Assembly (NCBI GenBank): GCA_036562765.1
Contig: DATCJO010000210.1
Coordinates: forward strand, 1 to 55,438
From: Tissierellaceae bacterium
GTDB taxonomy: Bacteria > Bacillota > Clostridia > Tissierellales > Tissierellaceae
DNA: 55,438 nucleotides
Direction of reading: 5' to 3'
Shown: positions 1-55,438 of the stretch, piece after piece
How the letters are laid out: every line of letters starts with the position of its first letter
How positions within the stretch are numbered: the stretch's first letter is position 1
Notes under the pieces: model-generated
The model's database searches: none
The model's input: the letters and a program-made list of their open reading frames with translations, nothing else
Told to the model about the DNA's origin: nothing
Program-made: the position numbers and the translations under genes

Positions 1-254
1 TTTATATGGGCATGGGAGTTCCCCTCAAAGTGTCGGTAGTCTCCATTAACAGGGAAAACCTTGTTTAGTGTCTTTAATATATCTTCAACAACATCAGGAT
101 CTGCATTTTCATTGATTGTAACTGCTGCTGTTGTATGGGGAACAAATACTACTGCTATGCCTTCCTTTACATTTTGCCTTTTAATTTCTTCATTGATTAA
201 ATTTGTAATATTAATAAACTCTTGAGCTTTTGTAGTTCTAACAGTATATTCCAT
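1..254 (-). CDS. YjbQ/UPF0047 family protein. The N-terminal part only is present and the gene runs off the window edge.
   Basis: Minus-strand translation from the ATG at 254 reads MEYTVRTTKAQEFINITNLINEEIKRQNVKEGIAVVFVPHTTAAVTINENADPDV.., which is the 'VFVPHTTAG(I)TINEN' signature of YjbQ proteins. A GGTGAGGAG RBS overlaps the stop of the upstream CDF gene. It is absent from the ORF track because it is partial. Confidence 0.6.
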   Translation of the reverse strand, partial: MEYTVRTTKAQEFINITNLINEEIKRQNVKEGIAVVFVPHTTAAVTINENADPDVVEDILKTLNKVFPVNGDYRHFEGNSHAHI

Positions 255-259
255 ACTCC

Positions 260-1165
260 TCACCTTTTTTCATCATAAGGTTCAACATGGACAATTACAT
301 TGGAATTTTTATTGAAATTTTTTCTTATGGCATATTCAATATTATGAACCAACTGATGAGATTTTTCAACATCTAATTTTGGGTCAACCTCTATGTGCAG
401 ATCTATGAATAAATTATTTTTGCTTCCTCTGCTCCTTATCTTATGAACATCTTTAACTTCCTCAAAAGATGTTACTATATCTTTTATCACGTTGGAATCA
501 ACTGCTACGCTATCAACAAGGATATCGCCATTTTCCCTAAAGATTTCATAGCCAGCATGTATTATGAAGCAAGCAACAATTATTGAAACTATTGAATCGA
601 TAACAGGAGGAAGTCCAAGCTTTATCCCTATTAGTGTAGCCAGTACTCCTATGGAAATATATATATCGCTTTTTGTATGGGCTGCATCTGAAATAAGTAT
701 CTGGCTGTTAAGTTCCTCTCCTTTTTTGTGCTCAATAATTGAGACGAAAATATTTGTAATTAAAGTAAATATAAGTACTAAAATGCTTTCTAAAGATATT
801 TCAGGAATAATCGGTTCTTTAAACCTTTCAATGGCAGATAAAAAAATCCTTCCACTTAATACAAAAAGCATAAAGGATATAAATAAGCCTGCCAATGTTT
901 CGAACTTATTGTGGCCATAGGGATGGCTATCATCTTCTGGTTTTGAAGCAAAGTGGATACCTATTAATCCTACTATATTTGAAGAACCATCTGAAAGTGA
1001 ATGAAATCCATCTGCAGTCATACTTGTACTTTTGATTAAAGAACCTATGAAAATCTTAAGTACAGCTACAAGTACATTTGCCAGCAAGATGATAAATAGG
1101 ATTCTCTGGACTTTTTTATAACTATCTTCCATAAATATCTCTCCTAGTTTTATCAAAAGAAACAT
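260..1165 (-). CDS. Cation diffusion facilitator (CDF) family divalent-cation efflux transporter.
   Basis: 301 aa with six predicted TM segments. A HxxxD-type motif (HFASKPEDDSHPYGHNKFE) and a C-terminal cytoplasmic domain are typical of CzcD-like proteins. Confidence 0.85.
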   Translation of the reverse strand: MFLLIKLGEIFMEDSYKKVQRILFIILLANVLVAVLKIFIGSLIKSTSMTADGFHSLSDGSSNIVGLIGIHFASKPEDDSHPYGHNKFETLAGLFISFMLFVLSGRIFLSAIERFKEPIIPEISLESILVLIFTLITNIFVSIIEHKKGEELNSQILISDAAHTKSDIYISIGVLATLIGIKLGLPPVIDSIVSIIVACFIIHAGYEIFRENGDILVDSVAVDSNVIKDIVTSFEEVKDVHKIRSRGSKNNLFIDLHIEVDPKLDVEKSHQLVHNIEYAIRKNFNKNSNVIVHVEPYDEKR

Positions 1166-1336
1166 AATAATATATTAAGAATTACATTTATTATATTATA
1201 TTGATTCAAAAAATAAAATTCATCTTTGCAACTATTATAGTTTAATAATATGTTATAATAATAAAAAAGTTGATAGTTAAATGGCAATCTGAATATTTTC
1301 CTAAAAAAATTATTAGTTTCTAGGGGGAAAATATAA

Positions 1337-1615
1337 ATGTTATTAAAATGTAAAAAATGCCATTCATCTATTTCCTTTAAGGAATTTTATAAACAACATA
1401 TGATTAACAGGTACAGATTTAAATGTCCTAAATGTGGTGCAATTCATAGGGCCAGTATATTTTCCATAATTTTCTCTGCATTATTATTTATTTTTATATT
1501 CTTATATTATTCTATATGGGTGTTTGATTTAAAAGTCTGGTTATTACTTATATTGTTTTTCCTCTACATCTTCTTTTTAGAGCCTTTTATTATGAAATAT
1601 GAATTGAAAGAATAA
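1337..1615 (+). CDS. Small CxxC-(~20)-CxxC zinc-ribbon membrane protein.
   Basis: 92 aa. It has CKKC..CPKC followed by two hydrophobic helices, an architecture seen in the Firmicutes 'CXXC-20-CXXC' family. Confidence 0.4.
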   Translation: MLLKCKKCHSSISFKEFYKQHMINRYRFKCPKCGAIHRASIFSIIFSALLFIFIFLYYSIWVFDLKVWLLLILFFLYIFFLEPFIMKYELKE

Positions 1616-1684
1616 TATCATAGTGAAGAGTGTGGATTTTTAAGTTTATAAGGGCAAATCTTAATCATTTGAAAGGAAATACTT

Positions 1685-2500
1685 ATGAAAATAGAAGATT
1701 TAATTAAGAATCAAAAACAGGATGGAAGTTTTGGTGCATTTCATAGTATGAGTAAGGGTAATCAAATAACTACAGAAAAAGCATTAAATCGGTTTTTTTA
1801 TTTAGGTTTAGATAAAAATAATCCAGTTGTAGAAAAGACCTTATCCTATGTGAAAAAATGCTTTGATGGTGAGTTGGAAATACCTGATCGCAAGGAAAAG
1901 GTGCTTCAATGGGATGTATTTGAAAAATTAATGTTTGGAGCTTGGTTAGTTATTTTTAATGTGGAACATGATAGAGTAAAGAATTTGCAATTAATATGGG
2001 CAGATATAATTAGGGAGTCTGTTAAAGATGGTAAATTTAATGTGGACTTATATAAAACTAATTATCAGAGAAGTTTTGGGAAACTAAAATCTGGACAAAG
2101 AGTTATTGACCCAACTTCCTTTTATATGGTAAATTTTTTGAGAAATCAATTAGATGAATATACTAGCATGGCATATTTTGAACATATAATGGAAAAAGGC
2201 ATTTATTACATCTATAATAAAAATTTATATGAACTGCCCAAGGTATTTGATAATAAAAATACGATATTTTATCTTCTAGCCATTAGATTTGCTGCTTCTT
2301 ATGCAAGAAACGGAGAAAAATTAAATTTTGTTAAAAGATGGTTATGTGATAACCTAGCCCAAGATGGATTTTGGCATATGGAGAACGTCAAAACTGATGG
2401 TATTATATTCCCCACTAGTAGTAGTTGGCGAATAAAGGAAAACAAATTAAATGATATTAATAATTTTATTAAGTATCAGATTATAGATAAGCTGCCATAA
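1685..2500 (+). CDS. Hypothetical protein, possibly with an alpha-toroid/prenyltransferase-like repeat.
   Basis: 271 aa with an RBS before the ATG. The only recognisable element is a QDGSFG motif. A rho-independent terminator follows downstream. Confidence 0.35.
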   Translation: MKIEDLIKNQKQDGSFGAFHSMSKGNQITTEKALNRFFYLGLDKNNPVVEKTLSYVKKCFDGELEIPDRKEKVLQWDVFEKLMFGAWLVIFNVEHDRVKNLQLIWADIIRESVKDGKFNVDLYKTNYQRSFGKLKSGQRVIDPTSFYMVNFLRNQLDEYTSMAYFEHIMEKGIYYIYNKNLYELPKVFDNKNTIFYLLAIRFAASYARNGEKLNFVKRWLCDNLAQDGFWHMENVKTDGIIFPTSSSWRIKENKLNDINNFIKYQIIDKLP

Positions 2501-2645
2501 GCAAGTTTCTGTAAAAACTCCTTGGATTTATTAAGAAAAACAAGTCATATTATCTTAAAATACGAACTAAAAGAATAGTCTTTTGAAAAAAATGATTGAT
2601 TATACAAAAATTAGAAAAACATATATTTAAATGCATTAGAAATGA

Positions 2646-2687
2646 AAACAAACATAGGAAAATTCTATGTTTGTTTTTTACTTTTTT
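2646..2687 (+). terminator. Rho-independent terminator.
   Basis: Stem AAACAAACATAG/CTATGTTTGTTT followed by a T-run. Confidence 0.6.
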
Positions 2688-2820
2688 GTAAACTATTTTC
2701 CATAATATGGCCCACCTTCCAGAATCAAGGCGAGAAAACAAGCCTATCTTTGTGATAGTATTTAAATAACGGTCTATGGCTTAATTTCTATTACTGCCTT
2801 GAATAGAAAGGTGGGGAAAA

Positions 2821-3903
2821 ATGAAAATAAATTTAGTAAAGTACAAACTTATTTTAATACTAATTATTATCTTGTCAATAGTTTCCAATGTTACATACGC
2901 TAGCTCGTCATTATTTCAAATGGAATCCCAAACTTTAAGTTCTTGGGCAAGGGAAGATGTGGAGAAGGCAATAGAAATTGGCTTAATTACAGAAAAGGTA
3001 CAAGGCAGCTATCAAAAAGCCATAAACAGGGAAGAATTTGGAGAACTTGCTTTAGAGTTATATGAATTTTTAGTTGGAGAAGAAGTATATTTTGAAGGAG
3101 AAAATCCATTTATCGATACTGATAATCCCAATATTATAGCTGCAAACAAGCTTGGGATTATACAAGGTTATGGCAATGGACTGTTTTTACCTAACAATAA
3201 TATAACTCGTGAAGAACTGGCGGTAATGTTATATCGTACCCTGAAGATAGCCAAGCCTAAATTTGATTATTCCCAAGGTAATGAATATTATTTTAACGAC
3301 AGCTACTTAATATCTTCATGGGCTAAAGATGCCATAAATTACCTATATGCAACTGAGATAATGAATGGAGTTGGGGATAATAAATTTAATCCTTCTGGAC
3401 TTACAACTAGAGAAGAGGCTATAGTAACTGTAAAGCGTATATATGATAAGGTTTTGGAAACAGAAAGGGAAAGAAGGAATGCATTAGCAGTATCTAGAAG
3501 TGGTTTAAATACAATAAGGAGTGCGGAAAATTCTCAAATAACAAAATTAAAGAACCTTATACCTCAACAGTTTGGGAAACCCTATGTATGGGGAGCTGCA
3601 GGTCCAAACAGTTTTGACTGTTCAGGTTTAGTCTACTATATATACAAGAATATAGGCATAACTTTACCTAGGACATCAAGGGAGCAAGCTACTGTAGGCA
3701 CTTATGTAGCTAAAAAGGATTTGCAGTATGGCGATTTGGTTTTCTTTGCAAGGAATGGAAAGACCATAAACCATGTTGGTATATATGTAGGGAATGGCAA
3801 TTTCGTCCATGCTCCACAGTCTGGTGATGTAGTAAGGATTTCTACATTGTTATCGGGATATTATTCAAGAAGCTATTATACAGCAAGAAGAGTTATTCAT
3901 TAG
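2821..3903 (+). CDS. Secreted cell-wall endopeptidase. The N-terminal half holds SLH-like wall-binding repeats and the C-terminal half is an NlpC/P60 domain.
   Basis: Signal peptide present. The C-terminal region YVWGAAGPNSFDCSGLVYYIY...HVGIYVGNGNFVHAP is the canonical NlpC/P60 Cys-His-His signature. Confidence 0.85.
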   Translation: MKINLVKYKLILILIIILSIVSNVTYASSSLFQMESQTLSSWAREDVEKAIEIGLITEKVQGSYQKAINREEFGELALELYEFLVGEEVYFEGENPFIDTDNPNIIAANKLGIIQGYGNGLFLPNNNITREELAVMLYRTLKIAKPKFDYSQGNEYYFNDSYLISSWAKDAINYLYATEIMNGVGDNKFNPSGLTTREEAIVTVKRIYDKVLETERERRNALAVSRSGLNTIRSAENSQITKLKNLIPQQFGKPYVWGAAGPNSFDCSGLVYYIYKNIGITLPRTSREQATVGTYVAKKDLQYGDLVFFARNGKTINHVGIYVGNGNFVHAPQSGDVVRISTLLSGYYSRSYYTARRVIH

Positions 3904-3944
3904 GCTTATCTTGATTTTCAATGGAAAGTAATAGAAATTAAGCG

Positions 3945-3976
3945 GAATACCAGTGTTTTCACTGGTATTTTTGTTT
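3945..3976 (+). terminator. Rho-independent terminator.
   Basis: Hairpin GAATACCAGTG-TTTTC-ACTGGTATT followed by a T-run. Confidence 0.6.
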
Positions 3977-4122
3977 ATGCTTTTTAAATTTGGGAATATA
4001 TTAGGTAAGTTTCATGTATTAAACTTTGTATAAATTTTAACAAAATGTTTATATCGAAATATTAAATATGTTATAATATAAAAAATCCTATAGAAATATC
4101 AGTTAATAAAGGGGGGCATCAA

Positions 4123-5589
4123 GTGAACATATTCCTGAACAAGCTAAAGGATGTGTCTATGTCTGTTCTACCTATCACATTATTAGTACTTATCTTAAAT
4201 TTTACTATTGTTCCCGTTGAAAGAGAGATGCTTGTAAGATTTATAATAGGCGCTGTATTAGTGATTATAGGACTTGGTATTTTCCTATTTGGAGCTCATA
4301 TCGGGATATCGCCCATAGGCCACCTGATGGGTGAAACGATTGCAAAATCTAATAGGGCCTACATAGTAGGCTTATTGGGCTTTCTGTTAGGATTTCTAAT
4401 TAATATTGCAGAACCGGATATACAAATTTTATCCCATCAAGTTAGTCTAGCCTCTGGTGGTATGATTTCATTCTCTTCAATTCTTATAGTAGTATCCATT
4501 GGCGTAGGGTTAATGGTAGGATTGGGCCTTTTAAGAATAGTCTATGAGAAACCTTTAAATGTTTGCTATACTGTAGTCTATTTCATTATATTTATTCTAG
4601 GATTATTTGCCTTAGAGGAATTTTTGGCTATTTCTGTAGATTCTTCTGGAGCTACTACTGGTGCAATGACTACACCCTTTATTTTAGCTTTAGGCTATGG
4701 AGTTTCTCAGTTAAAAGGCGGAAAATCAGTGGAAGAAGACAGCTTTGGCTTGGTAGGAATGGCTTCTGCTGGTCCTATTGTGGCTGTATTGCTAATGAGC
4801 TTAATAAAAAGGATTACTAATGTACAGGGAGAAGCTGAAGCCTTTGTTCCAAATGTGGGGATTATAAAGCCATACATTCAAGTATTTCCACAGTATTTAA
4901 AAGAATCATTATTAACCATACTTCCCATATTAGTGTTGTTTATAATTTTCAATGGGCTTAAATTTAAACTAAACAGAAAAAGCAAGAATATAATATATAA
5001 AGGCCTCTTTTATACATTTACGGGACTTACCTTATTTTCTGTTGGTGTCAATGCAGGATTTATGGAAGTTGGCAGGGTAATGGGAGAATATATTGCTACC
5101 TACTATCCAAGGATTTTGCCAATTGTAGGTTTTGTAATGGGAATGGTAGTAGTATTGGCTGAACCTGCAGTATATGTACTTACAAAGCAAATAGAAGATG
5201 TTACAGCAGGGTATATTAAGCGTAATGTTATTTTAGGTGCACTTTCCATAGGAATTGCTTTTGCAGTTTCTATGTCAATGTTGAGGATTATGATACCTAG
5301 TTTAAAATTGTGGCACTTTTTGCTTCCAGGCTTTGCACTGGCTATCATTTTATCATATATAGTACCTCCGATTTTTGTTGGTATTGCATTTGATTCAGGC
5401 GGAGTAGCATCCGGTCCCATGACTGCCACCTTTGTTTTAGCCTTTGCCCAAGGAGCTGCTAATGCTATTCCTACTGCCAATGTATTGATAGATGGATTTG
5501 GCATTATTGCCATGGTTGCCATGACTCCGCTTGTAGCTTTGCAGTTACTTGGATTAATATTTAAAGTAAAGGCTAGAAAGGAGGGCTAA
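4123..5589 (+). CDS. Polytopic membrane protein with two DUF1538-like halves.
   Basis: 488 aa with about 12 hydrophobic segments and an internal repeat. It is immediately followed by a P-II-like gene, which is the usual DUF1538/P-II pairing. Confidence 0.5.
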   Translation: MNIFLNKLKDVSMSVLPITLLVLILNFTIVPVEREMLVRFIIGAVLVIIGLGIFLFGAHIGISPIGHLMGETIAKSNRAYIVGLLGFLLGFLINIAEPDIQILSHQVSLASGGMISFSSILIVVSIGVGLMVGLGLLRIVYEKPLNVCYTVVYFIIFILGLFALEEFLAISVDSSGATTGAMTTPFILALGYGVSQLKGGKSVEEDSFGLVGMASAGPIVAVLLMSLIKRITNVQGEAEAFVPNVGIIKPYIQVFPQYLKESLLTILPILVLFIIFNGLKFKLNRKSKNIIYKGLFYTFTGLTLFSVGVNAGFMEVGRVMGEYIATYYPRILPIVGFVMGMVVVLAEPAVYVLTKQIEDVTAGYIKRNVILGALSIGIAFAVSMSMLRIMIPSLKLWHFLLPGFALAIILSYIVPPIFVGIAFDSGGVASGPMTATFVLAFAQGAANAIPTANVLIDGFGIIAMVAMTPLVALQLLGLIFKVKARKEG

Positions 5590-5591
5590 AA

Positions 5592-6260
5592 GTGGATACA
5601 GCAAAAGATAGATTCATATTATTCTGCTCAATACTTGACTTCGGAAAAGGAAGCAAAGCATTAAGATTATCTAAAGAACTTGGTGCTTTAGGAGGTACAA
5701 TTTTTCTAGGAAGAGGGACCATAAGGAACGAGCTTCTTAAGATGTTGGGTGCTGTTGATATAAGAAGGGAAATATTCATAGCTATGATAGAAGAAAGCAA
5801 AGAAGATGAATTCTATGAAAATATGTTGAAAAAATTCCATTTAGATAAGCCTCATCATGGAATAGCATTTTCTTTACCGATAAAATACTGTGAAAAGATA
5901 GATGAAGATAAGTATATTTCCAATCCTGAAAAGGAAGGTGTTAAAAAAGTGGGCTATGATGCAATATTTATAATTGTTAATAAAGGATACATTGATGACG
6001 TTCTTGATGCAGCAGAAGCTGCTGGTTCCACTGGTGGCACAGTAATTCATGGCCGCGGTGCAGGTGCTTATGAAAAAGCAAAGCTATTTAACATTGAAAT
6101 AGAGCCTGAAAAGGATATATTACTCATTCTGTCTAAAAAAGAAAAAACAGAAGCAATAATAAATTCAGTTAGAGATAAATTAAAAATCGAAGAACAAGGC
6201 AAGGGCATAATTTTTGTTTTAGATGTTTCAAGAACAGTAGGGTTGTATGAAGGTGATTAA
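5592..6260 (+). CDS. Tandem P-II (GlnB-like) signal-transduction domain protein.
   Basis: 222 aa. Two repeats each carry a GxxGGTxxxGRG segment (GALGGTIFLGRGT and GSTGGTVIHGRGAG) that resembles the P-II T-loop region. It has a GTG start with an AAGGAGGG RBS. Confidence 0.55.
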   Translation: MDTAKDRFILFCSILDFGKGSKALRLSKELGALGGTIFLGRGTIRNELLKMLGAVDIRREIFIAMIEESKEDEFYENMLKKFHLDKPHHGIAFSLPIKYCEKIDEDKYISNPEKEGVKKVGYDAIFIIVNKGYIDDVLDAAEAAGSTGGTVIHGRGAGAYEKAKLFNIEIEPEKDILLILSKKEKTEAIINSVRDKLKIEEQGKGIIFVLDVSRTVGLYEGD

Positions 6261-6276
6261 TCTCAATTTTAGATAT

Positions 6277-6326
6277 AAAAAAAGCAGAAAATCCTTAGAT
6301 TCAGTGAGGATTTTTTGCTTTTTTTA
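6277..6326. terminator. Bidirectional terminator between convergent genes.
   Basis: Stem AAAAGCAGAAAATCCT / AGGATTTTTTGCTTTTT with T-runs on both sides. Confidence 0.6.
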
Positions 6327-6327
6327 T

Positions 6328-7059
6328 TTAGATAATTTCCACATCAGCCTTTAATTTATATATTACATTTTTTCTCTCAACTATGATGGTTACTTTTTTT
6401 GAAAGCTCTTCATTTTCTTTAATTTTTAAGAGCAGTTCTCTGTTTGGGTTTATTGCAATGGGGTTGCCTACTATTTTTAACATAGATAAATCCCCTGCTG
6501 TATCTCCATAGGCATAGCTTGATTTTAAGTCAATATCATATTTCTGTATAAATTCAGTTATTGTATTATGTTTATTTTCTGAATCCCACATTTTCTTTAT
6601 CTTACCAGTAAAGTTGTTGTTTTCATCTACAAAATAAGTTGTACCCCTGTATTCTGTTGCTCCATATTTTTCAGCCATTTTGGATACAAGAAAATCAGGG
6701 CTTCCAGATATGAAGAATATCTTATGACCGTTTTCATGATGCCATTTTATCCTATCCCTTGAGTATTTATAAACCATATCTCCATTTAAATTAATTACTT
6801 GAGAAGCAATAAATTCAATATAAGATTTATTTACTCCCTTTAGGACATCTACATATACTTTTCCTAGGGCATCTATATAATCATCAAAATCTCCATATCT
6901 TTTTTCCCATTCATCGTAGATAGGCTTTATTTTATACCAAATGGAAGGATCAATGACTTCATATTTAATGAGTTTTTTGAAGTGTTCTATCATCAGTGAA
7001 TTTCTAAATATTGTTCCGTCAATATCAAAGAACGCCCCTATATTGCCCATTTTTATCAC
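6328..7059 (-). CDS. HAD-superfamily hydrolase, subfamily IB.
   Basis: The N-terminal motif FFDIDGTI is HAD motif I. Confidence 0.75.
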   Translation of the reverse strand: MIKMGNIGAFFDIDGTIFRNSLMIEHFKKLIKYEVIDPSIWYKIKPIYDEWEKRYGDFDDYIDALGKVYVDVLKGVNKSYIEFIASQVINLNGDMVYKYSRDRIKWHHENGHKIFFISGSPDFLVSKMAEKYGATEYRGTTYFVDENNNFTGKIKKMWDSENKHNTITEFIQKYDIDLKSSYAYGDTAGDLSMLKIVGNPIAINPNRELLLKIKENEELSKKVTIIVERKNVIYKLKADVEII

Positions 7060-7128
7060 CTTATAAATATTATTTTTGATATTATATACTATCTCCCCAT
7101 TATCAGTAAAGATAAATATTTAATGTAA

Positions 7129-8025
7129 GTGGGTATTATATTTATAACAAAAATTCGAGAGGATGATTTGATGTCGAAATATCATATGAGCCCAAATATT
7201 TATGTAAATGAAATAATGCTAAAAGTTGTGGATATAAAGAAATCCAAGGAATTCTATACAAATATCATGGGATTTAAAATCTTAAAAGAAGATGAGAAAA
7301 GAGTTGTATTTTCAGCAGATGGTAAAAATCCAATAGTAACAATAGTTGAACCTGAAAATCCAATACCAAAGCCTCCAAGAAGAACAGGCCTTTACCATTT
7401 TGCAATACTTTTGCCAAGTAGAAAAGACTTAGGGCTATTGTTAAATCATCTTAAGGAAAATAACTACCCAATTGTTGGCGGTGCATACCATGGAGTCAGC
7501 GAAGCAGTGTATTTGCAGGACGTGGATAATAATGGGATTGAAGTCTACAGAGATTTAGATGACAGCCTTTGGGACAGAGAAAATGGTGAAATAAGGATGG
7601 TGACAGAACCTTTAAACTATAAAGAAATTATGGAATTAGCTGAGGGAGAAAAGTGGCACGGGATACCAGAAGGGACTATAATAGGCCATATTCACCTTCA
7701 TGTAAGTGATTTAGATGAAGCCAAAAGATTTTACTGTGATGGCCTTGGGTTTAATTTAATTACTTCCATGGGAGATTCTGCCATATTTTTATCTTCTGGC
7801 GGATACCATCACCATATAGGACTAAATACATGGCAGGGGAAAGGAGCTTTGCCACTACCAGAAAATTCTGCTGGAATGAAGTACTTTAGTTTGGTCTTTC
7901 CTAATGAAGAAATTAGAGGGGAAAAGATAAAAAATTTAAGGGAACTTGGATATGAAGTAATTGAAAATGCAGAAGGTATATTTGTCAAGGACTCTTCAGA
8001 GAATTTAATTAAACTGGCAGTGTAA
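7129..8025 (+). CDS. VOC (glyoxalase/bleomycin-resistance/extradiol-dioxygenase) family protein with two domains.
   Basis: 298 aa. The two beta-alpha-beta-beta-beta halves resemble Bacillus MhqA/CatE-like ring-cleaving dioxygenases. Confidence 0.65.
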   Translation: MGIIFITKIREDDLMSKYHMSPNIYVNEIMLKVVDIKKSKEFYTNIMGFKILKEDEKRVVFSADGKNPIVTIVEPENPIPKPPRRTGLYHFAILLPSRKDLGLLLNHLKENNYPIVGGAYHGVSEAVYLQDVDNNGIEVYRDLDDSLWDRENGEIRMVTEPLNYKEIMELAEGEKWHGIPEGTIIGHIHLHVSDLDEAKRFYCDGLGFNLITSMGDSAIFLSSGGYHHHIGLNTWQGKGALPLPENSAGMKYFSLVFPNEEIRGEKIKNLRELGYEVIENAEGIFVKDSSENLIKLAV

Positions 8026-8057
8026 ATTGCAATAAATCAACAAAAGATGATAAAAAA

Positions 8058-8087
8058 TAGCATCGATATCGATGCTGTTTTTTATTT
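8058..8087 (+). terminator. Rho-independent terminator.
   Basis: Perfect palindrome AGCATCGATATCGATGCT followed by a T-run. Confidence 0.7.
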
Positions 8088-8260
8088 TCAAAAAATTATA
8101 TATTTTAATTCATTAAATGATATTTTTTATAGTCAAATTATTGTGTATTTTGAAATATTTAAGTATTATAAAATTGTATTGGAATTTTGGGGTTTATTTA
8201 ATCTAAAAATCTGAAAACTTTTATTAGCTATTTCTTGCATATGTCTAAAATGAAAGTGGG

Positions 8261-10546
8261 GTGGGTGAGGACATGGTTCTTATTAATAAAAGTTTTACGG
8301 ATAAAATAATAAGCCTGAAAAATCCAAAGCATTTAGAAGAGGAAATGAATCAATTAAAGGAAAATTATTCGTATGTCGAAAAATTCACTAAAATTGGAAC
8401 TTGGACATATTATCCTGATTCAGGGGAGATATTTTGGTCAGAAGAGATTTATCACATACTAGGAATTGATTCTAAGTCTTTAACAAATGGTTTAAAAAGT
8501 TTTAACGAATATATTCATCCAGATGATTTAAAAAAAGTAGCTGAATTTGTAGAAAGTGCCATAAAAGGAAAAGGTTATAATATTGAATTTAGGATTATAG
8601 ATTCCAGTGGCAATTTGAAATTCCTAAAGGCAAGAACAGAGGTTATTTTAGATGATAGCGGAAGAGTTAAAAAAATCATAGGAATAGTTCAGGATATAAC
8701 TGAATCTAGGGAAGTATCTCAAATAGGAGTATCCTACATAACTAGTAGCGATAAATTAATAGGTTTGCCTAGTAGGGTAGACCTATTAGAAAAGTTAAAC
8801 CAGCACTGTACATATCTTAAGTTAGTGAAGAAACACTTTGCATTGATGATGCTGGATGTAAGTGATGTAAAGAATGTAAATTATTCTTTAGGATTTGATG
8901 TAATAGATAGTCTTTTAGATGAAATTTATGAGAGATTAAAAAGTTATTTAGGCCAAGGAGTATATATAAGCAGATATTATGATGATATATTTGCCATCAT
9001 ATTACAAGGCAAAAATGAATTAGGAGATTTTGAAACAATAGGAAAGGGAATTATTAATCAGTTTAAGAAACCATTTAAGATTGATAACTATCAATTCACT
9101 ATAAATGTTAACTTAGGAATATGTTCATATCCAAAAGATGCTGATAAAGCTGAAGATCTAATTAAAAATGCTAGGCTAGCTTTGATTATGGCAAAAAAAG
9201 AAGGCAAGAACTTATGCAGGTTTTATTCTTCAGATATGGAAATGAAATTATATGGGGAATTTGCCTTAAAAAGTGATTTAATCAAAGCTATAAAAGAAGA
9301 ACAATTTATTATCAACTATCATCCAGTAGTAAGTTTAAGTGACAATTCAATATTAGCTGCAGAGGCTTTGTTGAGATGGAACCATCCAGAATGGGGGATA
9401 ATTGGACCTAGCCAATTTATACATCTTGCTGAGGAGACCGGATTAATCGTAGATATTGGGAAATGGGCTTTAAGGGAAGTATGCAGAAACTATAAAAGTT
9501 GGGCAGAAAAAGGGCTGCCTTCAATAAAAGTATCAGTAAACTTTTCGCCAGTTCAATTATATGAAGAGGATTTTGCAGAAAATGTTTTAGGTATAATAAA
9601 GGAATATGGATTAGACCCAAAATTCCTTATTGTAGAAATTACAGAATCTGTTTTACTACAAGATGTTAGCATAATAGTTAGGAATTTAAAAAAGTTGCAA
9701 GCCAATGGTATACAGGTAACAATAGACGACTTTGGTACGTGTTATTCATCCTTAATGTATTTAAACAATTTCAATATTGACATAATAAAAATTGGCCAGT
9801 CCTTTCTTAAGAAAGTTTCTTCAAGTGAAATCAGCAAATCTATTATGAAATTTGTGGTTCAGTTGGCAAAAGAATTGAAAATAAAAGTAATTGCAGAAGG
9901 CATAGAATCCTATGAGCAACTGATGTTTTTGAAAAATATAGGCTGTTACATGGGACAAGGATTTATCTTTGGCGAACCTATCTCAGTGAAGGATTTTGAA
10001 AAAGTCTTGTCTAAAGGCAATATGCAGATAGCAGTTTTCAATGACATAACTGATTTATCTTATGCAGACAGGAGAAAATTCTTCAGAGTAAAATTTATCC
10101 ATTATTTAGAAGCTGATTTAACTGTACAGGAAATCCGAGGAGAAAAAGTTAATGTTGGAAGCACAAAAGTCTTAATAAAAAACATGGGCCCTGGAGGACT
10201 TTGCTTTATATCAAACATAAGATTCCCATCAAGTAAAGATTTGATTTTACAATTTACAACAGAAATGATGGGAGAAGAATTTAAATTTTATGGAAGTCCT
10301 GTTTGGGCTAAGAGGATAAACAAAGAATTAAATGAATATGGATTACAGCTATATGAATATGGTGTAGAATTTACACTTGATGAAAACGAGAGGAAGGAAT
10401 TAATAAAGACCCTTAACAAAGCACAAATTAAGATGAAGCGAAATGAATTATTTGTAGATGGAAGGTTTATTTCCATTACTCATATACAGTATTTTTCTAA
10501 TTTATTAAAAAATAAAGGCAGTGATACAATTAGCAATAATTGTTAA
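8261..10546 (+). CDS. c-di-GMP signalling protein with the domain order PAS, degenerate GGDEF, EAL, then C-terminal PilZ.
   Basis: There is a PAS block (EIFWSEEIYHILGI). RYYDDIF replaces R-x-GGDEF. The EAL domain keeps EALLRW, DDFGTC and EITES, but has KIG where KxD is expected. The C-terminal PilZ motifs RRKFFR and NMGPGGLCF are about 40 aa apart. The more likely start is the ATG at 8273, which sits behind a GAGGA RBS. Confidence 0.85.
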   Translation: MGEDMVLINKSFTDKIISLKNPKHLEEEMNQLKENYSYVEKFTKIGTWTYYPDSGEIFWSEEIYHILGIDSKSLTNGLKSFNEYIHPDDLKKVAEFVESAIKGKGYNIEFRIIDSSGNLKFLKARTEVILDDSGRVKKIIGIVQDITESREVSQIGVSYITSSDKLIGLPSRVDLLEKLNQHCTYLKLVKKHFALMMLDVSDVKNVNYSLGFDVIDSLLDEIYERLKSYLGQGVYISRYYDDIFAIILQGKNELGDFETIGKGIINQFKKPFKIDNYQFTINVNLGICSYPKDADKAEDLIKNARLALIMAKKEGKNLCRFYSSDMEMKLYGEFALKSDLIKAIKEEQFIINYHPVVSLSDNSILAAEALLRWNHPEWGIIGPSQFIHLAEETGLIVDIGKWALREVCRNYKSWAEKGLPSIKVSVNFSPVQLYEEDFAENVLGIIKEYGLDPKFLIVEITESVLLQDVSIIVRNLKKLQANGIQVTIDDFGTCYSSLMYLNNFNIDIIKIGQSFLKKVSSSEISKSIMKFVVQLAKELKIKVIAEGIESYEQLMFLKNIGCYMGQGFIFGEPISVKDFEKVLSKGNMQIAVFNDITDLSYADRRKFFRVKFIHYLEADLTVQEIRGEKVNVGSTKVLIKNMGPGGLCFISNIRFPSSKDLILQFTTEMMGEEFKFYGSPVWAKRINKELNEYGLQLYEYGVEFTLDENERKELIKTLNKAQIKMKRNELFVDGRFISITHIQYFSNLLKNKGSDTISNNC

Positions 10547-10635
10547 CCATTATGTAACTTGATTGTAAATCTAATGTAACCCATTTGGCTTCTATCCTTG
10601 ATATACTTTATATAAAAAGAAATGGGATAGGAGTG

Positions 10636-11721
10636 ATGTATATGAGAAAAATCAAAAAATATGTAGCCATGTCATTGATTTCATCTATGCTAATATTTCC
10701 AGTAGCCTCGATGGCAGAAAATAGTTTAGAAATTCCACCAGACAGCCCAGTAGAAAGCAATATAATCTTAGCACCTATTTCTGAAGAAGTGGATGATATA
10801 ATAAATGAAGTCCAAATTCCGGATTATATTGAATATAGAGGGAAAATTGCTGAAATCGATAAAAAAGGCGATATGGTAAGAATCTGGGTTAAGGATAATT
10901 TAGATGAAGAATTTAATGGAATGCTTTTCTATATAACAGAAGATGTAATCTTGTTGAATGACAAGACTAATGATTTTGCTAAAGCTGAAGAACTTAAAGT
11001 AGGCATGGATGTAACTGGCTATTATCATAAAGAAACAGTTATGGCAATGAGCATGCCTCCTCAATTGGCACCCAATGTAATCGTAATAAATGAAAATAAA
11101 AATCCAAGTTTTATCCGCATATCAAAATTCGATGAAAACCTAATAAGCTCTGAAGGGGATTTAAAACTAAATGTATCTGATGATACTACAATAATAGATA
11201 AAAATGGCAATAAAGTTAATAAGGAAGATATTAAGAATAAGGATTTAATAGTCTTCTACAATATCGTAATGGAAAGCTATCCAGCTCAAACAAAACCTGA
11301 AAAAATTATAGTTTTGGAAAGAAAAGAACAAGTAGCAGATACACCTGAATCAATAGAGTTGCAATTAAATATAGAAGCTTTAGGAAAGATAAACATCAAT
11401 GGAAAAGACATAAAGTTGGACAATGAAATGTTTGAAAATGAAAATGGAATAGTAATGATACCTTTAAGGCAAATAGCAGAAGCTTTAGGATATGAAGTTA
11501 CTTGGGACAATGATGCTAAGAGGATTGAGTTAATAAAGGGACCTCAATATATAACATTAACTATTGGAAAGGATAATTACAGCTTTGCTAAGATGCTAAT
11601 AAATCTTGGAAATGTTCCTGTTGTGAAGGATTCAAGAACTTTTGTACCTTTCGATTTTTTACAAGAAGTAATGAACTTGAAAGTAGAAATAATAGATGGG
11701 GTTATTAACATAACTGAATAA
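10636..11721 (+). CDS. Secreted protein with a C-terminal copper-amine-oxidase N-terminal-like (stalk) domain.
   Basis: Signal peptide MRKIKKYVAMSLISSMLIFPVASMA behind an AGGAG RBS. The C-terminal segment IPLRQIAEALGYEVTWDNDAKRIEL is the Cu_amine_oxidN1-type repeat. The ORF track places the start at 10585. Confidence 0.6.
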   Translation: MYMRKIKKYVAMSLISSMLIFPVASMAENSLEIPPDSPVESNIILAPISEEVDDIINEVQIPDYIEYRGKIAEIDKKGDMVRIWVKDNLDEEFNGMLFYITEDVILLNDKTNDFAKAEELKVGMDVTGYYHKETVMAMSMPPQLAPNVIVINENKNPSFIRISKFDENLISSEGDLKLNVSDDTTIIDKNGNKVNKEDIKNKDLIVFYNIVMESYPAQTKPEKIIVLERKEQVADTPESIELQLNIEALGKININGKDIKLDNEMFENENGIVMIPLRQIAEALGYEVTWDNDAKRIELIKGPQYITLTIGKDNYSFAKMLINLGNVPVVKDSRTFVPFDFLQEVMNLKVEIIDGVINITE

Positions 11722-11730
11722 GCATTTTAA

Positions 11731-11757
11731 GGAGCACTTTATATGTGCTCTTTTTTT
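11731..11757 (+). terminator. Rho-independent terminator.
   Basis: GAGCAC-TTTATAT-GTGCTC followed by T7. Confidence 0.7.
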
Positions 11758-11782
11758 ATATGAGTATATTTCAAAAGGTGAT

Positions 11783-11811
11783 TGTAATATTTTGTCAAAT
11801 ATTGTATAATT
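11783..11811 (+). promoter_or_regulatory. SigA-like promoter.
   Basis: TTGTAA-N17-TATAAT, about 120 nt upstream of the ATG at 11933. Confidence 0.4.
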
Positions 11812-11932
11812 TTCGTAGGTCTTTTGTCCTATTTTAATTAAACTATAATAGTACTATAGTACTAATTTATAGCTTTACTATTTTACATGTAAAATATAGA
11901 GCACCTTACCAAATAAGATTAGAGGTGACGAG

Positions 11933-11995
11933 ATGAAAAACATAATAAAAAAAACATTTAAACCAATAAGGGTATTACAATTAGAAAAAAATTAG
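11933..11995 (+). pseudogene. Detached N-terminal fragment of the downstream PAS-GGDEF-EAL-PilZ gene, separated from it by an apparent -1 indel in an A7 tract.
   Basis: An ATG behind an AGAGGTG RBS encodes MKNIIKKTFKPIRVLQLEKN*. Reading resumes in the adjacent frame as ..KKLEQLKESYIYVQSLIKVGSWIYYVDEDEVFWSEEIYNLLGV, which aligns with the N-terminus of the paralogue at 8261. One extra A in the run at 11985-11991 joins the two frames. Confidence 0.7.
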
Positions 11996-12129
11996 AACAA
12001 CTAAAGGAAAGTTATATTTATGTTCAAAGTTTAATAAAAGTTGGAAGCTGGATATATTATGTTGATGAAGATGAAGTATTTTGGTCAGAAGAAATATATA
12101 ATTTATTAGGAGTTAAATCAAAATCTTCA

Positions 12130-15100
12130 TTGAAAAAATTAGAGGACTTTTATAGATTTGTCCATCCAGAAGATTTAGAAAAAGTAGTAAAATCTATAAG
12201 CAATTCATTTCAAGGAAGGGAATTTGATATTGAGTTTAGAATCATTAATAATAATGGGGATATAAAGTTTTTAAGGGAAAAGGTTAAGGTCATTTTAGAA
12301 GAAAACAAAGTTCAAAAGATAGTCGGAATTATTCAAGATTTAACAGAAAATATGGCTGTAAAAGAAAACTTAAAATTTTTTAGTAGGGATTTAATAGATT
12401 TACAAAGGATTTTGGGGATAGGAGCATGGAGATATAGTTTTAAGGAGAAGAAATTTTACTATACAAATGAGGTATTTAGTATATTAAACATCGAGCAGAA
12501 AGATTTGGGAAATAATTATGAAATGCTGTTAGAACTAATACATCCTCAAGATAAAGCTATAGTTAAAGGTGCCATAAAAAATTATGTCGCTGGTGATGCT
12601 ATTGATATAGAGTTTAGGATATTGGAAAATGATGGTACATATAAGTATGTTAAAGCAAAAGGAGAACCTCAATATGACAAAAATGGGGAATTAGTTGAAT
12701 TATTTGGGATACTACAGGATATAACAGATAGTAAAGTATTAGAGGAAAAAATTAACACAGTAAATGATATCGCTTTAAAGGTAGAGAACCTTGCTCATGT
12801 TGGAAGCTGGCAAATGAATTTGGAAAATAAAGAGTTGATTCTTTCAAAAGAAGCTATGAAAATCTATGGGATTAATCCTGTTAAATTTGACAATAGCTAT
12901 GAAGAATTTCTAAAAAGAGTTCATCCAGAAGACCAACATATTTTTAATGACATATTAGATAATCCACCTAATAATCCTTGTAGTTTAGAATACAGGTTTT
13001 TAAAGCCAGATGGTTCAATTAGTTATATATATCATAGGATTGATTTTATTTTTAATGAAAAAAACAAGCCAGTTTTTGTATATGGAGTTATTCATGACAT
13101 TACAGAATATAAGGAATTAAAAAGCAAGCTGAAAGAAGAGCATATTGAAAGAATAAAACTGGAAAAGAAATATGAAACACTGATTCAAGGTTCTAATGAT
13201 GTCTTTGAAATTTTGGATAAGGATGGAACTACTATATATGTTAGCGATGCAGTTGAAAGGGTTATTGGCTATACAGTTAAGGAGAAATTAGGGAGAAAGC
13301 CATGGGAATTTTTTGACGGAAAAGAAGCTGAAAATGTAAAAAATATAGTTCTAATGTCATTATCTAGTCCTAACAAAAGGATTATAGAGAATTTCCCACT
13401 TAAAAGAAAAGATGGGCAAAAAGTTCATATTGAAGTTAGCATACAAAATCTACTTAATAATTCTAGTATTGAAGGTATAGTATTAAGTTACAGGGATATA
13501 ACAAAAACAATAGAAACTGAGAAAAAAATGTCCTTTATGTCTACCCATGATAAATTAACAGGGCTTCCTAATAATATTTTTTTTATGAAAAAATTAAGGC
13601 AGCAGTGTGAATATGCTAATGAGAATAAAAAGCCCTTTGCATTGATGATGTTGTATATTGATGGAATAAAAGACATAGCTTATTCTTTTGGCTATGAAAC
13701 AGAGGAACAACTATTAATAAATGCAGTTGAGAGAATAAAGGATTATTTAGGGGAAGAAACTTTTATAAGCAGATATCATGATGACCTTTTTGCTATTATA
13801 GTCCATGGCATGAAGGATTTGGGGGATTATGAAACAATTGGAAAGGGAATTATAAAGCAATTTATGTATCCTTTTAAAGTAGAAAGTTATGATTTTGATT
13901 TAGGTGTTAATTTAGGCATATCAATATATCCTAAAGATGCTGAAGGTTATGAATCTTTGATAAGGAATGCAAATCTTGCTTTAATTAGAGCAAAAAAAGA
14001 GGGGAAAAATGTACAGAGATTTTATTCTTCTGATTTAGATATAAAAAGCTATAGGGAATTTATTTTAAAAAGCGACTTGCACAGGGCTATTAGTGAAAAT
14101 CAATTACGCATATATTATCAGCCAATTGTAAGGTTAAATGATAATAATATTTTAGCTGCAGAAGCCCTTTTAAGATGGAATCATCCAGAATGGGGGATAA
14201 TATTCCCTTCTGATTTTATACACCTTGCTGAAGAAACTAGATTAATTATTGATATAGAAAGATGGACTTTAAAGGAAGTCTGTAAAAATTACTGTGAATG
14301 GATTAAAAATGGATTGCCATCTATTAAAGTTTCTGTTAATTTTTCACCTATACAATTTTATGAAGAGAATTTTGTTGATGATATTTTAGATATAATAAAC
14401 CAGTATGAATTAAATCCAGATTTCCTTATTATAGAAATTACTGAATCTACTTTCTTAAAGAATCAAGATACTATAATTAAAAATTTAAAGAAACTTAAAT
14501 CCCATGGGATACAAATTGCCATAGATAATATAGGGAAGGGATATTCTTCCTTGCTATATTTAAGCAGTTTTAATGTTGATATAGTAAAAATTGATAAATC
14601 ATTTACAGGAAATATTTCATTAAATGAAAACAATAAATCTATAATAAAACTCATCGTTAATGTTGCAAGGGAACTTAAAATAAAGCTAGTTGCAGAAGGA
14701 ATAGAAACAGTTGAAGAATTATTGTATTTAAAGAGCATAAATTGCTATACAGGCCAAGGTTTTATTTTTAGCAAACCATTAGAGGTAGAGGATTTTGAAA
14801 AACTATTAAAAGAAGGGAATGTAAAATCTGTATTATTTAAAGATTTGGCGAATGTACCTTTTGCAGAAAGAAGGAAATTCTTTAGGATTAATTTCCTACA
14901 ATTATTGGAAGGAGATTTGACAGTACAAGAAATTCGAGGGAAGAAAATCAATGTAGGAAATACAAAAATACTTATTAAGAATTTAGGTCCTGGAGGTTTG
15001 TGTTTTATATCAAACATAAGATTTCCAGTTGAAAAGGATATTGTCTTACAGTTTACCACTGAACTTGTAGGTAAAGAACTTAAAGTATATGGCTACCCTG

Positions 15101-15342
15101 TATGGAGTAAAGAAATAAAAAGCAATCTATATGAGTATGGGATAAAGTTATATGAGTATGGTGTGGAATTTTCTGTTGATGAAAATGAAAGAATGGAGTT
15201 AATAAGGGAATTGAATAAGGTACAGATAAAGATGAAAAAGAATGAGCTATTTGGAGAAGGCAGATTTATTTCTGGTACTTATGTCCAGTATTTTGCTGAT
15301 TTAAATAAAAATATGAATGAAAAAAGATTAAGTAATAGTTAA
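12130..15342 (+). CDS. c-di-GMP signalling protein with about four PAS domains, a degenerate GGDEF, an EAL and a C-terminal PilZ. The real 5' end is probably at 11933 across the frameshift.
   Basis: There are multiple PAS blocks. RYHDDLF replaces the GGDEF motif. The EAL domain has EALLRW, EITEST and KID, but DNIGKG where DDFGTG is expected. The PilZ motifs are RRKFFR and NLGPGGLCF. It is a paralogue of 8261..10546. The track start at 12130 is a TTG inside the first PAS domain. Confidence 0.85.
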   Translation: MKKLEDFYRFVHPEDLEKVVKSISNSFQGREFDIEFRIINNNGDIKFLREKVKVILEENKVQKIVGIIQDLTENMAVKENLKFFSRDLIDLQRILGIGAWRYSFKEKKFYYTNEVFSILNIEQKDLGNNYEMLLELIHPQDKAIVKGAIKNYVAGDAIDIEFRILENDGTYKYVKAKGEPQYDKNGELVELFGILQDITDSKVLEEKINTVNDIALKVENLAHVGSWQMNLENKELILSKEAMKIYGINPVKFDNSYEEFLKRVHPEDQHIFNDILDNPPNNPCSLEYRFLKPDGSISYIYHRIDFIFNEKNKPVFVYGVIHDITEYKELKSKLKEEHIERIKLEKKYETLIQGSNDVFEILDKDGTTIYVSDAVERVIGYTVKEKLGRKPWEFFDGKEAENVKNIVLMSLSSPNKRIIENFPLKRKDGQKVHIEVSIQNLLNNSSIEGIVLSYRDITKTIETEKKMSFMSTHDKLTGLPNNIFFMKKLRQQCEYANENKKPFALMMLYIDGIKDIAYSFGYETEEQLLINAVERIKDYLGEETFISRYHDDLFAIIVHGMKDLGDYETIGKGIIKQFMYPFKVESYDFDLGVNLGISIYPKDAEGYESLIRNANLALIRAKKEGKNVQRFYSSDLDIKSYREFILKSDLHRAISENQLRIYYQPIVRLNDNNILAAEALLRWNHPEWGIIFPSDFIHLAEETRLIIDIERWTLKEVCKNYCEWIKNGLPSIKVSVNFSPIQFYEENFVDDILDIINQYELNPDFLIIEITESTFLKNQDTIIKNLKKLKSHGIQIAIDNIGKGYSSLLYLSSFNVDIVKIDKSFTGNISLNENNKSIIKLIVNVARELKIKLVAEGIETVEELLYLKSINCYTGQGFIFSKPLEVEDFEKLLKEGNVKSVLFKDLANVPFAERRKFFRINFLQLLEGDLTVQEIRGKKINVGNTKILIKNLGPGGLCFISNIRFPVEKDIVLQFTTELVGKELKVYGYPVWSKEIKSNLYEYGIKLYEYGVEFSVDENERMELIRELNKVQIKMKKNELFGEGRFISGTYVQYFADLNKNMNEKRLSNS

Positions 15343-15443
15343 ATCTAACAATTAACCATTTAATTGAATTTTAAGAAACATCCATTAGTCAATGTGGCAT
15401 GAAAATTTTTCAAGAGTTTTTTAGCATATTTTAAATGAAAAAA

Positions 15444-15490
15444 AGAGGATAAATGGAGGTATGTCCATTTGTCCTCTTTTATTTATTAAA
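15444..15490 (+). terminator. Rho-independent terminator.
   Basis: AGAGGATAAATGGA / TCCATTTGTCCTCT followed by a T-run. Confidence 0.65.
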
Positions 15491-15643
15491 ATATGAACAC
15501 TGGACTAAAAAATGCAATAAATACAGTATATAAAAATTACTTATATAAACATAGTTAACTATTGATAAAAACAATTGGCTGATATTTTTCTATGATGATA
15601 CACTTTTAATATAAACAAATATTAGACAATATGGAGGGATAAT

Positions 15644-16807
15644 ATGAGGCCAAAGGTAATGGAGGAAATTGAGGCCTTAAGGGGCGTCAATTCTGCAAAG
15701 GTAAAGGAAGCCCATGAAGCAGGGAAAAAAGTGGTAGGCATGTATTGTGTATTTTCACCTTCTGAAATTGCATTGGCAGCAGGGGCCATACCCGTTAGCT
15801 TGTGTGGAACAGTTCAAGAGCCAATAGAAGAAGCTGAAAAAGTATTGCCAAGGAATCTATGCCCACTGATTAAGTCTAGTTATGGCTTTGCAATTACTGG
15901 GAAATGTCCATATTTCTATTTTTCAGATGTAATAGTTGCAGAAACTACTTGTGATGGGAAGAAAAAGATGTATGAACTCATGGGTGAATTGAAGCCTGTT
16001 CATGTGATGAATCTTCCACAAACAGCAGAAGGTGAGGATTCCCTAGAAATGTGGAAGAAGGAGATAGTCAGACTTATAAAATTCTTAGAAGAACAGTTTG
16101 ACGTAGAAATTACAGAAGAAAAACTTAGAGATGCAATAAAGTTAATGAATAGAGAAAGAGATGTAATGAGGAGATTACATAAATTAAATGCCCACAAGCC
16201 AGCACCATTATCAGGGATTGACATGATGCTTGCTCAATGGATAAAGGGATTTAACGTAGACAAGGAAGCAGGCATAGAATTAATAGAAAGATTAATAGAA
16301 GAAGTTGAAGAACAAATAAGGCAGGGAATTTATGCCTTTGATGAAAAGGCACCAAGAATATTGTTAACAGGATGTCCAATAGGCTTAGGCTCTGAAAAGG
16401 TATTGAGAGCATTAGAAGAAGCTGGCGCTTCAGTTGTTGCCCTTGAAAACTGCACAGGATATAAGGGATTAGATGTAATGGTAGATGAAGATAAGGACCC
16501 AATTACTGCCATAGCAGAAAAATATCTTAAAACTCCTTGCTCATGTATGACACCAAACAATAGAAGGCTTGATTTAATAAAGAGGTTAGCTGAAGAATAT
16601 CAAGTTGACGGAGTAGTGGATTTGACATGGCAGGCATGCCATACATATAATATTGAATCCTATACAGTAAAGAAATTTGTAGAAGAAGAGTTGAAACTTC
16701 CATTTATGCAAATAGAAACTGATTACTCTGATTCGGATACAGGGCAAGTTAAGGTAAGGGTGGAAGCCTTCTTGGAAACTATAGAAATACCTGCAACTAC
16801 AAATTAG
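15644..16807 (+). CDS. 2-hydroxyacyl-CoA dehydratase (HgdB/HadC) family protein of the double-cubane-cluster-protein type.
   Basis: 387 aa and Cys-rich. It matches the HgdB-like fold family and is immediately followed by its ATPase activase. Confidence 0.65.
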   Translation: MRPKVMEEIEALRGVNSAKVKEAHEAGKKVVGMYCVFSPSEIALAAGAIPVSLCGTVQEPIEEAEKVLPRNLCPLIKSSYGFAITGKCPYFYFSDVIVAETTCDGKKKMYELMGELKPVHVMNLPQTAEGEDSLEMWKKEIVRLIKFLEEQFDVEITEEKLRDAIKLMNRERDVMRRLHKLNAHKPAPLSGIDMMLAQWIKGFNVDKEAGIELIERLIEEVEEQIRQGIYAFDEKAPRILLTGCPIGLGSEKVLRALEEAGASVVALENCTGYKGLDVMVDEDKDPITAIAEKYLKTPCSCMTPNNRRLDLIKRLAEEYQVDGVVDLTWQACHTYNIESYTVKKFVEEELKLPFMQIETDYSDSDTGQVKVRVEAFLETIEIPATTN

Positions 16808-16812
16808 TAAGG

Positions 16813-17577
16813 ATGATAAAAATGCATTATATAGGCATAGACATAGGTTCCACTGCATCTAAAGTATCTATTTTCAATGATAATGAATTAATATTGAATT
16901 TTGTTATGCCAACAGGGTGGAACAGCAAGGAAACTTCGCTGGTAATAGAAAAAAAGCTGGCAGAAAACGGGATAGATTTAGAAAGATCAAAGGTTGTGGC
17001 CACTGGTTATGGCAGGGTCTCTGTGCCATACGCCAATAAAACAGTAACGGAAATAACCTGCCACGGAAAAGGAGCATACTACCTTTTGGGGAAAGATGCC
17101 ACAGTTATAGACATTGGTGGGCAAGATACTAAAATAATTACCTTAGAAAATGGCAAAGTCACCAATTTTACCATGAACGATAAATGCGCAGCTGGTACAG
17201 GCAGGTTTTTAGAGCTGATGGCAAACACTCTAGGCGTAAGCATAAAGGAATTATCGGATATGGCTTTGCTAGGAGAAGATATAAATATTACAAGCATGTG
17301 CACTGTATTTGCTGAATCGGAAGTTATTAGCCTTATAGGCAATGGGACTAACAAGGAAAGCATTGCAAGGGGAATACTTAATTCAATAACCGGAAGGGTT
17401 TATTCAATAGCTTATAAGCATGGCATAAAAGGAACAGTGTTTTTAACAGGTGGGTTATGTGAAATAGATTCCTTTGTTAATATGCTTTCAAAAAAACTTG
17501 GAGTGACTGTAGAAACCAATCCTTTAGCAAGATATGCAGGTTCCATAGGTGCTGCACTACAAGCTAAGAATATATAA
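16813..17577 (+). CDS. Acyl-CoA dehydratase activase (BadF/BadG/BcrA/BcrD ATPase family, HgdC-like).
   Basis: MHYIGIDIGSTASKVSIF is the ASKHA-fold phosphate-1 motif. Length is 254 aa and a C-terminal Cys for the bridging cluster is present. Confidence 0.85.
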   Translation: MIKMHYIGIDIGSTASKVSIFNDNELILNFVMPTGWNSKETSLVIEKKLAENGIDLERSKVVATGYGRVSVPYANKTVTEITCHGKGAYYLLGKDATVIDIGGQDTKIITLENGKVTNFTMNDKCAAGTGRFLELMANTLGVSIKELSDMALLGEDINITSMCTVFAESEVISLIGNGTNKESIARGILNSITGRVYSIAYKHGIKGTVFLTGGLCEIDSFVNMLSKKLGVTVETNPLARYAGSIGAALQAKNI

Positions 17578-17580
17578 AAA

Positions 17581-17613
17581 AACCATAGTGGCAACTCACT
17601 ATGGTTTTTGTTT
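17581..17613 (+). terminator. Rho-independent terminator.
   Basis: AACCATAGTG-GCAACT-CACTATGGTT followed by a T-run. Confidence 0.7.
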
Positions 17614-17703
17614 ATTAAATTTTACATTGGGTATAGTAATGATAAAAGGGAATAATAATATATCCATATACATATTTATAGTATATGAGAAAGGAGATAT
17701 GTT

Positions 17704-18321
17704 ATGGATAAAGTTAAGTTAGCTATAATTTATTATAGTGCAACAGGTATAAATTATCAATTAGCAAAAATGGCAGAAGAAGGTGCCCTTGAAGCAGGTG
17801 CTGAAGTTAGAGTTAGGAAAGTTCCAGAATTAATACCTGAAGAAGTAATTAATAATAATCCTGCTATGAAGGCAAATGCAGAAGCAACCAAGGATGTTCC
17901 AGTAGCCACTGGTGATGATTTAGTCTGGGCAGATGCTATAATATTTAGTGCACCAACAAGATTTGGTAATGTAGCATCTCAAATGAAGAATTTCTTAGAT
18001 ATGCAAGGTGGGCTCTGGGCACAAGGCAAGTTAATGAATAAAGTAGTATCTGCAATGTCATCTGCTCAAAACCCACACGGTGGTCAAGAAGCCACAGTAA
18101 AGGCTATTTACACATCTTTAATGCACTGGGGTGCAATCATAGTTCCACCAGGATATACTGATGAGTCGATATTTAAAGCAGGTGGAAACCCCTATGGAAC
18201 AACTGTTACTCAAGGACCTGATGGCAAGATGGTAGAAGATGTAAAAGAAGCAGTTAAACATCAAGCAAAGAGAACTGTAGAAGTTGCTAGATGGATTAAA
18301 AAAGGTAGGGAAAGCCAATAA
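17704..18321 (+). CDS. wrbA: NAD(P)H:quinone oxidoreductase, WrbA-type flavodoxin-like.
   Basis: KLAIIYYSATGINYQLAK is the N-terminal FMN-binding loop. Length is 205 aa. Confidence 0.8.
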   Translation: MDKVKLAIIYYSATGINYQLAKMAEEGALEAGAEVRVRKVPELIPEEVINNNPAMKANAEATKDVPVATGDDLVWADAIIFSAPTRFGNVASQMKNFLDMQGGLWAQGKLMNKVVSAMSSAQNPHGGQEATVKAIYTSLMHWGAIIVPPGYTDESIFKAGGNPYGTTVTQGPDGKMVEDVKEAVKHQAKRTVEVARWIKKGRESQ

Positions 18322-18324
18322 ATA

Positions 18325-18355
18325 AACATCACCTGTTTAGGTGATGTTTTATTTT
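18325..18355 (+). terminator. Rho-independent terminator.
   Basis: AACATCACC-TGTTTAG-GTGATGTT followed by a T-run. Confidence 0.65.
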
Positions 18356-18450
18356 ATGTAGTTTAATACATGATTTACTATCTAGTTTTTTTTCATTAAA
18401 AATATATAATATTATATATTAACTTAATTAAAAACAAAGGGGGATAAAAG

Positions 18451-19359
18451 ATGGAAGTAGCTTTAGTAGCGAAACAAGTAGGAGTACTTGCAGTACTTAT
18501 GGCCATTGGGTATGTAGGAACAAAGAAAAATATCATAGATGAAAACGTATCAAAAGGATTGGCCAATATACTTACCAGCATAGCTTTACCTGCATTTTTG
18601 ATTTCTTCATTTAACATAACTTATTCCGAAGAAACCTTAAAGGGGATATTGCTAGTATTTATATATTCCTTAGGAATACATATCTTAAATGCTGTTATCA
18701 CCAAATTTCTATATATAAAATATAATAATGGGAAAAATGCAGTCATAAGGTTTGGTACTATATTTGGAAACTGCGGTTTTATAGGACTGCCTATGATTTA
18801 TGAATTGTTTGGTCAGGAAGCCACACTTTATGGTTCTGTGTTTTTGATACCCTATCATATGGTTTTATGGAGTTATGGCGAAAGCTTGCTGGCAAAGGAT
18901 AAAGGAGATTCTCCATTAAAGAAGTTAATTAAAAATCCGTCTCTAATAGCAATAGCAATAGGGATTGTTTTATTTGTACTTAATATACAGCTGCCCTATG
19001 CACTATCGAAGTCCTTTTCAATGTTGGGTTCACTTACTTCCCCTATATCAATGCTGATTTTAGGTGAAAAAATAACAAAATTGAAATTTAAGGAAATGAT
19101 AAAGGATAAGGACATATACTATGGCTGCTTTGTTAAGCTCATTGTCCTTCCTGTTGTTACTTTAGGCGTCATGCTTTTAATTAAAGCGCCTGAACTTATT
19201 AGAAATATAATGGTATTTATGCAATCACTACCTGTGGCCATATTGCTTGTTGTTCTTACTCAAAAACATGAAGGGGAAATTGAATTCGCTTCTAAGTTTG
19301 CGATAATATCTCATATATTTTGTGTAATTACAATACCCTTGATATCTTTGCTTTTGTAA
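18451..19359 (+). CDS. Auxin-efflux-carrier (AEC) family membrane transporter.
   Basis: 302 aa with about 10 TM segments and the AEC-like two-repeat topology. Confidence 0.7.
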   Translation: MEVALVAKQVGVLAVLMAIGYVGTKKNIIDENVSKGLANILTSIALPAFLISSFNITYSEETLKGILLVFIYSLGIHILNAVITKFLYIKYNNGKNAVIRFGTIFGNCGFIGLPMIYELFGQEATLYGSVFLIPYHMVLWSYGESLLAKDKGDSPLKKLIKNPSLIAIAIGIVLFVLNIQLPYALSKSFSMLGSLTSPISMLILGEKITKLKFKEMIKDKDIYYGCFVKLIVLPVVTLGVMLLIKAPELIRNIMVFMQSLPVAILLVVLTQKHEGEIEFASKFAIISHIFCVITIPLISLLL

Positions 19360-19467
19360 GCTGTTAGAAATTAACTGTTAAACTAGAAATTAAATTTGAT
19401 AAAAAAATATTTATCTTGGGTACTAATTAATCATAAGTAAATACATTTTAGCTAGGAGGTACGGTAA

Positions 19468-20658
19468 ATGGGATTAATTAAAGCATTTGCATCAGCCATA
19501 GGCGGGTCATTGGCGGACCAATGGCTAGAGGTAATAGAACCAGACAACATGAGCGATACTACAGTAATGACTAAGGGTGTAAAGGTAAGAAAAAACGATA
19601 GAAGAGGTTCCAATAAAAAAGGTACTGAAGATACAGTATCAAATGGCTCAATCATTCATGTATATCCAAACCAATTTATGATGTTAGTAGATGGAGGAAA
19701 AGTTGTAGATTTTACTGCAGAAGAAGGTTATTATAAGGTAGATAACTCAAGCCTTCCATCCTTGTTTAGCGGAAGTTTTAAAGATGCTTTGAAGGAATCC
19801 TTTGAAAGAGTAAAATATGGCGGAGTAACCCCTACCTTACAAAAGGTGTATTACATAAATTTACAGGAGATAAAGGGAATAAAGTTTGGGACTCCAAATC
19901 CTCTAAATTATTTTGACAACTTTTATAATTCAGAGCTTTTTTTGCGTGCATTTGGTACTTATTCCATCAAGATAACTGATCCATTGTTATTTTTTAGGGA
20001 AGTAGTACCTAAGAATAAGGATAAAGTAGATATTGAGGATATCAACGAACAGTTTTTATCAGAATTCCTTGAAGCTTTACAAGCTGCACTAAACCAAATG
20101 TCAGCTGATGGAATTCGCATATCCCACGTGCCTTCAAAAAGCAGGGAATTAAGCAAATACATGGCAGATATCTTAGATGAGGACTGGAAGCGAATGAGGG
20201 GCATAGAAATCCAATCAGTAGGAATTGCAAGCATTAGCTACGATGAAGAATCTAAGGAACTAATCAATATGAGAAATAAAGGTGCAATGCTTGGAGACCC
20301 TGTTATAAGAGAAGCTTATGTACAAGGGTCTATTGCAAGGGGTTTGGAAGCAGCAGGTTCCAATGAAGGAGGTTCTGCCACTGCCTTTATGGGAATGGGA
20401 ATTGGCATGCAAAGTGCAGGGAATTTCATGACAGCTGCTTCTCAGTCAAATCAAAAGCAGATGGAAATGGAAAGTGCGAAGGAAGAAAAGACTTCTAAAA
20501 AGCAGTGGTTTTGTCCAAATTGTGGAACAAAAAACTTTGGGAATTTCTGTACAGAATGTGGGACTAAAAGGCCAGATGCTAACAGGTGCCCTAATTGCGG
20601 TTATGAAATAAATGGACCTACACCAAAATTCTGTCCAGAATGTGGCCATAAATTCTAG
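19468..20658 (+). CDS. SPFH/band-7-like protein with a C-terminal double zinc-ribbon (COG4260-type, like B. subtilis YdjI).
   Basis: Strong AGGAGG RBS. The N-terminus reads MGLIKAFASAIGGSLADQW. The C-terminus carries CPNCG..CTECG..CPNCG..CPECG ribbons. Confidence 0.6.
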   Translation: MGLIKAFASAIGGSLADQWLEVIEPDNMSDTTVMTKGVKVRKNDRRGSNKKGTEDTVSNGSIIHVYPNQFMMLVDGGKVVDFTAEEGYYKVDNSSLPSLFSGSFKDALKESFERVKYGGVTPTLQKVYYINLQEIKGIKFGTPNPLNYFDNFYNSELFLRAFGTYSIKITDPLLFFREVVPKNKDKVDIEDINEQFLSEFLEALQAALNQMSADGIRISHVPSKSRELSKYMADILDEDWKRMRGIEIQSVGIASISYDEESKELINMRNKGAMLGDPVIREAYVQGSIARGLEAAGSNEGGSATAFMGMGIGMQSAGNFMTAASQSNQKQMEMESAKEEKTSKKQWFCPNCGTKNFGNFCTECGTKRPDANRCPNCGYEINGPTPKFCPECGHKF

Positions 20659-20668
20659 AGGTGGTTAT

Positions 20669-21685
20669 ATGCCTATTAAATCCTATAAATGCCCCAGCTG
20701 TGGGGCTCCAATTTCATTTAACCCGGAATTAAATAAGTTTAAATGCGAGTACTGCTTAAAGGAATATACTGTGGAGGAAATAGAAAAATATAATCAAGAA
20801 GAAGTACATGGAGAAGGGGAATTTGTCTCTTATCACTGCAACAACTGCGGTGCTACTGTAGTAACTGATGACACGACTACCGCCACATTCTGCTACTACT
20901 GCCACAGCCCTGTAATCATATCTAGTAGGTTGAAGCAATTTAAACCAGATAAGATGATTCCGTTTTCCATAGATAAGGAAACTGCAAGAAAAAAGTTTTT
21001 AGACTGGGCTGGTAAGAAGAAGTTTGTTCCTGATGATTTTTACAGTGAGTCCCAGTTGGAAAAGATAACAGGGATTTACTTGCCATACTGGTGGGCCAAT
21101 TGTAAATTAGATTTTGATTATGTTGGGGAAGGAATAAATATAAGGGTATGGCGTGTTGGAGATAGGGAATATACGGAAACGAAGAAATATGAAATAGTAA
21201 GAAGAGGAAATGTAGATGTAAATAATATTGGGGAATTAGCCTTTACTAAAATAGATAAATCCCTGTTGGATGGAATACAGCCATATAATGAAAAAGAGGT
21301 AAAAAAATTTTCAATGCCTTATCTATCAGGCTTTTTTGCAGAACAATATGATGTAGAAAAAGAAAAAGTTGCACCTAAGATTGAAGAAAAGATAAAAAGC
21401 TATGCAAGAAATGTTATTGACCAGTCTATTTCGGGATATAGTACAGTTCGTGAAAAGAAAAAGGATTTTAGGATGTCAATTAAAAATTGGAGTTATACAT
21501 TACTTCCTGCATGGATTTTAACTTATATTTACAAGGGGAAGACCTATGTATATGCAGTTAACGGGCAGACAGGCAAATCCTTTGGAGAACTACCTTTCTG
21601 TAAAGAGAAGGCCTTGAAGGCATCAGGTATTGTATTTGCCATTACCTTTGTAATTTTATTGTTAGGGGGATGGCTAATATGGTAG
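20669..21685 (+). CDS. Zinc-ribbon protein with a C-terminal TM segment, YdjG-like.
   Basis: It has CPSCG..CEYC and CNNCG..CYYC ribbons plus a C-terminal TM. The likely start is the ATG at 20669 behind an AGAGGTGG RBS. The track places the start at 20612. Confidence 0.5.
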   Translation: MPIKSYKCPSCGAPISFNPELNKFKCEYCLKEYTVEEIEKYNQEEVHGEGEFVSYHCNNCGATVVTDDTTTATFCYYCHSPVIISSRLKQFKPDKMIPFSIDKETARKKFLDWAGKKKFVPDDFYSESQLEKITGIYLPYWWANCKLDFDYVGEGINIRVWRVGDREYTETKKYEIVRRGNVDVNNIGELAFTKIDKSLLDGIQPYNEKEVKKFSMPYLSGFFAEQYDVEKEKVAPKIEEKIKSYARNVIDQSISGYSTVREKKKDFRMSIKNWSYTLLPAWILTYIYKGKTYVYAVNGQTGKSFGELPFCKEKALKASGIVFAITFVILLLGGWLIW

Positions 21686-22500
21686 CTTTAAGAAGAATAT
21701 TTTCAATGATTTTATTAATTTCCATACTATTTTCTGTTGCCTTAAATGTAAGAGCTGACAAGGTGCTAGTTTATGATGGTGCCAACCTCTTTACAGAAGA
21801 AGAAAGGTTAACTTTGGAAAAAGAAGCCAATAATCTATCTAATGAATATAACATGGATATTGTTATTGTAACTACCAATGATGCAGAAGGAAAGACATCT
21901 AGGGAATATGCAGATGACTTTTTTGACTACAGCGGCTTTGGAGTAGGAGAGGACCGAGATGGCATCCTGTTTCTTATAGATATGGACAATAGAGAGGTTT
22001 ATATCTCTACTTCAGGCATAGCAATTAGATATTTAACGGACTATAGGATAGAGAAGATACTTGATAAAGTCTTTGATGAAGGGCTGCTGGATGGAGATTA
22101 TTTTGGCGCAACAATGGCTTTTATAAATGGGGCCAGAACTTATCTTGAAGCTGGAATTCCTCAGGGGCAATATAACGAGCCTGAATCCAAACCAAAAGAG
22201 ATAACAGCTTTTGATATTGTAATAAGCATTGCTGGAGGGCTAATTGCAAGTTTAATATTTTATTTCACTGTAAAATCCAGATATAAGACACCTCGTACCT
22301 ATGGTGGCTTTTCATTCAGCAATAACAGCATAGTCAATTTCATGCCTACCGAAGATAGATTAATATCTTCCTTTGTAACCCATAGGGTTATACCAAGAGC
22401 TTCCAAAACATCCACTGCCCATAAATCTTCTACTGTTAGAAGCACTACCCACCGTTCTTCAAGCGGTAGGACCCATGGAGGTGGAGGAAGAAAATTTTAA
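21670..22500 (+). CDS. TPM-domain (YdjH-like) membrane-anchored protein with a Ser/Thr/Gly-rich C-terminal tail.
   Basis: Signal peptide present. The TPM fold segment is VLVYDGANLFTEEERLTLEKEA..MDIVIVTT. It also has a TM segment and an HGGGGRKF tail. Confidence 0.65.
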   Translation: MANMVALRRIFSMILLISILFSVALNVRADKVLVYDGANLFTEEERLTLEKEANNLSNEYNMDIVIVTTNDAEGKTSREYADDFFDYSGFGVGEDRDGILFLIDMDNREVYISTSGIAIRYLTDYRIEKILDKVFDEGLLDGDYFGATMAFINGARTYLEAGIPQGQYNEPESKPKEITAFDIVISIAGGLIASLIFYFTVKSRYKTPRTYGGFSFSNNSIVNFMPTEDRLISSFVTHRVIPRASKTSTAHKSSTVRSTTHRSSSGRTHGGGGRKF

Positions 22501-22522
22501 GGCACATCAGAGGAGATGAACT

Positions 22523-23227
22523 ATGAGCGGATATATAGAATTTGTTGATGTAAAAAAGACTTATAAAATGGGAGAAGTAGAGATAAATGCATTAAATGGA
22601 GTAAATTTTTCAATTGAAAAGGGAGAATTTGTAATTATTGCTGGCCCCAGTGGGGCAGGAAAAAGCACAATTCTAAATATATTAGGAGGAATGGATAGGC
22701 CTACTTCAGGGAAGGTCATTGTAGACAACAAGGATATAAGCCAGTTTTCCAATAAGGAGCTTATTACCTACAGAAGGTACGATATAGGATTTGTATTTCA
22801 GTTTTACAATTTAGTCCAAAATCTAACTGCCAGGGAAAATCTTGAACTGGCAACTCAAATATCCAAAAATCCACTGGATATAGACAAGGTATTGGAAGAC
22901 GTAGGTCTATCCCACAGGAAAAACAACTTCCCTGCCCAGCTATCGGGAGGAGAACAGCAAAGAGTTGCCATAGCCAGAGCACTGGCCAAAAACCCAAAGC
23001 TATTATTATGCGATGAGCCTACAGGGGCTCTTGACTACAATACAGGGAAATCAATACTTAAACTATTGCACGATACATGCAAGCAGAAAGGAGTAACAGT
23101 AGTAGTCATAACTCACAACCTAGCCATAGCACCGATGGGAGATAGAATCATCAGAGTAAAAAATGGAATAATTGAAAGCCAAACAGTTAATGAAAACCCT
23201 GTTCCAATAGAAAGGATAGAGTGGTAA
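22523..23227 (+). CDS. ABC transporter ATP-binding protein (MacB/FtsE-type).
   Basis: Walker A is GPSGAGKST and the signature motif is [15 protein letters not shown]. The stop overlaps the start of the permease gene. Confidence 0.9.
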
Positions 23228-26200
23228 TGATGAGGACTGCATTGCTAAAGGACATCACAAGGGACATAAGGAAATCCCTCGGCAGATTTTTATCTATTAC
23301 CTTAATAATAGCCTTGGGGGTTGCTTTTTTTACAGGCCTAACTATAGCACCAGATGATATGCTGATGACAGCAGATAAGTACTATGATGACTATAACCTA
23401 ATGGATATAAGGGTAGTTTCTACCATGGGACTTACAGAAGATGATTTGAAGGAAATAAAGGAAATAGAAGGAGTAGAAGATGCAGAAGGAGGATATAGCC
23501 TAGATGTTTTGGCAAGATATGATGATAGTGAAGTAGTTCTCAAAGTTCATAATCTTCCAAAATCAGATGGAATAAACAGAGTAAGGCTAATAGAAGGAAG
23601 GCTTCCTGAAAAACCAAATGAATGTGTCATAGAAAAGGGAATGAAAGTTGGCTTTACAGTTCCGATTGGGAGTACTTTGAAACTCTACTCAGGTACAGAT
23701 GAGGATTTAAGTGAGAAACTTGAAAACACTGAATATACAGTTGTTGGCATGGTTCAAACACCCTATTATGTATCCTTTGAAAAGGGGACCAGCAATATTG
23801 GCGATGGGCAGATAAGGGCGTACATTATGGTCCCTGAAGGAAATTTCAAGCTAGATGTTTATACTGACATTTATGTAACTGTAGAGGGTGCAAAAGAAAT
23901 ATATTCCTATGGAGATAGCTATTTTCCTGTAATAGATAAGGTTACAGCAAGGTTAGAGGACTTGGCTAAAGAAAGGGAAGAAATTAGGTATAGAGAAATA
24001 GTGGATGAAGCCACTGAAGAACTAAACAAAGCAAAGGAACAGTACTATGAAGAAAAGGCGAAAGCAGAAAAGGAACTTGCTGATGCTTTAAAGAAAATCG
24101 AAGATGGGAAAGAAGAAATATCTAAGGGTGAAAAAGAACTGGCTAAAAGAGAAAGGGAATTTCAAAAGACCATAAAAGAAGGCAAGGAAAAGATTGCAAA
24201 AGCTGAAGAAGAATTGATAAGTGGTGAAAAGCAGTACGAAGAAGCACTTAAGGCCTTTGAAGAAAATAAATCTCAGGCTATAGAAAAATTTAAACAAGCA
24301 GAGGAAGAAATATTAAAAGGCGAAAATGCCATAAAGGAAATGGAGTCCAAAGTTGCAGAAATAAACTTAGCGTTGGCAAACCCTCAACTGCCAGAAGAAC
24401 AAAAAGCTACATTAAATATTCAGTTAGAAACCCTTACAGCTACTTTAAACAGCACAAGAGAATCTGTTGAAGCTGGGAGAAAAGAATTAGAGGCACAAAA
24501 GCTCCAATTAGCTTCAGCAGAAGAAGAACTGGTTAAAACAAAGGAATATCTTGAATCATCCAAAAAAAGGCTAGAGGAAGAAAAGGAAAAACTCTTGGAA
24601 GGAGAAAAAACTGGGCTTAAAGAGCTTAATAAAGCAAGAGAAGAGCTTGAAAAGTCAAAGGAAGATTTAGCTAAAGGTGAGGAAGAATATTTAGAAGCCA
24701 AGGAAAAGGCAGAAAAGGAATTAAAGGATGCTTGGGAAGAAATAGAAAAGGCAGAAAGGGACATTCAAAACATTGAGAAGGGCAAATGGTATGTATTAGA
24801 CAGAAACAGCCATTATTCCTTTGTAGACTACAAAGGGGCTGCAGATAATATAGAGGCATTATCAAAGGTATTTCCAGTATTCTTTGTATTAGTCGCAGCT
24901 TTAGTATGTTTGACAACTATGACAAGAATGGTAGATGAGCAAAGAATAAATATTGGAACATTGAAAGCCTTGGGCTACAGCAAGTCAGCCATAGCATATA
25001 AATACATACTCTATTCCCTTTTTGCATCCTTATTGGGGTGTATATTAGGAATTGCTGTTGGATTTACAGTATTTCCAACTGTAGTATTTAATGCCTATGG
25101 AATAATATATATGCTACCTCCTGTTAACTTACACTTTGATACATTCCTTGCCTTTGCCACATCTTTAGTTGCTGTTATGCTTACAACTTTAACCTCATAC
25201 TTGGCATGCAGCAATGAGCTTAAAGAAACTACAGCAGCTTTGATGAGGCCTAAGGCTCCAAAGCCAGGAAAGAGGATACTCCTTGAAAAAATACCTTTTA
25301 TATGGAACAGGTTAAATTTCAGCGGAAAAGTAACAGTTAGAAACATATTCAGATATAAAAGAAGGTTTTTCATGACAGTAATAGGAGTAGCAGGATGTAC
25401 TGCATTGGTACTTGCTGCCTTTGGCATAAGGGATTCCATAAGGGATGTAGTAGATATACAGTTTGGGGAATTATTAACCTATGATGCAACCATAGGATTA
25501 GATTCCGAAAATGTAGATTTAGATGATAGTAGGATACTTGGATATGAACTGATTAGCAGTGAACCTGGCTCCCTTAATTATGATTCTATATCTAGGGATG
25601 TCTATATTGTAGTACCTAAGGATATAAAAAACATAAGCCAGTATATAAGGCTTAGAGATGAAAAGACAAAGGAGCCAGTTTATATACAAGAAAAAGGGGC
25701 AGTAATTTCAAGGCAGCTTAGCAAAGACTTAAATATTGAAATTGGTGACGAGGTAGTTGTAAAAAACAGCGACGACAAGGAAGGGACTGTTGTAGTAACA
25801 GGCATTACAGAAAATTACCTATTTAACTATGTATATCTATCACCAGATTATTATAAAGAAGTTTTCAACAAGGATATTGAATATAACCAAGCAATAGGGA
25901 AAATTAAAGAAGATGTGAAAAAACATGAAGATGAACTTTCCAAAGACCTATTAAAAAAAGATGGAGTTATAAGCATCAACTTCAACACAAAAATAAAGGA
26001 CAATTTTGGAGATACAATTCACAGCTTAAACTATGTTGTAATGGTGATGATTGTATCTGCTGGGGCTTTAGCCTTTGTAGTTTTATACAACTTAACTAAT
26101 GTAAATATTTCTGAAAGGATACGGGAAATTGCTACAATAAAGGTTTTAGGATTTTATGATAATGAGGTGGCTGTATATATCTACAGGGAGAATACCATAT

Positions 26201-26427
26201 TGACCATAGTAGGAACTGTGATAGGGCTTGTGTTAGGCATATTCCTCCACAGATATATAATGACTACTGTTGAAATGGATAAGATAATGTTTGGAATGGA
26301 AATTAAGCTTAAATCCTATATAATGGCAATAGTATTAACTCTAGGATTTGCATTATTTGTAAATTTTGCAATGTATTATAAATTGAAGAATGTAAAAATG
26401 GTAGAGTCTTTAAAGAGTATAGATTAA
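23221..26427 (+). CDS. FtsX-family ABC permease of the 8-TM MacB type, with two FtsX domains. Its first extracytoplasmic domain carries a coiled-coil insertion of about 280 residues.
   Basis: 1068 aa. The layout is TM, ectodomain, three TM, TM, ectodomain, three TM. Residues roughly 240-520 are K/E-rich heptad coiled coil. Confidence 0.85.
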   Translation: MVMMRTALLKDITRDIRKSLGRFLSITLIIALGVAFFTGLTIAPDDMLMTADKYYDDYNLMDIRVVSTMGLTEDDLKEIKEIEGVEDAEGGYSLDVLARYDDSEVVLKVHNLPKSDGINRVRLIEGRLPEKPNECVIEKGMKVGFTVPIGSTLKLYSGTDEDLSEKLENTEYTVVGMVQTPYYVSFEKGTSNIGDGQIRAYIMVPEGNFKLDVYTDIYVTVEGAKEIYSYGDSYFPVIDKVTARLEDLAKEREEIRYREIVDEATEELNKAKEQYYEEKAKAEKELADALKKIEDGKEEISKGEKELAKREREFQKTIKEGKEKIAKAEEELISGEKQYEEALKAFEENKSQAIEKFKQAEEEILKGENAIKEMESKVAEINLALANPQLPEEQKATLNIQLETLTATLNSTRESVEAGRKELEAQKLQLASAEEELVKTKEYLESSKKRLEEEKEKLLEGEKTGLKELNKAREELEKSKEDLAKGEEEYLEAKEKAEKELKDAWEEIEKAERDIQNIEKGKWYVLDRNSHYSFVDYKGAADNIEALSKVFPVFFVLVAALVCLTTMTRMVDEQRINIGTLKALGYSKSAIAYKYILYSLFASLLGCILGIAVGFTVFPTVVFNAYGIIYMLPPVNLHFDTFLAFATSLVAVMLTTLTSYLACSNELKETTAALMRPKAPKPGKRILLEKIPFIWNRLNFSGKVTVRNIFRYKRRFFMTVIGVAGCTALVLAAFGIRDSIRDVVDIQFGELLTYDATIGLDSENVDLDDSRILGYELISSEPGSLNYDSISRDVYIVVPKDIKNISQYIRLRDEKTKEPVYIQEKGAVISRQLSKDLNIEIGDEVVVKNSDDKEGTVVVTGITENYLFNYVYLSPDYYKEVFNKDIEYNQAIGKIKEDVKKHEDELSKDLLKKDGVISINFNTKIKDNFGDTIHSLNYVVMVMIVSAGALAFVVLYNLTNVNISERIREIATIKVLGFYDNEVAVYIYRENTILTIVGTVIGLVLGIFLHRYIMTTVEMDKIMFGMEIKLKSYIMAIVLTLGFALFVNFAMYYKLKNVKMVESLKSID

Positions 26428-26451
26428 TGAAGTAAAAATAAAAGATGGAGT

Positions 26452-27375
26452 TTATTCTCCATCTTTTTTGCCTATTTTAGGGAATTTAATATTTCTCCTT
26501 TTGATAAATATTTTTATAATGTAGACAACTATTCCAATAATTATTACATAAGGGAGTATATATATTATGGAAACAATAAGATTTTCAATATTGCGAGTGA
26601 AATAGTATATGGATTCCTTAAATGCATTTGACACTTTAGCTGAAAATGGGGTTTTTTCATTACCTCCAGAAGTCAACTTGGCAACTTCCCTTATTTCCAA
26701 ATTAACTGTACTGTAGTTTACCTTATCATCCATTTCCATTAAACTGGCAGTTATTTTTTCCTTTTCATAAATAACCTCAGCTAGCTGATTTTCAAGGGTG
26801 ATAATATCTTCCATCTTTTCTGCCTTTTCCAATAAGGCAAGTATCCTTTTCTCCTTGGTTTCCAGTACCCTAAGCCTTGATTCTGTATCCCTGTATTTTT
26901 TAGTAATATCTTCTTTAGAAGTATTCTCAGAGATGATATTCCCAATTCCCTTAATATCGTTTACGAAATTTTCGATGTTTTCCTGAGGTATTCTAATAGT
27001 ATAGCTTGCGAATTTTAATCCTGACGAATATATGTAGTTATTATGGGAAATATCGGAATTTTCAACATATCCTTTATATTTTTTTATAAGCTCATCCAAT
27101 TTTTTAGTGGTCTCATCAAATTCTAAAGTTTCCATTGATATGTATACTGTAGTGATAATCTTATCAGGTTCATAGTATTCTTCTTCAGCAGTTTCTGCAG
27201 TAGCTATTCCATATTTTGAATTGTCGTAGGCTTCATTTTCGCTAGCTCCTTGGGAAGGGGCAGCATCTCTAGTAAGTTCTTCTTTAATACTTTTAGCACT
27301 GCAGCCAGCAATAATAACAATACTCAGCACCAAAGATATTGCAAAAAATAGTTTTCTCTTTTTCATATATCCCAT
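26452..27375 (-). CDS. Lipoprotein with a coiled-coil region and a C-terminal TM segment (DUF4349-like).
   Basis: Lipobox IIAGCS with a signal peptide. 307 aa, with a C-terminal TM. Confidence 0.5.
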   Translation of the reverse strand: MGYMKKRKLFFAISLVLSIVIIAGCSAKSIKEELTRDAAPSQGASENEAYDNSKYGIATAETAEEEYYEPDKIITTVYISMETLEFDETTKKLDELIKKYKGYVENSDISHNNYIYSSGLKFASYTIRIPQENIENFVNDIKGIGNIISENTSKEDITKKYRDTESRLRVLETKEKRILALLEKAEKMEDIITLENQLAEVIYEKEKITASLMEMDDKVNYSTVNLEIREVAKLTSGGNEKTPFSAKVSNAFKESIYYFTRNIENLIVSIIYILPYVIIIGIVVYIIKIFIKRRNIKFPKIGKKDGE

Positions 27376-27442
27376 CTCCTTTAGTTAATTATATTAAACT
27401 AAAGGCTTTCAGATGTTACAAATTTCTTACAAAATAGTTACA

Positions 27443-27478
27443 AACCTACAAAAAAGGCTAGAGAAAAGCTCTCTAGCC
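27443..27478 (-). terminator. Rho-independent terminator of pepA.
   Basis: GGCTAGAGAG-loop-CTCTCTAGCC with a T-run on the minus strand. Confidence 0.65.
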
Positions 27479-28929
27479 TAAGCATTCTTAACAAAATTAT
27501 ATAAAGTCTTTACTGGAATTCCTGTTGCACCCTTTGGAAGGTATCCATTTTCATTTGTAGAGTATGCCTTACCTGCAATATCTAGATGTACCCAAGGAGT
27601 GTTGTTAACAAATTCGCCAAGGAATAGTCCAGCAGTAATAGTTCCTGCACCTCTGCCACCGCTGTTCTTTAAATCCGCAAAGGTTCCTATGATTTGTTCC
27701 TTATATTCTTCGTTGGAAGGCAATTGCCATACAGGTTCTCCTGCCAATTCTGAAGCTTCCTTTATTTCTTTCATTAAATCATCGCTGTTTGTTATTGCTC
27801 CAATATTTACATTGCCTAAAGCAACAACACAAGCTCCTGTTAAAGTAGCTACATCAACTATTTTATCAGCTTTTTCTTCTGTTGCAGCATACCAAAGTGC
27901 ATCTGCAAGTGTCAATCTTCCTTCAGCGTCAGTGCTTACTACTTCAATGGTTTTTCCAGCCATGGAGCTGATTATATCTCCAGGCTTGTATGCTTCTCCA
28001 GATATTAGGTTTTCACAAGCTGCAACTAATGCTACAACATTCTTTTCTATTTTAGATTTTGCTATGGCTTTCATGGTACCAATAACGCTTGCAGCACCTG
28101 CCATATCATTGAACATAGTTGCCATGCCTTCATGGGTTTTGATGGAATATCCGCCTGAGTCATAGGTAATGCCTTTGCCAACTAAAGCAACCTTCTTGCT
28201 GCTGTTTTTGTCTCCATTCCATTTCATAATTATAAACTGAGGTTCATTGGCAGAACCCTTAGATACTGCTAAAAAGGCTTTCATGCCTAGCCCTTCTATT
28301 TTTTCCTTCCCAAGTACTTCTACTTCCACTCCTAGTGGTTCTAGTTCTTCTTTAGCCCTTTTTGCCAATTCCTTTGGAGTCAGTACTATGGCTGGCTCGT
28401 TAACTAAATCCCTTGTTAGGAAAATTCCATCTATAACATTATAAATTTCATCAATTGCTTCTTGGGCTCTTTCTTTTTTATCTTCCAATACATCCAAGTA
28501 AAATTCCTTTACAGCATGTTTATTTTTCTTTTCAGAAAGGTATTTATCGAAGGAGTATTCCGATTGTAATAGCCCTTCAGCAATTGCCATGCAAGTATTT
28601 TTGTAGCATAGGTTTTCAAATTTTGGAATAGAAACCTTGGCAGATTCTACTTTTAGTCTCATAAGTTCCTTGCCTACTTTGTAAAATGCTTTTCTAAGGG
28701 ATTGTAATTTTAGTTTTTCTCTGTCTCCTAGCCCTAAGAATATTACATTTTCATTTGGAGAAATAAGAGAATAAATTTCACATAAATCCCCTTTAAAAAT
28801 TTCCTTTTTCTTAAGGTAGGTATATAACTCATTGTGTTTTTCAAGCCCTTCTTGTCCTTTGAAGGCCAATAGGACTTCAACATCTCCTTTATTCCCTAAT
28901 AAAATCTTCATCATTTCACCCCGTTTCAA
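27478..28929 (-). CDS. pepA: Leucyl aminopeptidase (M17 family).
   Basis: The NTDAEGRL-type motif appears as VVSTDAEGRLTLADA, and the M17 catalytic-domain layout is present. Confidence 0.9.
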   Translation of the reverse strand: MKRGEMMKILLGNKGDVEVLLAFKGQEGLEKHNELYTYLKKKEIFKGDLCEIYSLISPNENVIFLGLGDREKLKLQSLRKAFYKVGKELMRLKVESAKVSIPKFENLCYKNTCMAIAEGLLQSEYSFDKYLSEKKNKHAVKEFYLDVLEDKKERAQEAIDEIYNVIDGIFLTRDLVNEPAIVLTPKELAKRAKEELEPLGVEVEVLGKEKIEGLGMKAFLAVSKGSANEPQFIIMKWNGDKNSSKKVALVGKGITYDSGGYSIKTHEGMATMFNDMAGAASVIGTMKAIAKSKIEKNVVALVAACENLISGEAYKPGDIISSMAGKTIEVVSTDAEGRLTLADALWYAATEEKADKIVDVATLTGACVVALGNVNIGAITNSDDLMKEIKEASELAGEPVWQLPSNEEYKEQIIGTFADLKNSGGRGAGTITAGLFLGEFVNNTPWVHLDIAGKAYSTNENGYLPKGATGIPVKTLYNFVKNA

Positions 28930-28985
28930 TTTATTTAGATACTCTAATTATACTATACCAAATATTATTTTAAACTCACAAAAAA

Positions 28986-29011
28986 ATAAAAAAGGCAGTC
29001 AAAAACTGCCC
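28986..29011 (-). terminator. Rho-independent terminator downstream of tRNA-Val on the minus strand.
   Basis: GGGCAGTTTTTGACTGCC followed by T6 on the minus strand. Confidence 0.6.
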
Positions 29012-29079
29012 ACATAAAATATACGATTATATCTTCACTCTTCACTATTCATTATATTAACTCTTCACTAAATAAAAAG

Positions 29080-29152
29080 TGGGCGGTATAGGGCTCGAAC
29101 CTACGACTTCCACCATGTCAAGGTGGTACTCTACCAGCTGAGTTAACCGCCC
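29080..29152 (-). tRNA. tRNA-Val, anticodon GAC.
   Basis: On the minus strand it reads GGGCGGTTAACTCAGCTGGTAGAGTACCACCTTGACATGGTGGAAGTCGTAGGTTCGAGCCCTATACCGCCCA. This folds as a cloverleaf with a 7/7 acceptor stem, a TTCGAGC T-loop and the anticodon loop TTGACAT. CCA is not encoded. Confidence 0.8.
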
Positions 29153-29288
29153 AGATTTGTATTTATAATGTTACCATAAATTTAGCTAATTATCAATAGA
29201 GGTATAAAAATCAATTTCTGATAATAATAGATTTATTAAAGCCTTTGGAGTATAATATTATTTATTGGAGGTGTAACAGTTGAATAGA

Positions 29289-29378
29289 ATGAAGATGACT
29301 AAAATAATCATTTTTCTATTGCTCATATCTATGGCAATAGCAGCATTTATGCCTGTAATCCAGTTGATTTTATATTAA
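29289..29378 (+). CDS. Putative 29-aa hydrophobic micropeptide.
   Basis: A GGAGGTG RBS precedes MKMTKIIIFLLLISMAIAAFMPVIQLILY*. A 9-4-9 palindrome hairpin plus T-run terminator follows immediately. Confidence 0.3.
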   Translation: MKMTKIIIFLLLISMAIAAFMPVIQLILY

Positions 29379-29512
29379 ATTGTCATATGCTTATGACAAT
29401 TTTTTTGATTTAATTAACTTTAAATTTGGTATAAGAGTTTAAAGAGTATTCTTATAGTAAATAATCAAGCATAAGAAAAAATTTATTAATATACAAAAAA
29501 AGGAGATTAACT

Positions 29513-30310
29513 ATGTCAAAGGCAATCCTATCGTTGGGACTAACAACTATTGTAGGATTAACTATGGTATTGGGAAGCCTACTTACTTATTTAATTAAAA
29601 AGGAAAATAGGGAATTTTTATCCTTGTCTTTGAGTTTTTCCGCAGGGATTATGATATATACAGCATTTATGGCAATACTTCCAGAAGGTATTCACCTTTT
29701 GGAAGATAACTTGGGAGAACATGGTTATTATATAGCATTAGCTGCTTTTTTTGGAGGAATGTTTTTAACTTCACTGATTGAGAAGGCAGTCCATAAGCTT
29801 GGAGGCCATTCTCATGGCATTGAAGCTGAAGAACATAGTGAGCATAATCATCATACAAATAATCTGGGGATTATGTCTGCCATAGCAGTTGCTATTCATA
29901 ATTTACCAGAAGGACTTGCAGTGTATACAACAGGGCTTAAGGATTTATCCTTAGCTATTCCAATAGCCATAGGAGTTATACTGCATAATATTCCATTAAG
30001 TGTAGCAATTACAATGCCTATGTTTTACGCAACAGGTTCCAGAAAGAGGGGCCTTATATATTCTTTAATTGTTGGCCTATGTCAGCCTCTTGGTGCAGTT
30101 GTCGGATATCTTTTCCTATCAAATTATCTTAATGATACAGTACATGGAATTCTCTTTTCAATAGTAGCAGGGATAATGATATTTATTTCATTAGATGAGC
30201 ATATCCCTACATCTAAAAAAGATGACAACCACCATCTAGGCATTTATGTTACCATATTGGGAATGATAGTCATGGCACTGGCCTTGAATTTTATACATCA
30301 TCACCATTAG
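29513..30310 (+). CDS. zupT: ZIP-family zinc/iron permease (ZupT-like).
   Basis: It has the HNLPEGLAV and HNIPLS ZIP signatures, a His-rich loop (HSHGIEAEEHSEHNHH) and a C-terminal HHHH. Confidence 0.85.
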   Translation: MSKAILSLGLTTIVGLTMVLGSLLTYLIKKENREFLSLSLSFSAGIMIYTAFMAILPEGIHLLEDNLGEHGYYIALAAFFGGMFLTSLIEKAVHKLGGHSHGIEAEEHSEHNHHTNNLGIMSAIAVAIHNLPEGLAVYTTGLKDLSLAIPIAIGVILHNIPLSVAITMPMFYATGSRKRGLIYSLIVGLCQPLGAVVGYLFLSNYLNDTVHGILFSIVAGIMIFISLDEHIPTSKKDDNHHLGIYVTILGMIVMALALNFIHHHH

Positions 30311-30332
30311 TTCTGTATACACCTCCTATTTT

Positions 30333-30602
30333 TTGTCAATAATACAAAAAATAGGAGGTGTTCTTATGTTTGATTTTAAAGAAAGAAATGATGAAATAGA
30401 GGAAATCCTTGAAAGTTTAGAACATGCCCACAATGAATGGAAGAAAAAGGAAAAGTTCTTTCAAGAAGTAACTGATCCAGATTTGATAGATGTGGCCATA
30501 TATGAACTTGAAGCATCAAAGATAAAATATATCTATCTATTAAAAAAATTAAGGGAAGCGATGGGAATAAAAAAGGCAATGGCAGACAACGAAGCTAAAT
30601 AA
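30333..30602 (+). CDS. yaaL: YaaL/DUF2508 family protein.
   Basis: 89 aa. The FFQEVTDPDLIDVAIYELEASKIKYIYLLKKLRE block resembles B. subtilis YaaL, and the gene sits directly upstream of bofA as in Bacillus. Confidence 0.6.
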   Translation: MSIIQKIGGVLMFDFKERNDEIEEILESLEHAHNEWKKKEKFFQEVTDPDLIDVAIYELEASKIKYIYLLKKLREAMGIKKAMADNEAK

Positions 30603-30670
30603 TAAGTAATATTTTCCTATTGCCTCCTATATTATAATATAAGATATAGATAGGATATAGGAGGGATACA

Positions 30671-30931
30671 ATGGGACTTAATACAATTTTTTATTATGCT
30701 GCTGGCCTGATTATGTTATATATATTGGGGCTTATTCTTGTTTGGCCTATAAAGAAAATAATGAAATTGATATTTAATGGAATTTTAGGTGGAATTACAT
30801 TGTTGATATTTAATTTCATTGGAAAATTTTTTGGACTGAGTTTGGCAATAAATCCTATAAATGCCTTGATAGTAGGGTTTTTAGGAGTACCTGGTGTTAT
30901 ACTGCTTTTGATTTTGCAAGTTCTTTTGTAG
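30671..30931 (+). CDS. bofA: Pro-sigma-K processing inhibitor BofA.
   Basis: 86 aa with two TM segments. The C-terminal LIVGFLGVPGVILLL motif is present and the gene follows yaaL. Confidence 0.75.
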   Translation: MGLNTIFYYAAGLIMLYILGLILVWPIKKIMKLIFNGILGGITLLIFNFIGKFFGLSLAINPINALIVGFLGVPGVILLLILQVLL

Positions 30932-31012
30932 GACATGGTATGGTTTACAGAAACTGGTAACTTGTGCTATACTTAAATTATGTAAACAAAAAACCAAGGA
31001 GGGGGTATATAA

Positions 31013-31645
31013 ATGACAGCACCTAAGTTGCAAGTAGAGAGAAGAGAAGAAACAGGAAAAAATGCAGCTAGGCGATTGAGAAGGGAAAATATGATTCCTG
31101 CTGTTATTTATGGGAAGGGAGAAGATAACATAAATGTAAAAGTGGATTCATCAGAGTTTTTGAAAATAAATAGAGGTACAGGGACTTCAGCACTAATTGA
31201 TTTAGAATTAGAAGGGAAAACAATACCTGTTGTAGTAAAAGAAGTACAAAAGCATCATCTAAAGGACCAAGTTGTCCATATTGATTTTCAAAGATTAAAT
31301 ATGAATGAAGAAGTAAGGTTGACTATACCTATAGTATTGTTAAATAGAGATAATATAAGGCTTCAACCTTCAGTATTAGTTCAATTGTTAGATGAAATCG
31401 AAATCGAATGCTTACCAGCTCATATACCACCTGCTGCACAGGTAGATGTTCAATATATGGACTTCTCAACTCCAATAACTGTTAAGGACTTGGATATAGC
31501 TAAAAACGAAAACATAACCATATTAAGGGATTTAGATGATATTGTATGTACCTTAACGCCACCATCTGCTCCAAGCGATGAGGAAGAAGAAGAGGAAACT
31601 GGCATACCAGAAGCTACTGAAGCAAGTGAAAATAGGATGGAATAA
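31013..31645 (+). CDS. rplY: 50S ribosomal protein L25 / general stress protein Ctc.
   Basis: RENMIPAVIYGKG.. is the L25 N-terminal signature. Length is 210 aa with an acidic tail. Confidence 0.9.
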   Translation: MTAPKLQVERREETGKNAARRLRRENMIPAVIYGKGEDNINVKVDSSEFLKINRGTGTSALIDLELEGKTIPVVVKEVQKHHLKDQVVHIDFQRLNMNEEVRLTIPIVLLNRDNIRLQPSVLVQLLDEIEIECLPAHIPPAAQVDVQYMDFSTPITVKDLDIAKNENITILRDLDDIVCTLTPPSAPSDEEEEEETGIPEATEASENRME

Positions 31646-31770
31646 TTGAGCTACAAAACCTATATAGAGTTTTCTATATAGGTTTTTTGCATATTAGGGT
31701 AAAATTATTAGTGAATAGTTAATAGTGAATAGTTATTCACTATTCACTAAATAAGTGAGGTGTTGTTTTT

Positions 31771-33180
31771 ATGGGTAAAGTTTTAGGTGCAGTAATTTCC
31801 CCCCATCCTCCTATAATCGTTTCAGAAATTGGGAGGGGAGAAGAAGTAAAGGCCCAAAATACCATTGATGGGGTTAAGGCTGTAAGCAGTTACATAAAAG
31901 AAAAGTCCCCAACTACTATTATAGTCATTACTCCCCATGGGCCCCTATTTAGCGATGCCATAAGTATATCAGCGGAAAGAAATCTATATGGGGATTTTGG
32001 AAATTTCTGGCATAAAGAAGTAAAGCTTGAGTTTGAAAATAATCTTGAACTTATGAAGAAAATTATCAACAATAGTCTAAAAGAAGGTATAAGGATAGTA
32101 GCAATAGACAATTCAACAGCTAGAAGGTATAGGGTTGAGAATAAATTAGACCATGGCACAATGGTTCCCCTATATTTTGTGGATAAAGTCTATAAAAACT
32201 TTAAACTTATCCACATAACTTATGGTTTGTTGTCTCCACAGGAACTTTATAAATTCGGAAGGTGTATAAAAGAAGCAGTATTAGATTCTGACGATGATGT
32301 AATTTTGCTTGCAAGTGGAGACTTGTCTCACAGGCTGTCTCATGATGGTCCATATCCATATTCGCCTTATGGAAGAGTCTATGATGAAAAAATAGTTGAT
32401 GTCATTAGAAAAGGGAATATGGAAGATATAGTAACCTTTGATTTAGAACTGGCAGAAAGGGCAGGAGAATGCGGTTTAAGGTCATTTATGGTAATGGCAG
32501 GATTTTTAGATGGTTATAAAGTAGAATCAGAAGTATTTTCCTATGAAGGGCCCTTTGGAGTAGGATACTGTACAGCCAAGTTGGATATTAAAGGGGAGGA
32601 TTCAGATAAAGATATGTTGAAAATCCTAAAGGAAAGGGAAAGAATGAAAATAGAAGAGTTGAGAAAAAATGAAAGCCCCTATGTAAGGCTTGCAAGGATG
32701 AGCCTAGAACATTATATAAAAACAGGGAAATATATAGATGTTCCCCCTGACACTCCTGAAGAACTTCTAAAGGCTAGGAGAGGTGTTTTTGTGTCTTTAA
32801 AGAAAAATGGCATGTTGAGAGGATGTATAGGAACCATTGAACCTGTAACAGAAAATGTTGCCCATGAAATCATTAGAAATGCAGTTGCTGCAGGTACTGA
32901 GGACCCTAGATTTGATGAGGTTACTGAGGATGAATTGGATTCAATAGTATATTCTGTTGATGTATTGTATGAACCTGAAAAGGTCAATTCAAAGGATGAA
33001 TTAGATGTGGAGAAATATGGAGTCATTGTTTCATGCGGATTTAGAAGGGGTTTGCTTCTTCCTAATTTAGAGGGTGTAGATACAGTGGATGAGCAAATAA
33101 GCATAGCATTAAGGAAAGCCAATATAAGTCCTTATGAAGACTATACCATTGAGAGATTTAGGGTTGACAGATATTATTAA
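31771..33180 (+). CDS. Fusion protein with an N-terminal class-III extradiol dioxygenase/MEMO1-like (LigB superfamily) domain and a C-terminal AMMECR1 domain.
   Basis: The N-terminus reads VISPHPPIIVSEIG. The C-terminal AMMECR1 core is RGVFVSLKKNGMLRGCIGT. A radical-SAM partner is encoded immediately downstream. Confidence 0.7.
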   Translation: MGKVLGAVISPHPPIIVSEIGRGEEVKAQNTIDGVKAVSSYIKEKSPTTIIVITPHGPLFSDAISISAERNLYGDFGNFWHKEVKLEFENNLELMKKIINNSLKEGIRIVAIDNSTARRYRVENKLDHGTMVPLYFVDKVYKNFKLIHITYGLLSPQELYKFGRCIKEAVLDSDDDVILLASGDLSHRLSHDGPYPYSPYGRVYDEKIVDVIRKGNMEDIVTFDLELAERAGECGLRSFMVMAGFLDGYKVESEVFSYEGPFGVGYCTAKLDIKGEDSDKDMLKILKERERMKIEELRKNESPYVRLARMSLEHYIKTGKYIDVPPDTPEELLKARRGVFVSLKKNGMLRGCIGTIEPVTENVAHEIIRNAVAAGTEDPRFDEVTEDELDSIVYSVDVLYEPEKVNSKDELDVEKYGVIVSCGFRRGLLLPNLEGVDTVDEQISIALRKANISPYEDYTIERFRVDRYY

Positions 33181-33182
33181 AG

Positions 33183-34172
33183 GTGTTGGTAGATATGAAA
33201 GAAGCCATGTACTATAAAAAAGGAAATAACAAAGAGGTCTACTGCGTTCTTTGCCCTCACTACTGCAAGATAAAGGACGGAAATAAAGGAAGGTGTAGAG
33301 CTAGAAAGAACATAGATGGCACCCTCTATACTTTAAACTATGGCAAAGTCACCTCATACGCTTATGACCCAATAGAAAAGAAGCCATTATATCATTTTTA
33401 TCCAGGAAGCTATATTTTTTCCATAGGCAGTTTCGGATGCAATTTGGCCTGTGAGTTCTGCCAGAATTGGGAAATAGTCTATGAGCAGTCCTTAGTCATC
33501 GATGTATCAGATGAAGAAATCATTACCCTTGCCAAAAGCAATGATTCCATAGGTATAGCTTTTACTTACAACGAACCAAGCATATGGTATGAATATGTCC
33601 TTGATATTTCAAAGAAAACTAAGGAATTAGGATTAAAAAATGTTTTGGTTACCAATGGGTATATAAACCAAGAGCCCTTGGAAGAGATATTGCCCTATAT
33701 CGATGCCATGAATATTGACTTAAAATCCTTCAATGACTTTTATTATAGGCATTATTGCAAAGGGACTTTAGAGCCTGTATTAAGGACTATTGAGATTGCA
33801 GCAAAAAAAACCCATGTGGAAATAACGACTTTGTTGGCAGGTAGCGAAAATTCGTCTTCTGAGGAAATTGAGAATTTAGCCAAGAGAATAGCGGAGATAA
33901 ATAAATCCATTCCTCTTCATTTCAGCAGGTATTTTCCTGCATATAAGATGAAAATTCCTCCAACTAAATTGGAAATTTTAGTGGAGGCTCAAAAAATAGC
34001 AAGAAAATATCTTGATTATGTTTATATAGGCAATGTATGGGGGATAGACAATAATACCTATTGTCCAAAGTGCCATGAGAAATTGGTTGATAGGACATTG
34101 AGGAAGAAAGTCATGTCCGTAGAAAATGGAAAATGCAGCAAATGCCAGTACAAAATAAATTTAATATATTAA
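33183..34172 (+). CDS. AmmeMemoRadiSam-system radical SAM enzyme (PflA-like activase family).
   Basis: It has the CVLCPHYC..C N-terminal Cys cluster and the CNLACEFCQNW radical-SAM CxxxCxxC motif. The likely start is the ATG at 33195 behind an AAAGGTG RBS. Confidence 0.8.
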   Translation: MLVDMKEAMYYKKGNNKEVYCVLCPHYCKIKDGNKGRCRARKNIDGTLYTLNYGKVTSYAYDPIEKKPLYHFYPGSYIFSIGSFGCNLACEFCQNWEIVYEQSLVIDVSDEEIITLAKSNDSIGIAFTYNEPSIWYEYVLDISKKTKELGLKNVLVTNGYINQEPLEEILPYIDAMNIDLKSFNDFYYRHYCKGTLEPVLRTIEIAAKKTHVEITTLLAGSENSSSEEIENLAKRIAEINKSIPLHFSRYFPAYKMKIPPTKLEILVEAQKIARKYLDYVYIGNVWGIDNNTYCPKCHEKLVDRTLRKKVMSVENGKCSKCQYKINLIY

Positions 34173-34268
34173 TATTTGCCCCTTGCCAAGCACGAAATTT
34201 AATAAATGGAATAAAAATATAGTAACAGGGCAATAATTGTAATAGATGCTTGGGTGAGGGGTGTTTTT

Positions 34269-34460
34269 ATGTATTGTAAAGTATGCGGGAATGAAAGTAT
34301 AGCATTAAATATTCTAGGGCAAAATATATGTAAAAAATGTGTAGATGAAATTATAGAAACATTTCCATGGGATGAAAATTATGATTATTATAAGAACATG
34401 ATAAGGATAATGTTTGGGTACTACATATCTGAAAGACAAATATTAAACCCCGTAAATTAA
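34269..34460 (+). CDS. csfB: Sigma-G inhibitor Gin (CsfB)-like zinc-binding protein.
   Basis: It has CKVCG..(20)..CKKC then DENYDYYKNMIR, matching the Gin pattern CxxC-N-CxxC...D..Y..Y. Its position upstream of the decarboxylase and tmk matches the B. subtilis csfB-yaaO-tmk order. Confidence 0.5.
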   Translation: MYCKVCGNESIALNILGQNICKKCVDEIIETFPWDENYDYYKNMIRIMFGYYISERQILNPVN

Positions 34461-34539
34461 TATGGGGTTTTTTCAATTTTTAGGTTTATATATTTTTGAA
34501 AGTGATATATAATATGTAAGAAATTTAAATTTAGGAGGA

Positions 34540-35964
34540 ATGTATGGGATGAGAACCCCTGTTTTTGATGCACTAAAGAAGTTGAAGGAAGAAAACAGCG
34601 TATTCTTTCACATGCCAGGCCACAAAGGGAAAAATACATTGGTAAACTGGGGAGAATATATACCAGCAATTGATACAACTGAAACAATAGGTATGGATAA
34701 TCTTCTTGACCCTAGGGGTATTATTAATGAAAGCGAAGAATTAGCTGCCAAGGTTTTTGGTGCTAAATATACCCTATATGGGGTAAATGGTTCAACAGGA
34801 AGTATATATATTGCATTGGCAGCTATAACAAAGCCAGGAGATAAAATCTTAGTTCAAAGGAATTGCCATAAAGCAGTATATAATGCCATGATTTTAAATA
34901 GATTGAATCCAGTTTATGTTTATCCCAACTATAACCAAAAATACCATATAATGACAGGTATTGACCCTAATGATGTAGATGAGGCTTTGTCAAAGGACAA
35001 GGACATAAAAGCAGTAGTTATAACTTATCCAAATTACTATGGAGTATGTAGCAACTTGGATGCAATAGCAAAAATAGTGCACAAACATAATCGAATATTA
35101 ATGGTAGATGAAGCCCATGGGCCGCACATGACATTTTCAAAGAGGCTGCCTAAATCAGCATTAGAATGTGGTGCAGATATAGTAATACAGAGTACCCACA
35201 AGACTTTGCCTTCTTTTACTCAAACATCCATGATTCATGTGGGCAGTGACAGGGTAGATATAAATAAACTTAGAGACAGGTTCCAGCTATTTACTACAAC
35301 ATCACCTTCATATCTGTTTACTGCTTCCAATGAAATAGCGACAGCCTATATGGATACTGATGAAGCAAAGATGAGGCTTGAATGGAATATAGATAAATGT
35401 GAAGAAACCATAAAAAGGTTAAATCAAATCGACAGGGTATTTGTATTTACAGGAGATGAAGAAGATAAAACAATATATGCTAAGGACAATACGAAGATAT
35501 TGTTTAGAATAGATGGCATAAAAGCTACCCAGGTTAAAAAGGATTTATATACTAAACACAATATTAGAATAGAAATGACTGACTATTATTATGCTTTGGC
35601 CTTGACATCCCTAATGAATGAAGAAAGGGACTATGAAAGGTTGATTACAGCAGTAGAAGATTTAGCAAAGAATAGCCCTTATGAAGAAATAGTCCCAATG
35701 AAGGTAGAAATAACTATGCCAAAGATTATAATGCCAATATATGAAGCATATCATAGTAATAAAAAGCAAATAGATTTAAAGGATAGTATTGGCAGAATAT
35801 CTGCTACTTCAATAATTCCTTATCCACCAGGAGTACCATTGGTAGTACCAGGTGAAGAAATAACAGAAGAAGTATATGACCAAATAGTATCTCTTATGGA
35901 AAACAATATAGAAATAGTCGGTTTAATGGGATATAATAAAGATAGATTAGTCGTAGTAGAATAG
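34540..35964 (+). CDS. Orn/Lys/Arg decarboxylase family-1 PLP enzyme (YaaO-like).
   Basis: 474 aa. IQSTHKTLPSF contains the PLP lysine (S-x-H-K). Confidence 0.85.
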   Translation: MYGMRTPVFDALKKLKEENSVFFHMPGHKGKNTLVNWGEYIPAIDTTETIGMDNLLDPRGIINESEELAAKVFGAKYTLYGVNGSTGSIYIALAAITKPGDKILVQRNCHKAVYNAMILNRLNPVYVYPNYNQKYHIMTGIDPNDVDEALSKDKDIKAVVITYPNYYGVCSNLDAIAKIVHKHNRILMVDEAHGPHMTFSKRLPKSALECGADIVIQSTHKTLPSFTQTSMIHVGSDRVDINKLRDRFQLFTTTSPSYLFTASNEIATAYMDTDEAKMRLEWNIDKCEETIKRLNQIDRVFVFTGDEEDKTIYAKDNTKILFRIDGIKATQVKKDLYTKHNIRIEMTDYYYALALTSLMNEERDYERLITAVEDLAKNSPYEEIVPMKVEITMPKIIMPIYEAYHSNKKQIDLKDSIGRISATSIIPYPPGVPLVVPGEEITEEVYDQIVSLMENNIEIVGLMGYNKDRLVVVE

Positions 35965-35979
35965 GAAAGGAAGGCTATT

Positions 35980-36609
35980 GTGAAGGGAAAATTCATAGCA
36001 TTAGAAGGACCTGATGGCTCTGGAAAATCTACTATATTGAAATTAATCGAGAATTATCTATCTCATAAAGGTATAGATTTTATTACTACTAGAGAGCCAG
36101 GCGGAACTGATATTGGCGAGAAAATCCGTAAAATAATTTTAGATAATAAAAACACAAACATGGCAGAAGAAACAGAAGCACTGCTATTAGCAGCTGCCAG
36201 GGCCCAACATGTGCATGAAAAGATAATACCAGCTTTAGAAGAAGGAAAATTAGTAATCTGTGATAGGTTCGTCTTATCAAGCCTTGCATATCAAGGCGTT
36301 GGAAGAGGTTTGGGCATTGAAGAAGTTAAATCTATCAATGACTTTGCCATAAGGGGAATCTATCCAGATTTAATCCTATTTTTCTATGTTGATCCAGAAA
36401 TAACTTTAAAGAGGAAAATAGTGAAGAAAAACGCTGATAGGCTTGAATTGGAAGGAAGCTTATTTCACAAAAAAGTTTATGAAGGATATATGAAGCTTAT
36501 TAAAATCTATCCAAAGAACATCAAGATAATAGACGCCAACAAACCAATTGAAGAAGTCTTCAAGCAAAGCATCGAAGAAATAGAGAACCTTTTGGGTAAA
36601 GGGGAGTGA
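35980..36609 (+). CDS. tmk: Thymidylate kinase.
   Basis: The P-loop is LEGPDGSGKST, followed by the DRF and LID motifs. Length is 209 aa. Confidence 0.9.
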   Translation: MKGKFIALEGPDGSGKSTILKLIENYLSHKGIDFITTREPGGTDIGEKIRKIILDNKNTNMAEETEALLLAAARAQHVHEKIIPALEEGKLVICDRFVLSSLAYQGVGRGLGIEEVKSINDFAIRGIYPDLILFFYVDPEITLKRKIVKKNADRLELEGSLFHKKVYEGYMKLIKIYPKNIKIIDANKPIEEVFKQSIEEIENLLGKGE

Positions 36610-36613
36610 TTTT

Positions 36614-36940
36614 GTGAAATTAATTATCTGTATAGTACAGGACCAAGATGCTGGAGCATTAATAGATGATTTAACTCAACATCAATTTAGGGTAACTAAA
36701 TTGTCTTCTACAGGAGGGTTCTTAAAATCAGGGAATACCACTTTGCTAGTTGGTGTTGAAGAAAAAGAAGTTGATTCTGTTTTGAGAATTATAGAAGAAA
36801 ACTGTAAGACTAGGGAAATTACAACATCCTTAATGACAATGAATATGCCAGGAGATACCTATATGCCATTCCCACTAGAAATTAGAGTAGGCGGTGCTAC
36901 AGTGTTCGTGTTGGATGTAGAAAAGCATATTAAGGTATAG
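36614..36940 (+). CDS. darA: P-II-like c-di-AMP receptor DarA (YaaQ/DUF970).
   Basis: 108 aa. MKLIICIVQDQD..FRVTKLSSTGGFLKSGNTTLLVGVEE..VGGATVFVL is close to B. subtilis DarA along the full length. It has a GTG start with a GGGGAG RBS. Confidence 0.8.
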   Translation: MKLIICIVQDQDAGALIDDLTQHQFRVTKLSSTGGFLKSGNTTLLVGVEEKEVDSVLRIIEENCKTREITTSLMTMNMPGDTYMPFPLEIRVGGATVFVLDVEKHIKV

Positions 36941-36951
36941 GAGGGAATGAT

Positions 36952-37236
36952 TTGAAACTCATAATTGCCATTATTCAGGATGATTATATAAATATGGTAA
37001 TAAAAGCATTAATGAATAATAAAATAAGGGCTACAAAACTTGCTTCAACTGGTGGATTTTTAAAGTCAGGGAATACTACACTGCTTATAGGTGTAAATAA
37101 CGACGAAGTAGACAAAGTAGTTGAATTGATTAGTGAACAATGTAAAAGCAAGAATGTCAAGTCTGGAAAAGGTGAAGTAACAGTTGGAGGAGCAAACTTA
37201 TTCATCATAGACATTGATAGGCATATAAAACTTTAA
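36952..37236 (+). CDS. Second DarA-like (DUF970) paralogue with a shorter C-terminus.
   Basis: 94 aa. MKLIIAIIQDD..IRATKLASTGGFLKSGNTTLLIGV. It has a TTG start 6 nt after an AGGAGGG RBS. It occupies the slot that yaaR holds in B. subtilis. Confidence 0.7.
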   Translation: MKLIIAIIQDDYINMVIKALMNNKIRATKLASTGGFLKSGNTTLLIGVNNDEVDKVVELISEQCKSKNVKSGKGEVTVGGANLFIIDIDRHIKL

Positions 37237-37250
37237 ATTGAGGGTGTCAA

Positions 37251-38219
37251 ATGGATTTCAAAGAAATAATAGGTCATGAAAAACAGATTGAATCCTTAAA
37301 AAATTCCATAAGAAGAGGAACTGTAAGCCATAGTTATCTTTTTGAAGGTGAAGAGGGATTAGGGAAGAAGCTTGTTGCGCATGCTTTTTCTAAAGCGCTG
37401 TTGTGTGAAAGTGGACAAGATGAGCCATGTAATGTTTGTAATTCCTGTATTAAATTTGACAGCTTCAATCATCCTGATTTCAAAGTTATTTCTCCAACAA
37501 ATGATGTGATTCCTATAAAAGAAATCGTTGATTTAGTAAAAGATACATCTGTCATGCCTTTTGAAAGCAAGAGAAAAGTCTATATTATAGATGACTGCCA
37601 TACCATGAGGCTGGAAAGTCAAAACGCCCTTTTAAAAACCCTAGAGGAACCACCGGAATATATAACCATAATTTTAATTACTTCTCAAAAGGATAAAATA
37701 ATTCCAACTATTCTATCGAGATGTCAAATAATTAAGTTTCATTCCCTAGATAGCTCAAAAATAGTAAATATTTTGGTTGAGAAATATAATTTGGAAGTTA
37801 ACAGAGCCAGATTTATTGCAAACTTTTCAAAAGGCTCATTAAAAAAATCACTTGAACTAGCTATTTCTAGTGATTTTTTTAATATGAGAGAAAAAGTTAT
37901 AAGCATCATTGACAGCTTACTTAAGGGAGAAAAGATAAAAGCTATTACTTCTATGGATTTCTTCAATGAAAATAAGGAACATGCAGAAGAAATATTGGAC
38001 ATTATGATTTATTGGTTTAGGGACTTGCTTATCCTTAAAGAAACAGGGGACATTGACTTATTAATAAATAAGGATATGGTTGAAAAATTATCCAGCCAAA
38101 CTTTTATAGATTTAAGGAAAATAAATGATATAATATATAGAATAGACGAAACAAAAACAAACTTAAAAAGGAATGTCAATTATAACTTGCTTATAGAAAC
38201 AATGCTTCTCAGTATATAG
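37251..38219 (+). CDS. holB: DNA polymerase III delta-prime subunit.
   Basis: AAA+ fold with a degenerate P-loop GEEGLGKK, a zinc module CESGQDEPCNVCNSC and the SRC sensor motif. Confidence 0.85.
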   Translation: MDFKEIIGHEKQIESLKNSIRRGTVSHSYLFEGEEGLGKKLVAHAFSKALLCESGQDEPCNVCNSCIKFDSFNHPDFKVISPTNDVIPIKEIVDLVKDTSVMPFESKRKVYIIDDCHTMRLESQNALLKTLEEPPEYITIILITSQKDKIIPTILSRCQIIKFHSLDSSKIVNILVEKYNLEVNRARFIANFSKGSLKKSLELAISSDFFNMREKVISIIDSLLKGEKIKAITSMDFFNENKEHAEEILDIMIYWFRDLLILKETGDIDLLINKDMVEKLSSQTFIDLRKINDIIYRIDETKTNLKRNVNYNLLIETMLLSI

Positions 38220-38232
38220 GAGGAATTATTTA

Positions 38233-39462
38233 ATGGTTAAAGTAGTCGGAGTTAGATTTAAACGTGCAGGGAAAATATATTATTTTGACCCTGGTGATAT
38301 AGATGTAAAGCTAAATGATTTTGTAATAGTAGAAACTGCAAGAGGCATAGAATTTGGACATGTTGTGGTAGGGCCAAAGGAAGTGCCAGAAGAGGAAATA
38401 GTGGCTCCATTAAAAAATGTTATAAGGGTAGCAACAGATGAGGACTTTGAAATCCATAGGGAGAACAGGAGAAAGGCAAAGGAAGCCTTGGCAATATGCG
38501 AAAAGAAAGTGGAAGAACATGGGTTAGAGATGAAGCTAGTTGATGTTGAATATACCTTTGACAACAACAAGGTAATCTTTTACTTCACTGCTGATGGCAG
38601 AGTGGATTTCAGGGAATTGGTTAAGGATTTGGCTGCTATTTTCAAGACTCGAATCGAGCTAAGGCAAATAGGCGTTAGAGATGAAGCGAAGATGATAGGG
38701 GGTTTAGGCCCTTGCGGCAAGCCTGTGTGCTGTGCCCAATTTTTAGGAGAATTTGAACCTGTATCAATAAAGATGGCAAAGGAGCAAAATCTATCTTTAA
38801 ATCCTACTAAGATTTCAGGTTTATGTGGAAGGCTTATGTGCTGCTTGAAATTTGAGCATCAAGTATATGAGGAACTACTGCAAAAGATGCCTAAGATTGG
38901 TGCCATTGTAAATACTCCTGAAGGTAAAGGAACAGTAATAGAAACTTTCACATTACTTGAAAAAGTCAAAGTAAAGGTAAGGCTTCCAGATATGACAGAT
39001 GATTTATTTTTATTCCATATAAATGACATTGAAGATACAGGAGAAATGGACCCAGCCTATGAAAAATCTGGAGAAGCAGCTGAATTACCAGCAACAGAAG
39101 AAGCAAACATTGAAGAATTGGAAGAAAGTGAATTTAATGAAGTTAGCGGTTTAGATGATGTAAATGATGATGAAAATGGAGAAAAGGATTTACATTATGT
39201 AAGTGAAGAAAGGGAAATTAATGAAGAAGTCCAAGCAGAAAATCAAGAAGCACATCAAATAGAAAATGAAGTAACTGAAAGTGAAACAAGTGAAATAATC
39301 CTAGCAGATGATGAAGAAACAGAAGTTATTGAGGAAATTTATGAAGATAATGCTATTATTGAAGATAAAGTGGCAAATGTACAAGAATTGGAATCAGATG
39401 AAAAAAGAGACATAAATAATGAAAATGATAAAGATGATGAAGAGGTTGAGGATAAAGATTAA
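38233..39462 (+). CDS. ricT: PSP1-domain protein YaaT/RicT, with a D/E-rich C-terminal extension of about 150 aa.
   Basis: The PSP1 core has conserved Cys residues (GPCGKPVCCAQF, LCGRLMCCLKF). The acidic low-complexity tail runs from about aa 260 to 409. Confidence 0.85.
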   Translation: MVKVVGVRFKRAGKIYYFDPGDIDVKLNDFVIVETARGIEFGHVVVGPKEVPEEEIVAPLKNVIRVATDEDFEIHRENRRKAKEALAICEKKVEEHGLEMKLVDVEYTFDNNKVIFYFTADGRVDFRELVKDLAAIFKTRIELRQIGVRDEAKMIGGLGPCGKPVCCAQFLGEFEPVSIKMAKEQNLSLNPTKISGLCGRLMCCLKFEHQVYEELLQKMPKIGAIVNTPEGKGTVIETFTLLEKVKVKVRLPDMTDDLFLFHINDIEDTGEMDPAYEKSGEAAELPATEEANIEELEESEFNEVSGLDDVNDDENGEKDLHYVSEEREINEEVQAENQEAHQIENEVTESETSEIILADDEETEVIEEIYEDNAIIEDKVANVQELESDEKRDINNENDKDDEEVEDKD

Positions 39463-39571
39463 GGAAATTTAACAAAATGACTAAATATATAAAAATCTCT
39501 TTAATTGTATAATAAAATCTGATAGAATATTTATGTATTAGTCATTACCTTGACAAAGGGGGGTGTATTAA

Positions 39572-39739
39572 ATGGCATACAAGATTACTGATGCTTGCAT
39601 AGCTTGCGGTTCTTGCCAAGCAGAATGCCCAACTGGTTCAATTTCTGAAGGCGATATTTATGTTATAAACCCTGATACTTGCATTGATTGTGGTGCGTGT
39701 GCAAATGTTTGTCCTGTAGATGCTCCACAACCAGCATAA
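39572..39739 (+). CDS. fdx: Clostridial-type 2x[4Fe-4S] ferredoxin (55 aa). It is absent from the ORF track because it is under 60 aa.
   Basis: An AAAGGGGGG RBS precedes MAYKITDACIACGSCQAECPTGSISEGDIYVINPDTCIDCGACANVCPVDAPQPA*, with two CxxCxxCxxxCP motifs. A strong terminator follows. Confidence 0.85.
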   Translation: MAYKITDACIACGSCQAECPTGSISEGDIYVINPDTCIDCGACANVCPVDAPQPA

Positions 39740-39743
39740 CATT

Positions 39744-39772
39744 AAAAAAAAGACCCTTTCGGGTCTTTTTTA
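39744..39772 (+). terminator. Rho-independent terminator of the ferredoxin gene.
   Basis: A8-GACCC-TTTC-GGGTC-T6. Confidence 0.75.
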
Positions 39773-39783
39773 GTACATTTTAA

Positions 39784-39816
39784 CAATGCACAATGCACAA
39801 TTCACAATGCACAATT
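39784..39816. repeat. Tandem heptamer array (CACAAT[GT])n, which is ATTGTG[CA] on the other strand.
   Basis: It reads caatgcacaatgcacaattcacaatgcacaatt. Confidence 0.8.
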
Positions 39817-39822
39817 ATATTT

Positions 39823-39884
39823 AGTGAATAGTTCAGGTAAGCAGCGAAATTTACTCCTATAAATTATTAACTTTTCACTATTCA
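39823..39884. repeat. Inverted-repeat element AGTGAATAGTT, about 43-bp core, then CACTATTCA.
   Basis: The terminal inverted repeats match the element at 41612-41692, and the cores are homologous (AGGTA.G(A)AGC..AAAT..TATAAA..TTAAC.TTTT). Confidence 0.7.
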
Positions 39885-39911
39885 TTATTAATTAAGATAT
39901 TAATAATTGAG

Positions 39912-39976
39912 AATTGTGCATTCTTCATTGTGAATTAATTACAATTGTGCATTAAACATTGTGAATTGTGAATTGA
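39912..39976. repeat. ATTGTG[CA] heptamer array in the opposite orientation to 39784-39816.
   Basis: It reads aattgtgcattc..attgtgaatta..aattgtgcattaaacattgtgaattgtgaattg. Confidence 0.8.
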
Positions 39977-39998
39977 TAAAAGTAGAAAGGTGTTGTTA

Positions 39999-40745
39999 AT
40001 GCTAAATCCCAATGAGCGCATAGATATTATTCCTGGTACAAATTACAAGATAATCCAAAACAAAGAAAAGTTTTCCTATGGAATGGATGCCATTTTGTTG
40101 TCCTCTTTCGTCAAGGCTAAGGGAGTAGTAGTTGATTTAGGTACAGGGACGGGAATTATCCCCCTTAGGATATACAATGAAGAAAATGTGGATATAATCT
40201 ATGGTGTGGAAATACAAGAAGAAGTTGTCAATATGGCTAAAAGGTCTGTAGAATTAAACAATCTTCAGGATAAAATTAAGATTTTGAATGCTGACTTAAA
40301 GGAATTGACAAAACACTTTAAGAAGGCTTCAGTGGATGTGGTAACAACAAATCCACCATATATTAAAAAGGGTGCACTAATTAATCCCGCAGAAAACTTT
40401 GCCATATCCCGCCATGAAATTGCCTGCACAATAGAAGATATAATAAAGATTTCCAGTTATTTGCTGAAGCCATTAGGAAAGCTTTATATGGTACATAGGC
40501 CAAACAGGTTGGCAGATATAATATACAATCTTAGGAAATACAATATAGAACCTAAATATATAAGGTTCGTTCAACCTAAGATAGGTAAGAAGCCAAATCT
40601 GGTCTTGATGGAATGCGTAAAAGGCGGAAAGCCAGATTTAAAGTTTTATGACCCATTAATAGTCTATAATGACGACAACACTTATACTGATGAAATATTT
40701 AAAATATATGGAATGACAAAAGATGATATCCGAACATTGGAGTGA
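39999..40745 (+). CDS. SAM-dependent methyltransferase, tRNA (adenine37-N6)-methyltransferase TrmN6/YfiC-like (B. subtilis YabB position).
   Basis: The SAM-binding motif is VVDLGTGTGIIPL and the NPPY catalytic motif appears as TTNPPYI. The ATG at 39999 sits behind an AAAGGTG RBS. The track places the start at 39990. Confidence 0.75.
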   Translation: MLNPNERIDIIPGTNYKIIQNKEKFSYGMDAILLSSFVKAKGVVVDLGTGTGIIPLRIYNEENVDIIYGVEIQEEVVNMAKRSVELNNLQDKIKILNADLKELTKHFKKASVDVVTTNPPYIKKGALINPAENFAISRHEIACTIEDIIKISSYLLKPLGKLYMVHRPNRLADIIYNLRKYNIEPKYIRFVQPKIGKKPNLVLMECVKGGKPDLKFYDPLIVYNDDNTYTDEIFKIYGMTKDDIRTLE

Positions 40746-40749
40746 TAAG

Positions 40750-41574
40750 ATGAAAAAAGGGACACTGTATATATGCCCAACTCCTATAGGGAATCTTGAA
40801 GACATAACCTTGAGGGTATTAAAGGTATTAAAAGAGGTAGATTTAATAGCTGCAGAAGATACAAGGCATACAATTAAGCTTCTCAATCACTATGGTATAA
40901 AAAAGCCTTTAACATCATATCATGAGCACAATATTAAGGAAAAGGGAATTGAGCTAACAGAAAAGCTAAATCAAGGAATTAATATAGCCCTTGTATCAGA
41001 TGCAGGAATGCCGGGCATATCTGACCCCGGAGCAGATTTGATAAAAAAAGCCATAGATGAAGGCATCGATGTAGTACCCCTTCCTGGACCAACTGCCAGC
41101 ATTACTGCATTAATCATATCAGGTCTTCCTACAGACAAGTTCATCTTCTATGGTTTCCTTTCCTCAAAGAGAAATGAAAGAATTAAGGAATTAGAAGAAA
41201 TAAGAAAGTACAAGATGACAACAATTATATATGAAGCTCCCCACAGGCTGCTGGATTTACTTGAAGACATGGATAAAGTATTAGGCAATAGGAGAATATC
41301 TATTTCAAGGGAGCTAACAAAAAAATATGAAGAAACTTTTAGAGGAACACCAATGGAAGCTTTGGAAAAATTCAAATCCTCAGGCGTAAAGGGAGAATTT
41401 GTAATCGTAGTTGAAGGAAATAAAGAAGAAGAAAATTTAGATATAGATATAGAAGAAATTTTAAGGGAATATATAAGTCGAGGATATACCAAAAAAGAAG
41501 CTGTCAAAATTATCTCCCAAAAATATAATTTGCCTAAAAATGATGTCTATAAAATAAGCCTTAAATTAGATTAA
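40750..41574 (+). CDS. rsmI: 16S rRNA (cytidine1402-2'-O)-methyltransferase RsmI.
   Basis: MKKGTLYICPTPIGNLEDITLR is the tetrapyrrole-methylase-fold RsmI N-terminus. The track ORF starts at 40723. Confidence 0.9.
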   Translation: MKKGTLYICPTPIGNLEDITLRVLKVLKEVDLIAAEDTRHTIKLLNHYGIKKPLTSYHEHNIKEKGIELTEKLNQGINIALVSDAGMPGISDPGADLIKKAIDEGIDVVPLPGPTASITALIISGLPTDKFIFYGFLSSKRNERIKELEEIRKYKMTTIIYEAPHRLLDLLEDMDKVLGNRRISISRELTKKYEETFRGTPMEALEKFKSSGVKGEFVIVVEGNKEEENLDIDIEEILREYISRGYTKKEAVKIISQKYNLPKNDVYKISLKLD

Positions 41575-41611
41575 CAAATACACCAAATATAGTTAATAGT
41601 GTATAACGAAT

Positions 41612-41692
41612 AGTGAATAGTTTAGGTATGAAGCAAATAAATTCGCTTCTACTATAAAAAACTTTTTAACCTTTTACTATTCACTATTCACT
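41612..41692. repeat. Inverted-repeat element AGTGAATAGTT, about 53-bp core, then ACTATTCACTATTCACT.
   Basis: It has the same termini and a related core to the element at 39823-39884. Confidence 0.7.
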
Positions 41693-41704
41693 ATTAACTT
41701 TACC

Positions 41705-41761
41705 AATTCACAATTTAATCAATTATATAAATGGAAAAAATTGTGAATTGTGCATTGTGAA
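41705..41761. repeat. Operator/promoter-like unit with the layout AATTCACAATT, TCAATTATATAAATGGAAA, AATTGTGAATTGTGCATTGTGAA (copy A).
   Basis: It is nearly identical to 42776-42835. Internally it is palindromic (TTCACAAT...ATTGTGAA) and ends in the ATTGTG[AC] heptamers. Confidence 0.75.
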
Positions 41762-41924
41762 CTGATGAAGGGGGCTGGTTTTCATTTACAACATACACAA
41801 TGACCTAAAGGAGAAAATTAGCAGCTTAAACGACCTATTATACGAAAAATACAATACCATATTTTCTCAAGATAGAGAGTTTTTAAGAACGTTTATAAGA
41901 CAATATATCGGGCAAATTAAACCC

Positions 41925-42773
41925 ATGGAAAAGCTTGATAATAAGCATCTTGCTTTATATGAGGCAAAAGGTGGTATTGTTGGAGTAGATGGATCTACAA
42001 ACAGAGTAGGTGGAAGTTACCCTCACTTTGTAGAAGTCTTTCAAGGTTTAGCCAAATCCACTTTAATGAAGGACGAGCCTATCTATAAGGCAGATATTTA
42101 TTCCCCACTGTTTTCAAATATTCAAAAGAATGTTTTGGAAGAAGACGAAAAGAAGGAAATAGAAACTAAAAACAGATTATTATCTGACATTGAGGTAAAA
42201 GTTGCATTGGAGGCTGTAAAAAGATATAAGCCCTTTGGAGTATTAATGGATGGTTCATTAATTAGATACTATATATATTCCTATGATTTATGGATGCAGT
42301 TAAGAAGTGAATGTGAAGAAAAAGGTATTATACTTGTAGGAGTTATAAAGGATATAAAAACAACGATAATAGGCGACAAGCTTGGCGACGTTTACCCACA
42401 ATTTAGGATAAATGCCTATGACAGGGAGCTGTTGTTTGGAATATTAGATTATGGGGAAGTAATAATCATTGATGATGATGTAAACAGCAAGAAGAAATCA
42501 GGATATTCGTCTGTTTTCATGAGGTCTTCACGATCCCCAGCAGTTATTGGAATGGATATAATAGACAGTCAAAAGGATTATTTGGAAGAAATGAGTAGAC
42601 TTATCTTTACTTTGACACCAGAAAACAGCAGAGGAGTACCTTTATGGCTTGATTTGGTAGATAAGGAAGTCCAAATTTCCGATGCCCTAATGAAGGGATT
42701 GCTTGAAAGGTACTTGGACAGGGGCTTATATGAAAGATTTTTCGTATCAGAAAGAGCTAAAAGAACTTTATAA
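41925..42773 (+). CDS. NurA-like nuclease (RNase-H-like fold). The 5' end is uncertain because the frame stays open upstream to about 41769.
   Basis: 282 aa. There are two DGS motifs (GIVGVDGS and VLMDGSL) plus acidic clusters, as in NurA motifs. It sits directly upstream of a HerA-like ATPase. Confidence 0.5.
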   Translation: MEKLDNKHLALYEAKGGIVGVDGSTNRVGGSYPHFVEVFQGLAKSTLMKDEPIYKADIYSPLFSNIQKNVLEEDEKKEIETKNRLLSDIEVKVALEAVKRYKPFGVLMDGSLIRYYIYSYDLWMQLRSECEEKGIILVGVIKDIKTTIIGDKLGDVYPQFRINAYDRELLFGILDYGEVIIIDDDVNSKKKSGYSSVFMRSSRSPAVIGMDIIDSQKDYLEEMSRLIFTLTPENSRGVPLWLDLVDKEVQISDALMKGLLERYLDRGLYERFFVSERAKRTL

Positions 42774-42775
42774 TA

Positions 42776-42901
42776 ATTCACAATTCACAGTTTTATCAAT
42801 TATATAAATGGAAATAATTGTGAATTGTGCATTGACTAAGTGCATTGTGAATTAATTAAGTGAATTGTGCATTATAAATTGATTTAGTGCATTGTGAATT
42901 G
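42776..42901. repeat. Copy B of the operator-like unit plus an extended GTGCATTGTGAATT array.
   Basis: It reads aattcacaattcacag..tcaattatataaatggaaat aattgtgaattgtgcattg ..agtgcattgtgaatta..agtgaattgtgcatta..agtgcattgtgaattg, and lies immediately upstream of the HerA-like gene RBS. Confidence 0.75.
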
Positions 42902-42918
42902 ACAAAGGAGGTGTTTCT

Positions 42919-44766
42919 ATGAAAGTAGTTGGCATAACTACCCAACAGGAAGTTTACATAGGCTCTAGGGATAGAAACTTTAGAATAAATGAATTTGTAG
43001 TAATTGAAGATCCGCAACAAAAGGATTTATTGGGGGAAGTCGTTGAAGCATATACCTTTAATAGATATATTCCTCTAAACATTGGCGGAGATTTCATAGA
43101 CAATTCTGTTTTGGAATCCTTAAAGTCTTTGGGTTATAATATAGACGAAGAGACTATTTATGTTGCAAAAGTAAGGTTACTAAACGAAGCTTTATATCCA
43201 ATTCAAACTGGTTCAGATGTAAGGCTGCCTAAGTTTAATGAAATAAAGAACCTAATGATTAAGGCGACCAAGGAAGATGGCTTGGTTTTAGGAACTATTA
43301 GGAATACAGACGATATGGCAGGTGAAATGGACCAAGAATTTAAGAATCTATTATATACCTTTGAAGACAATGAGTTATGCCCTCAAAGGGAAATTCCATT
43401 TATATTGGATTTGAAATCCATGTACCAGTATCCTCACATAGGTGTCTTTGGTGGTTCTGGCTCAGGCAAGTCCTTTGGCCTTAGGGTAATACTTGAGGAG
43501 TTAATGAGGCACAATATACCAACTATCGTATTAGATCCCCATTTTGAAATGGACTTTAGTGAAAATGCACCATATTTTGAAAACAGCGAAATAGATTTTA
43601 CTGATAGATTTAAATGCTTGCAAGTAGGATACCATGTTGGTGTAAAATTCCAGGATTTAAGTCCTCAAGATTTAAAAAACCTACTAGATGCTGCATCGCC
43701 AATTACGGATGCTATGAACAATGCAGTAGATGTATTGTTTAAATATAATGATTCATTTCAAAGTTTTTATGATAGAATAAAGATGTTAATTGAAGCTCAA
43801 GAAGAAGGTTCTTTAGAAAAAATTGAAAACAGGATAAACCAAGCGGAAAATGAAGAGGAAAGAAAAGCATGGGAGAAAAGAAAAGAACTCTATTTGTCCT
43901 ATGATAAGACATGCCCATACAGCTCTGTTAGAGGCATAATGTGGAGGTTAAAAAGGCTAGACAATGAAGGCATATTTTCTAAGGATATAAGAGAGATTGA
44001 AGATGGTCTTCAAAGAGGAAAACTGATTGTCATTCAAGGTAATACTAGGATACTTCAAGTATTCAGTACCTATCTATTAAATAACCTTTATCATAAGAGA
44101 AGGGATTATAAGGATTCACAGTACAAGAATACACCTTCTGATTATTTCCCACCATTTATAATAGTTACTGATGAAGCCCACAATTTTGCACCAAAGGGTT
44201 ATAACTCCCCATCCAAGTCAATATTGAAGGAAATATCTCAAGAAGGAAGAAAATACGGAGTATTTCTAATTTTAGCTACCCAAAGGCCTACCCTCTTGGA
44301 TGAAACCATTACTGCTCAGTTAAATACTAAATTTATCTTCAGAACCGTAAGGGCCTCAGACATTCAAACTATAAAGGAAGAAACAGACCTTACTGTAGAA
44401 GAAACAAGAAGGCTTCCATATTTGAGAACAGGAGATGTGTTTATATCTTCTGCAGCTATGGGAAGAACCATATTTGCAAGAATAAGGGCAGCTATTACAT
44501 CTAGCCCCCATACAGAAAACCCATTTGATGAATTGAAAAATAAGGAAAAAGAAGACGAGGATAGATTTTTAAATATGATAAAGACCAAACTTCCCATAAT
44601 GGAAACCGACTTAATAAATCTCATATCAGAACTGGAAAAGGAATATGATGTTACATTTACTGTGAATTCTTTGGAAGATAGGTTAAAAACACTAGCAAAA
44701 AAAGGATTGATATGTAGGGAAGAAACAATTTTTGGGTATAAATATTATATTCCTAAAGCTAATTAA
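42919..44766 (+). CDS. HerA/FtsK-class ATPase (DUF87-type) with a C-terminal extension of about 100 aa.
   Basis: Strong AGGAGG RBS. Walker A is GVFGGSGSGKSFGL and Walker B is FIIVTDEAHNF. An N-terminal beta-barrel-like region is followed by a RecA-like core. Confidence 0.7.
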   Translation: MKVVGITTQQEVYIGSRDRNFRINEFVVIEDPQQKDLLGEVVEAYTFNRYIPLNIGGDFIDNSVLESLKSLGYNIDEETIYVAKVRLLNEALYPIQTGSDVRLPKFNEIKNLMIKATKEDGLVLGTIRNTDDMAGEMDQEFKNLLYTFEDNELCPQREIPFILDLKSMYQYPHIGVFGGSGSGKSFGLRVILEELMRHNIPTIVLDPHFEMDFSENAPYFENSEIDFTDRFKCLQVGYHVGVKFQDLSPQDLKNLLDAASPITDAMNNAVDVLFKYNDSFQSFYDRIKMLIEAQEEGSLEKIENRINQAENEEERKAWEKRKELYLSYDKTCPYSSVRGIMWRLKRLDNEGIFSKDIREIEDGLQRGKLIVIQGNTRILQVFSTYLLNNLYHKRRDYKDSQYKNTPSDYFPPFIIVTDEAHNFAPKGYNSPSKSILKEISQEGRKYGVFLILATQRPTLLDETITAQLNTKFIFRTVRASDIQTIKEETDLTVEETRRLPYLRTGDVFISSAAMGRTIFARIRAAITSSPHTENPFDELKNKEKEDEDRFLNMIKTKLPIMETDLINLISELEKEYDVTFTVNSLEDRLKTLAKKGLICREETIFGYKYYIPKAN

Positions 44767-44786
44767 GTACCAGGGTGGTAATACTC

Positions 44787-47009
44787 ATGAATTCGGTTAA
44801 AAGAAGGTACATTTTATTTGGAATTATATTAACAGTTATAGTAACTGTAGGGTTAATTTTTGAGTATATTCATTTAAACGAGATTATAACCAGTGAAAAG
44901 AAAGAATCCATCGATAGGTCCTTAGAATATTTAAGATATCAAATAAATAGCAATTTAAAGCTTCACAGCCAATATGCTGTTGCTGCAGCAGAGTACATTT
45001 CCCTGGGGAACTGGACAGAAGATGGAGTTAAGGAATATTTTGAAAAAATTATGGAAAATGACCCTTACATAAAATCCGTTTATTTTAAAGACAAAGACAA
45101 TAGATTAATTGCCACAGATAGTGCCAATTCGCCTAAAAGCTATGAATGGGTAGAAGAAAACTTCAATACAATGGATATAGAAAATGACAGATTATTTTAT
45201 TCAGATATTATTCAGGATTCGCTAGAAAATGAACCTATTATTGCCATTGCTAAGCCAGTTTATGATAGAAACAGTGAATTTATAGGAGCAGTGGTATGCG
45301 ACATCAGCTTAGAAAAGATAATAGATATTGTTGAAGAAACTGATACAGATGATTTGGGATATTCATTTTTAATTGATAGTACTGGCAATATCTTCGCACA
45401 TCCAGGATATAAAGATAAATCAAGTAAAGAAATAGTAAATATAAACTCCATTTCTGAAAATACACACAATGAATTGAAGAAGATAAAAAGCGGTGAAATA
45501 GAAGTAGAATTAAATGGAGTATTAGGCCATTTATTCTTCAAGCCCATTGAAAATACGGACTGGGTTATTGGGAATTTTATGTCTTCAAATGACCTTAGAA
45601 AAAATGAATGGAATATGATTGATTTGTATGCCACTTCGTTAGGGGTATCACTGGCTATCTTTGTCATTTTCATGTATTTGCAAAGTAAAAGCATAATTCA
45701 ACCAATTATGAAGCTAGATGATGATATTAGAAATATCAACATTGAGAAAAATATAGAATACAGGCTTCCAATAGATATAATGGATCCATTTATAGAATTG
45801 AGAAAATCAATTAATTTAGCTTTAGATAAGGCTCAAGAATTCTTTGAACAAATAGAAAAGGATAAAGAAGAATTGATGTCCCAACATAAGGAATTAATTG
45901 CATCTTACAATGAACTGGCGGAGAATATTGAACAGAGAAAGATTTTAGAGGAAAAATTAAGAGACCTGTCTTACCGGGACCAATTAACTGGATTATACAA
46001 CAGAAGATTCTTTGATGAAATGATTCACAAGCTTGATAGAGAAGAAAACTTGCCACTGGCTATAATTATGGCAGATGTTAATGGATTGAAGTTAATAAAC
46101 GATTCCTTTGGACACATTATTGGAGATGAGCTATTAAAGAGCATAGCAAGAATTATAAAGAAAGGCATTAGGGAAAGTGATATTGCTTGCAGGTTAAGCG
46201 GAGATGAATTTGTAATTATTCTACCCAAAACAACATTGGAGGATGCAAAGAAAATAATAGATAGATTAAAGGATTTAAGTTTTGGCAGGAGATTTTTGAA
46301 GGATAAAGGAATAGATATAGAAATATCTGTAGCCTATGGTATAGGAGTTAAAGACAAGCCTAATATGGATATTTTGCAAGTAATTAAGGAAGCAGAAGAC
46401 TACATGTATTCTCGAAAGCTATTTGAAGGATCCAAAATGAGAAGCAGAACCATAGAAACCATAGTTGATTTCTTATACAAAAAAAGCAAAAGAGAAGAAG
46501 AACACTCAAAAAGGGTGGCTGAACTCTGCAAGCAAATGGCTATTGCTTTAAATTTGCCTGAGGATAAAGTTGAAGAAACCTATACTGCTGGGCTGCTTCA
46601 TGACATAGGGAAAATTGCAATTTCTGATGATGCGTTGAATAATTATGAACCATATTCTAATAAAGGATGGGAAAAAATAAAGAAACATCCTGAAATAGGA
46701 TATAGGATACTCAGCACAGTAAATGAAATGGGGCAAATAGCAGAATATGTACTTTACCATCATGAAAGGTATGATGGTTTAGGACATCCAAAAGGTCTAA
46801 AGGGGAAAGAAATACCACTAGTTTCGAGAATAATAGCCATTGTAGACACTTATGAAATGTTGTCTTCAGATATGCCAAATAAAAAGGCTATATTAGAAGA
46901 TGAAGTAATAGAAAAGCTTTTGAGAAATGCAGGTACTCATTTTGATCCAGAACTAGTGGAAATATTTATTGAGAAAGTACTCAATATTAAATTGATGAAA
47001 TTAAATTAA
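44787..47009 (+). CDS. Membrane c-di-GMP enzyme with TM, periplasmic Cache-like sensor, TM, a coiled-coil linker, a GGDEF domain and an HD-GYP domain.
   Basis: The I-site RESD lies 5 aa before the variant A-site RLSGDEF. The HD domain has GLLHDIGK and the GYP region is the variant HHERYDGLGHP. The ATG at 44787 sits behind an AGGGTGG RBS. Confidence 0.8.
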   Translation: MNSVKRRYILFGIILTVIVTVGLIFEYIHLNEIITSEKKESIDRSLEYLRYQINSNLKLHSQYAVAAAEYISLGNWTEDGVKEYFEKIMENDPYIKSVYFKDKDNRLIATDSANSPKSYEWVEENFNTMDIENDRLFYSDIIQDSLENEPIIAIAKPVYDRNSEFIGAVVCDISLEKIIDIVEETDTDDLGYSFLIDSTGNIFAHPGYKDKSSKEIVNINSISENTHNELKKIKSGEIEVELNGVLGHLFFKPIENTDWVIGNFMSSNDLRKNEWNMIDLYATSLGVSLAIFVIFMYLQSKSIIQPIMKLDDDIRNINIEKNIEYRLPIDIMDPFIELRKSINLALDKAQEFFEQIEKDKEELMSQHKELIASYNELAENIEQRKILEEKLRDLSYRDQLTGLYNRRFFDEMIHKLDREENLPLAIIMADVNGLKLINDSFGHIIGDELLKSIARIIKKGIRESDIACRLSGDEFVIILPKTTLEDAKKIIDRLKDLSFGRRFLKDKGIDIEISVAYGIGVKDKPNMDILQVIKEAEDYMYSRKLFEGSKMRSRTIETIVDFLYKKSKREEEHSKRVAELCKQMAIALNLPEDKVEETYTAGLLHDIGKIAISDDALNNYEPYSNKGWEKIKKHPEIGYRILSTVNEMGQIAEYVLYHHERYDGLGHPKGLKGKEIPLVSRIIAIVDTYEMLSSDMPNKKAILEDEVIEKLLRNAGTHFDPELVEIFIEKVLNIKLMKLN

Positions 47010-47061
47010 TATTGGCAAAAAATTATTAGGCTCTCTATATAGAGAGCCTAATAGTTTTCAA

Positions 47062-48093
47062 TTATTCAAGTATATATACTTTTACTTTCCTTTTGCCAAA
47101 TTTAGCTACATCTTGTGAGTTTTCAAAGAATAAGTCAATCCTATTTCCCTTGATTGCTCCTCCTGTATCTTCAGCTACAGCAAAACCATAATCTTTTGAT
47201 CCATCTAGGCTTTGGATATATAATTTTGTACCTAGTGGAATTACCTTAGGGTCTACAGCTACAACACCTGGCCTAGCCTTTGTGCCAGAAGCTGTTATGC
47301 CGTAGTATTTATCCCCTGGCAGCTTTTTACAGCTTTCATATGATAAATCATAGGCAGTTGCTGTCATAACAATGGCTTTTTTATACCTGACACTGCCTCT
47401 TGATGTCACAAGAATATCTTTTGTGCCTCTTTCCATAATTTCATTTATGGGTTCTGTAATTACCTCTTGCCCCACTATTATAGTTGAGGCAACTTGACCA
47501 TTAACGATTTCCTTTTTAACAGTAACTTTTCTAAGCCCATCTTTACCTTTTTGGATAGTCCTTGTTGTTCCAATATCCAATTTTGGATTTTTATTAACAA
47601 CTTTTTCAAAAGGAATAACCTCATCATATGTTTCAAAAACTTCTTCAACCCTGTAGACTTCTATTGTACTTCCAGGGGATACTTTTTCTTCCAAACTTGG
47701 ATTAGTGAAATCCTTCTCTCCTAGTTGTATGCTATTGTCAGCCAAAATGCTTTTTACAGTATCATGGGTTGATTTCACATCTACTAACACTTTATCCACT
47801 GAAATAGTGTACACTTTCGGATTTTTTATAACAATAGTCATGTTGTCTACAAGGGTTACATCTAATGGGTGGCTTATGTAAGCCCCTTCTTCCAATGTTA
47901 TATTTTCTTTTAGGAGAAGTTCTTCCAATGTATTAGCATTTGAGGTAAAAGATTTTTCTTCATTGTCTAAGATTATGGTAACTTTAGTTAAATTGCTTTG
48001 ATATAAGTATATTCCTAAGGATATAGTTAATGCTATAGCTAGGAGTATCAATACTGGAATTTTCTTCTTCCAATTTGTTGGTTGAGTTTCCAT
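47062..48093 (-). CDS. yabE: YabE-like protein with TM/DUF348, a G5 domain and a 3D (MltA-like) domain.
   Basis: N-terminal TM. The G5 segment is TIQKGKDGLRKVTVKKEIVNGQV and the C-terminal 3D domain is VAVDPKVIPLGTKLYIQ..AVAEDTGGAIKGNRIDLFF. Confidence 0.8.
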   Translation of the reverse strand: METQPTNWKKKIPVLILLAIALTISLGIYLYQSNLTKVTIILDNEEKSFTSNANTLEELLLKENITLEEGAYISHPLDVTLVDNMTIVIKNPKVYTISVDKVLVDVKSTHDTVKSILADNSIQLGEKDFTNPSLEEKVSPGSTIEVYRVEEVFETYDEVIPFEKVVNKNPKLDIGTTRTIQKGKDGLRKVTVKKEIVNGQVASTIIVGQEVITEPINEIMERGTKDILVTSRGSVRYKKAIVMTATAYDLSYESCKKLPGDKYYGITASGTKARPGVVAVDPKVIPLGTKLYIQSLDGSKDYGFAVAEDTGGAIKGNRIDLFFENSQDVAKFGKRKVKVYILE

Positions 48094-48278
48094 ATTATAC
48101 CTCCTATTTTTTAACTATTTATGTATTGTATCCAATAAAAATTATTTTGTCAAATTTTTGAAGTAGAAGACATAATATTCTGAAAAAAACATCATATTTT
48201 TTATTATATATCTTGTACAATCTATATGTTATACAAAAACTGGATAATTATACATTTTTTAATAAAAAAACATGTTAG

Positions 48279-48307
48279 TTGACTAAAATTTTTACTTTGA
48301 GTATAAT
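48279..48307 (+). promoter_or_regulatory. SigA promoter of the metG leader.
   Basis: TTGACT-N17-TATAAT. Confidence 0.55.
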
Positions 48308-48309
48308 AA

Positions 48310-48600
48310 TATATCAAATAAGGTAAAATATAGAAATGACATTAAAAATTGCAAATTCAAAGGTAGTGAAGGGGAGAGTAGGATAAATTTTAATCTAAAG
48401 AGAGCTGGGTAAGGTGAAAGCCAGTGATTAAAATTATTCCGAAGATGGCCCCGGAACCTTGTGGTCGATATGTAGGCCACGACGGAAGCAGCCGTTACGC
48501 TGTAAGGTTTTAAACCTACTGAGGCCTAAATCGCAAGATTTAGGCGAATTAGAGTGGTACCACGAAGTCAACCTTCGTCTCTAAGAGATGAAGGTTTTTT
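48310..48600 (+). ncRNA. T-box riboswitch leader, Met-specific, controlling metG.
   Basis: It has an AGAGAG box in stem I, a candidate specifier AUG at 48445-48447, the T-box sequence AATTAGAGTGGTACCACG at 48547-48564, and a terminator AACCTTCGTCTC/GAGATGAAGGTT followed by T6. Confidence 0.7.
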
Positions 48601-48623
48601 ATTTAGTTAATTTCCAACAGGAT

Positions 48624-48690
48624 AACTATTCATTAATTAGTTATTCACTATATTTACTATTGATTGTTAACTATTAACTATTCACTATTA
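48624..48690. repeat. Cluster of ACTATTCA(CT) motif copies between the T-box terminator and metG.
   Basis: It reads aactattcatta, ttattcacta and aactattcactatta. Confidence 0.55.
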
Positions 48691-48723
48691 ACTATTAACT
48701 AAAAATATGGGGGGTTATGAGAA

Positions 48724-50670
48724 GTGAAAAAATACTACTTGACTACACCAATTTATTATCCTTCTGACAATCTACACATTGGACACACTTACACAACAGT
48801 AGCTGCAGATGTAATTAAGAAGTTTAAGAAGATGCAGGGATACGATGTATATTTTGTTACAGGTACTGATGAACACGGACAAAAAATTCAAAACAAGGCA
48901 AAGGAAAATGGATTAAGTCCAAAGGAATATGTAGATAAAATTGTTGCAGATATTAAAAAACTTTGGAAGCTGTTAGAAATTGATTATGACACTTTCATAA
49001 GGACCACAGACCCACAACATGAAAAAGCAGTTCAGGACATATTCATGAAGTTGTATGAAAAAGGAGAAATATATAAGTCAACATATAAGGGCCTTTACTG
49101 TACTCCTTGCGAATCTTTCTGGACAGAGTCCCAATTAGTAGATGGAAAATGTCCAGATTGCCATAGAGAAGTTCATCCTGCAGAAGAAGAAGCATATTTC
49201 TTCAGGCTTTCAAAGTATAGGGATAAGCTGTTAAAGTTTTATGAAGAACATCCAGATTTTATCCAACCTGAATCTAGGAAAAACGAAATGATTAATAACT
49301 TCTTAAAAGATGGTTTGGAAGATTTATGCGTAACAAGAACAAGCTTTGACTGGGGAGTTAAGGTTCCTTTTGATCCAAAACATGTAATATATGTATGGAT
49401 AGACGCCTTAGCTTGCTATATTACAGCTTTAGGATATGGTTCAGATAACGATGAGAACTTCAAAAAATATTGGCCAGCTGATGTCCACCTAGTTGGCAAG
49501 GAAATTGTCAGGTTCCACACCATAATATGGCCAGCACTTTTAATGGCTTTAGGATTAGATATACCAAAGAAGGTATTTGGCCATGGCTGGATATTGTTTG
49601 AGGACGATAAGATGTCTAAGTCTAAAGGAAATGTAATTTATCCTGAACCACTTATTGAATTATACGGTATAGATGCATTTAAATACTTCTTATTGAGGGA
49701 ATTCTCCTTTGGCCAAGATGGAAACTTCAGCAGGGAAAAATTCTTGCAAAGATTAAACTCCGACTTGGCAAATGACTTAGGAAACTTGGTAAGCAGAACT
49801 GTTACCATGATTCAAAAATACAATGATGGAGTAATACCATCACCAGCAGTGGAAGAAGAAATAGATAAGTCCTTGAAAGATTTGGCTGTTAGTATTGCAC
49901 CTAAAGTTGAAGAATACATGGACCAACTAAACTTCTCACAAGCATTAGAGGAAATATGGAAGCTAATTAGAAGGACAAACAAGTATATAGATGAAACTAC
50001 ACCATGGATTTTGGGAAGCGAAGGCAGGAAAGATAGGCTTGATACAGTACTTTACAACCTAACTGAATCCTTAAGGATTATAACAATATTGATTAAGCCA
50101 TTTATGGAAAAGACATCCTTAGAAATAAGAAGGCAATTAGGAATTGATGGAGAAATCTTGTGGGAAGATTCAAAGGTTTGGGGTAAACTAGAAGTAGGTG
50201 GAAAAGTAGGAGATAGGAAGATAATATTCCCAAGGCTTGACATTCAAAAAGAATTGCAAAAACTAAATGAAGCTAATGAAAAGCTAATAATAGAAAGAAG
50301 CAAAGTGAAGAAGGAAAATAAAGAAGAAGCTAAAGAGGAAATAGAAGAAATTACAATCGACGACTTTAAAAAAGTTCAATTAAGGGTAGCAGAAGTTATT
50401 TCTTGCGAAAACCATCCTAATGCTGATAAACTATATGTATTGAAGTTGAAATTAGGGGAAGAAGAACGACAAGTCGTATCAGGAATTAAAAAATACTATA
50501 AACCAGAGGACCTAGTAGGCAAAAAGGTAGTAGTAGTTGCAAACTTAAAGCCTGTGAAACTTAGAGGTGTTGAATCTAAGGGAATGATATTGGCTGCAGA
50601 AGACACAGAAGGAAATCTTACTTTAGTATCAACCCTAGAAGACATAGCTTCCGGTGCAACAATTTCATAA
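48724..50670 (+). CDS. metG: Methionyl-tRNA synthetase with a C-terminal EMAP/Trbp111-like tRNA-binding domain.
   Basis: It has the HIGH motif (NLHIGH), KMSKS, a zinc knuckle CTPCESF..CPDC, and a C-terminal OB-fold (VAEVISCENHPNADKLYVLKL). Confidence 0.95.
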   Translation: MKKYYLTTPIYYPSDNLHIGHTYTTVAADVIKKFKKMQGYDVYFVTGTDEHGQKIQNKAKENGLSPKEYVDKIVADIKKLWKLLEIDYDTFIRTTDPQHEKAVQDIFMKLYEKGEIYKSTYKGLYCTPCESFWTESQLVDGKCPDCHREVHPAEEEAYFFRLSKYRDKLLKFYEEHPDFIQPESRKNEMINNFLKDGLEDLCVTRTSFDWGVKVPFDPKHVIYVWIDALACYITALGYGSDNDENFKKYWPADVHLVGKEIVRFHTIIWPALLMALGLDIPKKVFGHGWILFEDDKMSKSKGNVIYPEPLIELYGIDAFKYFLLREFSFGQDGNFSREKFLQRLNSDLANDLGNLVSRTVTMIQKYNDGVIPSPAVEEEIDKSLKDLAVSIAPKVEEYMDQLNFSQALEEIWKLIRRTNKYIDETTPWILGSEGRKDRLDTVLYNLTESLRIITILIKPFMEKTSLEIRRQLGIDGEILWEDSKVWGKLEVGGKVGDRKIIFPRLDIQKELQKLNEANEKLIIERSKVKKENKEEAKEEIEEITIDDFKKVQLRVAEVISCENHPNADKLYVLKLKLGEEERQVVSGIKKYYKPEDLVGKKVVVVANLKPVKLRGVESKGMILAAEDTEGNLTLVSTLEDIASGATIS

Positions 50671-50716
50671 AATTATAATAGATAAAAAATCGTTAAATTG
50701 TTGAAGGAGATGGAAA

Positions 50717-51487
50717 ATGCTATTAATAGACAGCCATGCACATTTAGATGATGAGAGATTTGATAAGGACAGGGATGAATTAATAAGAAGCCTAGAAAGC
50801 AATGGAATTGAGCTGGTGATTAATGTTGGTGCTGATTTAAAGTCCAGTATTGCATCAGTATCGCTGGCTGAAAAATATCCAAACATCTATGCAGCAGTTG
50901 GAGTTCATCCCCATGATGTTAAGGACATGGATGAATCAACATTAGAAATAATAAAATCTCTGGCAAAAAGGGATAAGGTTGTAGCCATTGGAGAAATCGG
51001 ATTAGATTATTACTATGATAATTCTCCAAGGGAAGACCAGAGAAAATGGTTTAAAAGGCAGTTGGAATTAGCAAAGGAGCTAGGCTTGCCAGTTATTATA
51101 CACTCTAGAGATGCTCAACAGGAAACCTTCGACATCATAAAAGAAGCCCAAGATGGGAGATTAAGAGGTGTAATGCACTGTTACTCTGGCAGCAAGGAAA
51201 TGGCAAATGAATACATTAAACTTGGCTTTTACATTTCCATTGCAGGGCCAGTTACCTTTAAGAATGCAAGGGTAGTAAAGGAAGTTGCTAAAGAAGTTCC
51301 TCTAGATAAGCTTCTTGTTGAAACAGACAGCCCATACCTTGCTCCAGAACCTCATAGGGGAAAACGAAACGAGCCCATTTTTGTGAAGTTCGTAGCAGGT
51401 ACCATAGCTGAAATCAAAGGAATATCCTTTGAAGAACTAGCTAAGGCTACAAATAGGAATACTAAAGAATTGTTTGGGATTAAATAA
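50717..51487 (+). CDS. tatD: TatD-family DNase/hydrolase.
   Basis: IDSHAHLD is the N-terminal metal-binding motif. Length is 256 aa. Confidence 0.9.
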   Translation: MLLIDSHAHLDDERFDKDRDELIRSLESNGIELVINVGADLKSSIASVSLAEKYPNIYAAVGVHPHDVKDMDESTLEIIKSLAKRDKVVAIGEIGLDYYYDNSPREDQRKWFKRQLELAKELGLPVIIHSRDAQQETFDIIKEAQDGRLRGVMHCYSGSKEMANEYIKLGFYISIAGPVTFKNARVVKEVAKEVPLDKLLVETDSPYLAPEPHRGKRNEPIFVKFVAGTIAEIKGISFEELAKATNRNTKELFGIK

Positions 51488-51551
51488 GCAGCGATTTACT
51501 CGCTGCTTATTAAATGCTTTATTTTATGAAATTATAGGGTATAATATTTAC

Positions 51552-51575
51552 AGTGAATAGTTAAGAGTGAATAGT
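51552..51575. repeat. Two direct copies of AGTGAATAGT, about 25 bp upstream of rnmV.
   Basis: It reads cAGTGAATAGTtaagAGTGAATAGTgaatt. Confidence 0.6.
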
Positions 51576-51598
51576 GAATTGATATAGAAAGAGGGAAA

Positions 51599-52147
51599 TT
51601 GATGATAAAAGAGGTAATAGTGGTAGAAGGAAAAGACGATATTACAGCGGTAAAAGCAGCTGTAGATGCAGAAGTAATAGCTACAGGAGGTTTTGGATAT
51701 AAAAAGGAATTTATAGATACTTTAAAAAAGATTGCTGAAAAAAGAGGCATCATAATCCTTACTGATCCGGATTATGCAGGTGAGCAGATAAGAAAAGACT
51801 TAGCCAAGCATATAAAAAACTGTAAGCATGCCTTTCTTCCTCAGGGAAAGGCTCTAAAAAAAGGAGATATTGGAGTAGAAAATGCAACTAAGGAAGATAT
51901 AATTGAGGCCATTTTAAAGGCAAGGCCTAGCAAAATAGAAAAAACAGAAGAATTTACAATGGAAGACTTGACACAAAATGGATTAGCAGGAGGGCCAAAT
52001 TCTAGAGAAAGAAGAGAAAGACTAGGCTATATATTAGGCATAGGATACTGCAATTCCAAACAGCTTCTAAATAGGCTAAATAACTTTGGCATAACAAGAA
52101 AGGAATTTTATGAAGCCCTAGAAAGGATAGAAGAAGATGGAAGGTAA
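51599..52147 (+). CDS. rnmV: Ribonuclease M5 (Toprim domain).
   Basis: IKEVIVVEGKDDITAVKAAVDAEVIATGG is the Toprim N-terminus. Length is 182 aa. Confidence 0.85.
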   Translation: MMIKEVIVVEGKDDITAVKAAVDAEVIATGGFGYKKEFIDTLKKIAEKRGIIILTDPDYAGEQIRKDLAKHIKNCKHAFLPQGKALKKGDIGVENATKEDIIEAILKARPSKIEKTEEFTMEDLTQNGLAGGPNSRERRERLGYILGIGYCNSKQLLNRLNNFGITRKEFYEALERIEEDGR

Positions 52148-53003
52148 AAGGCTATATTCTCCCAAATATGTTAAAGAGATACTTTCAAAATACGGATTTG
52201 AATTCTCCAAAAGTTTGGGGCAGAATTTCCTCATTGATGGCAATATAATTAGAAAAATAGCAGAAAAGGCTAATATCACAGGAGAAGACTATATTTTAGA
52301 AATTGGCCCTGGGATAGGTACTTTAACGGAGGAATTGGCCATAAGAGCAAAAAAAGTTGTAGCCATAGAATTGGATAAAAACCTTATGCCAATACTGGAT
52401 GAAACCCTTGGGGAATACAAAAATGTAGAGATAATAAATGGCGATGTGCTGAAGGTAGATTTAAAAAGGATAATAGAAGAGAAACTTGATAATGGGCCAG
52501 TAAAGGTTGTTGCGAACCTTCCTTATTATGTAACCACCCCTATCATAACTAAATTATTGGAAAGCAATTTAAACCTAGATTCCATCATTGTAATGGTTCA
52601 AAAAGAAGTTGCAGAAAGAATGAAGGCGAAGCCTGGCAGTAAAGATTATGGTTCCCTATCGGTATATGTTAACTTCTTCAGCATTCCGGAAATTATCATC
52701 CATGTTCCCAAAACAGTATTCATGCCTCAGCCAAAAGTTGATTCTGCAGTAATCAAGCTTGATATAAAAAAGAACCTTCCTGATATAGATAGGGATAAGT
52801 TTTTCAGAGTAATAAGGGCTGCCTTTTCTAAGAGGAGGAAAACTTTACTTAACTCCTTATCAAGTTATGGCTTTGATATTGATAAGGAAACTATAAGAGA
52901 AACCTTAGAAAATATAAATATCAATCCTGAAATAAGGGCTGAAAATTTGTCAGTTGAAGATTTTATTAAGATAAGTGAAACTTTACCCCCATTAAACATA
53001 TAA
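52137..53003 (+). CDS. rsmA: 16S rRNA (adenine1518/1519-N6)-dimethyltransferase.
   Basis: It has FSKSLGQNFLID, the SAM motif EIGPGIGTLT and the NLPY catalytic motif. Confidence 0.9.
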   Translation: MEGKRLYSPKYVKEILSKYGFEFSKSLGQNFLIDGNIIRKIAEKANITGEDYILEIGPGIGTLTEELAIRAKKVVAIELDKNLMPILDETLGEYKNVEIINGDVLKVDLKRIIEEKLDNGPVKVVANLPYYVTTPIITKLLESNLNLDSIIVMVQKEVAERMKAKPGSKDYGSLSVYVNFFSIPEIIIHVPKTVFMPQPKVDSAVIKLDIKKNLPDIDRDKFFRVIRAAFSKRRKTLLNSLSSYGFDIDKETIRETLENININPEIRAENLSVEDFIKISETLPPLNI

Positions 53004-53033
53004 TTAAATAAGGTTTAGAAAGGGGGTAAAATT

Positions 53034-54335
53034 ATGCCATCGTCTTTATCATATAGCAGAAAATTTATTATATTGAAAAGGGAGTTATCAACTGTAAGAA
53101 GAAATAATATTAAAGGGCACTGCAAAATTGAAAGAAAAGGCCCCAAGGTTTTACTTACAGTAAATGTTGAAAATGGCGATGTTGAAAGCATTTACAATGT
53201 AGCTTTGTTTTCAGGCAGTAAGGAAAATCCAATTACTGTTTTAGGAAAACTATTTACAGATGAAGTAGGAAAAGGAAAGGGAGAATATGCCCTTAATGAA
53301 AAGGAATTGGGAGGAAATAACTCTAAGGCAAATGGTATAATAATAATGTCAGATGAAGATATCCTCTTGGGAGGATATATAGATAAAGAAGATGGTTCCA
53401 TTGAAAAATACATAAATAGCTTAGCTTTAGAGTCTAAGATTGAGGAAACCGAAGAGATAAAAGAAGTGAAACCAGTTAATGAATTTGATGAAGAAGAAAC
53501 CAAGTTAGCAGAAGAGATTCAAGAAGAACCAGCAGAAATAGCTGAAATAAAAGAGGTCAAGCCAATGGAAACAGTTTCTATGGAAGAATCAAATCATGAG
53601 AACATTCCAGCAGAACCAGCTTATGTCGAAGACTCCAATGTTATAGAAAATATAGCCCAAGAAGATGAGCATACACCTCATTTAGAGCCAGTTGAAGCAG
53701 AAGGAATCGAATTCAAAGAAGAATCATCATTTGAAGAAACCTTACCCGAAGCTGTAGAGGAAAGTGCGCCTTATGAAGAATACTATTCAATAGAAGCTCA
53801 AGAAGCTACATCTAAAGCCAAGGAAATATCACATGATGATTTTACTGAGCCAGACTATAAAACCCTTGACTATTTAAAAAGATTAAATCAAAAAAATCAG
53901 ACTGTGAACTATGTACTAAGCATTTTAAGGTTTTTCCCTTATGCTGAGCCATTTAAGTACAATCTAAAGGGATATAACTGGTGGTTGGTAGATTTAGATT
54001 CCGTAAACGAATATAAGGCATTTTTGCCATATTTTGCCCATGTAGTTGGAGGCAACATCAAAGAATATTATGATAGCGGTGTCACCACATGTACTCAGCT
54101 GATGAACAAATACAAACACTATCTTTTTGGCTTGTATAATGAGGGGGAAGAAGTAAAATACTTCCTCTATGGTATTCCTGGAACTTTTACTGTTGATGAA
54201 CATCCATACAGAGGCGCTAATGGCTTTAATACTTGGTTTGAAGGAGTAAAGGCTCCAGGATACTGGATTATATATATAGACCCTATGACAGGGAAGGCAG
54301 TTGACTTGCCAAATCCAATGATACCTATAACATAA
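53034..54335 (+). CDS. Hypothetical protein with an acidic E-rich central repeat (EIKEVKP twice) and a conserved C-terminal domain.
   Basis: 433 aa with an AAGGGGG RBS. I recognise no domain. It occupies the position after ksgA, where B. subtilis has yabG. Confidence 0.35.
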   Translation: MPSSLSYSRKFIILKRELSTVRRNNIKGHCKIERKGPKVLLTVNVENGDVESIYNVALFSGSKENPITVLGKLFTDEVGKGKGEYALNEKELGGNNSKANGIIIMSDEDILLGGYIDKEDGSIEKYINSLALESKIEETEEIKEVKPVNEFDEEETKLAEEIQEEPAEIAEIKEVKPMETVSMEESNHENIPAEPAYVEDSNVIENIAQEDEHTPHLEPVEAEGIEFKEESSFEETLPEAVEESAPYEEYYSIEAQEATSKAKEISHDDFTEPDYKTLDYLKRLNQKNQTVNYVLSILRFFPYAEPFKYNLKGYNWWLVDLDSVNEYKAFLPYFAHVVGGNIKEYYDSGVTTCTQLMNKYKHYLFGLYNEGEEVKYFLYGIPGTFTVDEHPYRGANGFNTWFEGVKAPGYWIIYIDPMTGKAVDLPNPMIPIT

Positions 54336-54348
54336 AAGGAGAGTAAAG

Positions 54349-54717
54349 ATGAGAGAAAAAACAAGAGATAATCTTATTTGTGAAGGACATGCAACAGATG
54401 AGCAATCTCTTAAAGATATGAAGAATAAATTAAATAATGAAAAGGAAATACAAACTTTAGCAACTATTTTTAAAGCCCTTTCTGACCCAACGAGGTTAAA
54501 AATAATACATGCATTGTCAAAATCGAGCTATTGTGTGTGCGATTTGGCAGAGCTGCTTGATATGAGCCAGTCAGCCATATCTCATCAGCTTAGGATTTTG
54601 AGGGATTTGAAACTGGTTAAGTATAAAAGGGATGGAAAACTTGTCATATATTCCCTTGATGACGACCATGTCCTTAAATTATTTGAACAGGGTTTAGACC
54701 ATGTTAAGCATAGTTAG
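54349..54717 (+). CDS. ArsR/SmtB-family metal-sensing transcriptional repressor.
   Basis: The HTH is LSDPTRLKIIHAL..CVCDLAELLDMSQSAISHQLRIL. The CVC sequence corresponds to the alpha3 metal site. Confidence 0.8.
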   Translation: MREKTRDNLICEGHATDEQSLKDMKNKLNNEKEIQTLATIFKALSDPTRLKIIHALSKSSYCVCDLAELLDMSQSAISHQLRILRDLKLVKYKRDGKLVIYSLDDDHVLKLFEQGLDHVKHS

Positions 54718-54854
54718 GTGTACCTAAAGGTACACCAATAATTTTATTAGATTGCTGATTAAATAAAAAAACAGAGGGTAATATAAGAGTGTGAATAATA
54801 TTGATAATATACTTTAGATGGAGAATAATATCAATTAATTGAAGGAGGAGAAAA

Positions 54855-55088
54855 ATGGCAAAAGTAACTATTTACACAAGCAATACATGTCCATATTGTG
54901 TTTCTGCTAAAAATTACCTAAAAGAAAAAGGAATTGAGTATGAAGAAAAGAACGTTCAAACAGATAAGGAAGCTAGAAAAGAATTAATGGCAATGGGATA
55001 TACTGGAGTTCCAATTTTAATTATTAATGGCGAACAAGTAGTTGGATTTGATAAAGAAAGAATTGACAGCCTATTAGGATTACAATAA
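54855..55088 (+). CDS. Glutaredoxin-like protein (NrdH/YruB type).
   Basis: 77 aa. The CPYC active site and the thioredoxin fold GVPILIINGEQVVG are present. Confidence 0.8.
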   Translation: MAKVTIYTSNTCPYCVSAKNYLKEKGIEYEEKNVQTDKEARKELMAMGYTGVPILIINGEQVVGFDKERIDSLLGLQ

Positions 55089-55095
55089 CAGCATT

Positions 55096-55133
55096 AAAAA
55101 AAGAGCTTAGCAGAAGTCTAAGCTCTTTTTTTA
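55096..55133. terminator. Bidirectional rho-independent terminator.
   Basis: AAAAAAAGAGCTTAG-loop-CTAAGCTCTTTTTTT. Confidence 0.7.
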
Positions 55134-55140
55134 TGCCTTT

Positions 55141-55326
55141 TTATGAATTTAAAGCTTCTAATAATTTATTTAAATCCATGCCATGAACCATGGCAGCCTC
55201 TTCCAAAGTTTCCATTTGGCTTGATGGACAGCCTACACAACCCATACCGAATCTTATTAGGATTTCAACGGATTCGGGTTTTTTTCTGATTATTTCGCCA
55301 ATCAACATGTCCTTAGTAATTTCCAT
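55141..55326 (-). CDS. DUF1858 small redox-disulfide protein.
   Basis: 61 aa. GMGCVGCPSSQMETLEEAAMVHG is the typical DUF1858 CxxC segment. Confidence 0.6.
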   Translation of the reverse strand: MEITKDMLIGEIIRKKPESVEILIRFGMGCVGCPSSQMETLEEAAMVHGMDLNKLLEALNS

Positions 55327-55438
55327 TATTTACCCTCCTTAATTTAATCCTTACTAATATAGTAGCATATCTTCTATCATATTTCTAGTACAAATATTTA
55401 TTACCCTAAAAAATAAAAAATATTTAACATTTTTTTGA

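Follow-up and report, generated by a model that had tools for sequence, protein, structure and literature searches.

Cooperation of a c-di-GMP-binding EAL domain with a PilZ fold has been described in Xanthomonas, where FimX (REC-PAS-degenerate GGDEF-degenerate EAL) works with the PilZ protein XAC1133/XCC1028 (PMC8389850). By analogy, the two proteins analysed here look like the FimX-PilZ pairing made in cis. The Xanthomonas PilZ is a separate protein that has neither RxxxR nor [D/N]hSxxG and binds no c-di-GMP, whereas here the PilZ domain is fused and RxxxR is kept. Similarly, the FimX EAL has no DDFGTG (PMC5301497), whereas the EAL domains here keep nearly all catalytic residues. In YcgR and PlzD (VCA0042) RxxxR lies in a flexible inter-domain segment and the C-terminal PilZ barrel is canonical, as here; their N-terminal partner, however, is PilZN and not an enzyme, and the second PilZ motif of the proteins described here has Gly for Ser. 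The active GGDEF-EAL proteins MorA, RocR, PA3825, MucR and PdeA/CC3396 share EAL similarity (1e-38 to 1e-56) and the core catalytic residues with our proteins, but have no PilZ, and here each copy lacks one ligand of the Mg2+ site M2. PdeA/CC3396 also has a degenerate GGDEF upstream of the EAL, as here; the degenerate GGDEF of PdeA/CC3396 binds GTP. In the trigger phosphodiesterases PdeR and PdeL and in the receptor LapD the EAL mainly senses c-di-GMP (PMC5052742). In these three proteins the EAL site itself is the sensor and there is no separate PilZ, unlike in the proteins here. PilZ-GGDEF/EAL fusions were listed already in the 2006 description of PilZ, as related in bioRxiv 10.1101/814665 and 10.1101/2020.02.11.943704. 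No characterised member of the PAS-GGDEF-EAL-PilZ family was found in the literature. The feedback of c-di-GMP on c-di-GMP phosphodiesterases is poorly understood. An EAL-PilZ fusion offers a simple natural system for its study.

The window, by which we mean the whole 55,438-nucleotide stretch of DNA that was analysed, contains two such genes on either side of a gene for a secreted protein. This arrangement had been proposed from the sequence, and the open reading frames and Pfam agree with it. The layout is as follows.

8261..10546, + strand: paralogue 1 (PAS_3, degenerate GGDEF, EAL, PilZ), 761 aa, from ORF and Pfam
8273, + strand: alternative start ATG of paralogue 1
10585..11721, + strand: secreted-protein gene, from ORF and Pfam; likely start ATG 10642
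11729..11753, + strand: terminator-like hairpin and T run, 3' of the secreted-protein gene
11933..15342, + strand: paralogue 2 (four PAS, degenerate GGDEF, EAL, PilZ), 1136 aa once the frame is restored
11985..11991, + strand: A7 run, frame break of paralogue 2, mended by A8 or by a -1 shift on A_AAA_AAT ahead of TAG
12130..15342, + strand: longest start-codon ORF of paralogue 2 in the sequence as given, 1070 aa
15441..15480, + strand: terminator-like hairpin (17 pairs), 3' of paralogue 2

The paralogues are 58% identical across 641 aa, the PilZ domains (71%) and the EAL domains (61%) being compared separately. In a neighbour-joining tree they were sisters, with paralogue 1 on the longer branch; paralogue 1 is without three of the PAS domains of paralogue 2. 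The closest relative (P0090, 68% identical) keeps DDFGTG and KID, and identical sequence elsewhere was limited to a 174-aa fragment (P0001). Near the genes, an Rfam search detected neither a c-di-GMP riboswitch nor any other RNA; its sole matches, a T-box and a tRNA, lie elsewhere in the window.

PAS_3, GGDEF and EAL gave strong Pfam scores in both paralogues (for paralogue 1: EAL 3.5e-70, GGDEF 2.5e-26, PAS_3 5.2e-19, PilZ 3.1e-4). The motifs are listed below.

8975..8995, + strand: YYDDIFA, degenerate GGDEF of paralogue 1, replacing GG(D/E)EF
9317..9325, + strand: YHP of paralogue 1, Gln to His (H354) at the RocR Q161 equivalent; YQP in 98% of the family
9725..9742, + strand: DDFGTC of paralogue 1, both Asp kept, final Gly of loop 6 changed to Cys
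9788..9796, + strand: KIG of paralogue 1, catalytic Lys kept, Asp of KxD changed to Gly (G512), equivalent to RocR D318/PA3825 D183
10073..10087, + strand: RxxxR of paralogue 1 (RKFFR within RRKFFR; R605/R609), just after a low-confidence linker
10181..10198, + strand: NMGPGG, second PilZ motif of paralogue 1, Gly for the canonical Ser
13774..13794, + strand: YHDDLFA, degenerate GGDEF of paralogue 2
14524..14541, + strand: DNIGKG of paralogue 2, second Asp changed to Asn (N800), equivalent to RocR D296/PA3825 D161; in loop 6, F to I (I801) and T to K (K803)
14587..14595, + strand: KID of paralogue 2, canonical
14872..14886, + strand: RxxxR of paralogue 2 (RKFFR; R915/R919)
14980..14997, + strand: NLGPGG, second PilZ motif of paralogue 2

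The GGDEF domains matched PF00990 with 92.8 and 95.3 bits (cut-off 23.8 bits). The GG(D/E)EF signature is absent in both (YDDIF, HDDLF), as had been noticed in RYYDDIF and RYHDDLF, and is SEDHF-like family-wide. As judged by these motifs, the GGDEF domains are not cyclases.

The PilZ domains scored 21.4 and 21.6 bits against PF07238 (E about 3e-4), with the curated cut-off at 22.5 bits; the PilZ of the orthologue in locus L007 reached 35.4 bits. In an AlphaFold2 model the C-terminal module was predicted as a six-stranded barrel plus a C-terminal helix (pLDDT 78, and 88 in a larger model), and the top Foldseek matches in the PDB were MrkH, MotI, YcgR, BcsA, VCA0042 and MapZ (probability 1.0). 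The fold and these matches put the PilZ assignment beyond chance. Both RxxxR and (N/D)xSxGG had been claimed for the two proteins. RxxxR is there (RKFFR in both), whereas the second motif reads N(M/L)GPGG: of [D/N]hSxxG, as defined in bioRxiv 10.1101/814665, the D/N, the h and the G are present and Ser is replaced by Gly in both paralogues. This position is Gly in 92, Ser in 23 and Thr in 1 of 116 family representatives (Gly about 80%); the family bears on whether Gly can substitute for the 'essential' Ser of the motif. We infer that the GPGG-type PilZ probably binds c-di-GMP, and the proposal of a c-di-GMP-type PilZ module fused in cis to the EAL is supported. In the EAL-PilZ model (pTM 0.66) both domains are confidently folded and their relative orientation is of low confidence. 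The linker has pLDDT below 50 at model residues 263-274, immediately before RRKFFR. The position of RxxxR right after this low-confidence linker is suggestive of feedback in cis by c-di-GMP on the EAL.

The EAL domains scored 236.5 and 249 bits against PF00563 (cut-off 31.3), covering model positions 3-236 of 236, and their relatives in the PDB were MorA, MucR, RocR and DosP (E down to 1.5e-56). EALLR, Asn, EITE, EGIE and QG are present in both paralogues. The alignment to the catalytic residues of RocR, which had been suggested as a check, placed all seven core residues (E175, N233, E265, E268, D295, K316, E352) in both; the M1 ligands, the Lys, the catalytic-base Glu and the Arg are retained. 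The auxiliary/M2 set (RocR Q161, R179, D296, D318) and loop 6, DFG(T/A)GYSS, are incomplete in both, and each EAL carries its own non-canonical active-site residue, in agreement with the initial finding of DDFGTC plus KIG in paralogue 1 and DNIGKG plus KID in paralogue 2. In PA3825, Asp161 and Asp183 are the ligands of the Mg2+ in site M2 (PMC5301497), and the residue spacings of that comparison, 22 and 34, match here. The sequence-only reading had called the two changes complementary, which does not hold: both altered residues are Asp ligands of this one Mg2+ site. The active site of EAL domains is formed within a single subunit, and since both defects lie in M2 they cannot complement each other. 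Heterodimer complementation was rejected on these structural grounds.

A survey of the architecture, which had been thought rare, gave a coherent family that is uncommon and not unique. It falls into no fewer than 229 clusters when grouped at 50% identity and more than 100 at 90% identity, is present at 32 loci in species-representative genomes, and all its named members are Bacillota. Among 27 relatives checked by Pfam, all had PAS, GGDEF and EAL, and 24 had PilZ (E<0.01). An EAL canonical at all 12 residues was found in 88 of the 116 representatives (76%), whereas RxxxR and the final Gly of the second PilZ motif were each present in 116 of 116. The proportion of canonical EAL domains and the invariance of RxxxR indicate that the family is ancestrally catalytic and that PilZ is its most constrained part. 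M2-site residues were substituted in 24 of 116 members and M1-site residues in 14 of 116; the positions altered in our paralogues vary in 9-16% of members. Acetobacterium genomes contain one canonical copy and one with a strongly degenerate EAL, the PilZ motifs being intact in both. The family includes EAL domains that are clearly dead by sequence next to an intact PilZ, as at L030 and L031. The named members found are annotated with generic EAL or GGDEF names alone; of note for genome annotation, the PilZ of the two paralogues falls just below the Pfam cut-off.

The explanation that we prefer, to which we give an evenly balanced probability as a whole, is that a lineage-specific duplication of a member of this Bacillota family produced the two genes, which encode cytoplasmic PilZ-bearing phosphodiesterases, each short of one M2 ligand, that would now be slowed enzymes or sensors. 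The family plan would be one or more PAS sensors, a non-cyclase GGDEF, a c-di-GMP-specific EAL phosphodiesterase and a C-terminal PilZ. By analogy with YcgR and PlzD/VCA0042, binding of c-di-GMP would wrap the linker and dock the PilZ barrel on the EAL, and the enzyme's own substrate would tune its activity in addition to the PAS input. After duplication the paralogues may have independently lost different Asp residues of the M2 pair. The likeliest outcome would be that c-di-GMP is bound and its turnover slowed, giving weak phosphodiesterases or trigger-type sensors and not normal enzymes or decaying genes.

The two EAL domains had also been suggested to be catalytically dead, and in that case the proteins would be pure c-di-GMP receptors with two sites, EAL and PilZ, like FimX or LapD. 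The missing M2 ligand in each copy, the degenerate loop 6 of paralogue 2, the Gln to His change at a substrate-recognition position of paralogue 1 and the precedents with intact PilZ at L030 and L031 are in favour. However, the core-residue criterion (PMC2952852) points the other way, all seven being kept, including the Lys and the EGxE base, so that 'catalytically dead' cannot be concluded. By the published rule an EAL is called inactive solely on loss of the catalytic base and such domains are otherwise 'uncertain', and receptor EALs of the FimX type lack the whole DDFGTG (PMC5301497). This explanation appears rather unlikely, and for neither EAL can dead be told from merely slow by reading the sequence.

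An Asn in place of Asp can still ligate Mg2+, and water can stand in for a lost Asp. Ordinary phosphodiesterases working at normal rates, with neutral substitutions, would also fit the assignment of a role in 'recognition', and not of a core catalytic role, to the auxiliary residues, among which the altered positions were classed (PMC2952852), and the variation of these positions in the family. Both residues are nevertheless direct M2 ligands by structure, and the substitutions in the family gather at the M2 site, which looks like functional tuning and not like drift; we consider normal activity decidedly unlikely. The EAL domains could be nearly normal enzymes, or fully dead.

The reading frame of paralogue 2 bears on a further alternative. 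The ORF 12130-15342 of the sequence-only reading is present, but its start is not the true one, which is at 11933, in a frame broken by one base. The ATG at 11933, with a good ribosome binding site, opens a frame of 20 codons closed by TAG; from 11962 onwards the main frame runs open. One A added to the A7 run gives a 1136-aa protein that is collinear throughout with its L007 orthologue of 1135 aa (48% identical across 1126 aa). The heptamer and stop codon, A_AAA_AAT-TAG, would fit programmed -1 frameshifting; the 79 nt downstream did not form a stable structure, their fold being no better than that of shuffles (z = -0.18). A scan of metagenomes for the A-run site, allowing 5-10 intervening bases, gave 0 matches. 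The frameshift may leave paralogue 2 non-functional, and the duplicates could then be in decay, with paralogue 2 a pseudogene and paralogue 1 a truncated, fast-evolving remnant, as its three missing PAS domains and longer branch would allow. No other homopolymer-split gene was found within the window, so the assembly is not obviously noisy. On the other hand, a single-base error in a homopolymer is a common sequencing artefact, the frame past the break is uninterrupted for more than 1100 codons, and the PilZ motifs are intact. Among the columns with 90% conservation or more, each paralogue deviates at only 2, as many as the family median, which indicates that both copies are still under constraint. 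Decay is very unlikely.

On a bolder reading, the whole family might form a natural series: a self-sensing phosphodiesterase, controlled by c-di-GMP in cis via PilZ, would repeatedly have been turned into a slow-turnover or binding-only sensor by loss of M2 ligands while PilZ stayed invariant. The two paralogues would be independent intermediates in one genome, and GPGG a new functional c-di-GMP-binding signature. We put this forward as a tentative possibility, on the doubtful side. The combination of invariant PilZ motifs with M2 ligands eroding in about one-fifth of members is a testable lead to the conversion of an enzyme into a receptor. Apart from the c-di-GMP lead the locus is ordinary, a duplicated signalling gene without a conserved partner.

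The presence of a secreted protein with a Cu_amine_oxidN1 domain between the paralogues was borne out by the domain match (PF07833, residues 271-369, C-terminal; E 2.4e-22, 79.4 bits against a cut-off of 24.2) and by a Sec-type signal peptide, MRKIKKYVAMSLISSMLIFPVASMA, read from the ATG at 10642 and judged by inspection alone. No terminator separates paralogue 1 from the secreted-protein gene, and the two are possibly co-transcribed. That the locus is a signal-to-envelope module controlling this protein, as had been proposed, or that the two paralogues form a heterodimer rebuilding one active site, is scarcely credible: beside the missing terminator there is a homologue about 0.8 kb downstream of the PilZ protein gene in L007, but that pair is split by an opposite-strand pseudouridine synthase gene, the other 31 of the 32 related loci have no nearby homologue, clustering of all ORFs of the 32 loci and the window gave no conserved gene partner of any kind, and defects in the same intra-subunit metal site cannot complement in trans. 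The secreted protein looks like a bystander and not a conserved partner. It also has weak similarity to DUF3221.

Three genes on the + strand were found by ORF calling in the studied region: two paralogues encoding PAS, degenerate GGDEF, EAL and PilZ domains and, between them, a gene for a secreted protein (the middle gene).

Features of the studied region
8261-10546, +: paralogue 1, 761 aa; Pfam PAS_3, GGDEF, EAL and PilZ
10585-11721, +: middle gene; likely start ATG 10642 behind a GGAG ribosome-binding site
11729-11753: clear terminator 3' of the middle gene
11782-11810: promoter-like site 5' of paralogue 2
12130-15342, +: paralogue 2 as called ORF, 1070 aa

Over 641 aa spanning GGDEF, EAL and PilZ the paralogues share 58% identity, and the lone PAS domain of paralogue 1 matches best the first PAS of paralogue 2. 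The called start of paralogue 2 (12130) falls midway through a PAS domain and lacks a ribosome-binding site. A ribosome-binding site and ATG are present at 11933, where a 20-codon frame, MKNIIKKTFKPIRVLQLEKN, begins and runs to a TAG; the open stretch of the main frame starts at 11962. With one A added to the A7 run at 11985-11991, the two frames fuse into a paralogue 2 of 1136 aa, and this protein is collinear over residues 2-1122 (48% identity) with one of 1135 aa from a related genome. The paralogue 2 gene therefore contains a one-base frameshift, either an assembly error or a genuine lesion. Immediately 5' of the TAG (window 11933-11995) the A7 run provides a perfect -1 slippery heptamer, A_AAA_AAT, and -1 ribosomal slippage at this site would, like an A8 run, allow synthesis of full-length paralogue 2. 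No stable structure was found 3' of A_AAA_AAT-TAG (z = -0.18), and no other homopolymer-split gene among the window genes.

The motifs listed in the sequence-only reading were all found, except for the Ser of the second PilZ motif.

Motifs of the two paralogues
GGDEF signature: paralogue 1, RYYDDIF; paralogue 2, RYHDDLF
EAL motif: EALLR in both
EAL Asn: present in both
ExxE: EITE in both
Loop 6: paralogue 1, DDFGTC; paralogue 2, DNIGKG
KxD: paralogue 1, KIG; paralogue 2, KID
EGxE: EGIE in both
QG: present in both
PilZ motif 1: RRKFFR in both
PilZ motif 2: paralogue 1, NMGPGG; paralogue 2, NLGPGG

The second PilZ motif, read earlier as (N/D)xSxGG and defined in a passage of bioRxiv 10.1101/814665 as [D/N]hSxxG, has Gly in place of Ser in both paralogues. 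Loop 6 of paralogue 2 carries F->I and T->K changes, and paralogue 1 has YHP at the position equivalent to RocR Q161, where 98% of the family have YQP.

The residue spacings of both EAL domains map one to one onto those of the reference proteins RocR and PA3825. In PA3825 the Mg2+ ion at M2, one of the catalytic metal sites (M1 and M2) of EAL, is coordinated by Asp161 and Asp183 (PMC5301497). The second Asp of DDFGTG corresponds to Asp161, and the Asp of KxD, 22 residues further on, to Asp183. At these ligand positions paralogue 2 has Asn for Asp161 and paralogue 1 has Gly for Asp183, so that the seemingly reciprocal changes strike one metal site. Since the EAL active site is contained within one subunit and the same metal site is affected, the two defects cannot complement each other; the alterations, thought at first to be complementary, both remove ligands of M2. 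Both paralogues keep the full core set of seven residues by which an EAL site is judged intact (RocR E175, N233, E265, E268, D295, K316 and E352; PMC2952852), and the altered residues belong to the auxiliary set of the same study. In another, recent scheme an EAL domain is called 'inactive' only if the catalytic base of EGxE is lost, and 'uncertain' otherwise (bioRxiv 10.1101/2024.06.21.600002). Thus, of the suggestion that both proteins are catalytically dead sensors, the absence of one M2 ligand per copy stands, but as the core residues and the EGxE base are retained, the sequence supports a weakened M2 site rather than a dead one.

The Pfam match of the PilZ domain of paralogue 1 is weak (21.4 bits versus a cut-off of 22.5 bits); relatives score up to 35 bits. 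In an AF2 model (pLDDT 78) the last 176 residues fold into a barrel of six strands with a long helix after it. The best PDB matches of this module (probability 1.0, E 7e-4 to 0.05) were MrkH, MotI/DgrA, YcgR, BcsA, VCA0042, MapZ and PlzA, all PilZ-domain proteins binding c-di-GMP. The model argues strongly that the C-terminal module is a true PilZ domain. Its C-terminal helix is followed by a family-specific tail, LFxDGxFxSxxxxxYF (window 10400-10500 and 15200-15300; residues about 726-745 of paralogue 1). In a 27-sequence alignment F731, F736, Y744 and F745 of this tail do not vary, and conservation of G734 is 90% or more. Such a conserved tail could serve as a docking element.

A word-indexed search for the PilZ module returned just 13 fragments. 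The peptide pattern [IM]GPGGLCFI, scanned against a single genome of each species, matched 32 loci, in Tissierellaceae, Lutispora, Acetobacterium, Mobilitalea, Defluviitalea, Wansuia, Alkalibacterium and assorted Clostridia MAGs, with family ORFs of 700-1170 aa; PAS, GGDEF and EAL were detected in 27/27 of the full-length ORFs and a PilZ match in 24/27. The EAL-PilZ half of paralogue 2, used as query, brought up more than 100 clusters (90% identity) spanning both domains, a few of them from Bacilli and all under generic titles like 'EAL domain-containing protein'. When 1.84 billion representatives were searched exhaustively with a profile, 229 proteins passed E<=1e-30 and 488 passed E<=1e-10; of the 150 matches listed, the full-length ones have the EAL-PilZ module at their extreme C-terminus. 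The architecture, described earlier as rare, is indeed uncommon, but it makes up a well-defined family. Fusions of PilZ with GGDEF, EAL and HD-GYP were already noted in the 2006 description of PilZ, as relayed in a passage of bioRxiv 10.1101/814665, and are mentioned again in a passage of bioRxiv 10.1101/2020.02.11.943704 on later surveys. Full-text searches of the available literature turned up no paper in which a family member was characterised by experiment. Paralogues 1 and 2 are new members of a catalogued but unstudied family. With the corrections given here the sequence-only observation stands, and its interpretation holds in part. On a low-coverage ENA contig (L001, 7528-10201) gene calling splits one PAS-GGDEF-EAL-PilZ gene into three ORFs; fragments of this sort make up many of the family's database 'members', which affects censuses built on called proteins.

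Residue conservation was determined in 116 representatives having all key columns. All 12 EAL residues are canonical in 88 of them (76%). M1 ligands are substituted in 14/116 and M2-site residues (second Asp, KxD Asp or EGxE Glu) in 24/116, ten of which have intact M1 ligands and Lys. In the PilZ domain RxxxR and the final Gly are present in 116/116 and D/N in 114/116, and the 'Ser' position is occupied by Gly in 92, Ser in 23 and Thr in one. The 90%-identity clusters gave the same picture. From the mostly canonical EAL and the near-invariant PilZ motifs it follows that the family was an enzyme ancestrally and that the PilZ ligand-binding residues are its most constrained feature. By the same counts, the Gly variant is a selected state in a lineage that also holds the canonical Ser, and M2 ligands have been lost several times. 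Acetobacterium carbinolicum (L026, L030) and A. bakii (L017, L031) have two unlinked members each. The EAL site is canonical in L026, partly degenerate in L017 (DDVGTG, ELSE, AVGIE) and strongly degenerate in L030 and L031 (Lys->Leu, ND, AVGI/ATGI); RxxxR and GPGG are intact in all four. That PilZ stays invariant across the family while the M2 site erodes is the most useful result of the analysis.

In a neighbour-joining tree paralogues 1 and 2 are sisters, with the longer branch on paralogue 1, and every relative is closer to paralogue 2. Among the EAL relatives the closest one found, P0090, shares 68% identity with paralogue 2, and its DDFGTG and KID are canonical. Sister copies with a canonical relative indicate that the M2 ligands were lost independently, one per copy, after the duplication. 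Each paralogue deviates at two columns of at least 90% conservation, which equals the family median, and between the two PilZ is the best-conserved domain (71% identical versus 61% for EAL). Purifying selection still acts on both. Comparison of window 8261-15342 with 5094-13151 of L007, a related locus, puts paralogue 1 in the ancestral place 5' of the gene for the secreted protein, and the ancestral four-PAS architecture is retained by paralogue 2, not by paralogue 1. The place of paralogue 2 is taken in L007 by genes for a histidine kinase, NifU and a tRNA-binding-domain protein.

When residues 331-761 of paralogue 1 were modelled, both domains came out confident (pLDDT 88) with a pTM of just 0.66, and a low-confidence segment (residues 593-604) directly precedes RRKFFR. 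In YcgR and PlzD, RxxxR likewise lies in the interdomain segment, and binding of c-di-GMP closes both domains together. From this anatomy we infer c-di-GMP binding, regulation and rates of both paralogues as follows. PilZ-bound c-di-GMP would reposition PilZ against EAL and so tune hydrolysis; the PAS domains would deliver external input, and the degenerate GGDEF may bind GTP, as it does in PdeA/CC3396. The weakened M2 sites would push both copies towards long-lived c-di-GMP-bound states.

The middle gene product starts with a Sec-type signal peptide, recognized by inspection (MRKIKKYVAMSLISSMLIFPVASMA/EN), and ends with a Cu_amine_oxidN1 domain (E 2.4e-22). No terminator was found between paralogue 1 and the middle gene; this, together with the downstream terminator and the promoter-like site, makes their co-transcription possible. 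Among the related loci a homologue of the middle gene was near a family member in L007 only, separated from it by an opposite-strand pseudouridine synthase gene, and clustering of all neighbouring ORFs revealed no conserved partner gene. The proposed signal-to-envelope output module thus lost its footing, the association with the secreted protein not being conserved. The other neighbours in the window (DUF1538, a P-II-like protein, HAD hydrolase, a glyoxalase-family protein, 2-hydroxyacyl-CoA dehydratase and its activator) are unrelated to c-di-GMP signalling, and no further c-di-GMP gene or riboswitch was found there. The DUF1538 membrane protein gene is directly followed by that of a 222-aa protein whose C-terminal domain is P-II-like (4123-6260). 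The window also contains a tRNA gene (29080-29152, -) and a T-box leader (48357-48585, +; 128.9 bits) upstream of a 648-aa ORF (48724-50670). In four related genomes the same-strand neighbour of the family member, at a distance of 42-264 bp, encodes another c-di-GMP turnover protein (L009 3115-5055, L016 8545-11034, L018 8501-10996 and L013 3751-5538); three of these have PAS, intact GGDEF and HD-GYP (HD_5) domains, and one is a dCache-HAMP-GGDEF protein.

Follow-up and report, generated by a model that had tools for sequence, protein, structure and literature searches.

Contingency loci that rest on homopolymeric tracts are known in Campylobacter, Neisseria, Haemophilus and Helicobacter. Genes for c-di-GMP turnover are also lost outright, as in Yersinia pestis, where the EAL phosphodiesterase genes PDE2 (rtn) and PDE3 were inactivated by frameshift or nonsense mutation during adaptation. 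Furthermore, split reading frames can be rescued, by programmed -1 frameshifting as in dnaX and IS elements or by transcriptional slippage on poly(A). Phase variation through homopolymeric tracts, as simple sequence repeats, has been described in general terms (PMC8115180). In Clostridioides difficile, PdcB and PdcC are phase-variable c-di-GMP phosphodiesterases that are switched through an invertible upstream DNA element by site-specific recombination (PMC9286219), and wrinkly spreaders of Pseudomonas fluorescens are reported to make use of mutational hotspots that lie in PAS-GGDEF-EAL genes, for instance in mwsR (PMC6324874).

The locus described here is located on a 55,438-nt contig of a Tissierellaceae bacterium (the window, i.e. 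the whole stretch of DNA that was analysed) and shares features with each of these systems. Like contingency loci it has a mononucleotide run in the 5' part of a coding sequence, where a slipped-strand change in length would toggle the frame, and the lengths differ among near-identical strains. However, the run is short (8), the codon that makes it up is the one preferred for lysine, the genome is AT-rich, and a sister species has no such run. The focal gene and its paralogue bear irreversible lesions in addition, and the host is an uncultured environmental anaerobe in which the target is an intracellular signalling enzyme instead of a surface structure. With PdcB and PdcC it has in common the ON/OFF heterogeneity of a predicted c-di-GMP phosphodiesterase in an anaerobic Firmicute, so that many c-di-GMP-controlled traits may be expected to be affected, but the element here is a frameshifting poly(A) tract inside the coding sequence, with neither inverted repeats nor a recombinase. 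As in Yersinia pestis and for mwsR, null or altered alleles of c-di-GMP turnover recur and seem to be tolerated or favoured, with mutation-prone sites biasing the alleles. Those cases are fixed species differences or come from laboratory evolution, whereas in the present locus several alleles are found side by side in natural metagenomes, the most frequent being a change of the tract by a single base that is potentially reversible. Finally, an A run with the pattern X XXY YYZ lies at the junction of two overlapping frames as in dnaX and IS elements, but no stimulatory structure is present, the out-of-frame arrangement is not conserved and in-frame alleles exist.

The gene upstream, coding for a copper amine oxidase N-domain protein, ends in a terminator-like hairpin with a T-run (11729..11753; the genes, tracts and signals placed by coordinates here are on the forward strand). 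This is the only such site in 11600-12400, at a mean of 0.1 in shuffled sequences. It is followed by a promoter-like element, TTGTAA-17-TATAAT (11782..11810), which is a consensus match only (10 of 12 positions); since 10 promoter-like matches were found in this AT-rich upstream region and 5.4 are expected, many of them are chance matches. At the Rfam gathering thresholds no riboswitch or leader RNA was found upstream of the gene, the only elements detected being a T-box and tRNA elsewhere in the window.

The ATG at 11933-35, with the Shine-Dalgarno-like AGAGGTG (11921..11927) at a spacing of 5 nt, opens a frame of 20 codons, MKNIIKKTFKPIRVLQLEKN*, which a TAG at 11993-95 closes. In the -1 frame, one base back, a TAA at 11959-61 is followed by an open stretch from 11962 to the stop codon at 15340-42, which reads ..KKLEQLKESYIYVQSLIKVGSWIYYVDEDEVFWSEEIYNLLGV; with 1126 codons (11962..15342) it forms the otherwise intact gene body. 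The run at 11985..11991, in codons 18-20, is A7 in the window. The start with its ribosome-binding site, the opening of the second frame at 11962 and the A7 run had been given in an earlier, sequence-only reading, and every detail of that reading was confirmed from the sequence. Bounded by the TAA at 11959-61 on one side and by the TAG at 11993-95 on the other, the change of frame is confined to 11962-11992, and the A7 run is the sole repeat in that interval. A second run, A8 in codons 5-8 (11947..11954), had gone unmentioned and is used here as a matched control; as a shift site it was ruled out by the same TAA in the long frame. When one A is added to the A7 run, an ORF of 1136 aa without internal stop results. 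Thus, the product is 1136 aa with A8 (in frame, ON), 20 aa with A7 and 44 aa with A9 (both OFF). This is the single lesion of the window allele; the rest of the 3.3-kb frame is intact.

Homology of the leader suggests that ATG 11933 and the 20 codons that follow (11933..11995, with the TAG that ends them in the A7 allele) represent the ancestral start. The leader of the window gene is identical to residues 1-19 of three 1136-aa proteins (P0122, P0127 and P0130). It can also be aligned with six intact relatives at their N-termini, L17 and E18 being invariant. Intact relatives are single ORFs of 1118-1139 aa, all of which have the N-terminal segment. As had been proposed, both segments also align with the N-terminus of a tandem paralogue (8261..10546, 761 aa; PAS, degenerate GGDEF, EAL and PilZ-like), at 46% identity over the N-terminus plus PAS1; over GGDEF-EAL-PilZ the identity is 58%.

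In the long frame, Pfam recognizes three PAS_3 domains, one PAS/PAS_9, GGDEF and EAL (5.6e-74); a PilZ match remains just below threshold (21.5 bits vs a cut-off of 22.5). Alignment of the EAL domain to 5m3c and to MorA (4rnh) revealed that EALLR, SVN, EITES, KIDKS, AEGIET and QGF are retained, with DNIGKG in place of DDFGTG, so that the second metal-site Asp is replaced by Asn. The active-site motif GGDEF, as present in 5m3c, reads HDDLF in the focal gene, YDDIF in the paralogue and YDDLF in the sister species; judged by these residues, the GGDEF domain is catalytically degenerate. The PilZ-like region holds RRKFFR (RxxxR), and its second motif is NLGPGG vs (D/N)xSxxG. Loss of the gene would be predicted to remove a sensor-controlled c-di-GMP phosphodiesterase or receptor, which may shift local c-di-GMP and sessile/motile behaviour.

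A comparison of the orthologous tract in related strains had been suggested together with the frameshift. We compared the window with nine near-identical loci from other public assemblies that cover the tract (n=10), with lengths taken from the assembled sequences. The tract is A7 in five (the window, L005, L006, L007 and L009), A8 in three (L001, L002 and L003) and A9 in two (L004 and L008). The A8 alleles encode P0122, P0127 and P0130, from ENA ERZ651803, Logan SRR21993105 and JGI 3300012949, and P0127 shows no difference from the window protein in its repaired form. Hence the 1136-aa ORF that the sequence-only reading had obtained by adding one A is found in three independent assemblies of the same species. 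Outside the window A7 occurs in ERZ27245370, SRR21993106, JGI 3300010281 and SRR23005575, and A9 in SRR28388799 and SRR31334607. Identity exceeds 99.8% among the first eight sequences compared, which differ in 22 SNP columns over 13.4 kb. Each of the two main SNP haplotypes occurs with A7 as well as with A8, and a lineage with a 725-bp deletion includes both A7 and A9. At least four tract changes are most parsimonious; since the SNP haplotypes are homoplasic, from recombination or from chimeric metagenome consensus, the independent changes may be as few as two, which is the minimum. In a sister species (66% identity), the orthologue reads AGATTAGAGGATGAATTA where the tract would be and has no A run there. 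A metagenome contig collection scanned with a gapped tract pattern and a fixed 38-mer adjoining the tract gave 0 matches and evidently does not include this species. The same 38-mer and peptide patterns from the N-terminal 548 aa found no relative in a genome contig collection, and a literature search for SRR21993105/6, 3300012949, 3300010281, Ga0153798 and Ga0134090 found no paper.

The variation is specific to this tract and to two genes. Among the 54 homopolymers in 6900-21342, four vary in length, all four inside the two PAS-GGDEF-EAL-PilZ genes (P=0.028), and 50 of the 53 non-focal ones are invariant; the A8 run 31 nt upstream deviates in 0/10 assemblies vs 7/10 for the focal tract (Fisher P=0.0015), and at a background deviant-call rate of 0.8% seven deviants in ten would have P ~3e-13, these tract-specificity P-values all ignoring shared ancestry. 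Slippage would be expected to act on the adjacent A8 run to the same degree, and mutation rate alone does not account for the constancy of that run. Length is also constant in two T8 runs, at 13577 and 18386, and in all intergenic A7 and T7 runs. All seven indel or deletion sites fall in the two c-di-GMP genes, although these cover 39% of the region (P ~0.0015). Flanking genes are uniform in length on 16-42 contigs each: the HGD-D gene is one sequence on 33 contigs, and the CuAO_N gene occurs in eight sequences, all of 359 aa. For the focal gene there are 14 distinct sequences with lengths of 1136, 1096, 1070, 604 and 602 (P0123 with 1070 aa and P0121 and P0131 with 604 aa are known as protein lengths only and do not enter the tract tally). 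The paralogue cluster has 24 distinct members, with several fragments among the 15 listed.

Further lesions accompany the tract alleles. Another lineage of the same species (L008-L011) carries the out-of-frame 725-bp deletion (12729..13453), which removes residues ~266-508 with PAS3 and PAS4. An A7 run within the gene (13522..13528) is A6 in L008, and an A6 run near the stop codon (15320..15325) is A7 in L009 (P0125), which alters the C-terminus. The alleles of L008 and L009 thus have two to three lesions each, the deletion included. The paralogue is intact in the window, but shows A5 -> A4 at 8318 in L001, A7 -> A6 at 8530-36 in L006 and L008, a 1-nt deletion at 9456 in L006 and G567 -> stop at 9959 in L008. 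Together, the two tandem paralogues account for at least 8 distinct disabling lesions across about a dozen metagenomes, with length-invariant neighbours. The overall pattern is one of recurrent losses of both c-di-GMP genes, tolerated or favoured, for which the poly(A) tract is the easiest and in principle reversible route.

Since A7, A8 and A9 vary while matched runs stay constant and indels are confined to two genes, we take the poly(A) frameshift to be real and recurrent. The window allele is probably a genuine null (OFF), a recurrent slipped-strand allele at a natural slippage hotspot, within an ON/OFF heterogeneity amid repeated inactivation. In this model, the ancestral in-frame codons 18-20 would have been GAA AAA AAA (A8 run), slipped-strand mispairing at replication would drop one A to give A7, and translation from ATG 11933 would then end after 20 residues, leaving the OFF allele presumably without product. 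Because A7, A8 and A9 occur on near-identical haplotypes, wild populations of this Tissierellaceae species may represent a mix of ON and OFF cells or strains. Pseudogenisation, which had been considered as one origin of the frameshift, holds for some of the population, i.e. for the lineage that bears the 725-bp deletion.

Slipped-strand phase variation had also been considered. Its slipped-strand polymorphism is supported, whereas evolved, reversible switching is possible but unproven. That the tract is a contingency locus, i.e. a selected reversible poly(A) switch of a c-di-GMP phosphodiesterase for sessile/motile bet-hedging, we regard as a tentative reading with perhaps a minor share of the probability. 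It is favoured by the position of the tract at the 5' coding end, by three length states that each occur in at least 2 samples, by the presence of ON and OFF on each haplotype background and by five OFF alleles outside the deletion lineage that have no second lesion in 3.3 kb. Furthermore, the changes cluster at the focal tract, and the A8 run of the same length 31 nt upstream has none; such clustering is expected if OFF alleles must revert at the focal tract, because stop codons block compensation elsewhere. The ON-state gene also holds three of the six A/T runs of at least 8 on the 55-kb contig (P=0.004, post hoc), and phase-variable c-di-GMP phosphodiesterases are documented, with a different mechanism, in another anaerobe of the class Clostridia (PMC9286219). 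However, reversion and parallel loss look alike in the trees, and the sister-species orthologue has no tract. With A8 the tract belongs to the shortest among known switches, and such a run could arise by chance from the codon usage, since most lysine codons here are AAA (60%) and 41% of KK pairs are written as AAAAAA. The tract is neither over-long for the genome nor conserved in relatives, as one maintained by selection should be. The 725-bp deletion, the nonsense codon and the other frameshifts in gene and paralogue suggest plain loss instead of regulated switching, and in the literature searched no earlier case was found in which a repeat tract switches a GGDEF or EAL gene, or any c-di-GMP enzyme gene, from within. 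As a side note, a run of eight A is short for a dedicated switch.

An artefact of sequencing or assembly, with A8 in the true genome, was the first explanation offered for the A7 of this metagenome-assembled genome. Homopolymers are classic sites of indel errors, the contig stems from a third-party assembly, and L006 (SRR21993106) carries two other single-base deletions. But four more assemblies, with ENA, JGI and Logan as sources, reproduce A7, and two have A9. The occurrence of the same run with 7, 8 or 9 A in other metagenome assemblies points to a natural slippage hotspot and not to an assembly error. Also the constancy of the matched A8, T8 and intergenic runs, and of the flanking genes, speaks against it, and an error process would be blind to gene boundaries, whereas indels occur in the two paralogous genes and in none of the other 61% of the region. 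Thus, we consider an artefact improbable. The wider doubt about assembly quality likewise finds no support, as no indel was found outside the two c-di-GMP genes in ~14 kb (up to 12 sequences), and the NurA-like gene, suspected for the G5 tract at its 5' end, is recorded with a 282-aa call on 37 contigs from four sources.

Even less likely is a harmless frameshift, with the A7 allele working as a shorter isoform from TTG 12130, ATA 12052 or an ATT at about 12016. Apart from the shift the long frame is intact, NCBI lists a 1096-aa product from the ATA (12052..12054 as computed from the sequence; HEY8363880.1, 'MYYVDEDE..'), and the product of 1070 aa from TTG (12130..12132), the earliest ATG, GTG or TTG in the long frame and the choice of other gene callers, would retain PAS2-4, GGDEF, EAL and PilZ. 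However, this TTG corresponds to residue 67 in the numbering of the 1136-aa protein and falls 18 residues into the PAS_3 match, which spans 49-134; this bears out the earlier statement that the TTG lies in PAS1. The nearest AGGAG is 17 nt upstream. The ATA is no established start here, lacks a Shine-Dalgarno sequence and is an annotation work-around that hides the frameshift. The promoter-like site, the Shine-Dalgarno sequence and the leader homology favour ATG 11933, and the N-terminal segment is present in all intact relatives. A functional internal start with its own promoter, raised before as the alternative to a frameshift, found no support: the consensus matches that the search yielded were all weak and lay in AT-rich DNA, and the Shine-Dalgarno sequence is at an unfavourable distance. 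Neither the 1096-aa nor the 1070-aa product is likely to be real.

Programmed recoding, by -1 ribosomal frameshifting on A_AAA_AAT (11986-92) or by transcriptional slippage, would restore the full-length protein, and the zero-frame A AAA AAT does match X XXY YYZ, with the stop directly after and a weak Shine-Dalgarno-like AAGGG 13 nt upstream, but it was rejected as hardly credible, since no stimulatory structure follows (80 nt with -8.3 kcal/mol vs -7.8 +/- 2.2 in shuffles, z=-0.24) and the arrangement is not conserved, A8 being in frame, A9 needing the opposite shift and the sister species having no run. RNA-polymerase slippage to a noteworthy degree needs runs of ~9 or more, and A7 should give trace rescue only.

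On the side of method, real polymorphism could be told from homopolymer error with no reads at all, by setting one tract against matched controls in public assemblies of independent origin. If the tract were a true contingency switch, for which we see a modest chance, it would represent the first case in which an enzyme of c-di-GMP turnover varies in phase through a repeat tract, and allele frequencies in public metagenomes alone would have brought it to light. As to biology, the locus indicates that genes for c-di-GMP turnover can show some of the highest mutational dynamics within a wild population and that a single poly(A) run accounts for most of the null alleles. Should the changes be reversible and selected, slipped-strand phase variation would join the inversion switches which control c-di-GMP phosphodiesterases in Clostridia.

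Reading of 11700–12400 and translation of the three forward frames reproduced every detail of the sequence-only reading. The ORF that begins at ATG 11933, preceded by AGAGGTG at 11921–27, reads MKNIIKKTFKPIRVLQLEKN and ends at a TAG (11993–95), and the long frame, offset by −1, runs without a stop from 11962, directly after a TAA at 11959–61, to the stop at 15340–42. Because these TAA and TAG codons bound the interval, any change of frame must lie within 11962–11992, where the A7 run at 11985–11991 is the sole repeat. One additional A in this run restores an ORF of 1136 aa, as had been proposed, and intact loci carrying A8 do exist. Six intact relatives have N-termini to which the 20-aa leader can be aligned; together with a terminator-like hairpin (11729–53) and a promoter-like site (11782–11810) upstream, this marks ATG 11933 as the ancestral start; no Rfam family matched a riboswitch or leader upstream of the gene. 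The previously noted N-terminal kinship with the tandem paralogue (8261–10546, 761 aa) amounts to 46% identity over the N-terminus and PAS1, and to 58% over GGDEF-EAL-PilZ.

Comparison of the tract among related strains, as the sequence-only reading had proposed, revealed three lengths. The DNA of eleven same-species loci from other public assemblies was compared; nine cover the tract and equal the window around it, run length aside. Including the window, A7 occurs five times (window; L005, ENA ERZ27245370; L006, Logan SRR21993106; L007, JGI 3300010281; L009, Logan SRR23005575), A8 three times (L001, Logan SRR21993105; L002, ENA ERZ651803; L003, JGI 3300012949) and A9 twice (L004, Logan SRR28388799; L008, Logan SRR31334607). 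A8 alone keeps the reading frame, and A9 leaves a leader ORF of 44 aa. At the protein level, the 90%-identity cluster holds 14 distinct sequences: three of 1136 aa (one equals the repaired window protein), five of 1070 aa, one of 1096 aa (NCBI) and five of 602–604 aa. Among the first eight sequences there are 22 SNP columns in 13.4 kb. The main SNP groups are {L002, L003, L005, L007} and {window, L001, L004, L006}, in addition to a deletion lineage (L008–L011). Both A7 and A8 are found in each main group, the second of which also has A9, and the deletion lineage holds both A7 and A9. If descent was clonal, the tract must have changed four times or more; strictly, the count could be as low as two, because some SNPs (8077, 10842, 13494) are homoplastic, which would indicate recombination or a chimeric consensus, and reversion and parallel loss both fit. 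L001 and L006 come from adjacent run accessions, presumably of one study, and share the same left-flank SNP lineage; L001 is in frame with a frameshifted paralogue, L006 out of frame with a doubly frameshifted one.

Both c-di-GMP genes carry further lesions. Four samples (SRR31334607, SRR23005575, SRR17422360, SRR23005582; L008–L011) share an out-of-frame deletion of 725 bp (12729–13453), which takes residues ~266–508 and with them PAS3 and the greater part of PAS4; in this lineage the gene is permanently dead. L008 furthermore has A7 to A6 at 13522 and L009 A6 to A7 at 15320. The paralogue is intact in the window but has A5 to A4 at 8318 in L001; in L006, A7 to A6 at 8530 together with the loss of 1 nt at 9456; and in L008 the same change at 8530 and a nonsense codon in place of G567 (9959). 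Both paralogues are broken in L006 and L008. Non-synonymous to synonymous SNPs stand at 9:5 in the paralogue, 8:5 in the focal gene, 7:2 in the gene between them and 1:3 summed over the four SNP-carrying genes to the right, small numbers that would fit a weaker constraint on the three-gene cluster. The sister species, whose 1139-aa orthologue is 66% identical, shows a lesion of its own: in L012 (SRR3499603), compared with L013, an A6 run is shortened to A5 within the GGDEF domain (~3950–3973), a frameshift that divides the gene into pieces of 688 and 450 aa. P0133, read as protein, ends with the shifted peptide of L012. The best reading, and in our judgement a fairly probable one, is a null allele at a slippage hotspot in a population that repeatedly inactivates its two tandem c-di-GMP genes. 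Elsewhere EAL genes are recurrently lost during adaptation, for example in Yersinia pestis.

The main rival, an evolved reversible switch at the poly(A) tract, appears possible but rather unlikely. The tract has the same anatomy as known homopolymeric-tract phase variation with regard to position, polymorphism and tract specificity, but lacks the conservation or design of such systems; in the sister species there is no A run at the equivalent site. With A8 in the tract, the focal gene (3.4 kb) holds three of the six A/T runs of at least 8 nt on the contig (11947–54, 11985–91, 13577–84), an enrichment with binomial P=0.004, calculated post hoc on this 55-kb contig, and one of these three varies in length. 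The nearest functional precedents are PdcB and PdcC of Clostridioides difficile, phase-variable c-di-GMP phosphodiesterases which are switched by invertible DNA, not by a repeat tract (PMC9286219). A limited literature search found no GGDEF or EAL gene described as switched by a repeat tract within it, which does not prove that there is none.

That the A7 is an assembly error, as the sequence-only reading had also considered, is quite improbable given its recurrence in other assemblies, invariant control runs and the confinement of indels to two genes; the frameshift is very probably real biology. All 54 homopolymer runs (A/T of at least 6, G/C of at least 5) between 6900 and 21342 were compared, each across all the assemblies that span it. 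Variable length is confined to four of them, one in the paralogue (8530) and three in the focal gene (the focal tract, 13522, 15320). The best matched control is an A8 run of the focal gene that lies 31 nt upstream of the tract, with A8 in 10 of 10 assemblies. Neither T8 at 13577 (0 of 12) nor the T8 at 18386, which is intergenic (0 of 8), shows any variation, and no intergenic A7/T7 run of the surveyed region varies in length. Assuming independent assemblies, which they are not fully, and thus as upper bounds on significance, P is ~3e-13 for seven departures from A8 in ten at a background deviant-call rate of 0.8%, 0.0015 for focal versus control tract (Fisher), 0.028 for all four variable tracts falling inside the two c-di-GMP genes, and ~0.0015 for all seven indel sites, including 8318, 9456 and the 725-bp deletion, falling inside these genes (39% of the region). 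Respect for gene boundaries is expected of real mutations filtered by selection and not of an error process. The flanking genes have essentially one length on 16–42 contigs each (HGD-D, a single sequence across 33 contigs; CuAO_N, eight sequences, all 359 aa), and the paralogue cluster of 24 distinct members has fragments of 88, 249, 283, 285 and 375 aa among the 15 listed.

A G5 run near the NurA gene had also raised doubts about assembly quality. It lies at 41771–75, just past ATG 41765 and upstream of NurA (41925–42773, 282 aa), and removal of one G joins this ATG to the NurA frame, adding 53 residues; the new N-terminus, MKGLVFIYNIHNDLKEK.., matches those of 328–336-aa homologues, for instance MPKGVVYIYSIHDDLKDK... 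Since the 282-aa form is present on 37 contigs from four sources (NCBI, JGI, Logan, ENA), the G5 state is reproducible and no defect of this assembly, which gives the doubt no support. The cluster of the 282-aa form has no member of greater length; G5 looks fixed in the species, and would be a frameshift that became fixed at the 5' end or else a start of an unusual kind. NurA is followed by a HerA-like ATPase (42919–44766) and a dCache-GGDEF-HD-GYP protein (44775–47009), the third c-di-GMP gene of the contig. Elsewhere there are an ordinary T-box leader (Rfam RF00230, 128.9 bits; 48357–48585) upstream of a methionyl-tRNA synthetase gene (48724–50670), and a tRNA on the minus strand (29080–29152). 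The window, at its positions 1–100, and both ENA contigs, L002 and L005, have a near-identical genomic start, the focal gene beginning at 11933 and 11856, respectively; that contigs of different assemblers begin almost together points to something that breaks assemblies, such as a repeat, immediately to the left.

Programmed −1 frameshifting is very unlikely. A AAA AAT does match the slippery pattern, adjoining the stop, but the 80 nt that follow show no more folding than shuffles do (z=−0.24), the arrangement lacks conservation, and the A9 alleles would require the opposite shift. Transcriptional slippage depends on run length, which makes rescue more plausible at A9 than at A7; it may provide a trace rescue, and nothing points to its being programmed.

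The frameshift has a practical consequence for annotation. The window is one complete contig of a third-party MAG at NCBI that carries the label Tissierellaceae bacterium, in which HEY8363880.1 (1096 aa, beginning MYYVDEDE) starts at an ATA codon (12052–12054), a start to which nothing but the annotation points, and the record carries neither frameshift nor pseudogene flag. In other pipelines the product is a 1070-aa protein starting at TTG 12130, which is, as previously stated, the first ATG, GTG or TTG of the long frame; a deliberate short isoform from there is very unlikely, the codon lying 18 residues inside the PAS1 match with AGGAG 17 nt away. A single broken gene is therefore represented in public databases by three different 'proteins'.

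Pfam assigns three PAS_3, one PAS/PAS_9, GGDEF and EAL domains to the focal gene, and PilZ just below threshold; the C-terminus has RRKFFR. Active sites were compared by alignment to the solved GGDEF-EAL proteins 5m3c and MorA 4rnh. Cyclase activity is not expected because the GGDEF motif is degenerate (HDDLF), likewise in the paralogue and relatives. The EAL motifs EALLR, N, EITES, KIDKS, EGIE and QGF are retained, and solely in the focal gene DDFGTG is DNIGKG (~14515–14535, residues ~862–868 of the 1136-aa protein); it is DDFGTC in the paralogue, DDFGIG in the sister species and DDFGTG in more distant relatives. This change may reflect weakened phosphodiesterase activity or relaxed constraint, and with the other EAL motifs kept, such activity is plausible but uncertain. 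The product is inferred to be a phosphodiesterase or binding protein for c-di-GMP under PAS control, and its loss would alter local c-di-GMP and the behaviours that depend on it.

Follow-up and report, generated by a model that had tools for sequence, protein, structure and literature searches.

Heptanucleotide repeat arrays in the intergenic spacers of a Tissierellaceae genome

The repeated sequences found in the intergenic spacers of a 55,438-nt contig from a Tissierellaceae metagenome-assembled genome (the whole of this stretch is referred to as the window) are best explained, with a probability which we put at roughly 60%, as short imperfect heptanucleotide simple-sequence repeats of the STRR/TAACTGA/GGGAATC kind, populating the intergenic spacers of Tissierella-clade genomes. 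They are a new example of the known, still unexplained bacterial heptanucleotide repeats, and their local peculiarities are nested inverted arrays forming hairpins and three pairs of homologous composites. We infer that the arrays are neither a regulon nor the binding site of a regulator.

Identification of the repeat unit

A dispersed 10-mer, AGTGAATAGT, had been described upstream of unrelated genes in a sequence-only reading of the window, and every copy was found at the position given for it. The exact 10-mer was present ten times in the window against 0.13 expected, a count reached by no shuffle, and the observation was thereby confirmed. With up to one mismatch there were 25 copies (4.95 expected), which take in the degenerate ones at 29037-29069 and 48625-48700. 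Since matches to the 10-mer overlap at a 7-bp offset (41676/41683/41690 and 48670/48677/48684/48691) the true unit is a heptamer, of which the 10-mer covers 1.4 copies; this unit, AGTGAAT/AGTTAAT, is repeated in tandem, head-to-tail and often as mirror-image arrays. The two-unit pattern AGTKAATAGTKAAT gave 16 matches in the window where 0.30 were expected. A second heptamer family, TGTGAAT/TGTGCAT, is related to the AGTGAAT family by one step and is located within the same spacers (39783-39815, 39904-39975, 41739-41761 and 42775-42901), with 12 two-unit matches in the window against 0.16 expected. Single substitutions link the variants AGTGAAT, AGTTAAT, TGTGAAT, TGTGCAT, TGTCAAT and TGTCCAT into a network. 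The earlier reading had overlooked both this second family and the tandem period of 7 bp, on which the classification turns.

Tandem Repeats Finder (TRF) placed the starts of period-7 arrays at 29032, 31705, 31734, 39783, 39858, 39958, 41589, 41676, 41739, 42775, 42816, 48651 and 51552. Ten period-7 arrays in the window had at least three units, and all ten were intergenic, spread over seven spacers between 29 and 52 kb. Scanning the window for other periods gave no arrays of period 8-12 and no intergenic arrays of period 6, while the autocorrelation of intergenic DNA peaked at lag 7. The window thus has what defines a heptanucleotide simple-sequence repeat: at least three head-to-tail units, more often than by chance, with period 7 dominant and in non-coding DNA. 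The seven array-bearing spacers, from a total of approximately 27, all fall within one half of the window; within the window and the loci fetched from relatives, the unit family was found in these seven spacers, across 23 kb, and in the relatives.

Arrangement of the arrays

The genes downstream of the arrays encode an M17 aminopeptidase, an AmmeMemoRadiSam fusion, a methyltransferase, NurA, a HerA-like ATPase, MetG and RnmV, and are functionally unrelated, as had been noted from the sequence. A degenerate array on the minus strand at 29031..29069 (AGTGAAG AGTTAAT ..AATGAAT AGTGAAG AGTGAAG) is flanked by the 3' end of tRNA-Val (29079-29152, minus) and by a hairpin with a T-run at approximately 28990-29015, with the M17 aminopeptidase gene downstream. 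All other arrays are described on the plus strand. At 31705..31749 a forward array (AGTGAAT AGTTAAT AGTGAAT AGTT) abuts an inverse array (ATTCACT ATTCACT) to give a palindrome or hairpin, and the palindrome AGTGAATAGTTATTCACT named in the earlier reading is present at 31724-31748. This array begins 4 nt past the -10-like sequence AGGGTAAAAT and stops 8 nt short of the Shine-Dalgarno sequence; the gene that follows is the LigB-Memo-AMMECR1 (AmmeMemoRadiSam) fusion. The forward array at 51552..51579 (AGTGAAT AGTTAAG AGTGAAT AGTGAAT) begins at the predicted +1, 6 nt past the -10-like AGGGTATAAT, and most of the rnmV 5' leader consists of it. The segment of -10 plus array at 31696-31737 resembles that at 51536-51575. 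Two unlinked promoters carry this cassette, AGGGTAWAAT-N4-6-AGTGAATAGTTAAK-AGTGAAT, with the array starting at the predicted +1, and the ortholog from the relative L007 retains the rnmV copy. The metG gene is preceded by a T-box leader (48357-48585), and an inverse-orientation array of ACTATTC/ACTATTA (up to 7.3 units, 21-bp higher-order period) occupies 48625..48705, with the T-box terminator on its 5' side and the metG Shine-Dalgarno sequence (GGGGGG, ~48707) on its 3' side. The ribosome-binding context AGGTGTTGTT, said to be shared by two downstream genes, occurs exactly twice, at both of the sites named.

The remaining spacers contain composites. Directly 3' of the fer4 terminator (39746-39771) is an outer left arm at 39780..39816, consisting of 4.7 units of CACAATG/CACAATT, the inverse of TGTGCAT/TGTGAAT. 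A type-A composite at 39823..39894 has AGTGAATAGTT, a core of approximately 35 nt and the inverse array ACTTTTCACTATTCATTATTAATTA, and an outer right arm at 39904..39979 has ATTGTGC/ATTGTGA units with a 31-bp higher-order period and stops about 10 nt short of AGGTG, the Shine-Dalgarno sequence of the methyltransferase gene. The other type-A composite, at 41589..41701, has a forward array (AGTTAAT AGTGTAT AACGAAT AGTGAAT AGTT), a core with an inner GAAGC/GCTTC hairpin and an inverse array (ACTATTC ACTATTC ACTATTA ACT), the stem being 14+4 bp. The core of the inverted-repeat-flanked copies, 39815-39895 and 41604-41702, could be aligned as claimed and the composites are homologous. A type-B composite at 41703..41761 (AATTCACAATT, core TAATCAATTATATAAATGGAAAAA, then ATTGTGA ATTGTGC ATTGTGA) is positioned about 10 nt before the Shine-Dalgarno GGGGG of NurA, the real start of which is near 41775, and is approximately 90% identical to 42778-42835. 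This second type-B composite and the TGTGAAT/TGTGCAT/AGTGCAT units after it, which show higher-order periods of 20 and 27 bp, occupy 42774..42901 and stop 4 nt short of the AGGAGG preceding the HerA-like ATPase gene.

Predicted hairpins immediately 5' of ribosome-binding sites, one of which (31705) would start at the predicted 5' end of its transcript, are what would be expected if the inverted arrays encoded a small RNA or a structured RNA regulating in cis, for example a hairpin that stabilises the 5' end or a site for RNase III processing in the leaders. However, we consider this highly improbable. Complementarity is automatic, as the arms are low-complexity repeats, and transcription across the full palindromes is only putative because they start right after terminators. 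The cores are not conserved between species, and the arrays at 48651-48705, 51552-51579 and 29031-29069 have no inverted partner and are unpaired. The comparison with Rfam covariance models that had been suggested gave no match for the arrays at gathering or permissive thresholds (nothing at E<=1), with the T-box leader and tRNA alone passing.

Variation within the species

Conspecific metagenome contigs, whose identity to the window was 99.55-99.96% across 5-21 kb, differed from it by four independent indels, and all four were inside arrays, which by a hand tally make up approximately 3% of the compared conspecific DNA. They comprise two of 14 bp, at 31709 and 39789, one of 40 bp at 42833-42873 and one of a single nucleotide at 48633. 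A 14-bp (two-unit) deletion allele of the 31705..31749 array was carried by five of nine conspecific contigs. Contig L140 had a 14-bp deletion allele of the 39780..39816 arm and a 40-bp (2 x 20) deletion allele of the 42774..42901 array, and contig L005 had the 1-nt allele of the 48625..48705 array. In the two 14-bp indels and the 40-bp one, whole units or entire higher-order blocks have come or gone within one species, which is the copy-number polymorphism of a heptanucleotide simple-sequence repeat. When compared with phase-variable contingency loci, these alleles adjoin housekeeping genes, not surface or restriction genes.

Occurrence in related species and other genomes

Heptamer arrays were also found in the orthologous spacers of species with 87, 85 and 81% MetG identity, where units, copy numbers, cores and arrangements differ from those of the window. 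The period-7, intergenic spectrum recurred in L007, L009, L010, Tissierella praeacuta (L414) and Paratissierella (L415), and was not found in the more distant L416. At an orthologous site in L009 the arms persist while the core differs. TGTGAAT-family arrays abutting a Shine-Dalgarno sequence always read ATTGTGA in the sense strand (~11 cases, ~6 independent loci), and the nested polarity of the AGTGAAT and TGTGAAT families was seen again in several genera. The same spacers of relatives also hold small mobile repeats, namely the GTCATYCTGARC hairpin family and an element of 238 bp, found in L007 and L009 at sites that are not orthologous.

In a public genome contig collection the three-unit pattern was found at 120 loci or more, in many phyla. 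In a viral contig collection it gave 108 stretches; two control heptamers of matched composition reached 82 and 47, and an octamer reached 34. Since control heptamers built arrays at close to the same rate in a large public collection, the AGTGAAT unit itself is not special. Inverted pairs are far more frequent at the loci of the window (6 pairs in 7 loci) than among heptamer arrays from elsewhere (14 of 135).

A lineage-specific protein that reads the heptad, with copy number setting occupancy and hence downstream expression, would account for one unit at many spacers, for arrays retained in orthologous spacers, for the constant polarity of TGTGAAT-family arrays beside the Shine-Dalgarno sequence and for the '-10 + array' cassette at two unlinked promoters, the rnmV copy of which is kept at 87% MetG identity. 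Such a protein might bind DNA at the +1, as a repressor or nucleoid protein, or RNA in the 5' leader, as a Csp-, S1- or HutP-like protein. The forward RNA contains UAG-N4-UAG-N4-UAG, the spacing of HutP sites. Binders of this sort were proposed by the authors of the Beggiatoa and Nostoc studies. We nevertheless regard this reading as unlikely. AGTGAAT-family arrays precede plus-strand genes in both orientations and stand in differing contexts (in a tRNA trailer, past a T-box terminator, at a predicted +1). Five of nine conspecific contigs lack two of the three forward units ahead of the AMMECR1 gene, the units change freely from species to species, no theme unites the downstream genes and no candidate binder was found. 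For five reasons (unrelated genes, both orientations, mixed contexts, copy-number variation within the species, and differing orthologous units and arrangements) the earlier suggestion of a global-regulator binding site was not supported. Where an operator would have a fixed position and orientation, linked genes and conservation in orthologs, we found mixed orientations and contexts and unrelated genes, the exception being the cassette common to two promoters.

The other suggestion, a small mobile or structural element, stood in part: the inverted copies fold to hairpins and three composite pairs are homologous beyond the repeat, but target-site duplications and defined ends are lacking and the polymorphisms take the form of whole-unit indels, the pattern of simple-sequence repeats. 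On the mobile reading, the core-bearing inverted copies would be small non-autonomous MITE- or REPIN-like elements with heptamer-built arms, and isolated arrays their remnants. The cores homologous beyond the arms (39815-39895 with 41604-41702; 41703-41761 with 42774-42835), the stable hairpins (z-scores -3.8, -7.95 and -2.7), the strictly intergenic location, the richness of the window in inverted pairs and the genuine small mobile repeats in the same spacers of relatives are consistent with such an origin. On inspection, however, the composites showed no target-site duplications or sharp ends, each has only two known copies, and local duplication is possible for the type-B pair, which flanks a single gene 1.1 kb apart. 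Arms outlast the core at the orthologous site in L009, and all observed polymorphisms were in-register unit indels, never gain or loss of a whole element. The window has no transposase, and no RAYT (Y1 transposase) was seen in its 55 kb or in loci fetched from relatives. Mobility is, in our estimate, unlikely. Like a MITE the composites have inverted arms, but flanking direct duplications are absent. A metagenome scan for the type-A core returned two chance matches only, and, as it missed the known copies too, it carries no weight either way.

Proposed mechanism and comparison with known repeats

Among the long simple-sequence repeats of bacteria, heptamers are the most abundant, and polymerase slippage has been proposed for them, according to the summary of Mrazek 2007 given in PMC4679880. 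For the simple-sequence repeats of the window, we suggest that replication slippage or unequal recombination lengthens and shortens the arrays, and that point mutation followed by re-amplification diversifies them. Inverted pairs may fold to hairpins, in DNA or in 5' leader RNA, with arms probably held complementary through intrastrand template switching. Slippage accounts for growth at one locus, not for one unit at six or more unlinked spacers, and leaves the persistence of arrays at orthologous spacers across deep divergence unaccounted for. The constant ATTGTGA polarity, the recurring nested polarity and the presence of arrays in 7 of ~27 spacers, in one half of the window, also count against the simple-sequence-repeat reading. 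Three pairs (39815-39895/41604-41702, 41703-41761/42774-42835 and 31696-31737/51536-51575) are alike beyond the repeat and therefore argue for some dispersal or selection.

Because arrays lie between a promoter or terminator and the ribosome-binding site, a change in copy number would alter leader length and hairpin strength, and may incidentally tune expression of the downstream gene, by analogy with the (TGAAAGA)n tract of Haemophilus influenzae hmw, which modulates expression (PMC2651432). The hmw1A/hmw2A tract (Dawid 1999; Power 2009) is likewise a heptanucleotide repeat between promoter and start codon, differs in copy number between strains, and is the sole compared case with a demonstrated effect on expression. 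The hmw tracts are long and perfect (13-38 units) at surface-protein contingency loci, whereas the arrays here are short, imperfect and placed before housekeeping genes.

The cyanobacterial STRR (short tandemly repeated repetitive sequences) of Calothrix, Nostoc and Anabaena and the Nostoc GGGGAYT/GACYAAT/TTTTGAA repeats are, as here, tandem 7-nt units in intergenic DNA near promoters or start codons, with a few lineage-specific units at many loci and some inverted pairs (PMC4692102; bioRxiv 10.1101/2022.06.06.494920). In contrast to STRR, the present arrays are from Bacillota (Tissierellia), have A+T-rich units without G-quadruplex potential, and are short (2-7 units), most of them being paired into nested palindromes. 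Xanthomonas and Nostoc repeats form inverted pairs and occupy the same spacers in related species with varying length and sequence (PMC4692102). Some inverted pairs of the Xanthomonas GGGAATC repeat (Rehm et al. 2015) can form stem-loops as here, but that repeat is G-rich, quadruplex-capable and without the nested two-family architecture of the window. REP/REPIN and MITE palindromes are also intergenic and hairpin-forming, with inverted arms round a short spacer and a few homologous copies at different loci; the arms here differ in being internally tandem-repetitive and changing by whole units, without defined ends or target duplications. The TAACTGA repeats of marine Beggiatoaceae sit just upstream of start codons (MacGregor 2015), in sets of 2-6 copies before unrelated genes including housekeeping genes, as here. 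TAACTGA is almost always in one orientation and replaces the Shine-Dalgarno sequence, whereas our arrays occur in both orientations with a canonical Shine-Dalgarno sequence after them, and inverted pairs are the rule. TAACTGA shares a TAACT core with TAACTAT, the inverse of AGTTAAT.

A heptanucleotide unit underlies the dispersed 10-mer

The sequence-only reading had described a 10-mer, AGTGAATAGT, dispersed near unrelated genes, and its excess was confirmed in the window, where 10 exact copies were found compared to 0.13 expected and 25 copies with one mismatch compared to 4.95 expected, all at or beside the places where the motif had first been noticed. Several of the matches overlapped at a 7-bp offset, and Tandem Repeats Finder revealed period-7 arrays at every 10-mer site, in agreement with a lag-7 identity scan, indicating that the 10-mer corresponds to 1.4 units of a heptamer. 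Within this heptamer AGTGAAT alternates with AGTTAAT, AGTGAAG or AATGAAT being rare, and the two-unit pattern AGTKAATAGTKAAT was matched 16 times in the window (0.30 expected). A second family, TGTGAAT/TGTGCAT, which differs from the first by one substitution and was absent from the sequence-only reading, occupies the same spacers (12 two-unit matches, 0.16 expected).

Using a uniform criterion of at least three units and at least 86% lag identity, 10 period-7 arrays were obtained in the window, 10 of 10 intergenic, while periods 8–12 gave no arrays and period 6 no intergenic arrays. Lag-7 autocorrelation peaked in intergenic DNA and not in coding DNA. Only 7 of approximately 27 spacers carried arrays, all between 29 and 52 kb.

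Genomic context of the arrays

Placement of the arrays among the window spacers was heterogeneous. They were located in the tRNA-Val trailer ahead of a hairpin and T-run, just downstream of a -10-like AGGGTAWAAT, where the +1 is predicted, for both the LigB-Memo-AMMECR1 fusion gene and rnmV, immediately 3' of the fer4 terminator, and between the T-box leader terminator (48357-48585, Rfam 128.9 bits) and the metG Shine-Dalgarno sequence. The genes downstream (M17 aminopeptidase, AmmeMemoRadiSam fusion, methyltransferase, NurA, HerA-like ATPase, metG, rnmV-ksgA) share no common functional theme. With unrelated downstream genes, heterogeneous contexts and failure of the features that define an operator or regulon, the proposal that the motif is a global regulator site is not supported. 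The Rex operator is TTGTGAA-N6-TTCACAA and that of Fur/PerR has a 7-1-7 layout; these, the CtsR operator, the Spo0A 0A box, VirR/LytTR boxes, DnaA boxes and Rok AACTA sites were all rejected on spacing, symmetry and tandem 7-bp register.

The window also contained a LigB-Memo-AMMECR1 triple fusion with the partner radical-SAM gene downstream of it (31771-34172, AmmeMemoRadiSam system), two adjacent cyclic-di-AMP receptor genes (36614-37236, CdAMP_rec, DarA-like) and, in a Firmicute, a NurA/HerA-like pair (41775-44766). The mechanical ORF start of NurA is at 41925; since a further 50 codons upstream are conserved with the N-terminus of NurA in the related-species contig L007, the true start, a non-ATG codon, lies near 41775, just after GGGGG at 41771, so that about 10 nt separate an ATTGTGA array and the Shine-Dalgarno sequence. 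On the minus strand at 42898-42871 an array yields a near-consensus predicted sigma-70-like promoter (TTCACA-16-TATAAT, 11 of 12 matches) which would read antisense into NurA. A consensus scan for promoters and terminators over 39.4-43 kb gave no excess of promoter-like sites (20 compared to 18.7 in shuffles).

Palindromic and nested layout

Inverted arrays were present in four spacers, with six inverted pairs in the seven loci of the window. A palindrome at 31705-31749 consists of a forward array joined directly to an inverse one, while 39780-39979 and 41589-41761 have the nested order (CACAATK)n, (AGTGAAT)n, core, (ATTCACT)n, (ATTGTGM)n, A-rich segment, Shine-Dalgarno sequence. Single-strand folds of three inverted-array regions gave -45.4 (z = -3.8), -47.3 (z = -7.95) and -15.4 kcal/mol (z = -2.7); the first two were more stable than every shuffle and the third than all but 2 of 200.

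Homology between copies extended beyond the repeat units. When the inverted-repeat-flanked copies were aligned, the core of 39815-39895 was alignable to that of 41604-41702 (type A, core motif AGGTA..AAGCA..AAATT), and 41703-41761 was approximately 90% identical to 42774-42835 (type B, core ATCAATTATATAAATGGAAA). A cassette of -10 element plus array at 31696-31737 is likewise homologous to 51536-51575, the latter also being retained in the L007 rnmV ortholog. The alternative proposal of a small mobile or structural element therefore stood in part: the hairpin folds and homologous composite pairs agree with it, while a MITE with target duplications failed. As for a described RNA family, Rfam covariance models left the arrays unmatched at both gathering and permissive thresholds, and in the window, L009 (a second related-species contig) and L415 (a Paratissierella contig) only the T-box leader and tRNA were detected. 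The first 20 nt or so of the tatD terminator hairpin AAGCAGCGATTTACTCGCTGCTT (51487-51510) are in common with the type-A core AAGCAGCGAAATTTACTCC (39838-39858), a resemblance which suggests that this core may be one half of a terminator that has decayed, or else a module common to both.

Variation within the species

Sixteen conspecific metagenome contigs were retrieved, 13 of which were compared to the window by BLAST (99.55-99.96% identity over 5-21 kb). Four indel events separated these contigs from the window, and all four fell within arrays. Two were 14-bp deletions, one at 39789 and the other, of two units, at 31709 in 5 of 9 contigs; the remaining two were a 40-bp deletion of two 20-bp blocks at 42833-42873 and a 1-nt indel at 48633. 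By hand tally, arrays account for about 3% of the DNA compared and for roughly one third of the non-coding DNA in it, and four of four events inside them is not expected by chance. Simple-sequence repeats or minisatellites behave in this way. A second species pair, L007 and its strain comparison partner L008, showed no array indels, so that whole-unit polymorphism is known from one species only.

Turnover between species

After the Tissierellaceae MAG itself, the next MetG relatives belonged to Tissierellia MAGs and to species of Tissierella. The comparison of syntenic loci covered L007, L009 and L010 (Tissierella sp. MB52-C2), with MetG identities of 87%, 85% and 81%, respectively. Heptamer arrays were also found in the orthologous spacers of all three; they differ from those of the window in unit (ATTGTCA, TGTCCAT, AGTAAAT, AGTGAAG), copy number and core. 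In L007 the fer4-to-methyltransferase spacer is a compact palindrome; in the window it is a nested structure of 200 bp, and in L009 it comprises a MITE plus ATTGTCA arrays. The L009 counterpart of the 41.6-kb element has kept the AGTGAAT and ATTCACT arms around an unrelated core. Single substitutions link the heptamer units into a chain, which is what mutation followed by amplification of the variants would be expected to produce. The period-7 spectrum was also observed in T. praeacuta (6 arrays in 22 kb) and Paratissierella segnis (7 arrays in 13 kb), and a more distant Tissierellaceae genome of 40% G+C had zero period-7 arrays.

Beside the Shine-Dalgarno sequence the TGTGAAT family always reads ATTGTGA, in approximately 11 cases from six genomes and perhaps six independent loci, a polarity taken from sequences read directly because a strict regular-expression count of orientation missed most arrays.

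In the metG leader the spacer from T-box terminator to Shine-Dalgarno sequence varied from about 50 nt in L009 to about 120 in the window, 190 in L007 and 400 or more in L010 and L415 (regions: window 48357-48723; L007 9640-10000; L009 9870-10000; L010 9590-10000; L415 9640-10000). Different small repeats fill it in each species, as if the segment tolerates insertions.

Specificity of the unit and comparison with known repeats

Three tandem AGTKAAT units were found at 120 or more loci in a one-genome-per-species collection. The matches listed came from Proteobacteria, Bacteroidota, Acidobacteriota, Chloroflexi, Cyanobacteria, Planctomycetes, Campylobacterota, Patescibacteria and Firmicutes as well as one Methanosarcina MAG, and approximately 90% of the arrays among them lay outside long ORFs. 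A specific pan-bacterial AGTGAAT element was nevertheless rejected, because in the viral_contigs collection composition-matched control heptamers of unrelated order were nearly as frequent (82 and 47 stretches compared to 108 for AGTKAAT; an octamer of the same length gave 34). In very large collections, heptamer arrays are common whatever their sequence. The idea that such arrays are generally paired in inverted orientation was also rejected, as only 14 of 135 arrays elsewhere had an inverted partner, about equal to the share with a separate direct partner; it is a peculiarity of this lineage. A scan of metagenome_contigs with the exact type-A core pattern returned two chance matches in unrelated coding DNA and missed the window's own two copies despite the conspecific JGI contig L131, so missing matches there do not mean that the type-A element is absent.

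Knowledge of heptanucleotide repeats goes back to 1990 (STRR); cyanobacteria and proteobacteria dominate the list of lineages that carry them, and to our knowledge neither the cause of the 7-nt period nor a general function has been established. The window arrays share with this class the tandem 7-nt units, excess over chance, period-7 dominance, confinement to non-coding DNA and whole-unit polymorphism, while they lack the defining features of an operator or regulon, of a MITE flanked by target duplications and of any curated RNA family. They are intergenic heptanucleotide repeats, a known class found here newly in a Bacillota (Tissierellia) lineage, in an unusually palindromic and nested layout. 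Natural alleles with whole-unit differences lie ahead of housekeeping genes, and binders, transcript ends and copy-number effects are testable in the cultured relatives T. praeacuta, T. pigra and Tissierella sp. MB52-C2. In genome annotation, dispersed "motifs" of this sort should be identified as simple-sequence repeats before any regulon is proposed.

As summarised in PMC4679880, Mrazek et al. (2007) found heptanucleotides to be the most abundant long simple-sequence repeats in prokaryotes and proposed a link to the DNA stretch held by polymerase. Tandem heptanucleotides occur in Calothrix and Nostoc, and GGGAATC in Xanthomonas (PMC4692102). In marine Beggiatoaceae 169 sets of TAACTGA lie just upstream of the start codons of unrelated genes, with Csp, S1 or CsrA put forward as binders (MacGregor 2015). 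Heptamer repeats at Nostoc recF and recO had modest reporter effects (bioRxiv 10.1101/2022.06.06.494920), and the upstream (TGAAAGA)n tract of H. influenzae hmw modulates expression with copy number (PMC2651432).

Possible origin and effect of the arrays

We infer that the arrays grow and shrink via replication slippage or unequal exchange. Variants could spread inside an array through re-amplification, and intrastrand template switching may keep inverted arrays complementary. A change in copy number would shift leader length and hairpin stability and in this way may tune the downstream gene. Two alternatives are retained since four points escape slippage: it gives no reason for one unit family seeding many spacers, and covers neither the persistence of arrays at orthologous spacers, nor the constant ATTGTGA reading beside the Shine-Dalgarno sequence, nor the -10 plus array cassette common to two promoters. 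Of these, a protein that binds the heptads and reads the arrays is unlikely, and a REPIN- or MITE-like dispersal mechanism slightly more so.

It is similarly doubtful that the arrays, rather than being products of passive slippage, form the arms of a self-propagating palindromic spacer element or serve a heptad-reading protein as its occupancy array, either of them specific to the Tissierella/Paratissierella clade. The signature of such a system, an equally tentative suggestion, would be the nested, polarity-fixed order stop/terminator-(ATTCACA)n-(AGTGAAT)n-core-(ATTCACT)n-(TGTGAAT)n-A-rich-SD. This order does recur in the window, L009 and Paratissierella, and in every case the ATTGTGA array sits against the ribosome-binding site. 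Were the proposal true, it would offer a tractable, culturable model for the long unexplained bacterial heptamer excess.

Other small repeats in related species

A 238-bp element with inverted ends aaaatgacaaat...atttgtcatttt, of which the window has none, is 81.5% identical between L007 (3890-4125) and L009 (1108-1342). Its two locations are not orthologous, being the NurA-to-HerA-like spacer in L007 and the fer4-to-methyltransferase spacer in L009; it looks like a genuine MITE-like mobile element. A hairpin repeat family, GTCATYCTGARC-N-GAAGRATC, had no Rfam match and no copy in the window. Its stems vary in a compensatory manner (ATTCT/AGAAT compared to ATCCT/AGGAT), with copies in L415 (5152-5540, 8893, 9705, 12835) and L009 (3013, 4201). 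The six copies in 12.9 kb of Paratissierella include three tandem units of about 128 bp, and the family often lies beside heptamer arrays.

Follow-up and report, generated by a model that had tools for sequence, protein, structure and literature searches.

The question raised by this locus is whether a nuclease gene and an ATPase gene lying together between rsmI and metG, in a 55,438-nt stretch of DNA from a Tissierellaceae bacterium (in what follows, the window), form an inserted accessory module or belong to the housekeeping neighbourhood around them. The former view came from a sequence-only reading of the window, and several of its descriptive elements were borne out. Here, the ORF caller gives both reading frames that it had named, 41925-42773 (282 aa) and 42919-44766 (615 aa), and their translations contain the motifs GIVGVDGS, VLMDGSL, GGSGSGKS, and IIVTDEAH. 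Likewise, rsmI upstream and metG downstream were verified in the window and by profile search, and the Cache-GGDEF-HD gene on the 3' side of herA has the Pfam architecture dCache_1-GGDEF-HD_5. The latter, separated from herA by 8-20 nt, is found downstream of it solely among the closest relatives, and we therefore consider it a variable, lineage-specific element. Moreover, tmk and holB lie near the pair, in a block of replication and translation housekeeping genes.

Family and fold of the two proteins

The nuclease was earlier taken for a NurA, and the profile check suggested for it agrees, as the protein matches Pfam PF09376 with 58.4-58.8 bits (cutoff 21) over positions 3-254 of the 254 in the profile. 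Because a PDB sequence search with the NurA profile retrieved no NurA, a fold search was needed, and with Foldseek the predicted fold is RNase-H-like and nearest to solved NurA structures. In the prediction, helices precede strand beta-1, a feature of the archaeal type according to PMC9960219. Asp69, Glu137, and Asp156 (numbered from the ATT start discussed below) are invariant in 34 homologs, as are Asp290, Asp293, and Glu295 near the C-terminus. The order and spacing of the D-E-D residues, compared as such rather than by residue-level superposition, fit those of the Saccharolobus solfataricus (D58/E116/D133) and Pyrococcus furiosus (D51/E105/D126/H411) enzymes. Family, predicted fold, and catalytic residues together support assignment of the ~329-aa protein as a NurA RNase-H-fold nuclease.

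For the 615-aa protein encoded by herA (42919-44766, forward strand), a predicted beta-rich, HAS-barrel-like N-terminal domain is followed by a RecA-like ATPase core with a helical insertion and then by a C-terminal tail. Its proposed HerA/FtsK-class identity is upheld by a match to the Pfam DUF87/HerA central domain (70 bits, cutoff 23.2, E-value 4e-19). The AF2 model (pLDDT 88.8) finds its best Foldseek matches in S. solfataricus HerA (PDB ID: 4d2i; 1e-27, TM-score normalised to the target 0.73) and T. kodakarensis HerA-NurA (PDB ID: 9x1m; 2e-27), and the top 50 matches are all HerA, with identity to the solved HerAs at 13-19%. In the N-terminal domain, the model places strands at residues 2-4, 11-16, 26-30, 37-48, 80-87, and 100-102; there is no Pfam HAS-barrel match, and the Foldseek alignments, of 550-650 columns, compare this domain only jointly with the rest of the protein. 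The Walker A motif GGSGSGKS (residues 178-185; 43450-43473, forward strand) is conserved among 43 diverse homologs, with Gly178, Ser180, Gly181, Ser182, Gly183, and Lys184 invariant, Gly179 kept in at least 90%, and Ser185 in neither class. Downstream of the Walker B motif IIVTDEAH (residues 414-421; 44158-44181, forward strand) come conserved QEGRKYG and TQRP motifs. Across this region, Asp418, Glu419, His421, Glu442, Arg444, Lys445, Tyr446, Gly447, Gln455, and Pro457 are invariant and Arg456 nearly so, and thus the Walker and arginine-finger positions (K184, D418/E419, and the R444/R456 region) are all invariant or close to it in these 43 homologs.

More conspicuous is the tail (residues 528-615; 44500-44763, forward strand), in which a conserved SPHxxNPFDEL motif leads into a predicted winged-helix-like domain. 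The helical, possibly winged-helix extension suspected from the sequence is matched by the AF2 model, which gives a helix-helix-helix-beta-hairpin order (helices 535-557, 562-576, and 582-594; strands 599-603 and 606-610). Profile and Pfam searches with the tail returned sub-threshold matches spread across winged-helix families and no family assignment, and by sequence it matched none of the solved HerAs. HerAs from outside the clade, of which the nearest named ones are archaeal, have 500-570 residues, and most align no further than about residue 550 of the query. Against the archaeal NCBIfam equivalogs for 'DSB repair helicase HerA', the protein gave partial alignments scoring below cutoff (NF040819, 74.9 against 970 bits; NF040937, 66.9 against 800 bits). 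Sequence and model thus support a HerA/FtsK-class ATPase with a winged-helix-like tail, though any function is assigned to it from distant relatives, given these scores and the 13-19% identity to solved HerAs.

Start codon of nurA

The 282-aa frame exists as called, but cuts the gene short. NurA homologs have 328-336 residues, and the counterpart of their first ~53 residues is encoded in frame on the 5' side of ATG 41925. An ATT at 41784 would give a full-length nurA (41784-42773, forward strand) of about 329 aa, and is preceded at a distance of 9 nt by a Shine-Dalgarno-like sequence, GAAGGGGG (41767-41774, forward strand), as read from the DNA. The position 41765 from which the locus was earlier said to begin is an ATG in another frame, which meets a stop after 12 codons. 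When start regions were compared in 21 relatives, ATT was found in three (L002, L005, and L008) in alignment with the ATG start of others, and the same codon is ATA in L014 and TTG in L006. In each of these the ribosome-binding site lies 6-9 nt upstream, and a GGAG or GGGG box at this distance from the aligned start codon recurs among the relatives. From these comparisons, we infer that ATT 41784 is most likely the nurA start.

A rival explanation is that nurA is inactivated through one extra nucleotide in the G5 run (41770-41774), which would have broken an ancestral frame that began at ATG 41765, so that the product is the truncated 282-aa form or none at all. Deleting one G does bring ATG 41765 into frame and yields MKGLVFIY..., resembling the MPKGVVYIY of homolog P0002; moreover, there is no canonical start codon between 41769 and 41924, and ATG 41925 lacks a Shine-Dalgarno sequence. 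Against this, the identical sequence occurs in an independently assembled contig, conservation is complete in the downstream region, where no other lesion occurs, and the non-canonical codons in L002, L005, L008, L014, and L006 stand behind a ribosome-binding site at the aligned start. Relative L008 also carries an in-frame TAA just before its ribosome-binding site, and a frameshift is therefore no explanation there. We consider inactivation scarcely credible, and on the start regions of the 21 relatives and the independent assembly dropped it for initiation at ATT. With such a start being probable, standard gene callers would shorten the NurA nuclease in several species.

Inheritance and probable function

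For synteny, we sampled 80 species-representative genomes (Tissierellia, Peptoniphilus, Tepidibacter, Fonticella, and Thermoactinomycetaceae), chosen for having the gene, and hence 'core' is used here for conserved position and vertical descent rather than for a census of presence. NurA lies directly 5' of HerA in all 72 loci with room upstream, and the order rsmI-NurA-HerA is kept in 63 of the 64 whose upstream sequence is long enough to tell, in several orders and even in the Thermoactinomycetaceae of class Bacilli. Moreover, HerA divergence tracks that of metG (r = 0.98). The sequence-only reading had the pair inserted into the rsmI-metG interval as an accessory module, a view it would have given up were the pair at the same position in every related genome, and this is the arrangement found. 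In many Firmicutes, the pair has long belonged to this housekeeping neighbourhood and is inherited vertically; it is not an inserted accessory module. Relatives are encoded in at least 559 species-representative genomes, and full-length matches fall into about 60 clusters at 50% identity. Matches on plasmids are a separate, paralogous branch, 33-37% identical and without NurA, and mobility of the pair, which they might have suggested, was set aside on that account.

Our favoured explanation, which we regard as likely, is that the pair is a chromosomally fixed, vertically inherited helicase-nuclease machine of the archaeal NurA-HerA type, resecting or degrading DNA ends for recombinational repair. 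Its basis in this analysis comprises family and fold membership, conserved residues, pairing, position, vertical inheritance, and the Mre11/Rad50-like neighbours of sister HerA branches (found in these alone: L165, L164, L087-L089, L149, and L150). We infer complex formation and end-resection activity by analogy with the complexes characterised from archaea and Deinococcus. The HerA hexamer would be an ATP-driven motor that draws a DNA end into its central channel and delivers the strands to NurA, which would sit as a dimer on the HerA N-terminal barrel and digest them by two-metal RNase-H-type catalysis; the broken ends so resected or degraded would enter recombinational repair. Within this Bacillota clade, the machine has been absorbed into the conserved yabB-rsmI housekeeping block; the ATT start probably throttles NurA translation, and six extra winged-helix-like domains per HerA hexamer may bind DNA or a partner.

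Both proteins find their best structural matches in the archaeal HerA-NurA systems of S. solfataricus, P. furiosus, and T. kodakarensis (PDB IDs: 2ygk, 4d2i, and 9x1l/9x1m), which have the same two components in adjacent genes and share the D-E-D catalytic residues and the Walker and arginine motifs; as in archaea, a sister HerA branch keeps Mre11/Rad50-like neighbours. Sequence identity to these systems, though, is only 15-19%, nurA precedes herA behind rsmI in a bacterial housekeeping block, no mre11 or rad50 adjoins the pair in the window (its neighbours being rsmI and the GGDEF gene), and HerA has the additional 88-aa tail with SPHxxNPFDEL and falls short of the equivalog cutoffs. The NurA-HerA of Deinococcus radiodurans and Thermus thermophilus (PDB IDs: 7f6d, 7wrw, and 7wrx; PMC9960219, PMC5448004) is a bacterial pair of the same domain families and, as here, a presumed ATP-dependent end-resection machine. 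Since structures and biochemistry exist for the D. radiodurans proteins (PMC9960219), calling bacterial NurA-HerA barely characterised was an overstatement. A broad literature query found nothing on a Firmicutes pair. We thus have a Bacillota clade of a known system, with DNA-end resection as its probable function.

The same machine might instead serve another housekeeping role, such as processing of stalled or reversed forks, clearance or segregation of chromosomal DNA, or DNA transfer as a pump, rather than canonical double-strand break resection. The replication and translation block near tmk and holB would suit this, as would the segregation and DNA-transfer pumps of the FtsK-HerA superfamily (CedD, TraB, and FtsK matches), the Tad-pilus/T2SS ATPase genes that adjoin the paralogous megaplasmid branch, and the Deinococcus and Thermus knock-outs, in which damage resistance was only modest or even improved (PMC9960219). 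Nevertheless, a partner NurA gene and, in the sister branches, linkage to Mre11/Rad50-like genes speak for end processing in particular, and with regional gene order generally conserved the neighbours may tell little on function; such a role seems to us rather unlikely. More ambitiously, the rsmI-linked pair with its winged-helix tail could be an ancient, constitutively expressed core machine for processing DNA ends in many anaerobic and thermophilic Bacillota, possibly a principal resection or fork-processing pathway beside or in place of AddAB/RecJ, with dosage limited by the ATT start and the tail as a clade-specific contact to DNA or a partner. We put this forward tentatively, as a possibility; if true, genetically tractable bacteria could serve as a model of the archaeal pathway.

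Defence genes tend to be mobile and patchily distributed. As an anti-phage or anti-plasmid module, the pair would act on foreign DNA, its HerA motor either activating a nuclease effector or feeding it, in the manner of Sir2-HerA, DUF4297-HerA, and the NurA/HerA-like TdpAB complex (PDB IDs for these systems together: 8wiv, 8xau, 9c1m, 8ziq, and 8wet). However, the rsmI-adjacent locus is fixed over orders and classes rather than island-like, diverges at the rate of metG, and encodes a bona fide NurA as the would-be effector. Scores with the NCBIfam anti-phage HerA models are 59.9 bits (cutoff 850) and 40.1 bits (cutoff 800), for matches to only about 100 residues of the ATPase core. Among PADLOC matches to HerA, the best stretch is nearly always at about residues 385-543, the exceptions being the mad8 model (314 positions), at residues 171-527, and the two weakest, at residues 172-211 alone. 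NurA matches no defence model beyond a 17-bit DruH hit. Among window ORFs and profile matches, no Sir2, DUF4297, dnd, or associated modification gene adjoins the pair; neither TdpA/TdpB-level similarity nor an association with DNA phosphorothioation genes was found, and a literature query on TdpAB gave nothing relevant. Phage and viral collections yielded no full-length relatives. The undescribed defence system once proposed here is thus very unlikely, and the case corrects a tempting misreading, since a HerA gene beside a nuclease gene need not mean defence. What the sequences and predicted folds define is a coherent Bacillota clade of archaeal-type NurA-HerA with a distinct C-terminal domain, which could help explain the role of NurA-HerA in bacteria, given the weak knock-out phenotypes so far.

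Hairpins and repeat arrays of the spacers

The rsmI-nurA spacer holds a long hairpin of inverted period-7 arrays (ATAGTGA ... ACTATTC; 41589-41699, no strand assigned) detected with TRF, and the predicted RNA fold of 41575-41783 has an energy of -50.6 kcal/mol (z = -5.5). A smaller hairpin of ~55 nt, with arms AATTCACAATT and AATTGTGAATT, core TCAATTATATAAATGGAAA, and trailing ATTGTG heptamers, precedes nurA (41703-41761, forward strand). Its second copy (42775-42834, forward strand) lies in the 145-nt nurA-herA spacer, where ATTGTG-type arrays then run to 42901. These two, with an identical 19-nt core, are the only copies in the window; the second is missing from relatives 87-90% identical, and the nurA-herA gap in relatives has a median of ~15 nt. 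A dispersed MITE/REP-like element was considered and rejected, as neither the window nor 89 loci contain further copies, and the arms are missing from all 59 metagenome sequences that match the 19-mer core, which are attributed to chance.

The same repeats had been described before each of the three genes, as the mark of a separately regulated module. The hairpin does precede nurA and herA, but there is no repeat array before the GGDEF gene, and period-7 arrays also occur 5' of yabB, metG, rnmV, and the ORF at 31771. Given that the GGDEF gene lacks an array and that similar heptamer arrays stand before housekeeping genes, common repeats are no sign of such a module. An Rfam scan found the metG T-box alone and nothing in the nurA and herA spacers, and promoter and terminator scans did no better than on shuffled sequences. 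Window-wide, ATTGTG occurs 41 times against 32.8 expected, a count reached in 8 of 100 shuffles and hence no enrichment; its local clustering alone is notable.

Conserved position of the nurA–herA pair

The explanation best supported by our analysis, and one that we consider likely, is that NurA and HerA form an archaeal-type machine for DNA-end resection or degradation that has a fixed place within the yabB-rsmI block in many Bacillota. In the window, a yabB-like methyltransferase gene (39990-40745) and rsmI (40723-41574) precede the pair, while downstream are a dCache_1-GGDEF-HD_5 gene (44775/44787-47009), a yabE-like G5/3D gene (47062-48093, minus strand), a T-box leader (48357-48585; Rfam 128.9 bits), and metG (48724-50670). 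The base composition of the nurA-herA stretch shows no departure from that of the flanking DNA.

When 1.84 billion cluster representatives were searched exhaustively, a sharply bounded HerA subfamily emerged, made up of ~60 representatives (50% identity) at E<1e-70 with the C-terminal tail covered, beyond which full-length proteins (fragments aside) drop to about 1e-27. A one-genome-per-species scan gave a relative in 559 species or more, and the best 80 of these, from Tissierella, Gudongella, Soehngenia, Anaerosalibacter, Schnuerera, Peptoniphilus, Tepidibacter, Alkalithermobacter, Fonticella, Mahellales, and Thermoactinomycetaceae, were compared by tblastn with the proteins neighbouring the pair in the window. 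Among these 80, NurA directly precedes HerA wherever there is room for it, in 72 of 72 loci (median gap ~15 nt). Of the 64 loci whose upstream sequence reaches 1.5 kb or more, 63 have rsmI ahead of NurA on the same strand (within 740 bp in 59). The same rsmI-nurA-herA order is found in the gene calls of close relatives. Moreover, the percent identity of HerA follows that of metG at near-equal values (r=0.98, n=15) and also that of rsmI (r=0.88, n=64). With order conserved and divergence matched, the pair is therefore not the inserted accessory module proposed in the sequence-only reading, which had itself named an identical position in every related genome as an outcome that would refute such a module.

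Departures from this arrangement were also observed. In a Tissierellia MAG (L077, 7655-11818), the order is rsmI-NurA-rnmV-tatD-HerA, this being the sole locus with the pair split by genes, and in four loci from Thermoactinomycetaceae and two MAGs (L079, L081, L085, and L086), rsmI and nurA stand 2.5-5.6 kb apart, with other genes in between.

Protein identities, the nurA start, and the HerA tail

The two open reading frames were found where they had been claimed, at 41925-42773 (282 aa) and 42919-44766 (615 aa) on the plus strand, and contain all the motifs quoted for them. Their assignment as NurA and a HerA/FtsK-class ATPase holds as well, since both proteins pass the family tests through HMM match, fold match, and conserved motifs. 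The 615-aa protein matches the HerA central domain with 70 bits (cutoff 23.2). Foldseek placed its model (pLDDT 88.8) nearest to HerA of S. solfataricus (1e-27) and the HerA-NurA complex of T. kodakarensis, followed by anti-phage HerAs (1e-22 to 1e-18) and D. radiodurans HerA (1e-18). Among 43 diverse homologs, the Walker A, Walker B, and QEGRKYG/TQRP motifs are invariant or nearly so. NurA-HerA pairs are not new to bacteria, the Deinococcus one having been characterised structurally (PMC9960219), and these NurA homologs are already called NurA by NCBI. In the library searched, no paper on a Firmicutes pair was found. Both window proteins resemble the archaeal type more closely than the Deinococcus type that has been characterised. 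Every named HerA among the nearest ones outside the clade is archaeal, and in the NurA model beta-1 follows two long helices, as described for archaeal NurA (PMC9960219). As variant features, the pair has the HerA tail, the conserved housekeeping synteny, and, probably, an ATT start.

NurA homologs are 328-336 aa long, with the first ~53 residues conserved. In the window, the frame of ATG 41925 continues upstream through these residues as far as a stop at 41766-41768, with no ATG, GTG, or TTG along the way; the 282-aa call is too short. At the start-aligned codon, where most relatives have ATG (M-Y-x-I/L...LKEK), there is ATT in the window (41784), L002 (10010), L008 (1877), and T. praeacuta L005 (7001), ATA in L014 (8795), and TTG in L006 (6912), and in each of these six a GGAG/GGGG box is located 6-9 nt before the codon, directly preceded in L008 by an in-frame TAA. 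The most economical reading is a probable non-canonical ATT start giving a ~329-aa NurA, which would also mean low NurA translation. A one-base insertion within the G5 run that follows ATG 41765 was considered and dropped, the same sequence being present in an independent assembly and the start regions of 21 relatives having been compared. As a result of these apparent starts in place of ATG, gene callers shorten or mis-start nurA in this sub-lineage (282-aa and 'MIII...' calls).

The HerA tail (residues 528-615) opens with a conserved SPHxxNPFDEL motif, in which S, P, H, P, and F are invariant and E and L nearly so, and continues in the model as three helices and a beta-hairpin. Profile searches with the tail gave sub-threshold matches only, scattered over winged-helix families (Hop2/TBPIP, MCM_C, TrmB, LexA, and ESCRT-II). 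The earlier description of the extension as possibly winged-helix is thus reasonable. None of the solved HerAs matches the tail by sequence, and out-of-clade HerAs are shorter, mostly aligning no further than about residue 550. We infer that the tail may contact DNA or a partner.

Sister branches and the defence question

Two branches of HerA were recognised besides that of the window. Plasmid matches form one of them, 33-37% identical and carried on 300-720-kb megaplasmids that include B. thuringiensis BTB_502p, P. polymyxa pSC2, and C. perfringens pJFP838A. In this branch, no NurA precedes HerA, whose neighbours are an HTH gene and genes for a metallophosphoesterase-Rad50-N-terminal fusion (~900 aa), a small coiled-coil protein, and a Rad50-C-terminal-like protein (~213 aa), with Tad-pilus genes following HerA. 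The third branch, from a Clostridia MAG (L165, 1-6174), encodes, one after another, an Mre11-like phosphoesterase, the parts of a split Rad50-like ATPase (an N-half of 482 aa, a small coiled-coil protein of 85 aa, and a C-half of 215 aa), NurA (30% identical to the window's), and HerA (44%, with the same C-terminal tail), and thus matches in a bacterium the four-gene logic of archaeal mre11-rad50-herA-nurA. The Mre11/Rad50-like matches in these branches are below curated thresholds, yet fall on the right ends of the Rad50 models. With such neighbours, gene context across the subfamily points to DNA-end processing rather than immunity.

On the preferred explanation, a HerA hexamer and a NurA dimer would together resect or degrade DNA ends; another housekeeping role for the same machine is unlikely. 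A defence role, as suggested earlier, is not supported and seems very improbable. Although PADLOC/NCBIfam anti-phage HerA models do match, they cover almost only the ATPase core (mostly ~100 residues, 40-81 bits, against NCBIfam cutoffs of 800-850), as do PHROG matches, and the sole defence model matching NurA is DruH (17 bits). Moreover, no full-length relative was found in 50,697 phage records or IMG/VR, and both the fixed synteny and the end-processing context speak against it. Least probable of all is an inactivated nurA, which the missing ATG might suggest; the independent assembly is identical there, and the boxed ATT, ATA, or TTG codons recur in relatives, with the L008 stop lying before the box.

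The NurA-less module of the megaplasmid branch, with a tail-bearing HerA paralog 33-40% identical, is common to Firmicutes megaplasmids and large replicons (L088, L149, L150, and L164; also L087 and L089), followed in several cases by SAF/Tad-pilus/T2SS-ATPase genes. The C. difficile BI1 copy of this module lies near a CBASS-like cGAS/DncV-SAVED pair.

Repeats and other features of the flanking DNA

Repeat arrays had been described before nurA, herA, and the GGDEF gene alike. Period-7 arrays are indeed concentrated ahead of nurA (41589-41761) and herA (42775-42901), but none precedes the GGDEF gene, and similar arrays (31705-31735, 39783-39975, 41589-41699, 48651-48701, and 51552-51579) lie directly ahead of the ribosome-binding sites of a number of unrelated housekeeping genes, as seen at yabB, metG, rnmV, and the ORF at 31771. 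The arrays are therefore a genome-wide intergenic feature of the lineage and not an accessory-module signature. Their units are of ATTGTGA, ACTATTC, and TATTAAC types, often in inverted pairs that give long hairpins.

In the window, a hairpin of ~55 nt is present in exactly two copies whose 19-nt core, TCAATTATATAAATGGAAA, is identical, in the rsmI-nurA (41703-41761) and nurA-herA (42775-42834) spacers. The hairpin is absent from relatives at 87-90% identity; a dispersed repeat was rejected, as metagenome matches to the core lacked the arms and were due to chance, and no dispersal was seen in the data searched. The hairpin pair is therefore a local, recent duplication. The nurA-herA spacer is 145 nt in the window versus ~15 nt in most relatives. 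In related species, period-7 arrays occur at the same places as in the window with other unit sequences (for example, ATTGTCA x3 before nurA in L008). The 87-90% identical relative L002 has a 365-nt nurA-herA spacer (11005-11371), with a different, more GC-rich insert between ATTGTG-type heptamers, which suggests that the spacer is repeatedly a target of insertion in this sub-lineage.

Only in the closest relatives (L002-L005, L007, and L008) is HerA followed by the GGDEF gene, which is missing in L006 and the rest; this gene is therefore the lineage-specific addition, and the HerA-yabE junction the variable spot. ATG 44787, called as the start in L001, is the more likely start of the gene. 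In the product (44775-47009), SGDEF replaces GGDEF, with a RESD I-site-like motif just upstream, and GHP replaces GYP (HHERYDGLGHP); the T. praeacuta product has an extra PAS domain. Elsewhere in the window, two tandem CdAMP_rec (PII-like cyclic-di-AMP receptor) paralogs (36614-37236) lie between tmk and holB, and are kept in every close relative examined. The PSP1/RicT-like protein (38233-39462) has 409 aa, and its counterparts in relatives have 297-299 aa; the ~110 aa added at the C-terminus form an acidic, repetitive low-complexity tail, with 12-nt tandem repeats at 39154-39271.
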